Assembly (NCBI GenBank): GCA_030704615.1
Contig: CM060733.1
Location: 18,476,001 to 18,540,000, forward strand
Reading direction: 5' to 3'
DNA from: Takakia lepidozioides
Taxonomy: Eukaryota; Plantae; Bryophyta
Length of the DNA: 64,000 nt
Shown here: one piece after another, positions 1 through 64,000 of the stretch
How the letters are laid out: every line of letters begins with the position of its first letter
Position numbering within the stretch: position 1 is the stretch's first letter
Made by a program: the position numbers and the translations under genes
Notes under the pieces: generated by a model
Database searches by the model: none
What the model saw: the letters and a program-made list of their open reading frames with translations, nothing else
Told to the model about the DNA's origin: nothing

Positions 1-295
1 TGATGATGAGGATGATGTACTCGCAGAGATGACAGATCTGATGTCACGAAATAGTATCAATGAAGTCAGACTTCCAAGGACACGCATACCTGTCCAGAGT
101 CCGATTGTTGAACCTACAGGGTCACCAGAAAGGAATAGTGAGAGCAGTGAACAGCCAAGCAAGACCAAGAGTGAAATCTACCCAAAGAACAATTTCAAGA
201 ATGCTATAGAAGGAGGTACGAAATCCAGAATCTTGAACCACTTCTACAAAGGGAGAATATCGTTGTCGCCCATGGACCTGATCATGACTGTGCCC
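1..295 (+). mobile_element. Truncated gag fragment of a third copy of Gypsy family A (continues upstream of the window)
   Basis: Matches 11254-11548 and breaks off at ...CTGTGCCC into CACTA-derived sequence. Confidence 0.93.
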
Positions 296-1257
296 AAATA
301 AGCGAAACCGCGAAAAAAAAAAAAAAAAAAAACTACTCTGCATTGTAGAATTAGAACCGTCCGGGGGGCAAAGCGCGACGCCCGGACGATGCGATTTAAG
401 GGGGTACATTTGAATTTAGGCGGGAAAATTTGAATTTCAAAAACTTGTTGACCATTGATGACCATTGACTCCGATTCTGTCTAATGGCGATATGTTCATT
501 ATTCTACATATATCATGCAATGCATACTTGAACCTAAGACCTCCACGTTATAACATTTCTAAGACACTACAAACTAACCAACACACCTATGCTACATCTA
601 TATATCACATAGACAATCTATATTTATTTATTTATTTATTTATATTTATATATTTATATATATTTATATTTCCTTCAAGTTCTTTATAAGGGGGTCTCTC
701 TTGTGATGTCTGGGAGTTGCAACCTTCACAACCTTAAGCCCCAGCCCCAACATCGTCGCCGTTGTTGCACCCCCCCACCGCCAGGAGCCCCAAGCAACGT
801 CCTTGTGATGACCTAAGCTGACTACAACACCATTGCGACCCCCTGGCTTCGCAGCGTTGGCCGTCCTAGCGCGGGGTGCCCCCAGCGACGCTTTTGTGAA
901 GTTGAGGGCCGCAAAGCCAAAAAAAAAAAAAAAAAAAAAAAAAAACAATCAAACTCTCATTGCGGTGATGCTGTTCCAACGTCCTGGCGTCGCAGAGGCG
1001 CTAGGGCGCCCTCAGTGACGCTTGGGCGCCCTCAGTGACGCTTTTGCGACGCCGAGGTATTGCAACGTCCAATATATATATATTTGGATTTGCAACGCTG
1101 GGGCGTCGCAAGAAAAAAAAATCCGTCGCAGCGAGGGTCATCTTTCCCCCTTCGTGTCACCTTGCGATGGCTGGGCGTCGCAATGGTGTCGCAGCGGGGG
1201 GCATCGCAAAAAAGTGTCGCACGGCTGACGTCGCAAACCCCCCCATTTGTTGTAATA
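296..1257. mobile_element. Degenerate, left-truncated non-autonomous CACTA element
   Basis: Colinear with 33160-34202. The right TIR has decayed (TGTAATA vs TGTAGTG), and GTCGCAA/TTGCGAC subterminal repeats are present. Confidence 0.82.
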
Positions 1258-1770
1258 CTGGGTGGCCCCGCTGCGACCCATGATCCGGCCCGGGTGGGTC
1301 TGCCGCGAGCATGGGTCTGCCGCCATGTATGGTCTGCCGCGAGGTAGGATGGCCCTAGGTGGCATTGGGGCTGACTGCGGCTGTTTTCTAGGTTAAGAGA
1401 TTAAAAAAAAATTGGGGTAACAGCAAGCAGCAGGTAATGTGGTGCAAAAAATGAGGCGCCACCGCACTCAATTCCGGTTGACAGGAAATGAGGGTTATGT
1501 ATGTTGTTTGGAGAACTGATGTTTGTTTGTTCCGATCCTTTGTCAGTCTCAAAAGTGAGTGCGCCACCGCACTCAATTCTTGCAGGTGCCAGATCAGAAA
1601 AATGTAGCTGTGGAATGATGGAAAGGCTGTAATTGTGGGAGGTGCAGGGGAGGAAAAGAAAAGGATTGCAGCCTGAGAAGCAGCATGCGCAGCAGCAGCA
1701 GGAGGCAGTGACTGAGAAGCCTGTTGAAGAAGACGATCCTTTCTACGAAGAGTGAGCGGCAAAGGTCCTC

Positions 1771-2160
1771 GTGTACCAAAAGGTCAATTCCGCGCAGGTG
1801 ATCAAGTATATGCAGGGTACCTGGAGGCAAGATTATGATCCCTCTCTGCCGCCTAATATCAATGCAATCGTTCGACCTGCCCTGACCAGGGATGTGTCCA
1901 AGTTGGAGCAAGATTTTAGTCACGGATACATAGAGGGGTCTCCCGTGTTTTACGTGTCATTGTGCGATGCCAGTGGGAAGGAGGTCTTGGTGGACGAGTC
2001 AATTGTGAAAAGCTCGGATCCAATATGGCGAGAAGTAAACGAGGAGTTCGAAGCCCAGATTTCGAGGTGATTGTCTACACAGGTGTTCTCCGGGAAGATG
2101 TTTCATATCTGGGATGGCAATCACCACTTCATGGCCTGAATGAACGTCATAAACAAATCT
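1771..2160 (+). pseudogene. ParB/Sulfiredoxin-like domain pseudogene
   Basis: One frame read through two TGA codons gives VRPALTRDVSKLEQDFSHGY...VFYV...KMFHIWDGNHHFMA*, resembling the DGNHR..A motif. Confidence 0.55.
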
Positions 2161-3060
2161 TCAGTTGGGATCCCACACCACAGGACTTTGAAGACATTGG
2201 GATTCTGCAAAACAATGTCAAATACTGCTCACTCCATCACCAATGCAAACCAGTGCAATGCGTCATCCACCACAAACTTCTGTGAATGGTCTGTTCCATG
2301 GAGTAAGTCCATCCTCAAACTATGCAGATCCTTCATCAACTTGTTGTATGAGCGGAAATTGCCAAATTGCATCCATCTGTGTTGTAGGAAGAAAGCTGTC
2401 ATGCGCTCAAAGTCCTCCTCAGTCAATCGAACAAGTGCTTTCTTCGCACCCCAAAGGTTGGATGTGCCATAGGCATATGTCTGAGGTCTTTAGGCCGTGG
2501 GTCATCCATGAGAATCAGCTGCACAAGTAGAGGCGGCGCATTTGGTCGCTTGTGGCTTCAATGGTAACAGCAGAGGCGGCTTCCAGAACATGGTTGGCTT
2601 CCTCAATAGAAAACTCCATGGAATAATGAAAGGATACAAATGACCACCGGCGGTCCGCAACAATCCGGTGGAGCTCATTATGCCAATCCAAATGGGGATT
2701 AATTTCTCCCACCCTAAGCCGGGGAAGTGTGAGGTCTTCAGCTCCGGGTCGAATTACCGGTGATGACGATCGCCAAACTGCAAAAACCGCCGTGCTATGT
2801 GAGAGAAAGCAGTCTACTGGTCAGTCTGGTCCGCAGTCTGTTAGATGACAGGACTTCCCATTGGCATGGGCTGCATGATGGGCTCCTGGAGAGGAGTCTG
2901 CAGGATGATAGGCTGCTCGTTGGGAGTCTGCTCCGTTGGAGTCTGCTGGATGACAGGCTGCTGAACGGGAGTCTACTGGATGACGGCCTACTGAATGGGA
3001 GTCTGCTGGATGGCAGACTCGGCTGTCCCAGACGCATTCCCCCCCGACGCATCTTGAATA
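2160..3060 (-). pseudogene. Decayed ORF of unknown function with N-terminal QTPxQQPVI-type repeats
   Basis: Protein-like ORF pieces at 2515-2712 and 2229-2426; the 30-bp repeat preserves frame. Confidence 0.3.
2880..3020. repeat. About 30-bp tandem repeat (GGGAGTCTGCTGGATGACAGGCTGCTGAAC-like), 4-5 copies
   Basis: Direct inspection. Confidence 0.8.
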
Positions 3061-3503
3061 TGTAATGCCGCTATAGCAGCAGATGACCCAGGATACTTCA
3101 ATAATATGTACTCTCGCACGCGGTCCACTTCCGCACGCACTGCAGTCGCTTGTAAATGAGCATCATTGCTAGGTATCCGCCAAGCCGAATGGCCCTACGA
3201 ATAGAAAACATTCATCCTGGTACACGGCAGAGAACTTGGACGTCAGGAACATGGACGTGGACTCTATATTCACCTCATGCAGCGGACCTGACTCACAGAC
3301 CAGCAGACTGTAACGTGCGTATGTAGGGTGGAGGCAACTAGTAGACTGTACCAGTGGACTAGACCAGCGGACTGACAAATGGACTCAGTAAGTAATGCAA
3401 CGATATAAACAGACTAACTGACGAGCGGAGTGAGCCAGCGGACTGAGGAGAGAACGCAGCGGACTGACCAGACTGAATAGGCAACGTGATCCCGATGATG
3501 GAC

Positions 3504-4520
3504 TCAAACAGCACAGATAATAGACTGGGCGGTCAGACTGACCATTACCTCCTCAAAGTTGTTCAACCAGTTCTGTTCCGCCTGTCGGATGAATGTGCGT
3601 AGCAGACCTAACTGGGCAACTCTGTAGAAATAACGGAAGAAGTCTGGATCCCCAATTGGTGGGCACTCTGGTGGGAAAAGCCCAAAGTCAACGAGGCGCA
3701 ATGTGCCAGGGCAGACTGACCCTTCAGTGCTCTGTTGAGTTTTTGATTTTGACCCTAAACCGATGGCATGGGTCGCGATATTTGTGTGAGTCTGCTGCCG
3801 AGTCTGGTCAGGCAAGTCAATGTCCACTGGACTTGTCACCCCTTCCAGGCCCTGAGTAGATTCACTTTCAGTATCAGTACTGATGGTGTGGGTCTGCCGC
3901 CCAGGACGGGGTTCAATCTGTTGCGTGGATTTTGCCCTTGCCTCGCGAGCAGACCTTGCAGCCTTCTCCTTTTTTTCCTCTCCTTTTTTTGGGCCCCATC
4001 ACTCAGTTTACGTTTTCTGGCAGCGTCCGGCGTCCCTGCACTTGCAAATCCTCCTTGATGGGCCACCAGAATGGAGGCCATACCGTGCGCGCACTTCATC
4101 TAATTCCCAAGTGCGGGGGTCAAGCATTGATCCGCGCAAGCGCATTGTGGCCTCTTGACAATCGGACATTCTTTCAGTTGGCCAAGGCTTGAAATCCCGT
4201 GGAATCATTGCAATAGTCTCCTTACAACCCGTGTCAACACAATGCCGTTTTAGTTGGATTTTGTCCTTGATAACCTCTTCACAGAAGGGACAGAAGAGCT
4301 TGTCCTTCTGCCATTCGAGTTTTTGGGCTTCCGGGCGCGGAGGTCTACAAATGCTTCCATATTTTATGATCAACTCGTCTGGTGAATACCAGTACCTTCG
4401 CTCCTTCTTCAGTCTGGTTTGGTGTACAAAATCCACCCAGTCCGCTCCACCCTTTCACAAGCATCCTCCATCGCTGCAGAATGAAACGAAGGTGCAAGGA
4501 CAATGAGTGACAGATAGAAA
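3504..4520 (-). pseudogene. Frameshifted gene with a C2HC/C2H2-like zinc finger and a basic NLS-like tract
   Basis: CPFCEEVIKDKIQLKRHCVDTGC in 4008-4436; RKRKLS..KKERKKRRR in the overlapping frame 3836-4099. Confidence 0.35.
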
Positions 4521-6213
4521 GTCCTATGAAAAGACGCACCCTAAGCAAGAGAGGACACAGAATGGAATGGAAACACCGCAACAAGTGAGAACCTCACCGA
4601 AGCCGATGAACTTCGAGTTGTTACGAAGGCGAGCGTGTTTGCGACGCTTCGCGGCTCACCGCGACTCTCCACACTGGGGAAGAACGGCCGTCTTTCGTTA
4701 CAGTGATGGAAACGCAAAGAGGAAACAAAACAGTACAAAACAATGCGAACCAAAGAAAGAAACAGGCGTGAAGAGAATGGAGTCGATCGCACAGGGAACA
4801 TGAGAAGAAAGTAGAAGTAGAAGGGGGAAAGCGGGCATGGCATTTGCCAACGTGGCGCGATTTCACAGGCGCCCAACTATCGCCGTCATCGCATTGAATA
4901 CGTCCACCGAACGAACGCATCGTACTAAATTCATCCACGGTCCTCGCAAGTGCAGCAGACTCATTTCCCATCGGGCCGAGAGTCCACCGGACCGCTAGTC
5001 CAGCGGACTATTCGCTTTACTGAGGCGAAGCGGGCTTCATTGGAGGCACTTCCCTGCCAGCGGGAATGAAGACAAAAGAGAGTAAGGAGAGAACAGGAGA
5101 GTCGGAACACACCCATTGCGAACAGACTAATGCATGCACCGTCCACAGACTGATATCCATAGAGGAGAACTGTCCAGCAGACGGACGTTTCGCCAGACTG
5201 GCGGGAGAACAAGCCAAAAGACTAACCGGAGAGAAAATAAGAAGTCAAACAGACTTAGTGCAACAGACTTCCGACACAACATACTGATAAATTCACAAGT
5301 GCGACAGACTGATATCCCAACAGACGGACTTCCAGCAGACCGCCTCCAAACTGACTGTTATGCACGCGATAAGGGGAATATCCGGAGCACTGACGGGCCA
5401 GCGGACCCACTGTGAACAGACTCGCGACACAACGGACCTCAAACATCCGCGCATTTGCAGATGCAATTGTCTCAGCCTAGTCCGTCTCCTGGCAAATGCG
5501 ACAATGTACCGATTCTGCACCTACTCCCGTCGTGGCTTAGACATCTGCATTCAGCAGGTGCGTGTGGATGTTTGAGGACCTTACGACTGGATGGTGTTCC
5601 GTGACGACTCGAATTGCTTTTTTGTGCTGCCATCCCTTATATAATACCATGTGGATCCATCACAAAGCTGGGTTTCTTCAGATTCTCCACCCTTTTCCAC
5701 AACTTATGCACGACGGATGCAAGCGCTATACTTGGTCACATAAACAGTCTCATCGTCCAATACGAAATCTGCAATACACGCCCCCATGTGCATACGCTTC
5801 CGCCATTTTCGCGCCCATGTTACCCATGGGTTCCTTAACAAACTAAACTTGTGAAGGCTCTCATGAGGGATGCAGTATGAAGGGGCTAAACGTATCATGA
5901 AAGATCACAAGCAGAGGACGTTATCGACGACAGATGTCTGTATTTTCCATATTTATGACATAGAACCAAACCATAAAACGAAGGTTCCCGAAAACACAAC
6001 AAGAAGGCAAAAATAGTGGAAGCATATGCACGATGGTGGCTGTAGTGCCGAGACAGTCCTCTCATGTTCAAGCACACGCTTCATCATCATCATGAACATC
6101 GCGCGTAAAAGAGGAACAGTCGCGTGCATGGAAACGCCAACCACAACATCGGACAACAAATAGCCGTCAAAAGAGAGCGGCCGGGATTTGGTGGGAAAAT
6201 CATTGCTATTTTC

Positions 6214-6542
6214 GCAGCCCTAAAAATGGAGGGCTCGGATGGGTTATGGGAATGGACGGTGGCGAGCCTGCGCTGTCAGCGGACTGGATGGCAGGGGACT
6301 GGCCAGCGGACTGGCGGGCAGACTGGCGGACTGGCGACTACTGGGCAGCAGACTGGCCAGCAGCGGACTGGCAGACTGGAGGGCGGGGGACTCATGGGCG
6401 GGGGACTGGCCGCGCGGCGGACGGGGGGGCGGGCGGGGTGCTGGGGAGCCGGGCATCCGTGCGCGGGGCCCACCGGCCACATCGCACGTGCCCATTGAAG
6501 ACCCTATTATCTTAAAATGAGAGGCGGGCTACAAACCCCCCC
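6214..6542 (-). mobile_element. Terminal/subterminal segment of a Mutator-like DNA element that extends leftwards
   Basis: Its reverse complement aligns with 50576-50880, which precedes a MULE-type transposase; rich in GACTGG repeats. Confidence 0.7.
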
Positions 6543-6907
6543 TTCTGTTTTTTTTACTTTTATAAAGGATCTGTAAGAACTTTTTTTTTTGGTAAGAACT
6601 TACAATGGCATTTGATCAAAAAGTCAATGAAAAATTAATATACGTATTTTATTAGGAAACCGCCAATTCAGGCCCTTGAGGAAGGGGAAAATTAACCCCC
6701 TTTCATATAAGCCATTGGGCACATATGAGGGATCGTCATCCCACACATCAACCGGTAAACTAACCATACCCGCAGGACAGAGTAGCATGATCTCAAACCC
6801 GAACCACCAGGGTGACATATATCCAACTGAACTATGAGCTGCAGATAATTATTTCTTCGTCTTTGCACAAAGAAAAGAGAATAACAGTTTCTAAAAATAA
6901 GATATTC

Positions 6908-7018
6908 TCCACCCAGAGAGTGCACTATGTGCCACTAGGCGATTCGTGGTTCAAATCCAGCTATGTCCTGTATCTTTGCTTGATCCCAGGCTTTGTTTAT
7001 ATATATATATATATATAT
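6908..7018 (+). mobile_element. Possible tRNA-derived SINE relic
   Basis: B-box-like GGTTCAAATCC near 6948 and a (TA)n tail; no clear A box. Confidence 0.3.
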
Positions 7019-7183
7019 TGAACAAATGAACATTGTCATGTTGCCCATAGAAAGAATGTGACATTTTCATCCAACATGTCTCAGTTTTATATGGCGGGTG
7101 TGAGTGAGCAAGAGGAAACCGAACATGTACCCTGCCTCAAATTCAATGTTCAACAACGAGGACAAGTTTATCACCAAAAATTG

Positions 7184-7349
7184 GTGTACAAAAAGGTGCT
7201 ACAATACCTTTAGAATTTTTTTTCTCCATTCCGGTTCAAGAGACGGGCACCACATAACCAAAACTAGTGTACAAAGAGGTGCTACAATACCTTTAGAACT
7301 TTTTGTTCTCCATTCCAGTTCAAGAGACAGGCACCACATAACCAAAACA
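7184..7349. repeat. Two-copy tandem duplication of about 82 bp
   Basis: GTGTACAAA.AGGTGCTACAATACC...CACATAACCAAAAC occurs twice. Confidence 0.85.
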
Positions 7350-7533
7350 AGGCATTCTCATCACTTTATATGATCTGATTGTACAGTTTTCTGCCGACAC
7401 CAATGACAAGCCTGCCCCTGCAACAAGAAATCACACATATACCCTCCCACCACTCACTTACCTAGATTGTTATTCATTGTAGTATTCTCTCTCTTTGCCA
7501 TCCTTGTAAATGTTTTGCTGTTTATTGAGCAGG

Positions 7534-9920
7534 TGTAGTGTGAATGCAGGGGGTAAAAATTCAAGTTTTTGTTTGGCATCAGGTTTCGGCACTACTACAA
7601 AGGGAGTGCCCTTCGTGCTAATGAAGGGGAGGAATTGTCCATAACTTGAGGTAATTCCATGGAAAGACTATGCTATTGATCTGCCAAGAACAAAATATGG
7701 CTAAGTTATGACATGCACCTTTTCATCCCTAGGATGAATGATTTTCATCCATGATGTTGAACCCTAGAAGCAGGATGTGAAATTCGAAGGGGAAGAGTGC
7801 GTGTATCTTTTCGCAGCTGCTGCAGTGGTGTTGGCAGCACAAGATATCTGAGAAAGTTCCACCTACGCAAAGGGTATCAGCTTGCTTTTAAGAGAAACGT
7901 TAAGAGCTCCTGCTTGGCTTTCTGTGCAAGAAGAAGCGGTGCCGCCTTCTTCGTAAGCAATGATCAAACCTGAGGGATCAGGTTTGTGATAAGGGCGGTG
8001 CACCACTGCTGTCGCCATTGTCTTGATGAGCACATTAATGAGGAGATGGAGCGGCTCAGCAGGTGTTGGGGGATGAGAAATGCAGGCTGGTGTGTATAGC
8101 GCCTCAGGTTGTCTGTGATCAAATCTTTGTAGCTGCTGTCTGTTTTTGAGCTTTAGGACCAGATCACTTTGTAAGGGAAGAGTGTAAGCATCTTTTCGCA
8201 GCTGCTGCAGTGGTGTTGGCAGTACAGCATATCTTAGGAAGTTCCACCTGCGCAAAGGGAATCAGCTTGCCTTAAAGAGCGACGTTAAGGGATCTGGCTT
8301 GGCATTCTGTGCAAGAGGAAGCGGTGCCGCCTTCTGGTGTGTATGGCGCTTAAGCTATCTATAATTAAGTTTTGTATCTGCTCTCTGTCTTAAGGGCTGT
8401 AGGACCAGATCACTTCATAGGGAAGAAATGCACATGTAGAAGGATAGGGTAGAGGTTGGCAGGCACAAGGATGTGCCAGCAGCTGAAGCAGAGCCGTCAT
8501 GCCTTAATGAGGACTGGAATCACGATAAGAAGAAACGTCGGAAATGGCTGACGAGGGAGAGGACAAGGTGCCTTCTTGACAGGCAGACCCACCGCTTCAA
8601 TGAGTATAAGACAGATAAGTTTGAAGAGTGGTCCCCCTTTTTTTGGTGACTTAGAAATCGCTTTGTGAAGTTTGGACTGTCTCTTGTATGTAGTAAGAGA
8701 CACTGACATGTGAGGAAGAAAAAGAGCTTTGGAAATGGAATGAAGACACTGGACTTCAAATCAGGATGGACTGGAGATGGATGCACCTGCTGTTACATTG
8801 TACAGTAGGAAAATGAATGGAAACAGGGTTGATTCGTTGCTGGGACAGAATGGTTGCTGCTGTTGTATTCTTGTTCTTTGTTTCAGCGTCATGAGCTTGT
8901 ACAAACAATCTAGCCTGGGATGTTGACACATTGCAGTCAATGTGGAACTAGCTTAGTAGGTAGAGGAAACCAGTGAGAGTTAGATAGAACTGTTTGGAAA
9001 CAACAAGAAGGGATGATGTGGATGGGGCAGAAAAACCAACATCTGTTTGGGTTTGGATCTGATTCTCAGGGTGCTCTCAGCATGTGAACCACTGAGGTTC
9101 ACAGTTGATGGGAAAAAGAGAGCTGTCAGGGTGTGTAAATTGAGACCTGTAGAAGGGTTGAGAGCTGTCTTGGGCAAATGGCTACACCTGGGAAAAGTGG
9201 AGTGTGAAGCATCTGTCATTGGCAAGAGAGGGACTGATAAAAGGGCTGATTATATCTTGTGTGACCAAGGTTGATTTCAATGCTGGGTGCACTGGATGCT
9301 TGGCTGAATGCGCATTGCATTGCATCATAGACATGCTACAGTGGAAAGAGTGAGGAACCTACTCACCCTGAAAGAAAGAGAGAGGGAGAGAGAAAAGGAC
9401 ATAAGGGAGAGAGCTGACCAGCAAGAGGGGATGGAGAGGAATGGATGATTGGGGCGGTAAGATAAAGAAAGCATGAACCCATGAAGGGCCAAACTGGTGG
9501 GCCTGCAACTCATGGCAGATCTGAGTTGCCTCCTTCTAAATCGTGATCTTATTACAAAGGGGATTCCACGTGTTGCTGACCAAGGGAGCTGCCCACAAGG
9601 GCAGTGGTCATCACTGACGTAGGGCTGGTTGCATCACTGAAGACAGCATGGTAACATGGCTGGTGCAGTGTACCAGGGAGAGGATGTCGTGTAGAAGTAG
9701 AACCACGGGTGAAAACAATACAGACTCCCCATCCATGTCTTCTCTTCCGCTGCGGCGTGGATGAGGATTGTGTGAACTCTGATCATGAAGGACCTGAGGG
9801 AAACCCACACCGAGTGACGATGGTTGGATCACTGAGAGGAGAGCTCCTTTCCTTCCCTCCAATTGACCTAGGGAGGAGCACAACTAGACTTGCACAGAAG
9901 GGGATTCACGCCCCTTCTTT
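7534..9920 (+). repeat. Family A LTR 1 (about 2.39 kb; ends CCCCTTCTTT with no terminal CA)
   Basis: Near-identical to 16513-18895 and 25487-27875; abuts the PBS directly. Confidence 0.95.
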
Positions 9921-9932
9921 TGGTATCAGAGC
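9921..9932 (+). promoter_or_regulatory. Primer binding site, tRNA-Met(i)
   Basis: TGGTATCAGAGC. Confidence 0.95.
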
Positions 9933-9989
9933 TGATGTTAAATCTTGATTTCTACTAGCTAGGGATCTTGACTGGTATTGGATGGTTTG

Positions 9990-10301
9990 ATGGCAGGAAG
10001 AGACCACACACTGATTCCTGATGAACCAAGCATTGGAGATGTGCTGATTTGCTTCAGCAGACGCACACCAAATGCACACGCAGACCCTTGTTTGTACTTC
10101 TTCAACCCTGCTTGGAGAATAGCGAATGGTGATTTATGTCTTAGAGTGATACATACTGGTGGAAGAACAACCATAGCACTTTGGATAAGAGAGTTAGGAA
10201 GGTGGGTGAAGATAAATACCATGGCACGAGAGGTGACATGGGGAGGTAGAGTAGAGATGTTGCGAAATGGACAGTGGGAGTGGTATAGAGGTCAACATTA
10301 A
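9990..10301 (+). CDS. Extra ORF upstream of gag (103 aa, Trp-rich, unknown function)
   Basis: ATG-initiated ORF filling most of the PBS-gag leader; intact in both copies. Confidence 0.45.
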   Translation: MAGRDHTLIPDEPSIGDVLICFSRRTPNAHADPCLYFFNPAWRIANGDLCLRVIHTGGRTTIALWIRELGRWVKINTMAREVTWGGRVEMLRNGQWEWYRGQH

Positions 10302-10372
10302 GGGAGTTGCGGGAAAATTAGAGTCAGAATTAGGTGTTGAAACAGTTTGAACTTTGACTAGAGAATAGAAGG

Positions 10373-12736
10373 ATGACCAGTCCAACCAGCATAGATGCGC
10401 CTTATCATGGTAGGAATAGTGAGGATGTAAATGACTGGCTGGAGAGAATTCAGATGGAGGCAGATGTCAGGGATTTGAATGAGGACAAAACTTTCAAGGT
10501 AGCAAGGCTCAACCTGAGAGCCAAGGCTGATGAATGGTACCGTAAACAAAACCCTAGACCAAACAACTGGGTGGACTTCAGGGCAGCAATTTCAGCCAAG
10601 TTTGGTATCGTTGACTTGGCAGAAATTAGGCTAAGAATGGATACCATTAAACAGGAGAGTAGACAAAGGGTTCAAACATACTTCGATAGGTTGAACCGGT
10701 TATTTATAAGAAGTGGGGCGTCTGATTTGGAACAGAGGCGTAGATTTGCAGCAGGTTTGAGACCAGAAATAGCAAGAGTAATGCTGGGCAGGCGCTTCCT
10801 TGATGTAGAGGAAGCACTTGACACAGCCATTGAGATTGAAAGGGGCCTGGGAAAGTTAGGGGAAATACCTCTAGAGCCATTGGAAGGAGATGATACAGAT
10901 GAGTCAGTTGTGTTTGTTAACCCTGTGGACAGAAGACTTGATCAGCTGAACACTACCCTACAGAAGTACTTTGATAGGGGACCAGTCATAGGAGAAAGCT
11001 CGGGATCTAGAACACCACCTCGTGTTCGCCTTTGTAATGTTTGTCACAAAGAAGGTCACATAGCTGCATATTGTCCTGAAGGAAGAACCCCAGCTAAGTG
11101 TGACAAATGTCACCGGTTCGGGCATTCCACGGAAATGTGTGGTGTGAGATGCAACTTTTGCAAGCTACTCGGGCATACGGAGAGTGAGTGCAGTAGAAAA
11201 CTCGACCAAACTATGATGGGAACTCCGGGAACTAACTTTGTAGACGTGTTCTATGATGATGAGGATGATGTACTCGCAGAGATGACAGATCTGATGTCAC
11301 GAAATAGTATCAATGAAGTCAGACTTCCAAGGACACGCATACCTGTCCAGAGTCCGATTGTTGAACCTACAGGGTCACCAGAAAGGAATAGTGAGAGCAG
11401 TGAACAGCCAAGCAAGACCAAGAGTGAAATCTACCCAAAGAACAATTTCAAGAATGCTATAGAAGGAGGTACGAAATCCAGAATCTTGAACCACTTCTAC
11501 AAAGGGAGAATATCGTTGTCGCCCATGGACCTGATCATGACTGTGCCCGGAGAGCTAGACAAATTGAAAGGGCTGGTCAAAGTGGTGGAAAGAGCAATGG
11601 TCCAACAAAGGGAGACAACTCACAGTGTAGAAGTTGTGAAGGATGTACCAAGGCCTTTGTACTCAGCACACGCTGAGCCCACGATCTCGTATGCTTATAC
11701 TGGTAAGGTTAAAGCGCTTCATGTAATGATTACAATGGGAGATTACCAAGTATTAGGCCAGATTGACACTGGTGCCATGCTTTCTGTAATATCAGCTAGT
11801 ACAGTCAGGGATCTTGGTTTGATGGGATCTGTCATTACTAGTAAGGATGTGAATTACAGAGTAGCCTCAGGTGCTCTTGAGACTGCAATGGGCAGACTTG
11901 AGGACATCAAGGTCAAAGTAGGAGAACTGACCAATCGTTTGTCCTTTATGGTGGTGAACACGGATACATATCACATGCTGCTGGGATTAGACTTTCTCAA
12001 AAAGTTTGGCGCTGTAGTGGACACCGAAGCTGAAACAATTCGCGTACGCTATGGGCCAGGAAAGGATTTTGCTCACTTCCCTTTGCACACCATCAATTAT
12101 AATGAGCCTGCAGTTACCAAAACAGCCTACCATAGAGGGGTCGAGAGTAGAATGAGATATGCAAGCAGTACGTCAGCAGGTAATGTCCTAACCCTGACGT
12201 CAGATGAACAGTACCTAGGCTTGTGGGAGAAGAAAAGAAAACCAGAGGAAGAATATGAGGACACGGAGGAAGCATCCTCAGGTTCTGACACCTCTAAATC
12301 TGATAAAGATGAGGAGATGGGAGGCTCTGAGGAGAGTAAGGAGGTAGAAACAGCACTGAGGGATGTTGAGGAAATAATAGACGATGTCAACCTAGGGGAG
12401 GACTTGTTCGAGGACCAAGGGATGTCTGAACTCCTTCAGGAAGAGACCCATAAGAGCATGGCTGCTGCCATAATACAGGAAGCTTACCAGAAAGCTTGGA
12501 ATGGTGAACTAGGGAACAACAACCTAGAAATAGAGGATGACTTCCATGATTGGAATCAGGTTGTCACACAAGAGGAACGACAGAGAATGGCTAACTCTGT
12601 AAGCCAGGTGGAGGGAAAGAATTGGGAACCCAGTCAAGAGGAAGAAATGGAGAGTCGTTGGAGAAGTCTGAAATCCAGACTGCACATCAACCCAGAACTG
12701 GCCCCAGAACATAGGATAGAGCTGAGCAAGAGCTGA
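10373..12736 (+). CDS. gag: Gag-protease polyprotein (capsid, three CCHC knuckles, aspartic protease, acidic linker)
   Basis: CNVCHKEGHIAAYC, CDKCHRFGHSTEMC, CNFCKLLGHTESEC; IDTGA...LLGLDFL. Confidence 0.95.
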   Translation: MTSPTSIDAPYHGRNSEDVNDWLERIQMEADVRDLNEDKTFKVARLNLRAKADEWYRKQNPRPNNWVDFRAAISAKFGIVDLAEIRLRMDTIKQESRQRVQTYFDRLNRLFIRSGASDLEQRRRFAAGLRPEIARVMLGRRFLDVEEALDTAIEIERGLGKLGEIPLEPLEGDDTDESVVFVNPVDRRLDQLNTTLQKYFDRGPVIGESSGSRTPPRVRLCNVCHKEGHIAAYCPEGRTPAKCDKCHRFGHSTEMCGVRCNFCKLLGHTESECSRKLDQTMMGTPGTNFVDVFYDDEDDVLAEMTDLMSRNSINEVRLPRTRIPVQSPIVEPTGSPERNSESSEQPSKTKSEIYPKNNFKNAIEGGTKSRILNHFYKGRISLSPMDLIMTVPGELDKLKGLVKVVERAMVQQRETTHSVEVVKDVPRPLYSAHAEPTISYAYTGKVKALHVMITMGDYQVLGQIDTGAMLSVISASTVRDLGLMGSVITSKDVNYRVASGALETAMGRLEDIKVKVGELTNRLSFMVVNTDTYHMLLGLDFLKKFGAVVDTEAETIRVRYGPGKDFAHFPLHTINYNEPAVTKTAYHRGVESRMRYASSTSAGNVLTLTSDEQYLGLWEKKRKPEEEYEDTEEASSGSDTSKSDKDEEMGGSEESKEVETALRDVEEIIDDVNLGEDLFEDQGMSELLQEETHKSMAAAIIQEAYQKAWNGELGNNNLEIEDDFHDWNQVVTQEERQRMANSVSQVEGKNWEPSQEEEMESRWRSLKSRLHINPELAPEHRIELSKS

Positions 12737-15700
12737 AAGCAAACCAGGAATGCTTTGCTCTTAGCAAGGCTGACTTGGGATACTGCAGTGAGGTAGAACA
12801 CACAATTGACACACAAGGTTTTCCCCCTTGCAGAAGTCGTCCCAGCCGCCTATCAGAATGGGAGGAAGACGAGGTCCAAGGACAAATTGAGACTTTGATC
12901 TCACAAGGCAAGATGAGAGAGAGTAGTTCAGAATGGTCGTGTCCAGTTACCCTTCCACCAAAAAAGGATGGATCCAAGCGGTTTTGTGGTGATTTTAGGC
13001 CAGTAAACCGTTTAACCAGAAGGGACTCTTACCCTATGCCATTAATTCAGGATGTTTTAAACCAGTTGGGGAAAGCCAAGTGGTTTTCTGCGCTGGATTT
13101 ACAATCTGGTTTTTGGCAGATCAAAATGGACGACCGAGACATAGGCAAAACAGCAGTGATCACAAAGAAGGGATTGTATGAATGGCTAGTCATGCCATTC
13201 GGGCTAAAAAATGCCACTGCTACCTTTCAGAGAACAATGAATAGAGTGCTCAAGGAAGAAATCAAAGATTGCGCTAAGGTTTTTGTAGATGACGTCAATA
13301 TCCATAGCAAGGACTGGGGAGATCACGTGGGACATATAAAGAGAGTATTGAGCAAGGTTAGAAAGGCCAATCTTAGGCTCAATCCGGACAAGTGTTACTT
13401 TGCCAACTTACAGTTGGTATTCCTTGGGCATGTGATCTCTGAAGAGGGAACGTGGCCTGATCCAGATAAGATAGCTGCTATTGAAAGGTTTCCCTTGCCC
13501 AAAAACCACACTGCTCTCAAAAGCTACTTAGGCATGACAGGGTACTATAGGCCCTATGTCAAAGGATATGCTGGAGTGGCAGTACCCTTGTTCACTCTAA
13601 CCAAGAAGGATGTGAAGTTTATCTGGAGTGCAGAGGCACAAAACGCCTTTTCTGCCTTACAGGTGAAGTTGGTAACTGCTCCCATCCTGGCAAGACCAGA
13701 TTTCTCAAGACCGTTCGTCTTGGATGTTGACTGGTCCATCAAAGGAGTAGGGGCAGTCTTGTCACAAAAGGAGTATAAAAAGGAGAGGGTCATTGCATAC
13801 GCCAGTAAGGTACTATCTGATGCTCAGCGCAAATATCACCCTATGGAAGGTGAATGCTATGCCCTGGTGTGGGGAGTATTACACTTTCGGCAGTACCTGT
13901 ATGGAACCCCTTTTGTAATCAGGACTGATCACAAACCACTGGAGTGGTTGGCAACGGTAAGTGACGCATATGGACGCAGGGGTAGATGGATCATGATGTT
14001 ACAAGATTTTGAGTTTAAAATTGTTCACAGAGCAGGTGCTAGGCATGCTAACGTAGATGCACTAAGCAGGTATCCAGTGGGACCAGCTGAGGAAACCGAG
14101 GAAATCGAGGTATACTCTACTTCTCTGTACAGTCAGAAAAGAGAAGGGAGAAAGAGGGATGGAGCCTATCTTCTTAAGCTAGCTTGGGATAGGGGTGCCA
14201 TCAATGCTTCGTTATTTCAATTTAAGGAGGGGAAGGAGGAGTTGAGAGAAGAAGCTCATAGGCAAGTAGGGTATAGCAGTGAAAAAGGGGAGATGATTTG
14301 CAAAAGAGAAGAGTACTATGCATGTGTATGGGGCCTTTGGCACTTCAAGAAAATACTGTTGGGAAGTCATTTTTCTTTGGAAACAGATCTAGATCCATAT
14401 TGGTGGCTATACTCAGAGCACCACATAGGCATAGACTTACTTGGTGACTTTTCATTTGAGTTCGTTCCGGGCATAGTAAGATCTTCCACAGGTGGAATGT
14501 TGACCAAGGATCATGGCATATTGAAGGGAGAACTGAAACCAGGCATAATGCCAGATGGAGAAGGAAAGAGGGTGACTTTTGCTGCACAGACTTTTGCTAC
14601 AAAAAAAAAACAAGGAAAGGGTATTGATCAATCAAGCTCTGTCAATCTGGTGAGGGAGGGTATTTGGAAGGATAAGGGTGCAGGAAGGATAGAGGCTACT
14701 GCAATCAGCAACAAGGAAAGGGAGCATCTGATGCCCTCTTGTCCCACCATCCATGTGATTACCCGAGGATCTCGTGCTCGTGATAAGGAGCTAAGCGAGG
14801 TACATCCAGCCTGTGAACTTGTGGAAGAGAGATCGAACAATGAAAAGGGAAGCTTGCAAGAGACACCATTCCTTCAACACTTGACAAGCACTCCAACAAC
14901 AAGAAGAACGCGGGTGACTTCCTCATCAGAATGCCCAGCCAAGGAAAACATGGGGGGTGAGTGTTCCACCAAGACGTTTTGTTCTTCAGACAGTGATGGA
15001 ACAAGTGGTTCAGAACAAGACACTTCTTCTTGCAACAAGATTGATGAAGGGGACTGGGTACCATGGACCGCACCCACCAAAGCTACTCAGATGTCATTAT
15101 TACGTGAGGCTGAAAGATGGGGGAAAAGCTCTCTCATCAGCTCTGACCATCATACAGCAGCTGTTAAGGAGGAAAGGCAACCTGATGTGCTTGATGATGT
15201 GGAAGTCATGCACCTCTTATGTTTTGGAGAAGTCAATGACTACCTGACAAAAGAGGAGAGCAAGAGAGCCAAGAGGCGGGCAAGGCAGTACTCCTATCTC
15301 AAAGGTGAGGTCTACTTTGATGGAAGGGTAGTTCCACCAAGAACTGACAGAGGGGCAATAATCACTGAAGTACATGAAGCCACTGGCCACTTTGGAGTCA
15401 GAAGAACACAAGAGGAGATATGCCGACGTTATTTCTGGCATGATAGAACAAAACTCATCAGGCAAGTACTCAAGGGCTGTGGTAAATGTCAGATGGCCAA
15501 ACAGAACGGAGTGTTGCGCTCAGGTAGCTCAAAACTTCACAGCATTCCAGTAGTGGATCTGTTTTTCAGAGTTGCAATTGACACGGCAGGACCATTACCT
15601 ATAACCAGCAGGGGCAATCAGTACTTTCTGGTGGCAATCGATCACTTCTCAAAATGGATAGAAGCTGCACCAGTGGCAGATCATACAGCAGCCCTTGCTG

Positions 15701-16491
15701 CCCGCTTTCTTGAGGAAGAAGTAATTGACAGGTATAGCTGCCCACATACGTTGCTCACTGACAATGGCACAGAGTGGGGAGGTGAGTTTGAAGATACATG
15801 CCACGAATACGGTATAAAGAGGGAGCATAGCGCCCCCTACTGGCCTCAGTGTAACGGTATGGTGGAAAGGGTCATTAAGTCTCTCAAACAGAGCATCACC
15901 ACCCTAGGAGTTGGAAACGACACTGAGTGGGATCAGAATCTCTATAAGGCCCTGTTTGGTTACAGAATGGGTGTCCATGCTTCCACTGGATTCTCACCTT
16001 TTCAGGTACTTACTGGTAGAATTCCCAGGCTGGGAATTGACAACAGGTTGCATTTTCTTACAACACCAGTAAATTCTGATGGATCTGTAGCAGAGGTCAC
16101 ACTTATGATGCAGCAGAAAATCCAGCTTCTCACAGAGATGAAGGCAAAGCTACGAAAGAGTGTGAAGAAAGGGCAGCGTCAACAGGCAAGAGATTATGAA
16201 AGAAGGCATCAAACAGGGCATACCTACTGCACGTTGATGGAGAACAGCAAGGTAATGATGTTGAGGCCTGGAAAGAGGTCTTCCATGACATCTCCATGGG
16301 AGGGACCCTATGACTTTTTGGGATACAAGGATGCAGGAAGCACAACCAAGACTGGAGAAGCTGCACGAAGATGCAGGTTGAGAGATGGAGCAGACAAGGA
16401 ATGGGTAAGAAGTAGGAGGGATTTAAAACCCTTCATACCACCAATAGGTGTTCAGCCGTTAAAGGTGGTCAGTGAGGACCCTGACACTTAA
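12715..16491 (+). CDS. pol: Pol: RT, RNase H, second degenerate RNase H, S/T-rich linker, integrase (GPY motif, no chromodomain)
   Basis: LDLQSGFWQ, MPFGLKNA, FVDD; DVDWS..E..TDH..DALSR; HHCC, IDTAGP/TDNG/GMVER, WEGPY. The frame is open from 12715, -1 relative to gag. Confidence 0.95.
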   Translation, partial: DRAEQELKANQECFALSKADLGYCSEVEHTIDTQGFPPCRSRPSRLSEWEEDEVQGQIETLISQGKMRESSSEWSCPVTLPPKKDGSKRFCGDFRPVNRLTRRDSYPMPLIQDVLNQLGKAKWFSALDLQSGFWQIKMDDRDIGKTAVITKKGLYEWLVMPFGLKNATATFQRTMNRVLKEEIKDCAKVFVDDVNIHSKDWGDHVGHIKRVLSKVRKANLRLNPDKCYFANLQLVFLGHVISEEGTWPDPDKIAAIERFPLPKNHTALKSYLGMTGYYRPYVKGYAGVAVPLFTLTKKDVKFIWSAEAQNAFSALQVKLVTAPILARPDFSRPFVLDVDWSIKGVGAVLSQKEYKKERVIAYASKVLSDAQRKYHPMEGECYALVWGVLHFRQYLYGTPFVIRTDHKPLEWLATVSDAYGRRGRWIMMLQDFEFKIVHRAGARHANVDALSRYPVGPAEETEEIEVYSTSLYSQKREGRKRDGAYLLKLAWDRGAINASLFQFKEGKEELREEAHRQVGYSSEKGEMICKREEYYACVWGLWHFKKILLGSHFSLETDLDPYWWLYSEHHIGIDLLGDFSFEFVPGIVRSSTGGMLTKDHGILKGELKPGIMPDGEGKRVTFAAQTFATKKKQGKGIDQSSSVNLVREGIWKDKGAGRIEATAISNKEREHLMPSCPTIHVITRGSRARDKELSEVHPACELVEERSNNEKGSLQETPFLQHLTSTPTTRRTRVTSSSECPAKENMGGECSTKTFCSSDSDGTSGSEQDTSSCNKIDEGDWVPWTAPTKATQMSLLREAERWGKSSLISSDHHTAAVKEERQPDVLDDVEVMHLLCFGEVNDYLTKEESKRAKRRARQYSYLKGEVYFDGRVVPPRTDRGAIITEVHEATGHFGVRRTQEEICRRYFWHDRTKLIRQVLKGCGKCQMAKQNGVLRSGSSKLHSIPVVDLFFRVAIDTAGPLPITSRGNQYFLVAIDHFSKWIEAAPVADHTAALAARFLEEEVIDRYSCPHTLLTDNGTEWGGEFEDTCHEYGIKREHSAPYWPQCNGMVERVIKSLKQSITTLGVGNDTEWDQNLYKALFGYRMGVHASTGFSPFQVLTGRIPRLGIDNRLHFLTTPVNSDGSVAEVTLMMQQKIQLLTEMKAKLRKSVKKGQRQQARDYERRHQTGHTYCTLMENSKVMMLRPGKRSSMTSPWEGPYDFLGYKDAGSTTKTGEAARRCRLRDGADKEWVRSRRDLKPFIPPIGVQPLKVVSEDPDT

Positions 16492-16521
16492 AAAAAGGAG
16501 ACACACTACATATGTAGTGTG
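16490..16521 (+). promoter_or_regulatory. Polypurine tract followed by a 20-bp att-like palindrome
   Basis: AAAAAAAGGAGA (16490-16501), then CACACTACATATGTAGTGTG (16502-16521). Confidence 0.9.
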
Positions 16522-18895
16522 AATGCAGGGGGTAAAAATTCAAGTTTTTGTTTGGCATCAGGTTTCGGCACTACTACAAAGGGAGTGCCCTTCGTGCTAA
16601 TGAAGGGGAGGAATTGTCCATAACTTGAGGTAATTCCATGGAAAGACTATGCTATTGATCTGCCAAGAACAAAATATGGCTAAGTTATGACATGCACCTT
16701 TTTCATCCCTAGGATGAATGATTTTCATCCATGATGTTGAACCCTAGAAGCAGGATGTGAAATTCGAAGGGGAAGAGTGCGTGTATCTTTTCGCAGCTGC
16801 TGCAGTGGTGTTGGCAGCACAGGATATCTGAGAAAGTTCCACCTACGCAAAGGGTATCAGCTTGCTTTTAAGAGAAATGTTAAGAGCTCCTGCTTGGCTT
16901 TCTGTGCAAGAAGAAGCGGTGCCGCCTTCTTCGTAAGCAATGATCAAACCTGAGGGATCAGGTTTGTGATAAGGGCGGTGCACCACTGCTGTCGCCATTG
17001 TCTTGATGAGCACATTAATGAGGAGATGGAGCGGCTCAGCAGGTGTTGGGGGATGAGAAATGCAGGCTGGTGTGTATAGCGCCTCAGGTTGTCTGTGATC
17101 AAATCTTGTAGCTGCTGTCTGTTTTTGAGCTTTAGGACCAGATCACTTTGTAAGGGAATGTAAGCATCTTTTGCAGCTGCTGCAGTGGTGTTGGCAGTAC
17201 AGCATATCTTAGGAAGTTCACCTGCGCAAAGGGAATCAGCTTGCCTTAAAGAGCGACGTTAAGGGATCTGGCTTGGCATTCTGTGCAAGAGGAAGCGGTG
17301 CCGCCTTCTGGTGTGTATGGCGCTTAAGCTATCTATAATTAAGTTTTGTATCTGCTCTCTGTCTTAAGGGCTGTAGGACCAGATCACTTCATAGGGAAGA
17401 AATGCACATGTAGAAGGATAGGGTAGAGGTTGGCAGGCACAAGGATGTGCCAGCAGCTGAAGCAGAGCCGTCATGCCTTAATGAGGACTGGAATCACGAT
17501 AAGAAGAAACGTCGGAAATGGCTGACGAGGGAGAGGACAAGGTGCCTTCTTGACAGGCAGACCCACCGCTTCAATGAGTATAAGACAGATAAGTTTGAAG
17601 AGTGGTCCCCCTTTTTTTGGTGACTTAGAAATCGCTTTGTGAAGTTTGGACTGTCTCTTGTATGTAGTAAGAGACACTGACATGTGAGGAAGAAAAAGAG
17701 CTTTGGAAATGGAATGAAGACACTGGACTTCAAATCAGGATGGACTGGAGATGGATGCACCTGCTGTTACATTGTACAGTAGGAAAAATGAATGGAAACA
17801 GGGTTGATTCGTTGCTGGGACAGAATGGTTGCTGCTGTTGTATTCTTGTTCTTTGTTTCAGCGTCATGAGCTTGTACAAACAATCTAGCCTGGGATGTTG
17901 ACACATTGCAGTCAATGTGGAACTAGCTTAGTAGGTAGAGGAAACCAGTGAGAGTTAGATAGAACTGTTTGGAAACAACAAGAAGGGATGATGTGGATGG
18001 GGCAGAAAAACCAACATCTGTTTGGGTTTGGATCTGATTCTCAGGGTGCTCTCAGCATGTGAACCACTGAGGTTCACAGTTGATGGGAAAAAGAGAGCTG
18101 TCAGGGTGTGTAAATTGAGACCTGTAGAAGGGTTGAGAGCTGTCTTGGGCAAATGGCTACACCTGGGAAAAGTGGAGTGTGAAGCATCTGTCATTGGCAA
18201 GAGAGGGACTGATAAAAGGGCTGATTATATCTTGTGTGACCAAGGTTGATTTCAATGCTGGGTGCACTGGATGCTTGGCTGAATGCGCATTGCATTGCAT
18301 CATAGACATGCTACAGTGGAAAGAGTGAGGAACCTACTCACCCTGAAAGAAAGAGAGAGGGAGAGAGAAAAGGACATAAGGGAGAGAGCTGACCAGCAAG
18401 AGGGGATGGAGAGGAATGGATGATTGGGGCGGTAAGATAAAGAAAGCATGAACCCATGAAGGGCCAAACTGGTGGGCCTGCAACTCATGGCAGATCTGAG
18501 TTGCCTCCTTCCAAATCGTGATCTTATTACAAAGGGGATTCCACGTGTTGCTGACCAAGGGAGCTGCCCACAAGGGCAGTGGTCATCACTGACGTAGGGC
18601 TGGTTGCATCACTGAAGACAGCATGGTAACATGGCTGGTGCAGTGTACCAGGGAGAGGATGTCGTGTAGAAGTAGAACCACGGGTGAAAACAATACAGAC
18701 TCCCCATCCATGTCTTCTCTTCCGCTGCGGCGTGGATGAGGATTGTGTGAACTCTGATCATGAAGGACCTGAGGGAAACCCACACCGAGTGACGATGGTT
18801 GGATCACTGAGAGGAGAGCTCCTTTCCTTCCCTCCAATTGACCTAGGGAGGAGCACAACTAGACTTGCACAGAAGGGGATTCACGCCCCTTCTTT
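16513..18895 (+). repeat. Family A LTR 2 (shared middle LTR)
   Basis: Preceded by PPT+CACACTACATA and followed directly by the PBS at 18896-18907. Confidence 0.95.
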
Positions 18896-18964
18896 TGGTA
18901 TCAGAGCTGATGTTAAATCTTGATTTCTACTAGCTAGGGATCTTGACTGGTATTGGATGGTTTG

Positions 18965-19276
18965 ATGGCAGGAAGAGACCACACACTGATTCCTGATGAA
19001 CCAAGCATTGGAGATGTGCTGATTTGCTTCAGCAGACGCACACCAAATGCACACGCAGACCCTTGTTTGTACTTCTTCAACCCTGCTTGGAGAATAGCGA
19101 ATGGTGATTTATGTCTTAGAGTGATACATACTGGTGGAAGAACAACCATAGCACTTTGGATAAGAGAGTTAGGAAGGTGGGTGAAGATAAATACCATGGC
19201 ACGAGAGGTGACATGGGGAGGTAGAGTAGAGATGTTGCGAAATGGACAGTGGGAGTGGTATAGAGGTCAACATTAA
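18965..19276 (+). CDS. Extra upstream ORF, copy 2
   Basis: Same translation as 9990-10301. Confidence 0.45.
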   Translation: MAGRDHTLIPDEPSIGDVLICFSRRTPNAHADPCLYFFNPAWRIANGDLCLRVIHTGGRTTIALWIRELGRWVKINTMAREVTWGGRVEMLRNGQWEWYRGQH

Positions 19277-19347
19277 GGGAGTTGCGGGAAAATTAGAGTC
19301 AGAATTAGGTGTTGAAACAGTTTGAACTTTGACTAGAGAATAGAAGG

Positions 19348-21711
19348 ATGACCAGTCCAACCAGCATAGATGCGCCTTATCATGGTAGGAATAGTGAGGA
19401 TGTAAATGACTGGCTGGAGAGAATTCAGATGGAGGCAGATGTCAGGGATTTGAATGAGGACAAAACTTTCAAGGTAGCAAGGCTCAACCTGAGAGCCAAG
19501 GCTGATGAATGGTACCGTAAACAAAACCCTAGACCAAACAACTGGGTGGACTTCAGGGCAGCAATTTCAGCCAAGTTTGGTATCGTTGACTTGGCAGAAA
19601 TTAGGCTAAGAATGGATACCATTAAACAGGAGAGTAGACAAAGGGTTCAAACATACTTCGATAGGTTGAACCGGTTATTTATAAGAAGTGGGGCGTCTGA
19701 TTTGGAACAGAGGCGTAGATTTGCAGCAGGTTTGAGACCAGAAATAGCAAGAGTAATGCTGGGCAGGCGCTTCCTTGATGTAGAGGAAGCACTTGACACA
19801 GCCATTGAGATTGAAAGGGGCCTGGGAAAGTTAGGGGAAATACCTCTAGAGCCATTGGAAGGAGATGATACAGATGAGTCAGTTGTGTTTGTTAACCCTG
19901 TGGACAGAAGACTTGATCAGCTGAACACTACCCTACAGAAGTACTTTGATAGGGGACCAGTCATAGGAGAAAGCTCGGGATCTAGAACACCACCTCGTGT
20001 TCGCCTTTGTAATGTTTGTCACAAAGAAGGTCACATAGCTGCATATTGTCCTGAAGGAAGAACCCCAGCTAAGTGTGACAAATGTCACCGGTTCGGGCAT
20101 TCCACGGAAATGTGTGGTGTGAGATGCAACTTTTGCAAGCTACTCGGGCATACGGAGAGTGAGTGCAGTAGAAAACTCGACCAAACTATGATGGGAACTC
20201 CGGGAACTAACTTTGTAGACGTGTTCTATGATGATGAGGATGATGTACTCGCAGAGATGACAGATCTGATGTCACGAAATAGTATCAATGAAGTCAGACT
20301 TCCAAGGACACGCATACCTGTCCAGAGTCCGATTGTTGAACCTACAGGGTCACCAGAAAGGAATAGTGAGAGCAGTGAACAGCCAAGCAAGACCAAGAGT
20401 GAAATCTACCCAAAGAACAATTTCAAGAATGCTATAGAAGGAGGTACGAAATCCAGAATCTTGAACCACTTCTACAAAGGGAGAATATCGTTGTCGCCCA
20501 TGGACCTGATCATGACTGTGCCCGGAGAGCTAGACAAATTGAAAGGGCTGGTCAAAGTGGTGGAAAGAGCAATGGTCCAACAAAGGGAGACAACTCACAG
20601 TGTAGAAGTTGTGAAGGATGTACCAAGGCCTTTGTACTCAGCACACGCTGAGCCCACGATCTCGTATGCTTATACTGGTAAGGTTAAAGCGCTTCATGTA
20701 ATGATTACAATGGGAGATTACCAAGTATTAGGCCAGATTGACACTGGTGCCATGCTTTCTGTAATATCAGCTAGTACAGTCAGGGATCTTGGTTTGATGG
20801 GATCTGTCATTACTAGTAAGGATGTGAATTACAGAGTAGCCTCAGGTGCTCTTGAGACTGCAATGGGCAGACTTGAGGACATCAAGGTCAAAGTAGGAGA
20901 ACTGACCAATCGTTTGTCCTTTATGGTGGTGAACACGGATACATATCACATGCTGCTGGGATTAGACTTTCTCAAAAAGTTTGGCGCTGTAGTGGACACC
21001 GAAGCTGAAACAATTCGCGTACGCTATGGGCCAGGAAAGGATTTTGCTCACTTCCCTTTGCACACCATCAATTATAATGAGCCTGCAGTTACCAAAACAG
21101 CCTACCATAGAGGGGTCGAGAGTAGAATGAGATATGCAAGCAGTACGTCAGCAGGTAATGTCCTAACCCTGACGTCAGATGAACAGTACCTAGGCTTGTG
21201 GGAGAAGAAAAGAAAACCAGAGGAAGAATATGAGGACACGGAGGAAGCATCCTCAGGTTCTGACACCTCTAAATCTGATAAAGATGAGGAGATGGGAGGC
21301 TCTGAGGAGAGTAAGGAGGTAGAAACAGCACTGAGGGATGTTGAGGAAATAATAGACGATGTCAACCTAGGGGAGGACTTGTTCGAGGACCAAGGGATGT
21401 CTGAACTCCTTCAGGAAGAGACCCATAAGAGCATGGCTGCTGCCATAATACAGGAAGCTTACCAGAAAGCTTGGAATGGTGAACTAGGGAACAACAACCT
21501 AGAAATAGAGGATGACTTCCATGATTGGAATCAGGTTGTCACACAAGAGGAACGACAGAGAATGGCTAACTCTGTAAGCCAGGTGGAGGGAAAGAATTGG
21601 GAACCCAGTCAAGAGGAAGAAATGGAGAGTCGTTGGAGAAGTCTGAAATCCAGACTGCACATCAACCCAGAACTGGCCCCAGAACATAGGATAGAGCTGA
21701 GCAAGAGCTGA
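19348..21711 (+). CDS. gag: Gag-protease polyprotein, copy 2
   Basis: 787 aa, same translation as copy 1. Confidence 0.95.
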   Translation: MTSPTSIDAPYHGRNSEDVNDWLERIQMEADVRDLNEDKTFKVARLNLRAKADEWYRKQNPRPNNWVDFRAAISAKFGIVDLAEIRLRMDTIKQESRQRVQTYFDRLNRLFIRSGASDLEQRRRFAAGLRPEIARVMLGRRFLDVEEALDTAIEIERGLGKLGEIPLEPLEGDDTDESVVFVNPVDRRLDQLNTTLQKYFDRGPVIGESSGSRTPPRVRLCNVCHKEGHIAAYCPEGRTPAKCDKCHRFGHSTEMCGVRCNFCKLLGHTESECSRKLDQTMMGTPGTNFVDVFYDDEDDVLAEMTDLMSRNSINEVRLPRTRIPVQSPIVEPTGSPERNSESSEQPSKTKSEIYPKNNFKNAIEGGTKSRILNHFYKGRISLSPMDLIMTVPGELDKLKGLVKVVERAMVQQRETTHSVEVVKDVPRPLYSAHAEPTISYAYTGKVKALHVMITMGDYQVLGQIDTGAMLSVISASTVRDLGLMGSVITSKDVNYRVASGALETAMGRLEDIKVKVGELTNRLSFMVVNTDTYHMLLGLDFLKKFGAVVDTEAETIRVRYGPGKDFAHFPLHTINYNEPAVTKTAYHRGVESRMRYASSTSAGNVLTLTSDEQYLGLWEKKRKPEEEYEDTEEASSGSDTSKSDKDEEMGGSEESKEVETALRDVEEIIDDVNLGEDLFEDQGMSELLQEETHKSMAAAIIQEAYQKAWNGELGNNNLEIEDDFHDWNQVVTQEERQRMANSVSQVEGKNWEPSQEEEMESRWRSLKSRLHINPELAPEHRIELSKS

Positions 21712-24700
21712 AAGCAAACCAGGAATGCTTTGCTCTTAGCAAGGCTGACTTGGGATACTGCAGTGAGGTAGAACACACAATTGACACACAAGGTTTTCCC
21801 CCTTGCAGAAGTCGTCCCAGCCGCCTATCAGAATGGGAGGAAGACGAGGTCCAAGGACAAATTGAGACTTTGATCTCACAAGGCAAGATGAGAGAGAGTA
21901 GTTCAGAATGGTCGTGTCCAGTTACCCTTCCACCAAAAAAGGATGGATCCAAGCGGTTTTGTGGTGATTTTAGGCCAGTAAACCGTTTACCAGAAGGGAC
22001 TCTTACCCTATGCCATTAATTCAGGATGTTTTAAACCAGTTGGGGAAAGCCAAGTGGTTTTCTGCGCTGGATTTACAATCTGGTTTTTGGCAGATCAAAA
22101 TGGACGACCGAGACATAGGCAAAACAGCAGTGATCACAAAGAAGGGATTGTATGAATGGCTAGTCATGCCATTCGGGCTAAAAAATGCCACTGCTACCTT
22201 TCAGAGAACAATGAATAGAGTGCTCAAGGAAGAAATCAAAGATTGCGCTAAGGTTTTTGTAGATGACGTCAATATCCATAGCAAGGACTGGGGAGATCAC
22301 GTGGGACATATAAAGAGAGTATTGAGCAAGGTTAGAAAGGCCAATCTTAGGCTCAATCCGGACAAGTGTTACTTTGCCAACTTACAGTTGGTATTCCTTG
22401 GGCATGTGATCTCTGAAGAGGGAACGTGGCCTGATCCAGATAAGATAGCTGCTATTGAAAGGTTTCCCTTGCCCAAAAACCACACTGCTCTCAAAAGCTA
22501 CTTAGGCATGACAGGGTACTATAGGCCCTATGTCAAAGGATATGCTGGAGTGGCAGTACCCTTGTTCACTCTAACCAAGAAGGATGTGAAGTTTATCTGG
22601 AGTGCAGAGGCACAAAACGCCTTTTCTGCCTTACAGGTGAAGTTGGTAACTGCTCCCATCCTGGCAAGACCAGATTTCTCAAGACCGTTCGTCTTGGATG
22701 TTGACTGGTCCATCAAAGGAGTAGGGGCAGTCTTGTCACAAAAGGAGTATAAAAAGGAGAGGGTCATTGCATACGCCAGTAAGGTACTATCTGATGCTCA
22801 GCGCAAATATCACCCTATGGAAGGTGAATGCTATGCCCTGGTGTGGGGAGTATTACACTTTCGGCAGTACCTGTATGGAACCCCTTTTGTAATCAGGACT
22901 GATCACAAACCACTGGAGTGGTTGGCAACGGTAAGTGACGCATATGGACGCAGGGGTAGATGGATCATGATGTTACAAGATTTTGAGTTTAAAATTGTTC
23001 ACAGAGCAGGTGCTAGGCATGCTAACGTAGATGCACTAAGCAGGTATCCAGTGGGACCAGCTGAGGAAACCGAGGAAATCGAGGTATACTCTACTTCTCT
23101 GTACAGTCAGAAAAGAGAAGGGAGAAAGAGGGATGGAGCCTATCTTCTTAAGCTAGCTTGGGATAGGGGTGCCATCAATGCTTCGTTATTTCAATTTAAG
23201 GAGGGGAAGGAGGAGTTGAGAGAAGAAGCTCATAGGCAAGTAGGGTATAGCAGTGAAAAAGGGGAGATGATTTGCAAAAGAGAAGAGTACTATGCATGTG
23301 TATGGGGCCTTTGGCACTTCAAGAAAATACTGTTGGGAAGTCATTTTTCTTTGGAAACAGATCTAGATCCATATTGGTGGCTATACTCAGAGCACCACAT
23401 AGGCATAGACTTACTTGGTGACTTTTCATTTGAGTTCGTTCCGGGCATAGTAAGATCTTCCACAGGTGGAATGTTGACCAAGGATCATGGCATATTGAAG
23501 GGAGAACTGAAACCAGGCATAATGCCAGATGGAGAAGGAAAGAGGGTGACTTTTGCTGCACAGACTTTTGCTACAAAAAAAAAACAAGGAAAGGGTATTG
23601 ATCAATCAAGCTCTGTCAATCTGGTGAGGGAGGGTATTTGGAAGGATAAGGGTGCAGGAAGGATAGAGGCTACTGCAATCAGCAACAAGGAAAGGGAGCA
23701 TCTGATGCCCTCTTGTCCCACCATCCATGTGATTACCCGAGGATCTCGTGCTCGTGATAAGGAGCTAAGCGAGGTACATCCAGCCTGTGAACTTGTGGAA
23801 GAGAGATCGAACAATGAAAAGGGAAGCTTGCAAGAGACACCATTCCTTCAACACTTGACAAGCACTCCAACAACAAGAAGAACGCGGGTGACTTCCTCAT
23901 CAGAATGCCCAGCCAAGGAAAACATGGGGGGTGAGTGTTCCACCAAGACGTTTTGTTCTTCAGACAGTGATGGAACAAGTGGTTCAGAACAAGACACTTC
24001 TTCTTGCAACAAGATTGATGAAGGGGACTGGGTACCATGGACCGCACCCACCAAAGCTACTCAGATGTCATTATTACGTGAGGCTGAAAGATGGGGGAAA
24101 AGCTCTCTCATCAGCTCTGACCATCATACAGCAGCTGTTAAGGAGGAAAGGCAACCTGATGTGCTTGATGATGTGGAAGTCATGCACCTCTTATGTTTTG
24201 GAGAAGTCAATGACTACCTGACAAAAGAGGAGAGCAAGAGAGCCAAGAGGCGGGCAAGGCAGTACTCCTATCTCAAAGGTGAGGTCTACTTTGATGGAAG
24301 GGTAGTTCCACCAAGAACTGACAGAGGGGCAATAATCACTGAAGTACATGAAGCCACTGGCCACTTTGGAGTCAGAAGAACACAAGAGGAGATATGCCGA
24401 CGTTATTTCTGGCATGATAGAACAAAACTCATCAGGCAAGTACTCAAGGGCTGTGGTAAATGTCAGATGGCCAAACAGAACGGAGTGTTGCGCTCAGGTA
24501 GCTCAAAACTTCACAGCATTCCAGTAGTGGATCTGTTTTTCAGAGTTGCAATTGACACGGCAGGACCATTACCTATAACCAGCAGGGGCAATCAGTACTT
24601 TCTGGTGGCAATCGATCACTTCTCAAAATGGATAGAAGCTGCACCAGTGGCAGATCATACAGCAGCCCTTGCTGCCCGCTTTCTTGAGGAAGAAGTAATT

Positions 24701-25465
24701 GACAGGTATAGCTGCCCACATACGTTGCTCACTGACAATGGCACAGAGTGGGGAGGTGAGTTTGAAGATACATGCCACGAATACGGTATAAAGAGGGAGC
24801 ATAGCGCCCCCTACTGGCCTCAGTGTAACGGTATGGTGGAAAGGGTCATTAAGTCTCTCAAACAGAGCATCACCACCCTAGGAGTTGGAAACGACACTGA
24901 GTGGGATCAGAATCTCTATAAGGCCCTGTTTGGTTACAGAATGGGTGTCCATGCTTCCACTGGATTCTCACCTTTTCAGGTACTTACTGGTAGAATTCCC
25001 AGGCTGGGAATTGACAACAGGTTGCATTTTCTTACAACACCAGTAAATTCTGATGGATCTGTAGCAGAGGTCACACTTATGATGCAGCAGAAAATCCAGC
25101 TTCTCACAGAGATGAAGGCAAAGCTACGAAAGAGTGTGAAGAAAGGGCAGCGTCAACAGGCAAGAGATTATGAAAGAAGGCATCAAACAGGGCATACCTA
25201 CTGCACGTTGATGGAGAACAGCAAGGTAATGATGTTGAGGCCTGGAAAGAGGTCTTCCATGACATCTCCATGGGAGGGACCCTATGACTTTTTGGGATAC
25301 AAGGATGCAGGAAGCACAACCAAGACTGGAGAAGCTGCACGAAGATGCAGGTTGAGAGATGGAGCAGACAAGGAATGGGTAAGAAGTAGGAGGGATTTAA
25401 AACCCTTCATACCACCAATAGGTGTTCAGCCGTTAAAGGTGGTCAGTGAGGACCCTGACACTTAA
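21690..25465 (+). pseudogene. pol: Pol copy 2 with a 1-bp deletion near 21988 (real or a sequencing error)
   Basis: CGTTTACCAGA vs CGTTTAACCAGA in copy 1; otherwise the same protein. Confidence 0.9.
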
Positions 25466-25495
25466 AAAAAGGAGACACACTACATATGTAGTGTG
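25464..25495 (+). promoter_or_regulatory. PPT plus 20-bp att-like palindrome, copy 2
   Basis: AAAAAAAGGAGA CACACTACATATGTAGTGTG. Confidence 0.9.
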
Positions 25496-27885
25496 AATGC
25501 AGGGGGTAAAAATTCAAGTTTTTGTTTGGCATCAGGTTTCGGCACTACTACAAAGGGAGTGCCCTTCGTGCTAATGAAGGGGAGGAATTGTCCATAACTT
25601 GAGGTAATTCCATGGAAAGACTATGCTATTGATCTGCCAAGAACAAAATATGGCTAAGTTATGACATGCACCTTTTTCATCCCTAGGATGAATGATTTTC
25701 ATCCATGATGTTGAACCCTAGAAGCAGGATGTGAAATTCGAAGGGGAAGAGTGCGTGTATCTTTTCGCAGCTGCTGCAGTGGTGTTGGCAGCACAGATAT
25801 CTGAGAAAGTTCCACCTACGCAAAGGGTATCAGCTTGCTTTTAAGAAAAACGTTAAGAGCTCCTGCTTGGCTTTCTGTGCAAGAAGAAGCGGTGCCGCCT
25901 TCTTCGTAAGCAATGATCAAACCTGAGGGATCAGGTTTGTGATAAGGGCGGTGCACCACTGCTGTCGCCATTGTCTTGATGAGCACATTAATGAGGAGAT
26001 GGAGCGGCTCAGCAGGTGTTGGGGGATGAGAAATGCAGGCTGGTGTGTATAGCGCCTCAGGTTGTCTGTGATCAAATCTTTGTAGCTGCTGTCTATTTTT
26101 GAGCTTTAGGACCAGATCACTTTGTAAGGGAAGAGTGTAAGCATCTTTTCGCAGCTGCTGCAGTGGTGTTGGCAGTACAGCATATCTTAGGAAGTTCCAC
26201 CTGCGCAAAGGGAATCAGCTTGCCTTAAAGAGCGACGTTAAGGGATCTGGCTTGGCATTCTGTGCAAGAGGAAGCGGTGCCACCTTCTGGTGTGTATGGC
26301 GCTTAAGCTATCTATAATTAAGTTTTGTATCTGCTCTCTGTCTTAAGGGCTGTAGGACCAGATCACTTCATAGGGAAGAAATGCACATGTAGAAGGATAG
26401 GGTAGAGGTTGGCAGGCACAAGGATGTGCCAGCAGCTGAAGCAGAGCCGTCATGCCTTAATGAGGACTGGAATCACGATAAGAAGAAACGTCGGAAATGG
26501 CTGACGAGGGAGAGGACAAGGTGCCTTCTTGACAGGCAGACCCACCGCTTCAATGAGTATAAGACAGATAAGTTTGAAGAGTGGTCCCCCTTTTTTTGGT
26601 GACTTAGAAATCGCTTTGTGAAGTTTGGACTGTCTCTTGTATGTAGTAAGAGACACTGACATGTGAGGAAGAAAAAGAGCTTTGGAAATGGAATGAAGAC
26701 ACTGGACTTCAAATCAGGATGGACTGGAGATGGATGCACCTGCTGTTACATTGTACAGTAGGAAAAATGAATGGAAACAGGGTTGATTCGTTGCTGGGAC
26801 AGAATGGTTGCTGCTGTTGTATTCTTGTTCTTTGTTTCAGCGTCATGAGCTTGTACAAACAATCTAGCCTGGGATGTTGACACATTGCAGTCAATGTGGA
26901 ACTAGCTTAGTAGGTAGAGGAAACCAGTGAGAGTTAGATAGAACTGTTTGGAAACAACAAGAAGGGATGATGTGGATGGGGCAGAAAAACCAACATCTGT
27001 TTGGGTTTGGATCTGATTCTCAGGGTGCTCTCAGCATGTGAACCACTGAGGTTCACAGTTGATGGGAAAAAGAGAGCTGTCAGGGTGTGTAAATTGAGAC
27101 CTGTAGAAGGGTGGAGAGCTGTCTTGGGCAAATGGCTACACCTGGGAAAAGTGGAGTGTGAAGCATCTGTCATTGGCAAGAGAGGGACTGATAAAAGGGC
27201 TGATTATATCTTGTGTGACCAAGGTTGATTTCAATGCTGGGTGCACTGGATGCTTGGCTGAATGCGCATTGCATTGCATCATAGACATGCTACAGTGGAA
27301 AGAGTGAGGAACCTACTCACCCTGAAAGAAAGAGAGAGGGAGAGAGAAAAGGACATAAGGGAGAGAGCTGACCAGCAAGAGGGGATGGAGAGGAATGGAT
27401 GATTGGGGCGGTAAGATAAAGAAAGCATGAACCCATGAAGGGCCAAACTGGTGGGCCTGCAACTCATGGCAGATCTGAGTTGCCTCCTTCTAAATCGTGA
27501 TCTTATTACAAAGGGGCTTCCACGTGTTGCTGACCAAGGGAGCTGCCCACAAGGGCAGTGGTCATCACTGACGTAGGGCTGGTTGCATCACTGAAGACAA
27601 CATGGTAACATGGCTGGTGCAGTGTACCAGGGAGAGGATGTCGTGTAGAAGTAGAACCACGGGTGAAAACAATACAGACTCCCCCATCCATGTCTTCTCT
27701 TCCGCTGCGGCGTGGATGAGGATTGTGTGAACTCTGATCATGAAGGACCTGAGGGAAACCCACACCGAGTGACGATGGTTGGATCACTGAGAGGAGAGCT
27801 CCTTTCCTTCCCTCCAATTGACCTGGGGAGGAGCACAACTAGACTTGCACAGAAGGGGATTCACGCCCCTTCTTTTCACACTACA
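25487..27885 (+). repeat. Family A LTR 3 plus a terminal 10-nt extension TCACACTACA
   Basis: LTR body ends at 27875, followed by T+CACACTACA and then the TSD. Confidence 0.95.
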
Positions 27886-27909
27886 CAGGGTTCTCTTCAT
27901 TACTATCTG

Positions 27910-28017
27910 ATGCATGTCATCCACGACAATCAGATCTCCCACTATCTGACCGCAAATCTGAAGATGAATTTTGCCTAAGGAATCAGCCTTATTGGTCCCC
28001 TTTCATAACTTGGGGTG
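27910..28017 (-). repeat. Partial duplicate of the LOG exon and its upstream intron
   Basis: Near-identical to about 28250-28359. Confidence 0.85.
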
Positions 28018-28200
28018 CCTAATTCCAGCTTTTGACGATGTAACATGGACTTCTTTGCTCTTTTCTTCTAAGGTTGTAGGGCTCGCCCTTTGGCATAGAT
28101 GGGCCCAAGGCAATATTCAAATAAATGGCATCTGCTACAATCCCGTGCAGCTTCTTCTTGTATCTATATTTAGCTATATTTTTTGATACTTTCAGCCTGC

Positions 28201-28300
28201 CTGGGAGAGCAATAAATCCATCAGCCTCACGGGCCATTTAAGCTTTGCGCTGATGCATGTCATCCACGACAATCTGATCTCCCACTATCCGACCGCAAAT
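28201..28300 (-). pseudogene. LOG: Isolated exon of a LONELY GUY cytokinin-activating phosphoribohydrolase
   Basis: After an AG acceptor: [33 protein letters not shown] (LOG motif MHQRKAEMARxADAFIALPG); in-frame TAA. Confidence 0.88.
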
Positions 28301-28885
28301 CTGAAGATGAATTTTGTTTAAGGAATCAGCCTTATTGGTCCCCTTTCATAACTTGGGGTGTGTATGGAGAGAGCAGTAAGTACAAGTAAAATTCCTACAG
28401 AGGTGGGAGGCAATTGGGGTGTAGAAGGCTATGGGATGGGGCAATTTCCCCAGCATATAGTAGGATATGTCACATTCAAATGTATTATTGTGGGTTGTGT
28501 AGAGAAGTAGAGTATTGATGTTCGAAAAATATGAACAACGTTGTAATGCCACCACTTCCATCTCAGGTAACCAGTAGACCGGAATAATATGTGTAAGGGT
28601 AGAATATAATGTCGGGCACCAGTCATGTGGTAAATGACATATAGGTATGTTCAACTTATTCAATTGTCCAAGGTGTGCGGACCGTCGATATTCCAAAAGC
28701 TTGTAGGAACCGAGTTGGTCATTGCCAGTTCGAAAGGAAAAACTGGAGAGCTGTATTTTGATTTGTGCTTAATCAACTGTTCAAGGGTGTGTTGACGATA
28801 TTCTAGCAGCTCGATCAAGAGCTTGTAGGAACCGAGGTGGTCATTGCAAGTTCGAAATGAAAAACTGGAGGGTTGTCTATCAAAC

Positions 28886-30160
28886 GAGGAATGCTAGATC
28901 GTGAGCTTGTGAGCCCAGCAAGGCTCACGTCACGTCATGTGTTAATTTTGAACATACATGACGTATTTCCGTGGGAGGTTCCTATTTTTGCGGAATGAAT
29001 TTCTTTTTTTAGTCATTGCAGACTTCACCTTTATTATACATCCCACCCCTGAAGTTTGAAATGTTGGCAAGGAGCTGATGACTTGGTCTTTGTGGCACGA
29101 CAGAATAGGAAAAATGGACGTCCGTAGGTGCAGTAAGGGTTTAATGACATCTTCTGGATTGTTACTCTCAAGTTACTCTTCTAAAGCAAAACGACCTTGC
29201 ATCATTTTTTCCCTGACAAAGCAAACAAACGTTGCAGTATAGGTCATTATGGTTCATCCCACTCATATGTAGCTGCATTTGCTTGCTTTGCCAGGAAAGA
29301 AGTTTGTTTGCAGACCCTATACTTCATCGTGCCTTAGGCTTCCTTTGGCATTTGGGTACATGTCGTGAACGATCATCAGTTTTTGGAGGTTTTTATTTTT
29401 ATTTTATTTTTTTTCGCATTTGACATTTGGGTAGATGTCGAGATCATCATACGATCATCACTTTTCCGAGTTTTGTTTTTGTTTTTTTTTTGTTTGCATT
29501 TGGCATTTGGGTACATGTCGTGATCATCGTCAACGATCATCAGTTTTTTTGAGATTTTTTTTTATTTGTTTTTGTTTGCAGTTGGCATGTGGGTACATGT
29601 CATGATGATCGTCGACGATCATCATTTCTGCTCTGATTTTTGTTTTTGTTTTTTGCAGTTGACATTTGGGTAGATGTCGTGATGATCGTCAACGATTAAC
29701 GTCACTTCTGCTCTGATTTCTGAGTTTTTTTTATAAAAAATAAAAAATATTTTTTTTTGGGTGGATGTAGTGATGATCGTTGACGACCATCACTCCATAT
29801 AAGTATGACACACTGATACATTTGAGTAAGCGCCTCACTGGACATTTGTACCTCTGATTGATTGCAAGCATTTTTATAGGAATTCAAGTGAAGGCGGTCT
29901 ACATTTCAAATCTATCGTGTTGGTCTCTCCTCTTTTTCTACAACCATGTCAACCATGTTACATGGTAACCATGTTTTTCCACGATAATTTTTCCATGGCA
30001 ATAGGTCCTCTATCTGCCATCCTCGCCTATAGGGCCTACTTTTCCACAAGCTTTCGTTGCGCTCACGCTTCGGAAAACGTGACCTCAGCTCACGCTTCTA
30101 GGCTAAAGCGTGAGCTCAGCTCCCAGGCTCATGGGGCTGGGCTCACATTGTAGCTACGCT
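28886..30160. mobile_element. Degenerate non-autonomous TIR element (possibly Mutator-like)
   Basis: Ends GGAATGCTAGATCGTGAGC / GCTCACATTGTAGC with GTGAGC repeats; candidate 11-bp TSD GTCTATCAAAC / GTTTATCAAAC; a related end lies at 49032-49100. Confidence 0.45.
29345..29797. repeat. About 78-bp tandem array, six units, each with a palindromic core and a T-rich spacer
   Basis: CATTTGGGTACATGTC-GTGATGATCGTCGACGATCATCA-like units. Confidence 0.85.
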
Positions 30161-30407
30161 GTTTATCAAACCAAATCTCGATGAATTATCACATGATAGA
30201 ATAATTATGGGGCCTACATACCTTATGGGGCGTGAGGGCCTTCAAGAAAACCTTGCCCTGCAAATTGGGCGAAGGACAAAATACCCCCTAGGAAAAAACC
30301 CCAATTGCTACATGTGGTGCAGAAGATTATTATGAAAATCGAACTATTCTAGAGAAAGCTACTGTAAACACAAAACAGTTGCAGCAGATGCTTGAAAAAG
30401 CCCGGCT

Positions 30408-31578
30408 TCACTCAATTGCAACCTCCTCCACATGGTTGTGACGTCCACGAATGGGGGTGATTATCGCTTGTCTATTCTCAGTGTTCAAACATGTGAGATC
30501 AAAATTTATGGTGCAGGGAACCAGCAAAGAGACATAAACAGAATTGGGCAAATGAGGGGTAAAGTCACGTTGATGCAACAATACATATTGACGTCCTGAC
30601 AAAATATATTCAGTGATCAAATAAGGACCGTCAATACGAGAACGACTTGCTTACCTGACTGCAAACGAACACAAACAGATTGACCAATGCGAAAAGATTC
30701 AGAGAATACTACCCGCCGGTTATAATTTTTAGGCTAGGAAGCCTAAGCCAAAACAATGTTAGACTTGGCAGTTTCCCTCAACATGCACTGCCGTGCATGC
30801 AAATCAAGCAAGAATTGTTCACAATTTTCAGGCTCGGTGGCTGAAACCTGCAACCAGGAGATGTGCAAGGGAGACCTGCATTTTCTGCCATATAACAATT
30901 TAAAGGGAGAAATCTTGGTACTGGCGTGAATAGAAGTCATATATGCACACAATATGATGGGAATAACTATATGTCATTCATCAATTAATGTCTCATTCTT
31001 TTCGAGCATTTGACACATAGTTTTGTTAAATCTCTCCGTCAAGCCATTGTACTGTGGGTTACAGGGTGCCGTCATAACATGCTTCGTGTTCAAGTTAAAA
31101 CAGATAACTTCCATCAATTGGTTGCAGAATTCATTACCTTGATCCGTGAGGATCTGGAGAGGGCAACCATGTCGTAGGATCACCTTATCAAAGAAAAATT
31201 GGATCACATCATCACTATCCTTAGCAACCAGTGGCCGGATTTTCACCCATTTCGTCAGGTAGTCCATAGCTACAACAAGGTAAGCATGGCCCTTAGATGT
31301 GGATTTCAAAGGTCCAACAATATCTAAGCCTACCCGTGCGAAAGGCTCAGTCACAGGGATAAGTTGTCATGGCAATGGGGCTTCGGTGCGAGGCAGGATG
31401 GTCTTAGCACGACAGGGTCATTTTCCAATGAAAAATGAAACGTCTTTGACTAACCATTTCCAATGATACTGTTCTTGCAACCTCTTGACAGTCTTTGTCA
31501 CCCCAAGATGACCAGCAAACGAGGAAGCATGGTATAATTCAAGCAAGCCACGCACATCGGACCTAGGAGGAACTTCAT
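30408..31578 (-). pseudogene. Ty3/Gypsy integrase fragment
   Basis: HASSFAGHLG, PFARVGLDIVGP, LTDQGNEF, NGLTERFN, SPFKLLYGR; stops and frameshifts. Confidence 0.9.
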
Positions 31579-31602
31579 TTATATATATATATATATAGAT
31601 GT

Positions 31603-32225
31603 ATTTTCAACGACCCAAAATACTTGAAATTCCATATCTCCCACATCGCAGGTCCAAAAAATTATAAAACCAAGTCGGTGTTGGGGCCCCACGGTACGAA
31701 GCACCCGGGTTGGGGCTCCACAGTTCGGGACATCTCAACATGACAAAACAAACAAACAAACAAATGTCTCGCTTCAAACAAACAAATAAACAACCTTGCT
31801 TCATATATTGAAAAATCCAATTTATTTTTCCATGAAATTATTGAATAGTATCATTGTTCCAACTTCCAACAAAGCCCATTTTGCTATTTTTGCAATCTCC
31901 CCTGTTGAGGCTTCATATATTGATATATCCACTTTGCTATTTTTCGCGAGTTTACAGCATCTAAAAGCACTTAAAATTCCAAATCTCCCACATGATGGGC
32001 CAATCATAGTTCCAGGAAAGCCCACTTTGCTAATTTTTCACAAATTTTCAGCGACCCAAATGACTTGAAATTCGAGATCTCCCACACCGCGGGTCCAAAA
32101 ATCTTGAGACCAAGCCGGTGCACCCCTCCTCATCGAGGGCTCTCTAACGGCACCGGGACTGGGCCCCGCGGTTTGGGAGATCTCAACGACGCTATAAACA
32201 AAACAAAACAAAACAAGGCTTGACA
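31603..32225. repeat. Two diverged direct repeats of about 190 bp ending in (CAAA)n
   Basis: 31603-31795 vs 32043-32217. Confidence 0.65.
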
Positions 32226-32299
32226 TACACTTAGGCCTTGCCATCTACATAGATAAAACATAAATTTATAACTTGTAGATATTATACCTATATAAACTT

Positions 32300-35200
32300 A
32301 CGGCTCTCATTTTTAAATAATTGGGAGTTTAAGGCTCACGTGTGAGCCAGGCAGCGGGCCCCATGCACGGATGTTGGGCGCCCCCACGACTATCCGACGG
32401 GTCTGGGTTTGCTCAGGTTGGGTCTGTTCAGGGTCTGCTGGCAGGTCGGGTCTGCTCGCGGGGCTGAATGGTCTGCTCGTCGCGCCGCAGCCCGCCCACA
32501 GGACTCAGTTCTGGGAGCCCTCCATTCTGTCGGCCTACTTCTGTTTTGACTTCATTGGGGTCTTCACGTCTGTCCAAAAAGATTGTCGATCACACCTCAG
32601 AACTGTGTGCACCACCTCAGTCAATAGCAACTCAATGATTCCATGGTGCTCAGAAATTGAGTGCGGTGGCGCACTCAGTTCTGGGTGACCACTCCACTAT
32701 CTCTTGGACCTAAACTGTGAACATCACCTTCCTCTTTCCCTAATGCCCAAGCGATCGCCTAGCATCCATTAGAAATGAGTGCGCCATCGCACTCAGTTTC
32801 CCCGTGTCCCTCTCAGGCTTCCATTGCAGATCTTGTTGCCTCTAAGACTTACGTATTCACCTCGGCCCACAATGGAAGTGATAGAGATCCCCTCAAAACT
32901 GAGTGCGGTGCCGCACCCAATTTTCAGGGGATCTCTCGTATCCTGTCTATGCACTTGGTATGACAGTCAAGCAAGATTCATGCAGATTGGGAGAAGGATC
33001 ACCTTGGGTTTCATGACACCACTCACTACAGGAAAACGGGGGGGTTTCGACATCGCGGCGTCGTAAAACAGCCCTTTTCGGGCAGGGGGGAAAACCCAAA
33101 TTTGCGACGCCCGGGCATCGCAAGGGCGTCGCCAAAAAAACGTCGCAAATTTGGTCGCAAATTTGCGAAACCGCGATTTGCGACGCACGGGCGTCGGATA
33201 AATTAAAAAAAAAATTAAAATTAAAACCCTACTCTGCAATGCAAAATTAGCACCGTCCGGGACTTTGCGACCCCCGGACGTCACAATTTCAGGGCATTTG
33301 AATTTAGGCGGGAAAATTTGAATTTCAAAAACTTGTTGACCATTGACTCCGGCGTTGATCATTGACTCCAGTTCTGTTTAATGACGATATGTTCATTGTT
33401 CTACATATATCATGCAATGCATACTTGAACCTAAGACCTCCACGTTATAACATTTCTAAGACACTACAAACTAACCAACACACCTACGCTACATCTATGT
33501 ATAACAAAAGCAATCTAAATATATATATATACACATATAAAGAATTCCGTCAAGAGCCTTCAAGTTTCTTCTAAGGGGATCTCTCTTGTGACGCCGGGGA
33601 GTTGCAACCTCCATAGCCTTAGTGCCCAGCCCCAGCCCCAGCCCCAGCATCGTCGCCGTTGTTGCACCCCCCAACTGCCAGGCGCCCCAAGCGACGTCCT
33701 TATGATGACCTAAGCTGACCACAACACCATTGCGACCCCCTGTGGCGACGCCGTTGCGACCCCCTGGCGTCGCAACGTTGGGCGTCCCAGCGCGGGGCGC
33801 CCCTAGCGACGTTTTTGTGAAGTTGAGGGCCGCAAAGCCCAAAAAAAAAAAAAAACTCCCACTATGGTGATGATGTTGCGATGCCCTGGCGCCGCAAAGG
33901 CGCTGGGGTGCCCTTAGTGACGCTTTTGCGACGCCGAGGAGTTGCAACGTCCAAATTATTATTTTTATTATTTTTATTATTTTTATTAATTAATTAATTT
34001 ATTTTTTGGATTTCCGATGCCGGGGCATCGCAAGAAAAAAAAATCCGTCGCAACGATGGCCCTCTTTCCCCCTTCATGCCACCTTACGACGGCTGGGCGT
34101 CGTAATGGTGTCGCAGCGGGGGATTGTGACGCCAGGGCGTCGCAAAAAAGAGTCGCGGGCTCGGTTGGCGTCGCAACCCCCCCCCCCCCATTTGCTGTAG
34201 TGACTTCCCGATGCCTCTTTTTGCTGCGTCCTCACCGCTTTCTTTGGTGTCGCTTCTTTCTCACCGACGGTGGTGTCGTTGTCCATGTCATGCACAATGG
34301 TCTCCGGGGCAGTCTCCTTCCCTTCCCTTCTTCCCTCCATTTGAGGTTGGACCTCCTTTGTCATCTGTTGTGAATCCTGGGTGGACGTATCCTGTGCAAC
34401 CTGCTCATCAGCGTTTTGCAGATTGCGCAACTTTCTCATTCTGACTCGCGCGTTTTTCCTCTCTTTCGCACTCATGAAGTAAAAGGACTGTCTTCCACGT
34501 CTTCTTCCTATGTCTTCTCTCTCACTCCCGCAGCTCTCCAACTTGACTAACAACAATAGAGAAAGTAAGGAACCCTCTTAAGCCGTCAATTATGCATGTG
34601 GTTAAAGACGTGCGTGTCTACCTTCTAACCCCCCAAATGGATCGCTCTCAGTGGCTGCGGTTTATTGGGCGCCCCTATTGCCATCAATAAGGTCGTTTTC
34701 TTCAAATGTGGATGTTTGGTGATTTGGATGAAATATTGCGCACATGAGACATGTCATCGCCCTATCATACACGGATTTTGCCTTCTTCGAAAAGAAAACA
34801 TACATAACATCAAGAACGCCATGTCCGCGTTCATCCGACGTCGGATATTTCCCGGGTTCGGCACTCAATGCACTGTCCGGATTCACGTTGTGGAACGCCG
34901 TAAAACGCACATTGGATTGCCATATCCAAGACGGCGCCGTCTTTTCCCGGTGGTGTGACACTGACAAAATAAACACTTTTGTTCTCTTCTCCATCAATTT
35001 AGCAACTGCCCAACTGTTCTGGCGGTGTGGTTCAATACCCTTAACCGTTATTGGTTGATGTGTGGGGCCAATTGTACAACTGCCTCTTGCCTTAGCAAAC
35101 ACTTTTGGGATGTGGCAATCGCCTCCGGAAGGTTTTTACTTGTCCATGTCGCACAGTTGTATTGGTACTCACCATCGTATCTTCACCACATGGCTTCTCC

Positions 35201-38200
35201 TAATGACGTGGCCTTCGCCGAGTTTCAGTATACTGAAGAACCTTGCCCTTTCAGTGCCGCGGTTGAAGATGATGGTTTTGCTGTGGTGGAGGAGCATGTT
35301 CTGGCAGCAAGGTTCAAAGCTTGACATTGGCTGTGTTTTTGTCGAAAACGAGAAAGAGATTTATGACTTGGAGGGAAACGTTGAAAGAACGTTGTTCCAG
35401 AAACCGCATGTTGCACAGAAACACAAGGAATGGAGAGTTCTTCCTGGAAAATATCGTGTGTTCCGAAGTGAAAAGAGACAATCCGGTGGCTCCATTGTGA
35501 CTCCTGGGACAGCTGCCTCTGTCGTTCAAGGAAAGCGGCATGTGACTGTGAAGCAGGTGGACACCACTTCAACGACTTTTGTCACACTGTCGGATTCCTC
35601 GGATGATGAATTTGCGGAAATACTGGCTCCATGAACCGTCTTCCTGAAGGGGACGTCGATGGTCAGGAAATCGTTAGCGTCATCCCACATCTTAAAGCAT
35701 TATCAGGAAAACCAGGATCCAAAAACGAGATCGCGGGGATACTGTGGGATTCATTCACAACAAAAAGGGTTCCATTCCTTCCACCTTCCTTCGACGGTGA
35801 CATCATCTTTGAACTGAATCCACCAACTTGTGTTGGGGGTCTCACATGTCTCTTGCAAGGAATGGATAAAAAGCATGACGGGCATCCATGGTGCAGAACC
35901 AAAACGTCCAATATCCACAACAATGTAAACTTGAAATTCAGAAGGAGCGTTTGTGTAGAGATGTGTGAATGGAAGTTGCCTGCGTTTCATGAAAAGCGGT
36001 GCTAAAAATGAGAGTGAGTGGGAAGAACTCTTTGACAATCCTTTTATCCCAGGCTGTGCCCCACCATCTGCCTGTACATTTGTTTGTAAGTTCTGCAAGG
36101 TGGCCCCCTCCTGCATTGCACATTGTCATGCTCGCATGTACTACGTTACTCACCGTTGCAAAACCATGACTCGAGCCTACATTCATTTTGGGACTCACGA
36201 CCATCCTGTGTCTCACGGCGATTGTAGAGATAGTGTGGAGTTGGCACGTGGGCTTGTCGCGGAGGAGTTCGCAAAGTCCCCTTCAGCCAAACCATCTGCC
36301 ATAGCGCTGACTGCCAACAAAAGTTTCCTGGAGAGGCACATTCTGGGGCAAGGAACTGAATCCAGCTCAAGACTTGAGGGGGCATCTTTGGATGCAGTGA
36401 TGGATCACCTCTCCGTGTTGAGCTCCCCCAATATTAGGAATTAGGTGAATGCATTGAGAGTGCGCGGTGGAAACACAGGGTCCATCGACGGCATTATGGA
36501 GCTCAAGCGAATAAGTCAATATGACTTTATCCAATCTAGCGTCTTCCTAGGTCAGAGGTCTTCAAAGGTTTACTTGTTCAAGATTTCTACGGTGGGCGAG
36601 GGCAGTGGCGTCAGCCTGGCCAGACGTATGCAACCAGGGGGGGATGTGGACAAACCTAGATGATGTTCGATCATTGCAAATGATTGAAGGGTTGGACAAC
36701 CATGTCTTGCCATGTTTACGACCCGAACTACCAAAGAATAATGACAATTGTCATCTGTGACATGTAGTCTGAAGATACAGAGTCCCAAATGATAATGTGG
36801 AATTGTTTGCTTTCAGTCATGGAGTCCAATGGACATACAGGCATAAATTTCAAAGGGTTTATGGCGGATAGTGCACAGGCTAACTTCAACGCTGTGCGCG
36901 AGTTTTTGGATCTGGTGATCCAAAGGTACCTATGCCTAATAGGGAGCGCACATGTCTATTCCACTGGACTCAGTCCTTGCAGAAACATACGAAGAGGTGC
37001 ATCAGAAGAGATCTGCAGGCGGAGCACATGAGGCTCTGCTTCATGTATAAAAATGCGACTACAATGGAAGAGGCTGAGACCAGGTACCAGACAGTGAGAG
37101 CATGGTGGTTCTCATCAGGGGCTACTGATCAGGACGGTGTCAAAGAATTGGAAGACTGGTTGGTCTTCTGGCACTTCAGATACCGGCAATGGGGGGCTTT
37201 CATGACTACTGTAAGCTGCCTTTCACCTCTGCAATCCCTTGTATGTGCCCAGTTTCTTTCATTGTTCCCAGAACGGTCCGTGCTTGCATGAATGACGCTC
37301 TTTCATTTTTCTTTCACATGACATGTCCCTTGAGGACATTGCGGATATATTGTCCTGCAACCTGGCAGAAAGCGTTCACGCCGCCTGGAAGCAACAATCT
37401 GGCTAAGCAAGAAGAGATCTGTACATTGCTACAACAAATGATCTGGTACGAGCTCTAACCCAACAAACAAGATATCGTGACTTCCTCAGGGGGCGATATG
37501 GGGGCAGGGGGCGATATACAGTAGAGTTGATGCTGAGGGCTGCAAGAAGGTCCGGGGATCCAACGAAGATGGCAAAGGCAGTGAACAAGTGCACAATGGG
37601 CTCGCCTCTCCAATCAAGGGAGCCCCATCTGGAAGGAGCGGAAAGGTTCGGGACTTGCAAACGCAAGCTAAATACACCTCCAGGATTAGATGGGGATTCA
37701 CATCGCCATGACAGAGACAACTTCTCTGTACCCAAGATTTCTCCACTACAAAGTATGGCGTCCAGTAGGAAAGAGGCTGCTGGTGCATCCTCTTCCACAG
37801 AGACCTGTCCTCTACCTGCAACCCTTGTAATTGCGGGTTTCTAGCAGGACCACAGGGGGGCAGTGCAGGAGTCACCTTGTGCTGACTCCGAATGGCACAT
37901 CGAGCGAACTACTCCAGGGTCTAGAGTTGGTTGCGCTGCAGTGAGGGCCATTAGTTATGAAAAGTATAAGTCCAGGATAGCCAAAGGCTCGGCGGGTACT
38001 CCAGCTCCGACGTTCACAGGTTTGATTCGGCCATATATGTCGAAGGAGTCGAAGACGCACAAATTCTGGTTCTGCCCGGACGATATGGCTCGTTGTGTGA
38101 ATGGTACCATCCGCGACTCCTGCATTGCTAAGCCTCCCCCACCCACCATTTGGCCAGTGCGGGTTGGAACCTCCCTAACAGCACTGGAGATTGGCAAGTT

Positions 38201-38231
38201 GGAGGACGTCGTCTTTCGTCTGCACCGAGGA
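32300..38231 (+). mobile_element. Large Mutator-like DNA element, interrupted by a CACTA element and truncated at the LINE
   Basis: Terminus resembles 50590-50870; contains a transposase pseudogene. Confidence 0.55.
33024..34202. mobile_element. Non-autonomous CACTA (En/Spm) element
   Basis: CACTACAGGAAA...TTTGCTGTAGTG termini, 3-bp TSD ACT on both sides, GTCGCAA/TTGCGAC subterminal repeats. Confidence 0.95.
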
Positions 38232-38234
38232 TGA
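35189..38234 (+). pseudogene. Transposase with a GCM/WRKY-like zinc finger and a MULE-like DDE core
   Basis: DGHPW..RRSVC..CxNxxC..CKFC..CHAR..HFGTHDHP; MFDH, FMADSAQAN, TCLFHW (CxxH); many stops and frameshifts. Confidence 0.75.
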
Positions 38235-40491
38235 GGAAATCACCCTTATATCAAACCAACTGGCATTGGCAGGAAGGTGATCTTCCTTTGGACAGGTTAA
38301 AAAACCATTGCTTTGTACATGAAAGGAAATGCCACGAAGCTGCTCTCCCACCAAGGCAGTCACATACATAGCTTTAGGGCCAGTGTTGGATTGAAATCTT
38401 CTCCATCTTGGAAAAAAAAAGCCTTGATTATCTGCAAGAAGGTCAAGCCACCTTTGTGGGAGACTCCCCATAATTGTCTGCCAGCCAGAAGCCACTGTTC
38501 TGGCAGAAAATCCATTTGTTGCCATCTCGGGGAGGATAGGTATATTCGCATTCACATCCCAGAAATGCATCAGATGGGATAGGCCAGCGTGTTCCTAGTG
38601 CGACCACCTCTGAGAGCAAGTGACAAGGTCTTTGGAATCCCTATTATAATTACCAAAGAGCTGCTGCCGAATCGCCTCCTCAAAGGTTGATGGCATGGAT
38701 TGGAATAAGTAATTTCTCATCTTGCACCAAGCAGTCCAAATTGTCTGCCATGCTGTAGATCCAATTCCCGGATTCACGTTTAATTTCCCCCCATGTACAA
38801 TCCATTTGAGGGAGGAAGGCCATAGAGAACTTGTTTTAGGGATAGCCGCAACGACGTGGTGTCTTACCAGCCTGCTCCACGGGCTCTGAAAATTCGTAAA
38901 GATTCGAGGAACCCATTTTGCCAGAAGGGCAATGATCTGAGATCGGGGATCAATCACCCCTAGCATCTGCCCCATCCTCCAGCCATTTCAGGCCCAGATT
39001 TCCTCCCCAAGGGCCACAATGAACTGCAGCAGAGCCTTGTGGGATGATACTCAGCAACCCCACTGATTTCTCCCAGTTTATCTTTAATCCAGAAGCCTCA
39101 CAGAAACAGGTAAGAGATTGCAGGGTAGCATTAACGTTGTCTAGGGAACTGTTGTCAATATAAAAGGAAGTGTCATCAGCGTAGAGAGAGGATCTAATTG
39201 AGGAGGAAGGGTCCAAGGCAGGAGAGTGAGGGATACGAAGACCTATAGAGTCATTTCTCTTGTCCATAAGATGACCTAGACCGTCAGCAACAATAAGGAA
39301 CAAGAAGGGGGCTAAAGGACATCCTTGGCATACAGATTTGAAAAGAGGGAAGGATTTGGACAAGGCCCCGTTAACCATTACTCTACTGGAGGCAGAATTT
39401 AGGAGAATACCAATCCAAGAACGGAAGTTGCCAACTATACCCAAAGCTTCGAGAGTACCCAACAAATACTCTCAGTTTATATTGTCGAAGGCCTTTTGGA
39501 AGTCCAACATGAGCAAAGCCAAGGGCTGGTGAGCAGACTACGCAGTGTATAGAGCCTCATTCACCAGCAGAATATCATCAAGTATCATCCTATTTTGTAG
39601 GAAGCCGGATTGCTCTGGCCTGATGAGCCTCGGCAGCAGGGGTTGAAGTCTCAATGCCAATGCCTTCGCCAAGATCTTGTATGTGGAGTTCAAAAGAGTA
39701 ATGGGTCTGTAGTTAGAAAGGTTGTCGTTGTTTCCTTTCTTATACACCAGCGTTATGACACCTTGCGCAATTTGCGAGGGCATTATCCCTTTGAGGAGGA
39801 TGTCGTTGGCCATGCTTAAAAAGTCATCTCCGATGCAATCCCACATAGCTTTGAAAAACTCCACAGGTAATCCATCAAGTCCGGGGGTCTTCATAGAGCT
39901 CAGGGACTCTGTTGCTTGTAATAACTCCATATTTGTGAATGGCTTAGACAGTTCTGTCTGATCTGCCTCAGAGAGAAGAGAAGGGAAGGAACCAAGCACC
40001 TCGGCTCTAGAGCTGTCAATGCGAGTTTCTTGGGTTCTGGAAAAGAGATTTGAGAAGTAGGAGGCCGCTTCCTCCGCCATTTTCTTTGGTTTTGCTATCA
40101 CCTCCCTGATAGAGCTGGAGATAAAACTGATTTGCGTTGCTTCTCTCCTCTGTTTGGTTTTGAGGAAGAAGTAAGCGTTCATTTTTTCGCCCTTCATTGA
40201 CCAGTTTACCCCTGCCCTCACTCTCATGAAGTTCTCCACTTCAGCAGAAATGGCCTTTAGGTGTCTCTTTACAGTAAGGTAAGAGTCCATTGTGACCTCA
40301 TCAGATCTACCATTCTCTAGCTTCCTTTGACAGTGTTTCAAGCATTTTTCCAGCGCCTTTTGTCTTCTAGTCCTTTCCGATGCGAGGGCTTGTGAGAGAG
40401 TCTGCACCTTAGCTCTAGTGACCATGAGCTTGTGAAGGAAGGAAGCTGTTGGTGATGAGAAGACATTACCAGCCTTAAGCCAGACTTGTTT
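38232..40491 (-). mobile_element. L1/Tx1-type LINE ORF2 (RT region), decayed
   Basis: KTPGLDG, NYRPITLLN, LDFQKAFD, QGCPLAP, YADD, SGLKINWEKS. Confidence 0.95.
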
Positions 40492-43400
40492 TGTCGCGAC
40501 CCTTTGCCTTGAGGGCAAGGGGTCGGGACACATGAGGGGCTGCCCCTGTGGTGGGGGCAGTGGCAGCGATAGGTATGGGGGGGCTGAAGCACCCTTGAGT
40601 GCCCAAGGCACTCAAGGAGGCGGAGGCGCTCACTAGGTGGAGCCCCGCACACCGGGTTGCGGTGGGGGTGGCTCCACAAGGGGTGGTGGTAGCTTAGCGG
40701 GACTTAGTGGGGGTGGCATAGGACTCACCATGGGGGCGGAGACCTCGTGGTGGGAGTCGTGGGGAGTCTTGGGACTCATCACGGTCCATAGGGGCCGTGG
40801 TGAGTGGGCCAAGACTCACCGCGACTCATCACCGGGAGTCGAGGGTTTTCGTGGTGGTTCGCCATAAAATGGCATGGCTGGTTGTGAAACCCCCGCGGAC
40901 AGCTACAGAAGTATATATAAGGGGAGTAGTGACCCTGAGAACGGTGCAAGCCCGTTGGTGACCAAAAACTAGTGAGTAAGCGAGCGAGCCGGAAAGCGAC
41001 CAAAGAGTGGCGAGCTCTTCCGGACTGCCATCTACCAAGGGAATTCCACCAGGCCCAAATAGGTGGAGGGTTTAGTGGGAGAGCGAAGGGGGACCGTTAT
41101 GTCCCGGTGAGCAGCCGAAGCTCCAAGTTAGCCCGGGGCCAGGTTGGGAGTCAGGCGCGCGCATCAAAGCGAGTAACTATGACTTGAAGGGGAGCTTACC
41201 GAAGTGAGGTGCGCGACATTTGGTATCAGAGCTTAGAGTTCAGTACGCGATCATCCTTGGGATTGGCCTAATCATGGGGTCGGACAAGCCAAAGCGAAAG
41301 CGGAACGGCCCAAAAGATGATGATCCTGGTGAGCCCGATGGGGGCGACGTGTCACCAAAGCGGCCATTTGAGGAAGCGATGCAGGTTTCTGAAAATGAGG
41401 CTGCTCAAGAGCGGGAGGAGTCGGAGCCCGAGGAATCCTTGAGAGCTCCGACAGACCAACAGATGCCTCCCATGCCGGCAGCTTTTTGGGAAGGGTTGTT
41501 GGCGCAGTTTGGCGGGACGTTGAAAGACGTGTTGAAGGCGGCTAATGCCACTTCCGCTAAGGCAAAGTTTAAGGTGAAGCCTAAGGAACCCAACACCTTC
41601 GAGGGCGTCCGAAATCGGAAGGCACTCAACACCTGGCTCTTGGAGCTAGAGCAGTACTTCCGGGCGGCCAAGTTAAGTGACGAGGATCGGGTGGAAGTGG
41701 CTCCCACCTATTTGAGGGGCTATGCTCAACAATGGTGGCAGAAACGCCTTCACGACCGAGGTACAAGTCCGGAAACCTTGAACTGGAGTGGGTTCAAGGA
41801 ATTGATGAAGCGACAGTTTGTGCCCCTCAACGCGTCCTAGCTTGCCCGGGACAAGATGAGGAATTTGAAGCAAACAGATGACGTTCGGGGATATGTCCAG
41901 GCTTTCAATGTGCTGTTGCTCGAAGTCGCCGATATGACGGAATCAGAAATGGTCTTCAACTTTGTGGCGGGGTTGGCCCCATGGGCCAGGCGGAAGTTGG
42001 AGGAGAAGCCACCTAAGACTTTGAACGAGGCAATTGAGAGGGCTGAATGTTTCTCAGATGTCCCTAGGGGTGAAAGACAAGGCCGTACGGAGCTGAACCA
42101 CAAGAAGACCCGGCGGGAAGGTGACTCTTTCCGACCGGAAAAGAAGTGGGATAGGCCACGCGGCGACAACGGCATGTGGAAATCGAAGGGAGGGCCATCA
42201 CAAGTCAAGGCGGCACCCGGTGCTTCGAAAGGAAAAGCGGGTGGAGCGACCTATGGCGGACAGAAGGCAACCTTTGATGGAGTGTGTTTCAATTGTGGGG
42301 AGCCCGGGCACATGGCCAAGAAGTGCACGAAACCCCGGAAATTGAACATGACTCGGGCGACCACAGAGCTGTCGGAAGATACCATCAGTCGCTTGGTGGA
42401 AGCGGTGGTCGCCAGGACTTGCAAGGTAGGCAAATATTCTTGTGAGTTGTATCAGGAAACTGGCACATTGTGTAAAGGGAGTCACTTATTGTTCGTGGAT
42501 GGGATAATATCCGGAACTAATGTTTCATTGTTGGTGGACACAGGAGCGTCACACTCCTTCATGACACCGGCAACGGCACAAAAGCTGGGACTCCCGACAA
42601 CTGACATAGGGGCCTCTATTGAGGTGCGTTCTGCCAAAGGAGAACCGCAATTGGCGACGAGGTTGGCGTTCGATGTTCCTCTTCAACTGGGGAGTTGGGA
42701 GGGACGTGAGAACTTCACTGTCTGCGAGATCGATGGAGTGGATCTCATTTTGGGGATGACCTTTTTGAGCAAATCCAGAGTGGTCATAGATGGCCGCAAG
42801 AGGGTAGTCACACTGCCATGTTGGAATGGTGGCGAGGTCTTACGAGTTTCGGAAACGCCCAAACCCGTGGGAGGACGAATAAACCTTCTGTCAACAAGGG
42901 AGTGGGCCGTGGAGGAGGCACACGAGCCCCAGTTTTTGCTCTACATTAGAGAAGTGAAGGGAGAAGGCGATGGAGAGCCGAGCCCAGATTGGATCAAGGG
43001 GATTTTGGAGAAATACCATGATGTGATGCCGGAGGATTTGCCAAGCGGTTTGCCGCCGCGACGAGGAGTTGACCACAAGATTGAGGTGATACCGGGATCG
43101 GAACCGCCTGCCAAGGCGCCCTACCGGTTGAGCCACAGAGAGTTGGTCAAGCTGAAGACTCAGCTCAAGGATCTAATGTCAAAGGGGTACATCCGGCCGA
43201 GTAAGTCACCCTACGGAGCCCCGGTGCTATTTGTAGACAAGAAGGATGGGACGCTGCGGATGTGTGTCGATTACAGGACTCTGAATAAGGTGACTATCAT
43301 AAACCGGTACCCTTTGCCAAGGATCGACGACCTTTTCGATCGGTTGGCAGGAGCGAAGTATTTCAGCCGGATCGGTCTGCGCTCCGGCTATCATCAAATT

Positions 43401-46400
43401 CGAGTGGCAGAAAGAGATGAGGAGAAGACCGCGTGCAGGACAAGGAATGGTTCATATGAGTTCTTGGTGATGCCTTTTGGGCTCACCAATGCACCAGCGA
43501 CATTTAGCACGTTGATGAACAGCCTTTTCCAGGAGTGGTTGGATGACTTTGTGATAGTGTACATCGACAACATCTTGGTGTACTCGAAAACAAAGAAGGA
43601 GCACCTGGAGCACCTCAAAAGGGTGTTCCAGAATTTGCGGGAAGGGAAGCTGTATGCCAAAGCTTCAAAGTGCGAATTCGGGGTCACAAAAGTGGAGTTC
43701 TTGGGGCATGTGGTTACACAGGATGGGATCAGAATGGATGACAGGAAGGTGAGGGCCATCTTGGACTGGGAGCCTCCGACTTCGGTCCCGGGAGTACGAT
43801 CCTTCCTAGGACTCACCTCCTATTACCGGAAGTATGTGAGAAATTTCGCCAAGATTGCGGGGCCGCTGTCAGACCTTCTGTGTAAATCTAAAGTCTGGGC
43901 ATGGAACACCTTTTGTGGCCAAACTTTTGCTGAATTGAAGCAGCGGATGGCGGAAGCTCCAGTCTTGAAAATCCCGGAGTTCGATCGTCCGTTCAAGATA
44001 CATACAGATGCGTCGGACTTCGCGATTGGGGGTGTACTGATGCAAGATGGACGTCCAGTGGCTTACGAAAGTAAGAAACTGAACGAAGTGGAGCGACGGT
44101 GGCCGACGCACGAGAAAGAGATGAAGGCGATGGTGCACTGTCTTGAGCTTTGGTGCCACTATGTTGGTTCCAACCCAGTGAAGGTGTTCACGGACAATGT
44201 CACGGTGAAGTATTTTGCCACGCAGCCCAAGTTGTCCTCAAAACAACTTAGGTGGCAAGATATTTTGGCAGTGTTCGACGTGGATATCCAGTACAAACCG
44301 GGACGAGACAACGTGGTTGCCGATGCTTTAAATAGAAAGCAGCAACTCTTGTTGGTGTACAAGGGCGAGACGGCGCTCCAAAGGAAGATCCGAAAGGCTT
44401 GCCGGAAGGATGAGCTGGCGAAGTCCGTGATGCAGGACTTGAGGATGGGGGTTAAATCGCAGTTCCACTTGCAAAATGGACTGCTCCGGTAGAAGCAAAA
44501 GCGTCTCTACGTGCCAAAAGGAGGGATCAGAGATAGCCTCTTGAGAGAATGCCATGATAGCCCGCTTGCGGGCCACAGCGGAGCCAAGCGCACTGCGGCA
44601 TTCTTGAAGAAAGAGTATTTCTGGCCCAAACTGAGGGAGGAGGCAGAGGAGTATGTCAAGACATGCACCACATGCCAACAAAACCGGAGCGAGTACAAAA
44701 AGCAAGCGGGGCTGTTACAACCCTTGCCGATTCCAGAGGGGACTTGGGAAAGCGTCTCGATGGATTTCATGATTGCTATGCCGCTGTCAAAAGGATTCGA
44801 TGCAATCATGGTGGTGGTGGATAGGTTCAGTATAATGGGCCATTTCATCCCCTCCAAGGAGACGGCAACGGCGCAGGAGACAGAGCGACTTTACTTCGCC
44901 CACGTCTTAAAGCATCATGGAGTCCCGAAGGATATTGTCTCGGACCGCGATCCAAAGTTTACGAGTAAATTTTGGAGGGCACTTTGGAAGAAGATGGGGA
45001 CGAGGCTGAAGATGAGCACCGCCTTCCGACCTATGACCGACGGCCAAACAGAAAGAGTGAATTCCGTAGTGAAGCAGATCTTGCGGAATTACGTGTCGGC
45101 AGACCAAACAGACTGGGTGGAACACTTAGACGCGGCAGAGTTCTGTTATAATAACACAGAACACTCCGCAACGGGAGTTTCCCCTTTCGTATTGGTCTAT
45201 GGAAAAGCACCTCTGGTGCCAACAAGTTGGGCCGCCCAGGACGTTGAGGAACCGGCAGTAGCGGCGGTACTGGAAGAACGCGAGCGTTTGTTGAAGCTCG
45301 CAAAGTACAACATTGCCAAAGCTAGGAAACGGTATGAAAGGCAGACGAATCAGAAGCGGAGGGAGGTGAAGTTTGAGGCAGGCACGGAGGTCTGGTTGAA
45401 CATCAAGAATTTCCGACTACCTCCGAAAGTGAGTCCGAAGTTCGTACCTCCGAATGCGGGATCCTTTCGCATTCGGAAGGTTATGAATGAGGATGTGTAT
45501 GAATTGGAGCTGCTGGCAAACAGCAAGGTGCACCCAGTATTCCATGTCTCCCTTTTGAAGCCTTACTTCAAAGATGAAGCGCGTCCGAATCGGCATCAAG
45601 TGTTGCGTCCGCCACCTATGCTGTTGGATCATGAAAATGAACTTGAGTACGAGGTGGAGGCAATATTTAAGTCGAGGAGGTTCAAGAACCGAGAAACGGA
45701 GTATCTCGTCAAATGGAAGGGCTATCATTATGTGGAGGCATCTTGGGTGCGTGCCTCAGAAATGGGAAACGCATCCGAGGCGGTTGCAGCTTTCGAAGGG
45801 CGACCTCAAAAGTGGAAGAAGCGTTGATGGGGGACATCAACCTTGGAGCGTGGGGGAGGAAATGCATGCTTAGCCCGGCTTAGCTAGCTTAGGAATCCGA
45901 TTGCAAAAACTATTGTACAAAACGTGCTATAAATGAAATGGCTTCCAAATGTTGTGCGTCCTATTTTGTTTGGAATGGTGATGCACGGTATGGTTGGCTA
46001 GTGTGTAGAACGCATGCTAGCTTATAAAAGTGGGAGAGGTAAATTGGGTTAATCGTGTGTTTGCGTAGTGCCGAAATCGGGTGACCCCCATCCAAGGGAC
46101 AAGGAAACTTGCGCCTTTTTTGGGAGTTCACGTGCTAGTGCACACCTAGCGCGTGCGCATACTATAACTGCGCTACCGAGGGGGTTACCTTGTAGTGCGG
46201 GCTAACGCGGAAGCTACGTGCTTCCGTTCACGTACTATAATCGTGTAGCCTCGGGACGAAGTCGTAGTGCGGCTTCGGCGTGTTCCCGTACCTCAGGCCA
46301 GCATTCCAAGGCGGACCCAATTGTAGTGATTGGGGCGCACGGTTGGTTCAAGGTTATCTTCCTAGTCAAAGAGGGTTCCAGGTGAACCCTTGCTCAAGGT

Positions 46401-47178
46401 GATGCCAAAAGTGGCATCATGAGCGATCGCAAGCAATGTTGTTGCAGTAAGGCGATTCGATCCTCGGGGAGGATCGTTCCTTGGCCTTGAAGTAGGCCAA
46501 GAAGAGTGCACTGGGAGGAGCTGGAGAGGCTCCACCTTTGGCCGGGACTTGGAGGAAGTCGGCCGAACTAGCTAGTGGAGAGTAGAGTCAAGTGTGGGGT
46601 TTGGTTCTTTGCAATGGGACGCCATGGTGTGGAAACAAACTCCTTGATGTGGGACGCCACAACTTGGATGTTCGTTTCTACAAAATGGACAAGTCGATGA
46701 GGACATCGACTCCCTGTTGGTAGGGGTGTGTGTCGCGGCCCTTTGCCTTGAGGGCAGGGGGTCGGGACACATGAGGGGCTGCCCCTGTGGTGGGGGCAGC
46801 GGCAGCGATAGGTATGGGGGGGCTGAAGCACCCTTGAGTGCCCAAGGCACTCAAGGAGGCGGAGGCGCTCACTAGGTGGAGCCCCGCACACCGGGTTGCG
46901 GTGGGGGTGGCTCCACAAGGGGTGGTGGTAGCTTAGCGGGACTTAGTGGGGGTGGCATAGGACTCACCATGGGGGAGTCGTGGTGGAGTCTTGGGACTCA
47001 TCACGGTCCATAGGGGCCGTGGTGAGTGGGCCAAGACTCACCGCGACTCATCACCGGGAGTCGAGGGTTTTCGTGGTGGTTCGCCATAAATGGCATGGCT
47101 GGTTGTGAAACCCCCGCGGACAGCTACAGAAGTATATATAAGGGGAGTAGTGACCCTGAGAACGGTGCAAGCCCGTTG
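40492..47178 (+). mobile_element. Chromovirus (Galadriel-like) LTR retrotransposon inserted in the LINE
   Basis: 5' LTR 40492-41218 (TGTCGCG...CGCGACA), PBS-Met at 41221-41232, 3' LTR 46731-47178 (truncated). Confidence 0.93.
41274..45827 (+). pseudogene. Single-frame gag-pol with a C-terminal chromodomain; two in-frame TAG codons and RT YIDN
   Basis: [67 protein letters not shown]; stops at 41838 and 44490. Confidence 0.93.
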
Positions 47179-47451
47179 ATTTTCTTCCTTCTTTAAGATT
47201 GTTGGGTTGAGCTTGAAGTATCCCCACACTCTGGAGTAAGATCTAGGAGGAGTGATTGAGGTGGCCACCTCCGCATGATCAAAATCTGGAAGAATCGGGC
47301 CTTGAGGGAGGCATTGCGACCAGGATAAAGGTGAATGGGAGCAGTACACTCGATCCAACCTGGCCATGTTGAGGTTGGGGGGGAGCCTCATGTTTGACCA
47401 AGTAAACTTCAAACTATCGGCTGTAGCAGCAAAAACATCCAAAAACATCAA
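47179..47451 (-). mobile_element. LINE ORF2 endonuclease C-terminal part (continuation of 38232-40491)
   Basis: FTW..ARLDRVY..DH..GYFKLN. Confidence 0.88.
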
Positions 47452-47985
47452 ATCTTTATTATAAAGGACATTGGTTCTTGTATACTACCTACGAGACCTG
47501 TATAACATAACAATTTTTTCGCAAATTGGATGAACTATAAGAATGCTATGGACTTTTGAATCACAAACACTATTTTGTCATCGGCACAGTTTTTTGTGCT
47601 ATGGACTCTAAAAAACATATCTAAGTGTAACCAATTTTGTAAGGCCAAAAAGCCATTTGGTAGAAATTGTGCAATGTTTCAATGGGTGAAAGCAGTTTGA
47701 AAATCTATCAAATTTTGACCAAGCTATGGACTTTTTTATACACCCAAAAACAAGCGTTTTTCATTTGTCCATAGCATATTGTCTTTTGGGTCTTTGGGGA
47801 ATAATCTTTTACTGACAAATTTACAAACATATAATCTAGGATGGCTAGGTGGTATATGGACAAATGGTCATAGATTCTAAGATTTGATTCCTAAAAGTTT
47901 TTTCCAATTAAAGATTAAATTTTATAATAAATAATATCTATAATATTTGGGGTTAGACTAAAGATGTTAAGTATAATATTGTCTA

Positions 47986-48842
47986 AGGTAGTGGCATCTA
48001 GAAGTGTGCGTTGCCTTATTCTGTCCCCTATTTTTGTTTAATGAAGTTACTATTTTCATCCCAATAATGTGCACTTTTGCGATGGAGGCAGCTCAAGGTT
48101 AATTACTGCTTTGGATTAGGTACAATATGGGGTGTTTTGGAGTATAAGGGGCTTAATTAATGGTGGATTAGTGGAGCTAATTATACAGCCGCTTAGTGAT
48201 TTTTATTTCAAATTCCTCGTTCATTTTTTAAAGTGGAGGCGGCTGTTTTGGGACAATGGCCAGCCAGGCATGAATGCAATGGTTCACTTTATATGGTGCT
48301 ACAATACACACATTTTATCATGCTTCAATTTGCGGGAGAATTGGAAATGAGGGAGCCGTGGACTCTTCCAGCTGTGTATGAGGGGTCTGCTCATTTAGGG
48401 TTCTGAGATTGACATGTATGAGGAGTTGTAGGTCAACTCAGGGCAGACTTAGGGGTCCTACTTGATACGTGTATGGTCAGATTTTCTAGAGGTCGTCATC
48501 CGTGCAGGGAAAGTTTTGGGGAATTCCGCTTTGGGAGGCAGCTACTTCTGGGCCCACACATTGCCTGATTTTGGTAATTTTTGGGGAAAGGTATAGGTAC
48601 ACACCTTGTGCACTCAGGGGGGAATATATGGCATTACAGGAGGGACCTATTGAGCAGAAGTGGGATAATATGTTACTTTGACTTTGATAATTCATACATA
48701 ATACATCCGCGATTGGAAAATTATGTGCTTTGCACAAGTGATTGTTAGTTCATTTGCTATTCTGCTCATATAATTTTCGTGACACTGCACCCTTTGGAGC
48801 AGTGCACACCGCTTAAAAGCACACTTCTAGATACCACTACCT
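47986..48842. mobile_element. MITE-like element with 24-bp TIRs flanked by TA
   Basis: AGGTAGTGGCATCTAGAAGTGTGC ... GCACACTTCTAGATACCACTACCT (one mismatch). Confidence 0.85.
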
Positions 48843-49152
48843 TATCTTTACAAGAATCAAACTGAAAAAACATGCTTTAAAAATAAAATAAAATAAATAA
48901 AAATGAAAAACGTCTCATGGACGTCACCATCTGCCAAAAGTGAGACACCCTATCCTGCAACTACCCGACGATGATCACAAATCCACGGAAATTAGTGTAA
49001 ATCCACGATAATGGGACCAACACTTTGAAGTGCTGGAACGTGAGCCTGGGGCAGGCTCATAGGCTCGTGGGGCTAGCTGGCTCACATTCTAGCATTCCCC
49101 AAGCATGTATTTTCTATCAGGTCACTTGATATATATGTATCAAATCACCTAT

Positions 49153-49237
49153 AGGGCCCACCCCCGAAAGGGGGCAGTAGCCGTAAGGCGAAACGACTCT
49201 TAGTTACGCCGGCTTTGGCCGGAGTCTTCTCTCTCTA
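49153..49237 (+). other. Structured multi-hairpin element, homologous to the 3' part of the neighbouring SINE
   Basis: CCCCC-GAAA-GGGGG, GCC-GTAA-GGC and CCGGC-TTTG-GCCGG hairpins; (TC)n tail. Confidence 0.6.
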
Positions 49238-49299
49238 TGTATCCATTAACATACTATAGTCAGTTCAAATAATCCCTTCAAGTCTCAATATCTTTCTAT

Positions 49300-49483
49300 C
49301 TATATATATATATATATGACGCCTCCCGAAGGGAGCGTAACTTATGGTGTCTCTTCACCACAATGGCTACTGCCTTCAGCTGAAAGGTGGACACCTTCAT
49401 GACACACTAAACCGTGGTTTGAACCCACAGCCACATCCAACGTGGTATGTGCCCATTACCAGGCTACATGCTGGTTGTCTCTA
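49300..49483 (-). mobile_element. tRNA-derived SINE-like element
   Basis: A-box-like TAGCCTGGTAATGG, B-box GGTTCAAACC, structured 3' end, (TA)n tail. Confidence 0.6.
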
Positions 49484-50575
49484 TCAATATACATAACAAT
49501 CACCATTCTTGCCAAACACATGAAATTTGATGGCTCATGTCAAACTCCAATCTCACAAAAGATAAATATAACTTTCACATTGAATGCAAGTACACCCTAA
49601 GTGGATGGAAATGCCATCCATCATTAGGGAAGAGAGAATCCAAAATCTAACACTTTACCTCTTTGAGAACAAAATCTCCGAAGTCCATATACATTTCATT
49701 CAATGCTTCTTTTTTATTTTGGATGATATTTAGATTTTTGAACATTATAGAAGTTGGAGCCGGACAAAGATGACTTGTTACATTGTCAAATTTCAAACTT
49801 AGTGATCAAGCTCCTAATTTTTGTGGCACTTGTAGTTTATTTATCAATCATGTCAGAAGTCGAAGGAGCTAGGGGAGAATGTCAATTTCCAAGCAATCTA
49901 CAGAATTGAAGGCCACATATTTTAAAAGAAGCATTCTTTTGGAATGTTCGTATTCCAAAGAACGATCTACATGTATCGAAATTGACTCAATTTTTAACGT
50001 TGGATTGGTCATCATTAACATGCTTCGTCTGTTGGCGTGCGGATCGACATCATAATTACCGATATCAATAAATGGATGATTGACAACAGCAATATCAGAC
50101 GCGATATGAAAGAGACGCAGTACAATTTGCACCCCTATCATAGACACGATGCACGTGACTGATCCAACAAGTGAACACTGTTATGTTACACCTAAAGAAA
50201 TCATATGCGCAATTGCATATCTCATGGAATGTCAAGCTCATAACTAGGTGAACAAATTAATGATTCTTGTGGCACCAATGAACAGAATATAAGATTGCAA
50301 TTTGTTCATTACCAACCATCCCGCAAAGCTCAAATTTAAGAAGTTGGGAGAGAGACAACAACTTCCAAGCTCAATTTGCAAATTGAAGGCAACACAACTT
50401 TTGAAAGAAGCGTCTACAATGGAAATTTGAGATGTATTGGCTATTATGTTAGGTGAACCATGCCATTAGGCTTACAACTAGTTGGGTAGGATTATAAGTA
50501 TCTTTACATCCACTACATATAATATCAATTGTTATTGTTATTCACTACAATATTGTCTCTGAATCTAGGATCAAT

Positions 50576-51618
50576 GGGGGGGGGTTTGTGTAGCCTCTCA
50601 TTTTAAGATAATAGGGTCTTCAATGAGCACGTGCGATGTGTCCGGTGGGCCCCGCGCACGGACGCCCGGCTCCGCCCGCCTCGCCCGCCGCTGCGCGCAA
50701 TCGCCCAACGCGCCCGCGCGGCCAGTCCCCCGCCCATGAGTCCGTTGCCCTCCAGTCTGCTAGTCCGCCAGTCTGCCCGCCAGTCCGCTGGTTAGTCCCC
50801 TGCCATCCAGTCCGCTGACGACGCAGGATCTCCACCATCCATTCCCATAACCCATCCGAGCCCTCCATTTTTAGGGCTGCAATTCAAACCTTTATCCCTG
50901 CCGCCTGCCACTTGCCAGCAGCCGCGAACGTGCGCACTGTTTTCCTGGCACATTGTCGATCGTGTCCTGGGTACTGTGGCGCGTTTCTTGCATGTTCATA
51001 AGCGTGTCTTTTGTACTGTATAGGGCATGGACGTGGAAGCAAAACCCGATGATATATTGATCACAGAAAACCCGCTTATACGGCCTCTTCGACAATGTTT
51101 GCAAACAGCAAAACCAAGACCCTTCAACAGGAAGGATCTCCATTGGAAGAGTGAGACGCAATATGGGTTTATGGGTGTGCGAGTGAATGTTGAAAAGGCC
51201 TGCATACCTTGGGATAGAGTTGGTGACTTTGTCCTGGGAGATGAGAATTTGGAGGACTACCCCACTTAGTTTTGGGTGAATGTCCATTCTAAAGTAAAAC
51301 CCGGCTCACGAAAAGCGCCCAGAGCCAACACATTCATGTCCAGTATTATGTGGGCACCATCCTCAGTCATTTTGACGTTTCATTGCATGTCTGTTTCCAT
51401 TTTTTGTTTCACGAGTTCTTTGATTTTATGCTTCCTCAAGTCGTTGGATATCGATTTTTGAATTTTCTGTCCAGGTATCAATGCTACTATGGTCCTGATG
51501 ACAAGCGCACCAACAAGGCAATAGTGGAGGATCCAAAACAGAAGCGTGGAGGACCACTTGTGGGTGCTGGAACATCTTGCCCTCATAAAGGCCCAAGGAG
51601 AAAGAAGTCGGAGTATGG
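50576..51618 (+). mobile_element. Left part of a Mutator-like element, interrupted by Gypsy family B
   Basis: Terminus shared with 6214-6542; followed by transposase-like exons. Confidence 0.7.
51027..51618 (+). pseudogene. N-terminus of a plant SWIM/MULE transposase-like protein (At4g13970-like), intron 51350-51474
   Basis: FNRKDLHW..ACIPWDRVGDFVLGDE..PT*F; GT-AG splicing restores IMYQCYYGPDD. Confidence 0.7.
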
Positions 51619-52619
51619 TGTTGGAGGACAGTCTGGGACTTAAACACTTTTACTAGATCTGTGGGGTACCCTTAATTTTTGCACAGACTGAGACCAACAG
51701 GAGCCTTAGGGATGACAGCAGCGCACTTTAGGGGGGGTTACACAGCTCGTCACAGCCAACACAGCCCGTCACAGCCAACACAGCTCGTCATAGCCAACAC
51801 AGCCCGTCACAGTCCGACACAGTCCGACACAGCCGACACAGCCAGTCACAGCTTGACACAGCTGACACAGTCCAACACAGTCGCACAGCCAGTCAAAGCT
51901 TGACACAGCTGTCACGACCATAGGGAACGGATAGCAGGACAGGGAACGACTGTGGGGAACAACATTTGCGAATGGAACATGTTAGTTCACGGGTGACGGT
52001 TAGTGAGGGAAACGGTTAGAACAACGGGTAGGAAGATAAAGCGAGGAGCGAGGAGTGGAAAATGATCACTTCTTGGGGGAACTTCGGATATCACTGGGGG
52101 AAATGAGGCAGAGAGCGTATCTCTTAGTAGAAAGAGGGAGAGCACGGAGTAGGAGGAGGATCTATTGATGCTTAATGAATGCAGGCAGTAGAATTGTAAT
52201 GTATAGCAGATTAGAGACTCCATGGCTTCAGCGTGATACTTGATAGATATTAATCTGATACACACTTCATACTCACACTGTGTAGAGAGATCTGAGTGAA
52301 GTTGTGGAATGAATGGATGAGTTGATGGAATCCGATAGATTGATGAAGCAAACTGATACTTAATTACCAGCAGTAAGGTAACTAGCTAACATGAATGCAG
52401 GAAGGAAAACAAATAGGAAACACCCCCATGATACATTAGCTGTAGGTCATGACTGATTGTTCTGAGCGGGCTGAGTACTTAGAGATTTCCAACTCTTCTA
52501 TCTTGGAGTTTCCGCCTCGGATAGCGAAGGGATGGGTGAGTAAAAGCCGCGCGACATTTGGCGACCATACTGGGGAACTGGGTCATGAACAACCAGATGT
52601 GACAGGCATCAGGTGGGAT

Positions 52620-53144
52620 CATGGTGGTTGGAGAATTAAATAATTTGATGTGAATCAAATTTCTTGTGAAACTGAGAAGGAAAGATTGTCCAAACGATTC
52701 TTCCAGAGGTTTTTGGAATTGCCAGACGGTTGTAAAGAAAACATTCTTAAGAGAGTGCATGATGCTGACCCTGAGTGGGGTCTGGAGAAAGGAGTGATAA
52801 AGATTTATCAGGTGGCCTGTAGAGGAAGAGCACGTTGGTTACCAACATTGGTTTATGTGATAGCATTGCTATCCATTAAGCGAGTAGAGTTTGAAGGCTG
52901 GGAGGAAAGAAAGGTGAATGTTTATACTCATATGCATGAAGAGCTTGTACTGGTAAAGAATTGGATTCCAAAGGATATTTTGTGGATCAAACTCACACCA
53001 AGAATAGCTTTCCAGACTTGTTTGCCATATGGTTATATGGTAACGGAGACTTCAAGTATAGCCAAGGGTGCATTGAAGCTTGAAAGAAACCCAGGCATAT
53101 ACGAGAGATATTACAGAAGAGAGTTTTGGTTATTGCCACATTAA
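52620..53144 (+). pseudogene. Extra ORF upstream of gag in family B, with an F-box-like segment
   Basis: FLELPDGCKENILKRVHDAD; a frameshifted homologue lies at 57049-57570. Confidence 0.45.
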
Positions 53145-53533
53145 AAGAAATGAAAGACATGGGACATGAGTGATGAAAGAGAAGCTAGACGCCAGAGATA
53201 TTCAGTAAAAAGAGAAAGCTATCTGAAAGCTAATTATCCATATCTTTGGGAGAGAGGAATAGACATAGGGGAATCATCTGGACCTCTCACACCATTAAGA
53301 TCAGAGAGTACATCACCCATACCGGAAGAACTAGAGTTGGATGCACTCCTTCTGTTTCTTTGCAAGAAAGATTAAGGGAATTGGTACGGGAAGAAGATCA
53401 ATCACGAGGTGAAAGATCTGAGGTACATCCCTGGATAAAAGATTTGACATAAATCTTTGATAAGAGTTGGCATGGAACACCAAAAGCAGGAACTCCAGTT
53501 TTTGAAGCGGAAGGTGAAGAAGGAGGAGAGGAT

Positions 53534-56002
53534 GTGGCAGAGCCAACGGAGAGTTCAGACTCTCCAACACCATTGCAGTTGAGTTACATGAGTGAAGAAG
53601 AAACCCAAGGGCAGAACTTGGAGGATGTAAACAGAGAGAAGAAATTGGAAGAGGAAGAGTATGAAGAAGTAGACCCAACAGCTGAGGTTGAGACTACAAC
53701 CAGGACATCCCAACCCGTTGGACCTAGATCAAGTGGAGCACTTGGATCACAGGCCAACGAAGGTGTCGGCTCAGGGGGATCAGGCGGGCTGCCTGGATCT
53801 GGCTCTGGGGGGACATGGAGTGTGGGAAGTAGTGCAACTGAAGCTGGAAATACTGTGAATATAGTGGGGCCAGTAGCAGGGAGAGCTCAATGGCCACCAC
53901 TTGGTGAAAGATCCACCACAACAACAACAGGTCCTGAAGGACCAGCACCAGCAAGGGTGCCAGTACCTGTCAGTGGGCAGAAGGTAGGGCCACAGATGGC
54001 GTTACAACCAACACGGGCAAAACCACCTTTTCCAATATATTCATGAAAAGGGGATCCCGATGTACACATTAGCCAATTTGAGCACATGTGTATAGTGAAC
54101 AATGAGAATGGTGATGATGCCAAGATGAGATTGTTCCCTTGTTCACTTATCAAGAAAGCAAGTGAATGGTATGCAAGATTCCATGATAATCATTTCCTAA
54201 CCTGGAATGGCTTGAATACAGCATTCCGAAATAGGTTCAGGACAAGTAAAACTGAGGATGAAGTGTATGGAAGTTTACAACAGTTAAAGCAAAAGAAGCA
54301 TGAAACTGTTGAGGAGTATATGAAAAAGATGGAATTGATGATGAAAAAGCTGGTGATCATTGTTTCTTCTTGGCTGGGGCTGCACCTGATGCACCCTTAC
54401 TTGCCTAGGTTCTCTTGCAGCTGTCCTTCTGTTGTAGTAACAATTCTCAGTAGAATGGTTATCCATTTTACAGATAGTACAATGTTTCTCCTTCATGTGG
54501 CATTTTGTGGTGGTATGGCCTTCATTCTGGCACTTTGCACACCATACACCCTTCCTCCAATGTGTTGCAGCCTCTGTGGCATACTTCTTCAAGATTTCTT
54601 CCAATCTTTTCTCATAGTTATCCCTCTTCAACTTCTCCTTTCTCTTACTCTTCCTTTTTAGTTCTTGCTCTTCTTCTTCATCTGACTCATCCTCAGAGTC
54701 CTCATCATCCTTTTTCTCTCTCCTGAGCATTCCCAATTGCTCAATTCTGTTTGCAGTTTCAAATGCCTCCTCCACTGTATTATGGGGTAACATATCCACT
54801 TTCTTTTGCAACTCTGGTCTTAGTCCACTCACAAACCAAGTCTTCTGTAAACCTGGTGCTGGTACTGCAGACCACTATGGTAGGTCTGGTGGTTATAACA
54901 ATGGCATGGAAGGGAGAGGTAATTCAAGAGGAAATCAAGGAAATTCCAGAGGCAACTATCAGGGTAATCCAAGGGGGAATTACCAGCCCGGGAATCTGGA
55001 TTACATAAATAATCCAAGAACAGACCAAGGGCGAGGACCCAATGGTAAAGAACTATGTTACTATTGTAATCAGCCAGGACATCGCAAGGCAGCCTGTTCA
55101 TTCTGGATTAGACACCAAAATGAGATGAGAGCTCCTGTGAATGAGGGCCCAGTGGTGGCAGCTCACATGGTTAGGCCATGTGTTGTACCAGAAGTAAGTA
55201 CAATGATAGTAACCAGAAGCAAAGCCAAATTAATACCTCCAGTAGTTGAGGAAGATGATGATAATGAAGGTGGCAGTGATATGCCTGAAGATGAAGAGAC
55301 TTGGAAAGATGAGAAGGAACTGCACAAGGAAGTGGCAGATACCATAAGGGAAATGCAGAAGAGTACTGATATTCCTGTGGCAGATTCCTCTGATTCTGAT
55401 GGAGAAGAAGAGTGAGTGAGGAGAAAGGAAGAAAGAAGATGCAGACATGCAAAGTAATGAAGAGACTTTGGCTGAAGTAATATGCCAGACCAAAGCAGAG
55501 ATTACCATTGGACAGCTATTGGCTGTGGCACCTTATTGTAGGCACAGGCTGTATCAAGCAATCAATCGAATTGCCCAGAAGACAGGAAACACAGACCTGA
55601 ACAGCAATGTGACCAGTTATAATGTGAAGCCGGAAGGGCGAGAAACAGTCATGGACTTTGATGATTCTATGCCAGTAATCCAATTGAGAATTTGAAGCAC
55701 AGAAGTAACTGATGTACTGATAGATGGAGGCTCAAGAGTAAATATCATGATAGACCAATTAAGAAATAAGCTTGGCCTAAGTAACATGAAACCAACCCCA
55801 TTTACAGTAACAATGGCAGATCAAAGAAGTATACACGCCATTGGGATTAATAAGAGGAGTTAAGATACAGATACAGAAGATGATCTTATGATCACAGTAA
55901 CTGTGTTGAAGATGGATGAAGTCATGGAGGCTTACTCCTTATTATTGGGACGTCCGTGGCTGAAACAGGCCAGGGTATTCCATGACTGGAATTCTTAGTT
56001 AC
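53534..56002 (+). pseudogene. gag: gag-protease of B1 with an internal inversion at 54355-54870
   Basis: Plus strand RLFPCSL..EWY..ETVEEY; minus strand WFVSGLRPE..CAKC..H..C, CTIC..H..C; plus strand resumes to CYYCNQPGHRKAAC. Confidence 0.85.
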
Positions 56003-58429
56003 TGTTAGAGGACTGTCTGGGACTTAGACACTTATACGGGATCTGTAAGGTACCCTTAATTTTTGCACAGACTGAGACCCAACAGGAGCCTTAGGGGTGA
56101 CAGCAGCGCACTGTAGAGGGGGGTTACACAGCTCGTCACAGCCAACATAGCCCGTCACAGTCGTCACAGCCGCCAGACAGTCAGTCACAGCCCGACCAGC
56201 CCACAGCCACACAGCCCGTCACAGCCACACAGCCACACAACCAGTCACAGCCCGACACAGCCAAACACAGTCGCACAGCCAGTCACAGCCCGTCACAGTT
56301 TCACACAGCCAATCACAGCTTGACACAGCTGTCACGACCATAGGGAACGGAGAGCAGGACAGGGAATGACTGTGGGAACAACACCTGCAAATGGAACATG
56401 TTAGTTCACACGACGGTTAGTGAGGGAAACGGTTAGAGCCACGGTAGGAAGATAAAGCGAGAAGCAAGGACTGGAAGGGGGATTATTCTTGAGGCACTGG
56501 AGGGGATGACTTCTTGGTCATGCAGGAGAGGGGATCGGGGCAGAGAGGAAGAACGGAAGCAAAGATGGAGAGCACGGTGAAGGAGGAGAGATGATTAGTA
56601 GATGCTTGTTATATGCAAAGCTGTAGTGATATTGTAGAGCAGATTAGAGACACAATGCTTCGGCCTGATACCTGAATAAATCATAATCTGATACTTATAC
56701 GATACAATCACACTGTGTAGAGAGATCTGAGTGAAGCTGTGGAATGAATGGATGAGTTGATGGAATCTGATAGATTGATGAAGCAAACTGATACTTAATT
56801 ATCAATGGTAAGTTAGCTAACATGAATGCCAAAATGGAAACAAATAGGAAACACCCCCATGATACACGCTGTAGGTCATGACTGATTGTTCTCCGCGGGC
56901 TGAGTACTTAGAGATTCCAACTCTTCTATCTTGGAGTTTCCGCCTCGGATAGCGAAGGGATGGGTGAGTAAAAGCCGCGCGACATTTGGCGACCATACTG
57001 GGGAACTAAGTCATGAACAACCAGATGTGACAGGCATCTGGTGGGATCATGGTGGTTGGACCATTAAAAGAATTTGAAGTGAATCAAATTCCCTGTGGAA
57101 CGAAGGAAGAAAGATTGTCCAAACAATTCTTTCAAAGGTTCTTGGAATTGCCAGACGGTTGTAAAGAAAATATTCTTAAGCGACTGCATGATGCTGATCC
57201 GGAATGGGGTCTGGAGAAAGATGATAAAGATTTATCAGGTAGCCTGTAGAGGAAGAGCACGTTGGTTACCAACGTTGGTTTATGTGATAGCATTGCTATC
57301 CATTAAGCGAGTAGAGTTTGAAGGCTGGGAAGAAAGAAAGGTGAATGTTTATACTCATGGCATGAAGAGCTTGTACTGGTAAAGAATTGGATTCAAAGGA
57401 TATTTTGTGGATCAAACTCACACCAAGAACAGCTTTCCAGACTTGTTTGCCATAGGTTATATGGTAACGGAGACCTTCAAGTATACCAAAGGTGCATTGA
57501 ACCTTGAAAGAACCCATGCATATACGAGAGATTATTAAAAGAGAGTTTGGTTATTTTGTGGCCACATTGAAAAAATGAAAGACAGGGGACATGAGTGAGG
57601 AAGAGAAGCTAGACGCCAGAGCTATTAGTAAAAAGAGAAAGCTATCTGAAAGGGGCTACTTATCCATATCTTTGGGAGAGCGGATAGACATAGGGGAATC
57701 TCTGGACTCTCACACCATTAATATCAGAGATGACATACCCTACCTGAAGAACTAGAGGTTGGTGCACCCTTCTGTTTCTTTGCAAGAAAGATTAAGGGAA
57801 TGGGTACGGGAAGAAGATCAATCACGAGGTGAAAGATCTGAGGTACATCCCTGGATAAAAGATTTGACATAATCTTTATAAGAGTTGGCATGGACACAAA
57901 GCCAGAATCCGATTTCTAAGCGAGGTGAAGAAGAGGAGAGCTGTGGCAAGAGCCAACGAGATTTCAGACTCTCCAACACCATTGCAGTTGAGTTACATGA
58001 GTGAAGAAGAAACCCAAGGACAGAACTTGGAGGATGGAAACAGAGAGAAGAAATTGGAAGAGGAAGAATATGAAGAAGTAGACCCAACAGCTGAGGTTGA
58101 GACTACAACCAGGACATCCCAACCCGTTGGACCTGGATCAAGTGAAGCACACTTGGATCACAGGCCAACGAAGGTGTCGGCTCAGGGGATCAGGCGGGCT
58201 GCCTGGATCTGGCTCTGGGGGGACAGGGAGTGTGGGAAGTAGTGCAACTGAAGCTGGGAATACTGTGAATATCGTGGGGCCAGTAGCAGGGAGTGCTCAA
58301 GGGCCACCACTTGGTGGAGGAAACACAGACCTGAACAGCAAGGTGACCAGTTATAATGTGAAGCCGGAAGGGCGAGAAACAGTCATGGACTTTGATGATT
58401 CTATGCCAGTAATCCAATTGAGAATTTGA

Positions 58430-61400
58430 AGCACAGAATTAACTGATGTACTGATAGATGGAGGTTCTGGAGTGAATATCATGACAGACCAATTAAGAAA
58501 GAAGCTTGGCCTAAGTAACATGAAACCAGCCCCATTTACAGTAACAATGGCAGATCAAAGAAGTGTACAACCATTGGGATTATAAGAGGAGTTAAGATAC
58601 AGATACAAAAGATGATCTTTATGATCACAGTAACTGTGTTGAAGATGGATGAAGTCATGGAGGCTTACTCCTTATTATTGGGACGTCCATGGTTGAAACA
58701 GGCCAGGGTATTCCATGACTGGAATTCTCAGTTACTAACCGTGCATAATGGGATACATGAGATACAAATTACCACAAAGAAATCTAGTAGATTATCTGCT
58801 ACAAGAATACCTCGAGGAGTCAGAGAGTATGACTGGAAAGGAGGACTGGATGAGGAGCAGGAAGCTACCCTATTTGCTGCACACCCAGAGTGGGAGCAGG
58901 TTGCAGAGATGCGGCTGGAAAGCCTAAGTTGTTTAAGAGGTATCTGCTGTGGTGTAGTGACAGCAACACCAACTGAAGAGGAAACCAGCATTTACCCATC
59001 ACATTTCTATGAAGAAAGAGAAGGAGAAATGGAAATCCTAGAGGAACCAGCCACTGTGAGCTTACAGGATGAAGTGGGTGACTGGTTGACATCCAGCTGA
59101 TGAGCAGGTGAGGGAAGTGAATGTGGGAACTAAAGAGTAACCGAGGATGGTGAAAGTAGGAGCTGATTTGGAGCCGGAATTCTTTGAAGAAGCTAAAAGT
59201 TTGTTCATCAAATACAGAGATGTATTTGCTTGGAGCTATGAGGATCTAAAAGGGATACCACCTGAAGTCTGTCAGCATAAGATTGAACTAGAACCAGGGT
59301 CAGTACCCATCAAGCAGGCGAGGTACAGAATGAATCCCAACTACGCACAGAAGGTTGGGAAGAGATAAAGAAGTTGGCTGAGGCTAAGTTTATATACCCA
59401 ATAGAGTATACAACTTGGTTGTCACCCATTGTTATAGTTCCCAAGAAGATGGTAAACTAAGAGTTTGTGTGAACTACAAGAAGCTGAATGCTTGTACGAA
59501 GAAAGATCCTTTCCCTTTGCCATTCAAAGAAGCTATTAGACACTGTGGCGGCCATGAGATGTACTCATTCATGGATGGCTTCAGTGGTTATAATCAAGTG
59601 CAAGTGGCAGAAGAAGACCAAGGAAAAACAGCTTTCATCACAGACTGGGGGCTTATGCATACAAAGTCATGCCCTTTGGACTTTGTAATGCACCAGCGAC
59701 CTTTCAGAGAGTGATAAGTGAATCTTTTCATAAGTATCTGGATGATTTCATGCAGGTATTCTTGGATGATTTCAGTGTGTACAGCTCTAAGAATGAGCAC
59801 TTACATAAATTGGAGTTATGTCTGGCGATGCAGGATGAGAGGTCTGGGCCTGAATCCAGAGAAGTGTACTTTCTGTGTGAACTCAGGGGTCTTCTGGACA
59901 CATTGTGTGTAAGAGGGGACTTCTTGTGGATCCCAGGAAAACAGAGGCCATTAAAGCCTCTCTACACCACCAGTGAATGTTAATAGCTAAGGAGATTCCT
60001 TGGGCAAACCAGTTATTACAGAAGATTTGTCAAAAGGTATGCACAAATAGCAGCACCATTGAGCAAGCTTCTGAAGAAAGATGCAGTGTTTGCCTGGACA
60101 GCTGAATGTCAGCAGGCGTTTGAGGAACTTACACTGTCAGTAACAACTACACCTGTGCTGATTAACCTCACTGGCATGTAGTATTTCATGTTCACTGCGA
60201 TGCATCAGGAGAAGCGTTGGGAGCGGTGTTAGCCCATAATGTTACAGAAAATATAGATTCACCTGTGTACTATGCTAGCAGGTTGATGAACAGTGCTGAA
60301 GGAACTATAGCACACGAAAGAGAAGCATTGGCAATGATCTATGCAGTGAAGAAATGTAGGCATTACCTGTTGGGCAAGAAGTTTATGTTCTATGTGGATC
60401 ACCAAGCTCTGATATACGTGGTAAAAAAACCTCTGATAAGCGGAAGAATAGCAAGATGGTTGATAATCTTACACGAGTTTGAGTTCGCGGTTGTTTACAA
60501 GCCTGGGAGACTGCATCTTGTGGCGGATCACTTTTCACGTTTATCAACAGGAGAACCAGCCACAGGAATAGATGACAATTACCGATGCGAGTCTATTTGC
60601 AGTGGAGGTGCAGGGAAGTGTAGATGACTGGTTAGATTGTCAGTGGCCAATCAGATACTACCTTGCTCATGGTCAGTGCCCACCTAGTTATGGTAAGGAG
60701 CAGAGGAAGAGAATCGCTATCAAAGCTTTACCTTATACTATGGTGAAGCAGAATGTATAAGCTAGGACCTAATGGAGTCTAAAACGATGCTTGTACCACC
60801 ATGAAGTAAATAAAGTTTTTGAGGAAGATCATAAAGGAGTGGCTGGAGGTCATTTTGGATAAGAGACTACCAGTAGGAAGATACTACTCGCAGTTACTGG
60901 TGGCCTACTTTGTTCAAAGATGTACACGAGTATTGTCAGAGTTGTGATGAATGTCAGAGGCTAGGACCTTTGCAGAGATCTGGAAGGATGGCCTTGCATC
61001 CTACAATGCCTACGGAACCATTTCAGAAATGGGGACTAGACTTTGTTGGACCGATTAACCCACCAGCCAAGAATACACGGAACAGGTACATAATTACACA
61101 CACATTATTACAGCACTGATTATACTACGAAGTGGGTGGAAGCTAAGCTTTGAGGGACAACACAGCCAAGTCCACAGCAAGGTTCATGTATGAGAACATA
61201 CTTACACGATTTGGCTGTCCCTTAGAATTTATCAGTGATCAGGGAAGTCACTTCATGAATGAGACCTTGAGTTGTTGACTAAGAGTTCATGATTGTGCAT
61301 AGAAAGAGTACAACATATTACCCACAGGGTAATGGGCAGGCAGAGGCTACCAAAAATACTATGTACTATCTTTGACTAAGATAGTCAATGCAAACAGAAC

Positions 61401-61890
61401 GGATGGGATACAAAGCTGCTGACAGTTTGTGGTCATACAGGACTTCATATAAAGTCACCACTAAGTATACACCATTCCAATTAGTTTATGGGTATGAAAG
61501 CCTTATTTCCAGTGGAATTCCTGTTACCTACCATGAGAACGGAGTGGGAAAGAGAATGGAATTGCAATATTCCATTAAGGTCAGGAAACATGAATTATAC
61601 CATGTGGAAGAAGTACGTGCTGATGCAGCTGATAATATGACCAGAATTCAGATGAAGAAAAGGAACAGTTTGATGAAGGCAAGTTAAAGACTTTAAGACA
61701 GGGGATTTGGTTCTAGGGTGCGAGAAGAAAGGAAAGATTAAAGCTTCTAAGCTTAAATCACCATGGAAAGGACCTTATGTCATACAAAAGATGTATGATA
61801 ACAACAACCGCCATGTTACAACCATTAACAAAGAAATGCTGGGAAGAGTCAATGCCAATAAGTTAAAGGATACAGTGGTATCCATGACAA
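58430..61890 (+). pseudogene. pol: Heavily frameshifted pol (PR-RT-RH-IN)
   Basis: KKDPFPLPF, MDGFSGYNQ, MPFGLCNAPATFQR, FLDD, CDAS, WGLDFVGP, SDQGSHF, WKGPY. Confidence 0.92.
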
Positions 61891-62017
61891 ACCCTTGCCA
61901 GCATGATTGCATGTTGAAACGCAAGAGCAGTCACGGGCTGCACCAGTGTTACCAACGAGTATGGAGCACTTGTCGCGAGGCCAAGCATATATGACCAGGG
62001 CGGGCGGACAAGGGGAA

Positions 62018-62205
62018 ACACAGCCTATCACAGCCCATCACGGCGAAACACAGCTTATCACAGCCCAGCACGGCGCAACACAGCCTATCACAGCCCATCA
62101 CAACGTGACATAGCCTATCACAGCCCAGCACGGCGCACACAGCCTCCACACCTAGCACCGCGTGTCACAGCCTATCACAGCTTACCACAGTGCATCACAG
62201 CCTAC
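62018..62205. repeat. CACAGCC(C/T)ATCA-based tandem repeats, the same core as the LTR arrays at 51740-51915 and 56127-56335
   Basis: Direct inspection. Confidence 0.85.
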
Positions 62206-62904
62206 TAGGGTTACACGATCCATAGAATCAGTGACAGGTGGACGCAATAACTTCAGGAAATGGCTGACGGAAGAAAGACGGAAACCAGTTTAAAAATAGA
62301 CACGTGGAAGTCAGGGCGCGACACACAGCTGAGAAGGAAGTGCAAGAACAGGTGTCATAAAGAAAGAGGACAAGAACGGCCGTCAAAATGGATGAAAGGC
62401 GGGCCCATTAATGAATACGGAAAAAGGGAACGGAACAAACGGCAAGTACAGAAAAGCGAAATTCTTGTCACATGTGTGATCCTAGTGGACTATCCAGCAG
62501 GGAAAGTCCACTAAAGAAAATGAAATCTAAAATCCAGTCACAGCGGTTACAGCCAATAGAAAGCCAGAGAAAGGATCAAGAAATTGGAGGGAAATTAAGC
62601 GCAAGAGTCGGCGTCGTTCTGAGTAACGGGCGTCTCGACGGGACAACCATCAATGCTATAGCTTTGAAGCTATGGAGGAACTAACACTATACGCTCGCAA
62701 TATTACTTACGCAGTGGCATAGGGACGAAAGAACAGAGCGGATCTTTTCTCTTGAGCGATGCTTGCAAGCCCCGCAGGCTTACAAGAAATTACCCATAGC
62801 TTTTTGTGGCAACCATACGTTTATGCTTTGTGCACTACAGGCATTTCTTCTGCAGTTGTTACAGCCAAAACATTTCTGTGGGTCTAAAATGAAGAGAGTG
62901 AGGA

Positions 62905-64000
62905 ATGGAGGAAATCAGGGTGAAGAGCACCACAATTCTGCAGAAACAAACGATTGCTACCCCACAGGCGATACAGATACTGAAGGAGCTGAGATTGCAA
63001 GGATTGCAAAGCAAGATTGGACATTGCACCATAGACAGTACATGTTACAATTTTTTGCAGAACTTTGAGCCAAGGACAGGAACAACAACGGTGAAGGGAG
63101 TTGAATTAGTAATTACTCCCCTATACCTCCAGCAATTGTTTCGATTGCCAGCAGGTCAGGTGCATGTGGAGGAGCACAGGGCAAGACTGCAAATAGGGAC
63201 TTATTCCAAGAAGGGAGTTTCTTTAAAACTCAGGGTTATGCTTGTACCAAGGCTGTACCCAGGGCTAAAGGAGGTAGGCCAGGTATTGAACGTTCTGTTG
63301 CCATGAAACAGAACCAACAGTATTTGAGCAGATCCTTCACAGAGGAAATACTCAAAGCCCTGAGAGGAGAAGAGGTAGAATGGGCGGACATAATGTACAA
63401 CGCACTGGTAGAGGAGATGAAAAGATTACAGGGTACAAAGTCTCCTATCATAGTGTCTGGCCCAATCATTGCTCAAATAATTCTTGATTCTGGCATACTT
63501 GATGCGCGAGAAAGAAAGGAGATGGGAGTGTTTGAGCCAGAAACCACTGCAATGGAAGAGCAAGGCTCTTCACACAGTGAGGGTGGACTGGCAGGGCAAC
63601 CCGAGAGAGAGAGGCGGGGAAAGACTGTAGTGGCGGATCCACTGGCTTCACGGAATCCGCATGATAATGTTTCCCAAGCTCTTGTGCAGGAAGGGGCACA
63701 GCAGCACAGAGAACTGCTATTACTGGAAGCAGGACCTTCAGAGAGGGAAGAGGAAGTTACTTCAGTATCACAACCATCACAGCCAGAGGATCGGCTTGTC
63801 ACAAGGTTACCACAAGTTGTCCATGCAGTTCAACCAGAAATAATTGATTTGGAAAAAGGGTTAGATATTCCCACTACAGAACAGGTGGTGGCAGAAATTG
63901 AGAAGGGGGACCTTCTCTATGAATATTCTGGTATGGTCAAGGACACAGTGATTCCGGAGGTGCAACGGTTGTCCAAGGGAAACCCTGCGGTGCATATAAT
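62905..64000 (+). pseudogene. Additional 3' ORF of family B, resembling Athila-ORF/'putative plant transposon protein' domains
   Basis: FLQNF..TVKGVELVITP..LFRLP and VEWADIMYNALVEEM..GPIIAQI pattern; frameshifted. Confidence 0.55.

Follow-up and report, generated by a model that had tools for sequence, protein, structure and literature searches.

The element described here belongs, with a probability that we put at roughly 0.65, to an undescribed clade of Ty3/gypsy retrotransposons for which the two-LTR circle is an obligatory integration precursor. The clade would carry a fossil circle junction stored behind the PPT, acquire its right att only once the ends of the cDNA have been joined, and use its DDE integrase as a palindrome opener. 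The letters of the right tip are stored beside the left tip, away from where normal copying reads them, and a circle is likely needed. The original prediction knew of no description of a circle-dependent pathway for an LTR element with a DDE integrase; we found no description of the pathway or of the layout in the literature searched, a scope outside which subscription papers and Repbase entries fall.

Layout of the element in the window

The window is the whole analysed stretch of 64,000 nucleotides from Takakia lepidozioides (contig CM060733.1). All coordinates originally claimed for the element's ends, PBS junctions, palindromes and TSD were confirmed (Table 1). The left att TGTAGTGTG occurs at 7534, 16513 and 25487, while its counterpart CACACTACA, referred to as B, starts only at 16502, 25476 and 27877. 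The pyrimidine tract CCCCTTCTTT ends at 9920, 18895 and 27875. The PBS TGGTATCAGAGC, which we take to be complementary to the 3' end of initiator tRNA-Met, begins at 9921 and at 18896, in neither case preceded by CA, and the right end of the element reads CTTT-T-CACACTACA, reaching 27885. Both 20-bp palindromes are perfect, where ~0.06 would be expected from base composition; beyond these two, the window has perfect 20-bp palindromes only at an AT run (6998) and within a tandem repeat (29604). The distance from PPT to TG is 11 nt in the window and 9 nt in the relatives, second att included, against a canonical maximum of ~2 nt. As an internal control, a chromodomain element at 40492-47178 uses the same PBS 12-mer and has ordinary ends, TGTCGCG...CGCGACA-TT-PBS.

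Table 1. Features of the split-end element, in window coordinates
Feature	Coordinates	Strand	Description
Left TSD copy CAGG	7530..7533	.	
LTR1, 2387 bp	7534..9920	+	left att TGTAGTGTG (B') at start, pyrimidine tract CCCCTTCTTT at end, no terminal CA
PBS TGGTATCAGAGC	9921..9932	+	adjoins LTR1 directly
gag-protease frame	10358..12736	+	792 aa between stops; match to aspartic protease
pol frame, 1258 aa	12715..16491	+	RT, RNase H, degenerate second RNase H-like copy, HHCC + DDE integrase; no chromodomain
PPT AAAAAAAGGAGA	16490..16501	+	short T run before
Perfect palindrome B-TA-B' (CACACTACA TA TGTAGTGTG)	16502..16521	.	putative stored right att, 2-nt spacer, left att
LTR2 of tandem	16513..18895	+	PPT-palindrome to left, PBS to right
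Second internal region	18896..25475	+	PBS, gag-pro 19333-21711, pol 21974-25465 (1-bp indel), PPT 25464-25475
Second B-TA-B' palindrome	25476..25495	.	
LTR3 core, 2389 bp	25487..27875	+	
Junction T + B (CACACTACA) = right att	27876..27885	+	missing from PBS-proximal LTRs
Right TSD copy CAGG	27886..27889	.	

Over 6.6 kb, a comparison of the internal regions shows 0 substitutions and 1 indel, and of the 7 substitutions that separate LTR1 from LTR3, LTR2 agrees with LTR1 at all 7. Because the internal regions are nearly identical and LTR2 matches LTR1, the window contains, on this comparison, one insertion of this Ty3/gypsy element, flanked by a 4-bp TSD (CAGG), with an internal tandem duplication that is either recent or made by the assembly. 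Both sets of junctions are therefore present as originally claimed but are not independent of one another, and independent evidence has to come from relatives. In contigs of four public runs, the depth on the element is far greater than that on its flank; therefore, the element belongs to a multi-copy family. None of the pieces listed from these contigs bridges the right junction of the window. The runs listed as containing the element include no RNA data set, a result that carries no weight for or against.

Coding content and classification

The Pfam domain order protease-RT-RNase H-integrase is that of the Ty3/gypsy superfamily, to which the long direct terminal repeats, PBS, PPT and short TSD also conform. 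The integrase has both HHCC and DDE motifs, with the D, D, E triad aligned to that of PFV IN, and it matches Ty3 Gag-Pol with an E value of 4.6e-17. The canonical layout does not extend to the ends: U5 lacks CA 0-2 nt before the PBS in the window and in all 36 PBS junctions of the relatives, whereas the control chromovirus has it, and the LTR termini are unequal. The second RNase H-like stretch shows 30% identity to the element's own RNase H over 106 aa and has no Pfam match of its own; an additional archaeal-type RNase H (aRH) marks the Tat lineage.

Several known identities were considered and rejected. No Chromo domain was matched by Pfam in the window ORFs or the aligned members, and the RT tree places the element apart from an 11-row clade that includes the chromodomain element of the window, which rules out a chromovirus. 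In this tree, built without REXdb references, the RT forms its own clade (support 100/99) among the matches found. Phygy, as defined in REXdb, does not fit a PBS of the Met type rather than tRNA-Trp, nor TSDs such as CAGG, GTAG, ATGG and AAAT rather than NCGN. A tyrosine-recombinase retroelement (DIRS/PAT/Ngaro) is excluded by the DDE integrase and the TSD, and no tyrosine recombinase was found in 2 ORFs of the window or in 13 members that were aligned. The family is likely from plants; 'plant metagenome' is the label of one of the runs that contain it.

Split ends in independent insertions

Relatives with ~60% RT identity were taken from a limited set of metagenome assemblies, in which the 80 best out of at least 599 stretches were used, so that only two lineages are sampled. 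Of 82 loci, 21 were set aside because they had no pol end followed by 150 nt, and the tree omits 13 of the 73 proteins. The asymmetry predicted for independent insertions is borne out. CA is absent within 4 nt before the PBS, and B is absent there too, in 36/36 junctions, and in each of the 36 an intact PBS adjoins a T run. Behind the PPT, ACATATGT is present with at most one mismatch in 59 of the 61 loci with a pol end, the central TA being kept in 55 of the 59; the two exceptions are L013, in which B is deleted, and L041, which is interrupted. We recovered right ends for 38 loci, representing 35 distinct flanks, and these have the form core-T-(0/1 nt)-B. The other 21 of the 59 loci gave no right end, as 17 had <800 nt left, two (L018, L049) run into a PBS, and two (L023, L055) are interrupted or unresolved. 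A 4-bp TSD flanks 15 distinct full elements, exact in 12 and with one mismatch in 3. These alignments confirm the split-end layout as clade-wide and not a one-off.

The same layout in other assemblies bears on the notion that the window locus is a one-off rearrangement or an assembly artefact. The tandem duplication may indeed be an assembly product, and the right junction of the window is known from the assembly alone, but the layout recurs with a different B at 35 distinct right ends, and TSDs accompany 15/15 full elements. For the end layout the artefact reading is refuted and scarcely deserves further weight; it applies at most to the tandem. Searches for the origin of the layout in viral contigs (P0029, P0019) returned no loci, none of four genome-collection loci (30-41% identity) has a usable LTR pair, and a search for the T-run+PBS pattern found 15 viral contigs, 14 of them new, with a gag/pol match in none of the 14.

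B follows the PPT copy and the junction base varies

The variable core of the right-end B is identical to the element's own PPT copy in 35/35 cases (shuffle mean 15.2, maximum 25); it equals the reverse-complemented left att in only 10/35. On the integrase tree B changes at least 5 times, in both places each time. The bases at the junction, counted in 24 well-anchored right ends (11/35 were left out for lack of a 26/30 anchor), are T in 14, TT in 6, TA in 2 and TC in 2, and never none. The extra base differs between sister rows, as in L076/L077, L006/L011, L017/L059, L025/L067 and L074/L078, and because of this difference between sister copies the junction is likely made anew in every cycle. 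Homopolymer slippage after insertion could contribute to the class with an added T, though not to the A and C extras, and the minus-1 case was never seen. The core of the original prediction, that ends are joined and a palindrome is opened, withstood the attempt to refute it and gains support from the variable extra base and from the covariation of B with the PPT copy.

The right att looks composite, in that its likeness to the left end extends past B. Over positions 9-17, the left end agrees with the composite right end at 4.6/9 and with the PPT side at 1.0/9, the former being the better match in 34/35, and the same comparison in the window gives 7 vs 2 of 11; the PPT-side palindrome thus lacks such likeness. 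We also considered that the U5 pyrimidine tract pairs with the PPT, but in the window such pairing is poor, and a role as the att's inner half explains the tract better. Single-sequence folds of 15 relatives and the window show no common structure around the palindrome. The permuted and single-LTR forms that had been predicted did not materialise: neither these nor an LTR-LTR junction was found among the 82 loci. Given this negative result, the presence of a palindrome does not appear to be enough for the integrase to open it. Permuted forms and LTR-LTR junctions would be expected from a fully closed circle if the integrase read the short palindrome only, and the composite-att argument that accounts for their absence is post hoc.

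Proposed mechanism and alternatives

We consider it very probable that joining of the cDNA ends yields a two-LTR circle, which the DDE integrase then opens at the palindrome and inserts; the join-first reading is drawn entirely from integrated copies. As read in the sequence, a T run closes the 5' LTR and abuts the PBS. The B behind the PPT is the sole B expected in RNA, and standard tRNA and PPT priming would give a linear cDNA that starts with B-TA-TG... and ends with ...CTTT and one T, likely copied from the last A of the tRNA, its right end having no CA. The ends would be joined with capture of one untemplated base or none; for this step, host end-joining is slightly favoured (~55:45) over an end-to-end jump by RT. 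This join would build a composite right att, with the U5 pyrimidine tract as the inner half and B as the outer 7-9 bp, that mirrors the left att; the PPT-side palindrome, in which the inner half is absent, would be ignored. Cutting after CA on both strands with a 2-nt stagger would leave a TA 5' overhang on both ends, the shape of ordinary 3'-processed ends, and these would be inserted with a 4-bp TSD. The final structure, again as read in the sequence, is TG-LTR-PBS...PPT-B-TA-TG-LTR-T(N)-B.

The agent of joining may differ from the one just favoured. RT could add the untemplated base and jump between the cDNA ends in the particle, so that a nicked circle is opened at once by end-bound integrase, with no prior host ligation; this variant falls within the join-first reading and is a serious possibility, if not our first choice. 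It would account for junctions that are precise, with no loss in 24/24, but imprecise host joins would be filtered by integration anyway. Base pairing would be possible between an added A and the T run that ends the LTR at 36/36 PBS junctions, but that run is also accounted for by the inner half of the att. End-bound integrase would account for the unused distant PPT palindrome, and the available text of PMC1180852 proposes RT-stage junctions for PFV; against this, host joining is efficient under an integration block, where 2-LTR circles near 50% of HIV DNA according to the available text of PMC4372172.

Integration may instead precede joining. The left-end palindrome of the linear cDNA would be cut, the long molecule and the 7-9-bp B fragment would be inserted on opposite sides, and host repair would connect the free right end of the former to the latter without any circle. 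The same end structure, the 0/1-base heterogeneity and the absence of permuted forms would result, yet we find this improbable. As an intasome arm, in which ~16-20 bp are contacted, a duplex of 7-9 bp would be short; the left/right likeness crosses the junction into U5 (4.6 vs 1.0 of 9), suggesting that the right att is read after joining; and repair of a chromosomal break should produce deletions, of which there are 0 in 24. Even less credible is that B is inherited from the old right end, via a transcript extending across the entire 3' LTR and non-standard priming or transfer, with the palindrome as a by-product. No circle would be necessary, and the transcript ends assumed above are predicted ones. 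That account has difficulty with a right-end B that tracks the PPT copy in each of at least 5 changes, with an extra base unlike between sister copies, and with an intact PBS on the T run in 36/36, which fixes the start of the minus strand.

Relation to known systems

The non-chromovirus plant Ty3/gypsy lineages Phygy, Selgy and OTA (REXdb, PMC6317226) share with the element the PR-RT-RH-IN order, DDE integrase, tRNA PBS, PPT, TG...CA outer termini and lack of a chromodomain. The TSD is 4 bp, as in Phygy, Selgy and TatI, while the PBS is of the Met type, compared with Trp in Phygy and TatI and Ala in Selgy. Unlike in those lineages, the LTR termini are unequal and the right att could not be templated on linear cDNA. 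Split direct repeats of the form A1-internal-B1-A2-B2 and a proposed circular intermediate characterise the PAT/Ngaro tyrosine-recombinase retroelements. The parallel drawn originally with these holds for the split terminal repeats and the proposed circle, as an analogy only; it fails in that the element has a DDE integrase, a 4-bp TSD and a B of just 7-9 bp, and no tyrosine recombinase.

The retroviral 2-LTR circle junction offers a likeness in mechanism. The available texts describe cleavage of palindromic LTR-LTR junctions by the PFV and HIV-1 integrases, following earlier SNV/ASLV proposals, in which a DDE integrase cuts a two-att palindrome to give both processed ends at once (PMC1180852, PMC1905944), and we propose likewise for the element. 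In retroviruses the join creates the palindrome and the route is optional or salvage, whereas the element carries a ready-made palindrome behind its PPT and appears to depend on the route. Also unlike the retroviral junction, the element's join would lie 7-9 bp beside the palindrome and be retained in the inserted copy.

Implications

Whether circular DNA is a true integration precursor has been debated since the circle-junction proposal of 1984; the available text of PMC1180852 describes retroviral circles as long regarded as dead ends and the early claims as unsubstantiated, and that of PMC4372172 indicates that HIV-1 2-LTR circles can supply integration once drug is removed. The linear route of retroviruses masks any circular one. 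Here, the genome layout would leave the linear cDNA without a right att, and a circular or joined route is therefore cleanly testable. If RT itself joins the ends, this would be a third strand transfer, which to our knowledge is known from no LTR element. LTR finders that assume identical TG...CA repeats would probably miss or mis-annotate this multi-copy clade. If our reading is true, the clade would provide a natural DDE integrase specialised in circle opening, of relevance to the intasome mechanism, the salvage of 2-LTR circles under integrase inhibitors and the re-insertion of eccDNA.

Layout of the element

The element, by its proteins, is a Ty3/gypsy non-chromovirus; neither a chromodomain nor a tyrosine recombinase was found among them, and the DDE triad of its integrase aligns with that of PFV integrase. 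Re-reading the window reproduced the originally described layout as written, from CAGG to CAGG. Perfect 20-bp palindromes such as those formed behind the PPT by the short right att, B, are expected only ~0.06 times by base composition.

Features of the element and of the surrounding window
Feature	Position	Remark
Gag fragment	1-295	identical to same family's gag (11254-11548)
TSD CAGG	both outer flanks of element	basis: sequence
LTR1	7534-9920	PBS next, at 9921
Internal region 1	between PBS at 9921 and PPT	
gag-protease	10358-12736	encoded by element
RT, RNase H, integrase	12715-16491	encoded by element
Frame overlap	12715-12736	22 nt
Second RNase H-like domain	14155-14580 (+)	between RNase H and integrase; degenerate copy of pol's own
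PPT (first)	16490-16501	then CACACTACA-TA
B (CACACTACA)	16502, 25476, 27877	sole occurrences in window
LTR2	16513-18895	then PBS, second internal region, PPT, CACACTACA-TA
LTR3	25487-27875	then T, then CACACTACA ending 27885, then CAGG
Perfect 24-bp palindrome	29602-29625	within array of about 80-bp repeats (29323-29732)
Control gypsy element	40492-47178	chromodomain; ordinary TG...CA ends
Stop in control element	44490-44492	between RNase H and integrase
Duplicated segment	51619-58736 and 62000-62215	4.4-kb spacing, 88% over 2.3 kb; arrays of CACAGC-type units, 10 and 19 bp
Zinc-knuckle ORF	54618-55415	in duplicated-segment region

The gag-protease and pol frames differ, as do those at the equivalent site of the duplicate, and a programmed frameshift, a mutation or an assembly error are candidate readings; some relatives carry protease and RT within one protein (for example P0022). 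The second RNase H-like domain matches the element's own RNase H at 30% over 106 aa (E 2e-11) and sits within a long linker that is shorter and different in relatives.

The two internal regions show 0 substitutions and 1 indel over 6.6 kb, and LTR2 agrees with LTR1 at 7/7 of the sites where LTR1 and LTR3 differ (7 substitutions), which points to a tandem that is either a recent duplication or an assembly product; unequal crossover between a 3' LTR and a 5' LTR would fit as its source. The sequence at both junctions is as first described, but the window holds one independent insertion, not two. Contigs of public runs cover the element at far greater depth than its flank, which makes this a multi-copy family; none of the contig pieces listed bridges the right junction. 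The fragment at 1-295, which breaks off abruptly into unrelated DNA, is another, truncated family copy about 7 kb upstream. The control element, 13 kb away, has an identical PBS 12-mer and ordinary ends (CA-TT-PBS), and the oddity is therefore a property of the studied element. The 3' LTR match of the control ends after about 450 bp.

The layout in independent insertions

Alignment of pol relatives at 54-65% identity yielded 80 loci from metagenomes, the top-ranking ones among at least 599 stretches, and 2 from the viral collection; two lineages are sampled in all. In an RT-RNase H tree of 60 of 73 proteins, the window and 8 relatives form one clade (100/99), separate from that of the chromodomain element. 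Their B differs from the window's (GGTTACA, GGTGACA, GGCTACA, GGTCACA), and the layout is shared. The original prediction was put at risk by searching these insertions for B before the PBS and for a missing palindrome after the PPT. CA occurs in the 4 bases before the PBS in 0/36 junctions, which read TTTT (23), CTTT (11) and, in the remainder, CCTT or TCTT; ACATATGT (<=1 mismatch) follows the PPT in 59/61 loci with a pol end, with the central TA in 55/59. Both counts (36 and 61) include a few insertions present in more than one assembly. In the 38 right ends, which lie at 35 distinct flanks, the pyrimidine tract is followed by T, then 0 or 1 base, then B. The TSD is 4 bp in all 15 distinct full elements (12 exact, 3 with one mismatch), and an exact 5-bp TSD is seen in 0/15. 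The finding withstands this test; the end layout is real and clade-wide, and a one-off rearrangement or assembly artefact is scarcely credible beside it.

Several loci depart from this picture or lie outside it. At locus L013 (about 6440-6460) the PPT is followed by no B (GGAGGG-TA-TG), so that the junction looks ordinary, and the contig stops short of the right end; the loss is either a deletion or a reversion. Loci L018 (7909-8676) and L049 (5732-6662) have a single LTR with the PPT palindrome at left and the PBS at right, resembling LTR2; L018 is probably a collapsed assembly because of its 123-bp terminal repeat. Fourteen viral-collection contigs (L083-L096) carry a T run immediately before TGGTATCAGAGC and gave no match to the element's gag or pol; some may be plant pararetroviruses, by resemblance, with chance as the alternative. 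Contigs of a bacterial MAG (L097, L098) carry a gypsy-like pol (38% identity) that is probably host DNA caught in the bin.

Origin of the right end and its junction

At the right end, the variable core of B is identical to that of the element's own PPT copy in 35/35 (shuffle mean 15.2, maximum 25; 20000 shuffles), but to the reverse-complemented left att in only 10/35. Since kin have a common B, changes were counted on the integrase tree; there are at least 5, each at right end and PPT copy alike. The whole 7-mer agrees in 30/35; among the 5 misses, 4 have TA in place of CA ahead of a G, a pattern suggestive of decay through methylation at a later time. The right end thus appears to be copied from the B behind the PPT.

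In the 24/35 right ends that could be firmly anchored, LTR core and B are separated by T (14), TT (6), TA (2) or TC (2), and in no case do the two abut. The separating bases are unlike between sister loci (L076/L077, L006/L011, L020/L072, L017/L059, L025/L067, L074/L078), and the junction looks to be made anew every cycle. Two poorly anchored ends (L014, L024) have an extra G. The tRNA's last A leaves a T in HIV-1; a T that never varies, with or without one further base, agrees with such a T followed by untemplated RT addition, captured at end joining. Slippage could account for some TT junctions, but not for the A or C extras. The window's B has no GG, so joining requires no microhomology with the PBS.

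Proposed mechanism

By established priming rules, the minus strand is initiated immediately ahead of the PBS and the plus strand immediately past the PPT; the linear cDNA would accordingly start B-TA-TG and end in a T run without CA. Its ends would then be joined, as a circle or concatemer, and integrase would make a cut staggered by 2 nt, following the CA of each strand and leaving TA as a 5' overhang at both ends, like ordinary 3' processing. Layout, conservation, covariation, junction variation and TSD are shown, all of them from integrated copies. From them, we consider joining before opening and insertion by integrase to be the probable order (roughly 80%). As the joining step, host end-joining and an end-to-end jump of RT fit the sequence about equally well, with a slight lean towards the former.

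The left end bears on the order of events. Its positions 9-17 match the composite right end at 4.6/9 versus 1.0/9 for the PPT side (better in 34/35), and the window's left end does so at 7/11 versus 2/11. The right att seems to behave as a composite, with the U5 pyrimidine tract as inner half and B as outer half, and a likeness spanning the U5 tract speaks for reading of the site once the ends are joined; integration first with joining later is improbable. Inheritance of B through read-through RNA, set beside junctions that vary between sisters, is more doubtful still. A two-LTR circle would contain two palindromes, and the left end's likeness to the composite rather than to the PPT side is a possible reason why only one is used. 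The permuted forms of the original prediction did not appear, with no LTR-LTR junction or PPT-B-host end in the 82 loci; one junction candidate was a minus-strand reading of the ordinary PPT palindrome, and two others lay inside coding DNA. At LTR positions 16-22, 35 related elements carry a second B-like motif, GGT, 8 nt past the left att (window counterpart, 19-21), with G17 and T18 invariant in 35/35; it can pair with the left att and may be part of att or a hairpin. The circle junction of an ordinary element whose spacers are one base long would read CA-T-A-TG; speculatively, the palindrome may be the fossil of such a junction, once captured downstream of the PPT.

Comparison with known systems

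The split repeats of PAT/Ngaro elements are an analogy only. No published description of the layout was found in the literature searched, without subscription journals and Repbase. In the REXdb lineage table (PMC6317226), a Met PBS together with a 4-bp TSD and the lack of any extra domain occurs in none of the lineages; the RT-RNase H tree covers hits from the searches, without REXdb sequences. Cleavage of palindromic LTR-LTR junctions by integrase is itself already known, in the reports consulted, with circle-junction cleavage shown for PFV (PMC1180852) and HIV-1 (PMC1905944) and salvage described for 2-LTR circles of HIV-1 (PMC4372172). The likeness concerns the proposed working of our element, for which we infer circle and cleavage. 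In those cases, as reported there, the palindrome is created by the join and the route is optional, whereas here the palindrome is pre-built, the inserted copy keeps the join, and the route appears to be obligatory.

Follow-up and report, generated by a model that had tools for sequence, protein, structure and literature searches.

The pol gene of a tandemly arrayed Ty3/gypsy element of the bryophyte Takakia lepidozioides carries, behind an intact gypsy-type RNase H (RH1), a second domain (RH2), which this study confirms as a much diverged paralogue of the RNase H type native to the element. From its residues and its modelled structure, RH2 is probably (we put the probability at about 0.6) catalytically dead and folded, with a likely structural or protein-binding role between the RT-RNase H and the integrase. 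It is predicted to be dead and folded because two of the four catalytic carboxylates are lost and because the changes among genomic copies are mostly synonymous.

Organization of the element and its Pol protein

The element lies in the window, the whole 64,000-nucleotide stretch of DNA analysed herein, as an array in the order LTR-internal-LTR-internal-LTR (Table 1), and self-BLAST of the window matched 7534-18896 to 16513-27876 at 99.7%. The flank CAGG is followed by the 5' LTR, which begins TGTAGTGTG, and the inverted terminal 9-mer CACACTACA (27877-27885) ends the 3' LTR alone, followed by the flank CAGG. The primer binding site TGGTATCAGAGC is presumably complementary to the initiator Met tRNA. 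At the other end of the internal region, the polypurine tract region and the LTR start together form a 20-base palindrome, CACACTACATATGTAGTGTG. The gag-protease ORF encodes three CCHC-like knuckles and an aspartyl protease, and the frame of pol is set one base back (-1) relative to it. The domains of Pol follow in the order RT, RH1, RH2, spacer and integrase, of which the integrase matched Integrase_H2C2 (E 1.3e-13) and rve (E 3e-12) of Pfam, and the spacer matched no Pfam family. The pol of the second unit differs from that of the first by one single-base gap, which breaks the frame in the N-terminal part of RT.

Table 1. Features of the tandem array, by position in the window (aa, residues of the Pol protein P0001).
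Feature	Positions	Strand	Basis
5' LTR of tandem array	7534..9921	+	self-BLAST, sequence
Primer binding site	9921..9932	+	sequence
gag-protease ORF, 792 aa	10358..12736	+	gag-asp_proteas E 3.3e-11
pol ORF, 1258 aa (P0001)	12715..16491	+	
Reverse transcriptase core, aa 82-241	12958..13437	+	Pfam RVT_1 E 3.1e-30
RH1, intact gypsy-type RNase H, aa 333-459	13711..14091	+	Pfam RT_RNaseH E 1.2e-38
RH1-RH2 linker, 24 residues (ETEEIEV...RKRDG)	14092..14163	+	
RH2, degenerate gypsy-type RNase H paralogue, aa 484-599	14164..14511	+	homology, model
Spacer, aa 601-830	14515..15204	+	69% disorder-promoting residues
Integrase zinc-binding domain and catalytic core, aa 874-1043	15334..15843	+	Pfam
Polypurine tract AAAAAAAGGAGA, then CACACTACATA	16490..16512	+	sequence
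Middle LTR	16513..18900	+	self-BLAST
RH2 of second internal unit	23138..23485	+	protein identical to first unit's RH2
3' LTR	25487..27885	+	self-BLAST, sequence

As the original prediction had it, the frame through RH2 is open, positions 14161-14472 being translated without interruption in the pol frame into GAYLLKLAWDRGAINASLFQ...FEFVPG, and the same domain recurs at 23135-23446, where the identical 104 residues are encoded. The RH1-RH2 layout is not an artefact of this assembly, because the stretch is bridged by two contigs, each from another public run: X3 spans 13501-14429 (929 bases, a single difference) and X6 spans 13998-14766 (772 bases).

RH2 is related to the gypsy-type RNase H of its own clade

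BLASTP, a profile of the clade and hhalign agree on the colinear gypsy-type RNase H paralogue that had been read from the letters. The RH1 and RH2 segments are 30% identical over 106 columns in BLASTP (E 3e-11); the profile made of RH1 of the clade detects RH2 with a score of 33.6 bits (E 1.4e-10), the match covering aa 485-583, and hhalign of RH2 with the RH1 of the clade gave a probability of 97.8% (E 1.2e-12, 96 columns). Pfam RT_RNaseH is matched by two stretches in Pol: RH1 covers the profile positions 1-105, and RH2 alone covers positions 49-88 only of PF17917, a partial match of 22.9 bits (E 1e-4) that stays below the curated cut-off of 24.8 bits. When 79 gypsy RNase H domains were ranked by BLASTP, the top 18 for RH2 were the RH1s of its own clade (18/18), with scores of 43.5-57.8 bits against 36.6 for the next best outside the clade. 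When phmmer was run with aa 463-872 on 1.84 billion representatives, the sole match was the RH1 of a clade member, and 28 of the 30 nearest clusters in protein language-model features were RT_RNaseH. In Pfam at E up to 10, RH2 matched only RT_RNaseH and RT_RNaseH_2 and no cellular or archaeal RNase H; phmmer of RH2 against PDB sequences, likewise at E up to 10, gave no match. Affinity to the archaeal-type RNase H, the outcome named beforehand as fatal to the prediction, was not found, as RH2 groups with its own clade with a support of 100/99 in both careful trees (38 and 80 rows).

Catalytic residues, charge and predicted fold

At the four catalytic positions, where RH1 keeps D339, E380, D405 and D448, the residues of RH2 are A490, E533, D558 and G594. 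The change of the first Asp to Ala and the presence of the Glu and the middle Asp had been called correctly, whereas the final DALSR motif, which had been called missing, is degenerate instead (GGMLTK), with G594 in place of D448. The BLASTP alignments with clade members reach query residue 116, where TGGMLTK pairs with NADALSR, so that RH2 is about 40 bases longer than first delimited and runs to about 14511. Since the D-E-D-D set is incomplete, RH2 is a degenerate derivative and not a working member of the family. Among 49 columns of RH1 that are invariant in the clade, 19 are retained in RH2, mostly in the hydrophobic core, and 30 are changed. RH2 has a pI of 5.6, against 9.3-9.6 for RT, RH1 and IN, and this acidity argues against a role in gripping nucleic acid.

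An RNase H fold is predicted for RH2, in line with the expectation set for structure prediction. The AlphaFold2 model, for which an alignment of 33 rows was supplied, reaches a pLDDT of about 70-95 in its core, a confidence that leans on the alignment of RH1 homologues, as AlphaFold without alignment gave a pLDDT of 38.5; from about aa 590 on, in the C-terminal helix region, the pLDDT falls under 50. Strands and helices of the model follow in the order b1-b2-b3-aA-b4-aB-aD-b5. Its best structural matches are the RNase H domains of Ty3 RT and CaMV RT, Foldseek giving Ty3 RT 4ol8 as the best match (E 1.9e-5) and VIA-align giving Z 12.8 for 8r0s (CaMV) and Z 12.5 for 4ol8_B, with an rmsd of 2.5 over 100 residues. 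The Ty3 and CaMV domains are active, single and located right after the thumb, whereas RH2 is a second copy with two carboxylates lost.

Variation among genomic copies

Variation in RH2 was counted over 312 bases in contigs that are 80% or more alike and come from 4 public runs. Of 27 variable places, 19 were synonymous and 8 were not, in a count (n=27) that pools paralogous variation from short contigs and in which sites are not independent lineages. The synonymous number expected from the observed spectrum is 7.65 (binomial p 7e-6), and third codon positions hold 20/27 of the differences (p 2e-5); merging of two linked changes in codon 499 turns the count into 18 versus 9. No indels were listed among the RH2 differences in the contigs of the 4 runs. 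For the 40 best-supported differences over the whole pol, the synonymous and non-synonymous numbers were 3 and 0 in RH2, 14 and 5 in IN, and 4 and 7 in the spacer, and all indels of 3 and 18 bases were located within the spacer and in frame. Among copies, the spacer accepts both amino-acid changes and indels that keep the frame. As to the earlier proposal of a retained structural domain, the excess of silent changes (19/27) fits retention without catalysis, and this part of the proposal is supported; its dimer-mimicking part is weighed below. RH2 is, as judged from its residues and from the variation among copies, a selected, predicted-inactive, acidic pseudo-RNase H.

Occurrence in relatives

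RH2 was present in 1 of 83 Pol proteins examined. None of 10 relatives in the clade that span RH1 to IN carries RH2 and, since this holds for 10/10, the clade replicates without it. In the two other gypsy elements of the window, the integrase follows directly after the RNase H. A search for protein homologues with aa 440-640 gave no match among 419 candidates (691-2202 aa), and a scan of metagenome contigs for RH2 gave 55 pattern matches, of which 0 were confirmed. For the relatives, cluster records offered no name other than 'hypothetical protein'. A Cys/His-rich block in their RH-IN linker (..H..CCFGINH..HQLFM.DV..) was considered as a remnant of RH2, a reading that is not supported: MAFFT placed it opposite RH2 motifs, and the match was not significant. 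Scores in hmmsearch were below 0 bits, the probability in hhalign was 0.4-1.7%, and in shuffle tests z exceeded 3 in 1 of 11 relatives (P0012, the one picked by eye), p being above 0.05 in 9 of 11.

Origin and role of RH2

The branch of RH2 has a length of 3.6-4.5 changes per column, and with so long a branch its position within the clade cannot be relied on. In AU tests RH2 could be sister to its own RH1 (p 0.43) or sit on the stem of the clade (p 0.48), and placements with other groups of gypsy elements were not rejected either (p 0.14 and 0.20). The internal duplication of the original prediction was borne out as to a gypsy-type paralogue from the own clade, while sisterhood to the own RH1 was neither recovered nor rejected. 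A donor other than the own RH1, namely another, related member of the clade from which RH2 came by recombination or template switching, is a tentative possibility that we favour less than not: the own RH1 ranks only 17th of the 18 clade members in BLASTP with RH2 (44.3 bits, against 57.8 for P0005), and the careful 38-row tree joins RH2 with 12 relatives instead of its own RH1 (97/94). The cost of making RH2 sister to its own RH1 is, however, just 1.7 log-likelihood units, and the relatives carry no RH2. In the scheme that we infer, an RNase H of the own clade would have been copied into the RH-IN junction, either as a tandem duplicate or through a switch of template between related RNAs packaged together; this copy would then have lost catalysis and its basic surface, evolved fast, and finally settled under constraint as a non-enzymatic module.

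If RH2 were a functionless relic of duplication, its frame preserved solely because the downstream integrase would be lost through a stop or frameshift, then the loss of two catalytic residues, the very long branch, the absence from close relatives and the failure of the single-sequence fold would all be expected. Frame constraint alone, however, does not give 19 synonymous changes of 27 where 7.65 are expected; the spacer right after RH2, which is subject to that constraint as well, has 4 synonymous versus 7 non-synonymous changes with in-frame indels, and the hydrophobic core pattern of RH2 is kept, all of which makes a relic quite improbable. At the opposite extreme, RH2 could be a second active nuclease with a rebuilt site, as E533 and D558 remain in place and another Asp, D492, stands two residues past the lost one at A490. 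This is very improbable, for the last Asp is lost too, 30 of the 49 clade-invariant RH1 positions are changed and the net charge is acidic. Furthermore, to our knowledge the first Asp is required in every RNase H studied. RH2 might instead mimic, from within Pol itself, the second subunit of a Ty3-type RT dimer, or act as a docking domain tied to formation of the unusual LTR ends. Ty3 RT is a substrate-induced asymmetric homodimer, the subunits of which contribute different active sites, according to the portions available of two reports (PMC3851607, PMC11363490); the RH2 model has the predicted fold of a Ty3 RT domain, and the element does have unusual ends. We nevertheless consider such a role unlikely, since RH2 is acidic, unlike a hybrid-holding domain, and its co-occurrence with the unusual ends concerns a single family. 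The fullest version of this idea, in which duplication of the own RNase H made an RT with two RNase H folds and the dead distal copy would serve as surrogate of the second subunit or as docking module for unusual end formation, with the right-end integrase site beside the polypurine tract resembling a circle junction, seems doubtful to us. If true, this element family would have taken the duplication route that had been suggested for retroviruses and was then abandoned.

Comparison with known dual-RNase H systems

Dual RNase H in the order gRNH-aRNH is described for the plant Tat and for the oomycete Archon and Chronos elements of Ty3/gypsy in the accessible parts of three reports (PMC4408406, PMC5348765, PMC6317226). 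Insofar as these parts go, Tat and its like share with the present element two RNase H-fold domains in Pol, one of which has lost catalytic residues, and the Ogre and Retand lineages also share the position of the extra domain between the original RNase H and the integrase. In Tat, Archon and Chronos, however, the extra domain is foreign, of archaeal type and with a full catalytic set, and it is the RT-proximal gypsy RNase H that degenerates, whereas here the added domain is a gypsy-type paralogue, neither cellular nor archaeal in type, and is itself degenerate, the RT-proximal RH1 keeping D-E-D-D. Duplication of the original domain was considered for Tat by Ustyantsev et al., and acquisition was judged more parsimonious. 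A survey of plant LTR retrotransposons describes two RH domains as unique to the Tat lineage (PMC6317226). Among the papers listed for a duplicated, second or tandem RNase H domain in a literature collection that takes in few subscription journals, and judged by their titles and opening abstract lines, none concerns an LTR retrotransposon in which a gypsy-type RNase H is duplicated.

Retroviruses, lokiretrovirus and Odin resemble this element in having an inactive RNase H fold beside an active one in RT, and the RH2 model gave Z 10-11.4 with the connection domains of MLV and foamy virus and Z 8.5 with that of HIV-1. RH2 thus resembles a connection or tether domain in its predicted fold and in its loss of residues but not in its position, because in retroviruses the dead domain comes after the polymerase and before the active RNase H, whereas RH2 follows the active RH1. 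The active RNase H of retroviruses is foreign (PMC9040795).

In the dual-RNase H elements described so far in the sources at hand (retroviruses, lokiretroviruses, Odin, Tat, Archon and Chronos), an active RNase H was acquired from outside and the original decayed into a tether. This element represents another route, in which an RNase H of its own kind was added, the original stayed intact and the copy became a selected pseudo-enzyme. Since the family is abundant (hundreds of contigs in public runs) and young (LTRs 99.7% alike), material for biochemical tests should exist. RH2 suggests that domain duplication inside Pol happens, and through it one may ask, in a case provided by nature, what an RNase H fold without catalysis adds to an RT or to a polyprotein.

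Host element and its Pol protein

Self-comparison of the window identified a tandem array of one Ty3/gypsy element, flanked on either side by CAGG, with LTRs of 2.39 kb and units 99.7% alike (see the table). Each unit carries a primer binding site (PBS), TGGTATCAGAGC, a gag-protease ORF of 792 aa and, shifted back by one base, a pol ORF; the pol of the second unit differs from that of the first by one single-base gap, which breaks its frame. A TAG marks the upstream limit of the pol frame, which begins just 19 bases short of the gag-protease stop (12712-12736), and no slippery heptamer of the X XXY YYZ type was seen by eye in this stretch (GATAGAGCTGAGCAAGAGC). Window bases 1-295 are 100% identical to 11254-11548 within the gag of the element, and represent either a fragment or another copy that the window edge truncates. 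A 161-base direct repeat (copies 87% alike, at a spacing of 385 bases) is present in all three LTRs, in the first at 7790-7950 and 8175-8335.

Coordinates of the element and of its Pol domains (window positions; aa, residues of Pol)
Feature	Position	Strand	Basis
Tandem array, LTR-internal-LTR-internal-LTR	7534-27885	+	self-comparison
pol frame, 1258 residues	12715-16491	+	
RVT_1	aa 82-241		Pfam
RT_RNaseH	aa 329-432		Pfam, E 1.2e-38, full profile
Integrase_H2C2	aa 874-930		Pfam
rve	aa 956-1043		Pfam

The stretch of about 370 residues from the intact RNase H (RH1) to the integrase (IN) consists of a 24-residue linker, a second RNase H-like domain (RH2, aa 484-599) and then a spacer of 230 residues, 69% of them disorder-promoting, for which a Pfam search gave no family.

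Identification of RH2

The original prediction, of an open-frame gypsy-type RNase H paralogue behind RH1 and of the same domain near 23135-23446, was borne out, and RH2 is a real feature. The translation of 14161-14472 in the pol frame reads GAYLLKLAWDRGAINASLFQ...FEFVPG, and that of 23135-23446 gives the identical 104 residues. BLASTP aligned the RH1 and RH2 segments with E 3e-11 (30% identity, 106 columns), and Pfam found two RT_RNaseH stretches in Pol; RH2 alone reached 22.9 bits against RT_RNaseH (E 1e-4), below the cut-off of 24.8 bits and over profile positions 49-88 only. A profile of the 18 RH1 domains of the element's own gypsy clade detected RH2 at aa 485-583 with 33.6 bits (E 1.4e-10), and hhalign against the clade profile gave 97.8% (E 1.2e-12, 96 columns, 38% identity to the consensus). 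The RH1-RH2 junction is bridged by a contig from sequencing run X3 (929 bases, 13501-14429, 1 difference) and, nearly unchanged, by one from run X6 (772 bases, 13998-14766).

Origin of RH2 and its distribution among gypsy Pols

Among Pfam families at E up to 10, RH2 matched RT_RNaseH_2 besides RT_RNaseH and none other, and thus gave no sign of an archaeal or cellular type. When RH2 was compared by BLASTP with the 79 gypsy RNase H domains that the Pol search had yielded, the top 18 matches were all 18 clade members (43.5-57.8 bits), the best match outside the clade scoring 36.6. With aa 463-872 as query, phmmer retrieved a single protein from 1.84 billion representatives; this is a clade member, and RH2 matches its RH1 with 39% identity. 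In trees of 38 and 80 rows RH2 fell with the clade (support 100/99), its branch measuring 3.6-4.5 changes per column, in agreement with a domain that is not archaeal-type. In AU tests, p was 0.43 for RH2 as sister to its own RH1, 0.48 on the stem of the clade, 0.14 with a chromovirus-like group (10.3 log-likelihood units worse) and 0.20 with the next group (8.1 units worse). Judged from the profile, BLASTP and tree results, RH2 is most likely a gypsy-type paralogue from the element's own clade. This part of the proposed internal duplication stood; as to the duplication itself, the element's own RH1 ranked only 17th among the BLASTP matches of RH2, and the data do not distinguish a duplication within the element from recombination with a relative of it.

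The clade RNase H profile was used to scan 83 proteins, namely the Pol of the first unit (P0001), its relative P0005, 80 Pol matches and the window's other gypsy Pol, and two RNase H domains were found in P0001 only. RH2 was present in 0 of 10 clade relatives spanning RH1 to IN, whose RH1-IN linker is about 170 residues, and no RH2-bearing relative was found by homologue, phmmer (1.84 billion representatives) or metagenome contig searches. The two other gypsy elements in the window have one RNase H each, followed directly by IN. The closest relatives (P0005-P0021) carry between RNase H and integrase a conserved Cys/His-rich block of about 55 residues, G.FSV..G.ES.W.G.RR...H..CCFGINH...HQLFM.DV, without a family in the Pfam lists for that part; it is absent from the element, where RH2 and the spacer stand.

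Predicted fold and active site

An RNase H fold was predicted for RH2 by AlphaFold2 from a 33-row alignment, RH2 first and RH1 homologues below (mean pLDDT 71.7, pTM 0.66); the model depends on this alignment, pLDDT without it being an uninformative 38.5. The core (model residues 8-110) has pLDDT mostly of 70-95 and the order b1-b2-b3-aA-b4-aB-aD-b5, and pLDDT falls below 50 from about aa 590 on. The best PDB matches by Foldseek were Ty3 RT (4ol8, E 1.9e-5) and CaMV RT (8r0s). VIA-align gave Z of 12.8 for 8r0s, 12.5 for 4ol8_B (rmsd 2.5, 100 residues, chain 350-461), 10-11.4 for the MLV and foamy-virus connection domains, up to 9.8 for cellular RNase H1 and 8.5 for the HIV-1 connection. In a language-model feature search with the single RH2 sequence, 28 of 30 matches were RT_RNaseH clusters (score 0.92).

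The catalytic residues D339, E380, D405 and D448 of RH1, of which D339 and E380 are invariant across a 12-row alignment, correspond to A490, E533, D558 and G594 in RH2, so that the predicted loss of the first Asp to Ala and retention of the Glu and middle Asp were both seen. The DALSR motif, claimed to be missing, is instead degenerate, because alignments to P0005 and P0010 extend through the last motif and set TGGMLTK of RH2 opposite NA(D/N)AL(S/T)R. RNase H activity is lost once the first Asp is replaced, and RH2 is predicted to be inactive. It keeps 19 of the 49 clade-invariant RH1 columns, mostly core residues plus the Glu. RH2 is not basic but acidic (pI 5.6; 13 K+R versus 18 D+E); RT, RH1 and IN have pI of 9.3-9.6.

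Selection on RH2

The family is highly repeated, 259, 425, 67 and 55 contigs from four runs matching pol at a likeness of at least 80%; one contig has 58 differences and one gap over 14161-14468. With paralogues pooled, contigs short and variable places not independent lineages, 14161-14472 showed 27 variable places (share at least 10%) and no indels, 20 of them at third codon positions (p 2e-5); taken singly, 19 changes were synonymous and 8 not, against 7.65 synonymous expected from the observed spectrum (binomial p 7e-6). Two linked changes in codon 499 are jointly non-synonymous, making the count 18 versus 9. Among the 40 best-supported differences of the whole pol, beyond which lie 461 more, synonymous and non-synonymous changes numbered 4 and 2 in RT, 1 and 0 in the linker, 3 and 0 in RH2, 4 and 7 in the spacer and 14 and 5 in IN, with none in RH1. 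The indels of 3 and 18 bases among the differences listed are all in the spacer. These patterns indicate that RH2 is translated and constrained as a protein, since frame keeping alone gives no silent excess and the spacer looks relaxed although it is bound by the same need for an open frame.

LTR ends and other retroelements

The 5′ and middle LTRs lack a terminal inverted repeat and run directly into the PBS, ...CCCCTTCTTT/TGGTATCAGAGC (9910-9932; LTR start 7530-7542). Only the last LTR ends in ...CTTCTTTT-CACACTACA, the inverted complement of the LTR start TGTAGTGTG (27870-27889). This 9-mer, with TA added, also separates the polypurine tract from each LTR downstream of it (16490-16521, 25476-25495). 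Together with the LTR start it forms a perfect 20-base palindrome, CACACTACATATGTAGTGTG, present in 2 copies in the window versus 0 expected. This is the sequence that a two-LTR circle junction would read, and the right end of the last LTR is not given by the textbook strand-transfer scheme; integration from a circle-junction-like site is our guess.

The window is otherwise rich in retroelements (30893-31573 and 38175-40611, minus strand; 40492-47178 and about 51619-64000, plus strand). The minus strand has RT fragments and an integrase-like stretch. Of the two other gypsy elements, one bears a chromodomain and has LTRs of 466 bases, and the other encodes RT, RNase H and integrase at 59442-61263.

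Possible role and comparison with known systems

RH2 is best read as a folded pseudo-RNase H that probably serves Pol as a structural or protein-binding part. Ty3 RT is described in PMC3851607 and PMC11363490 as a substrate-induced asymmetric homodimer with one activity from each subunit, and the idea of RH2 as a dimer mimic would be compatible with this.

For Tat, Archon, Chronos, retroviruses, lokiretroviruses and Odin, PMC4408406, PMC5348765 and PMC9040795 describe an added domain that is cellular or archaeal in type and has every catalytic residue, while the gypsy-type domain next to RT decays into a tether. In contrast, both domains of the Takakia element are gypsy-type, and it is the RT-proximal one that is intact and the distal one that is degenerate. 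According to Neumann et al. (PMC6317226), Tat is the only lineage of plant LTR retrotransposons with two RH domains, and Ustyantsev et al. raise the possibility that the original domain was duplicated but set it aside for Tat. No retrotransposon with a duplicated, second or tandem gypsy-type RNase H was found in a phrase search of the literature, of which coverage was incomplete. The element is a new variation on the known dual-RNase H theme.
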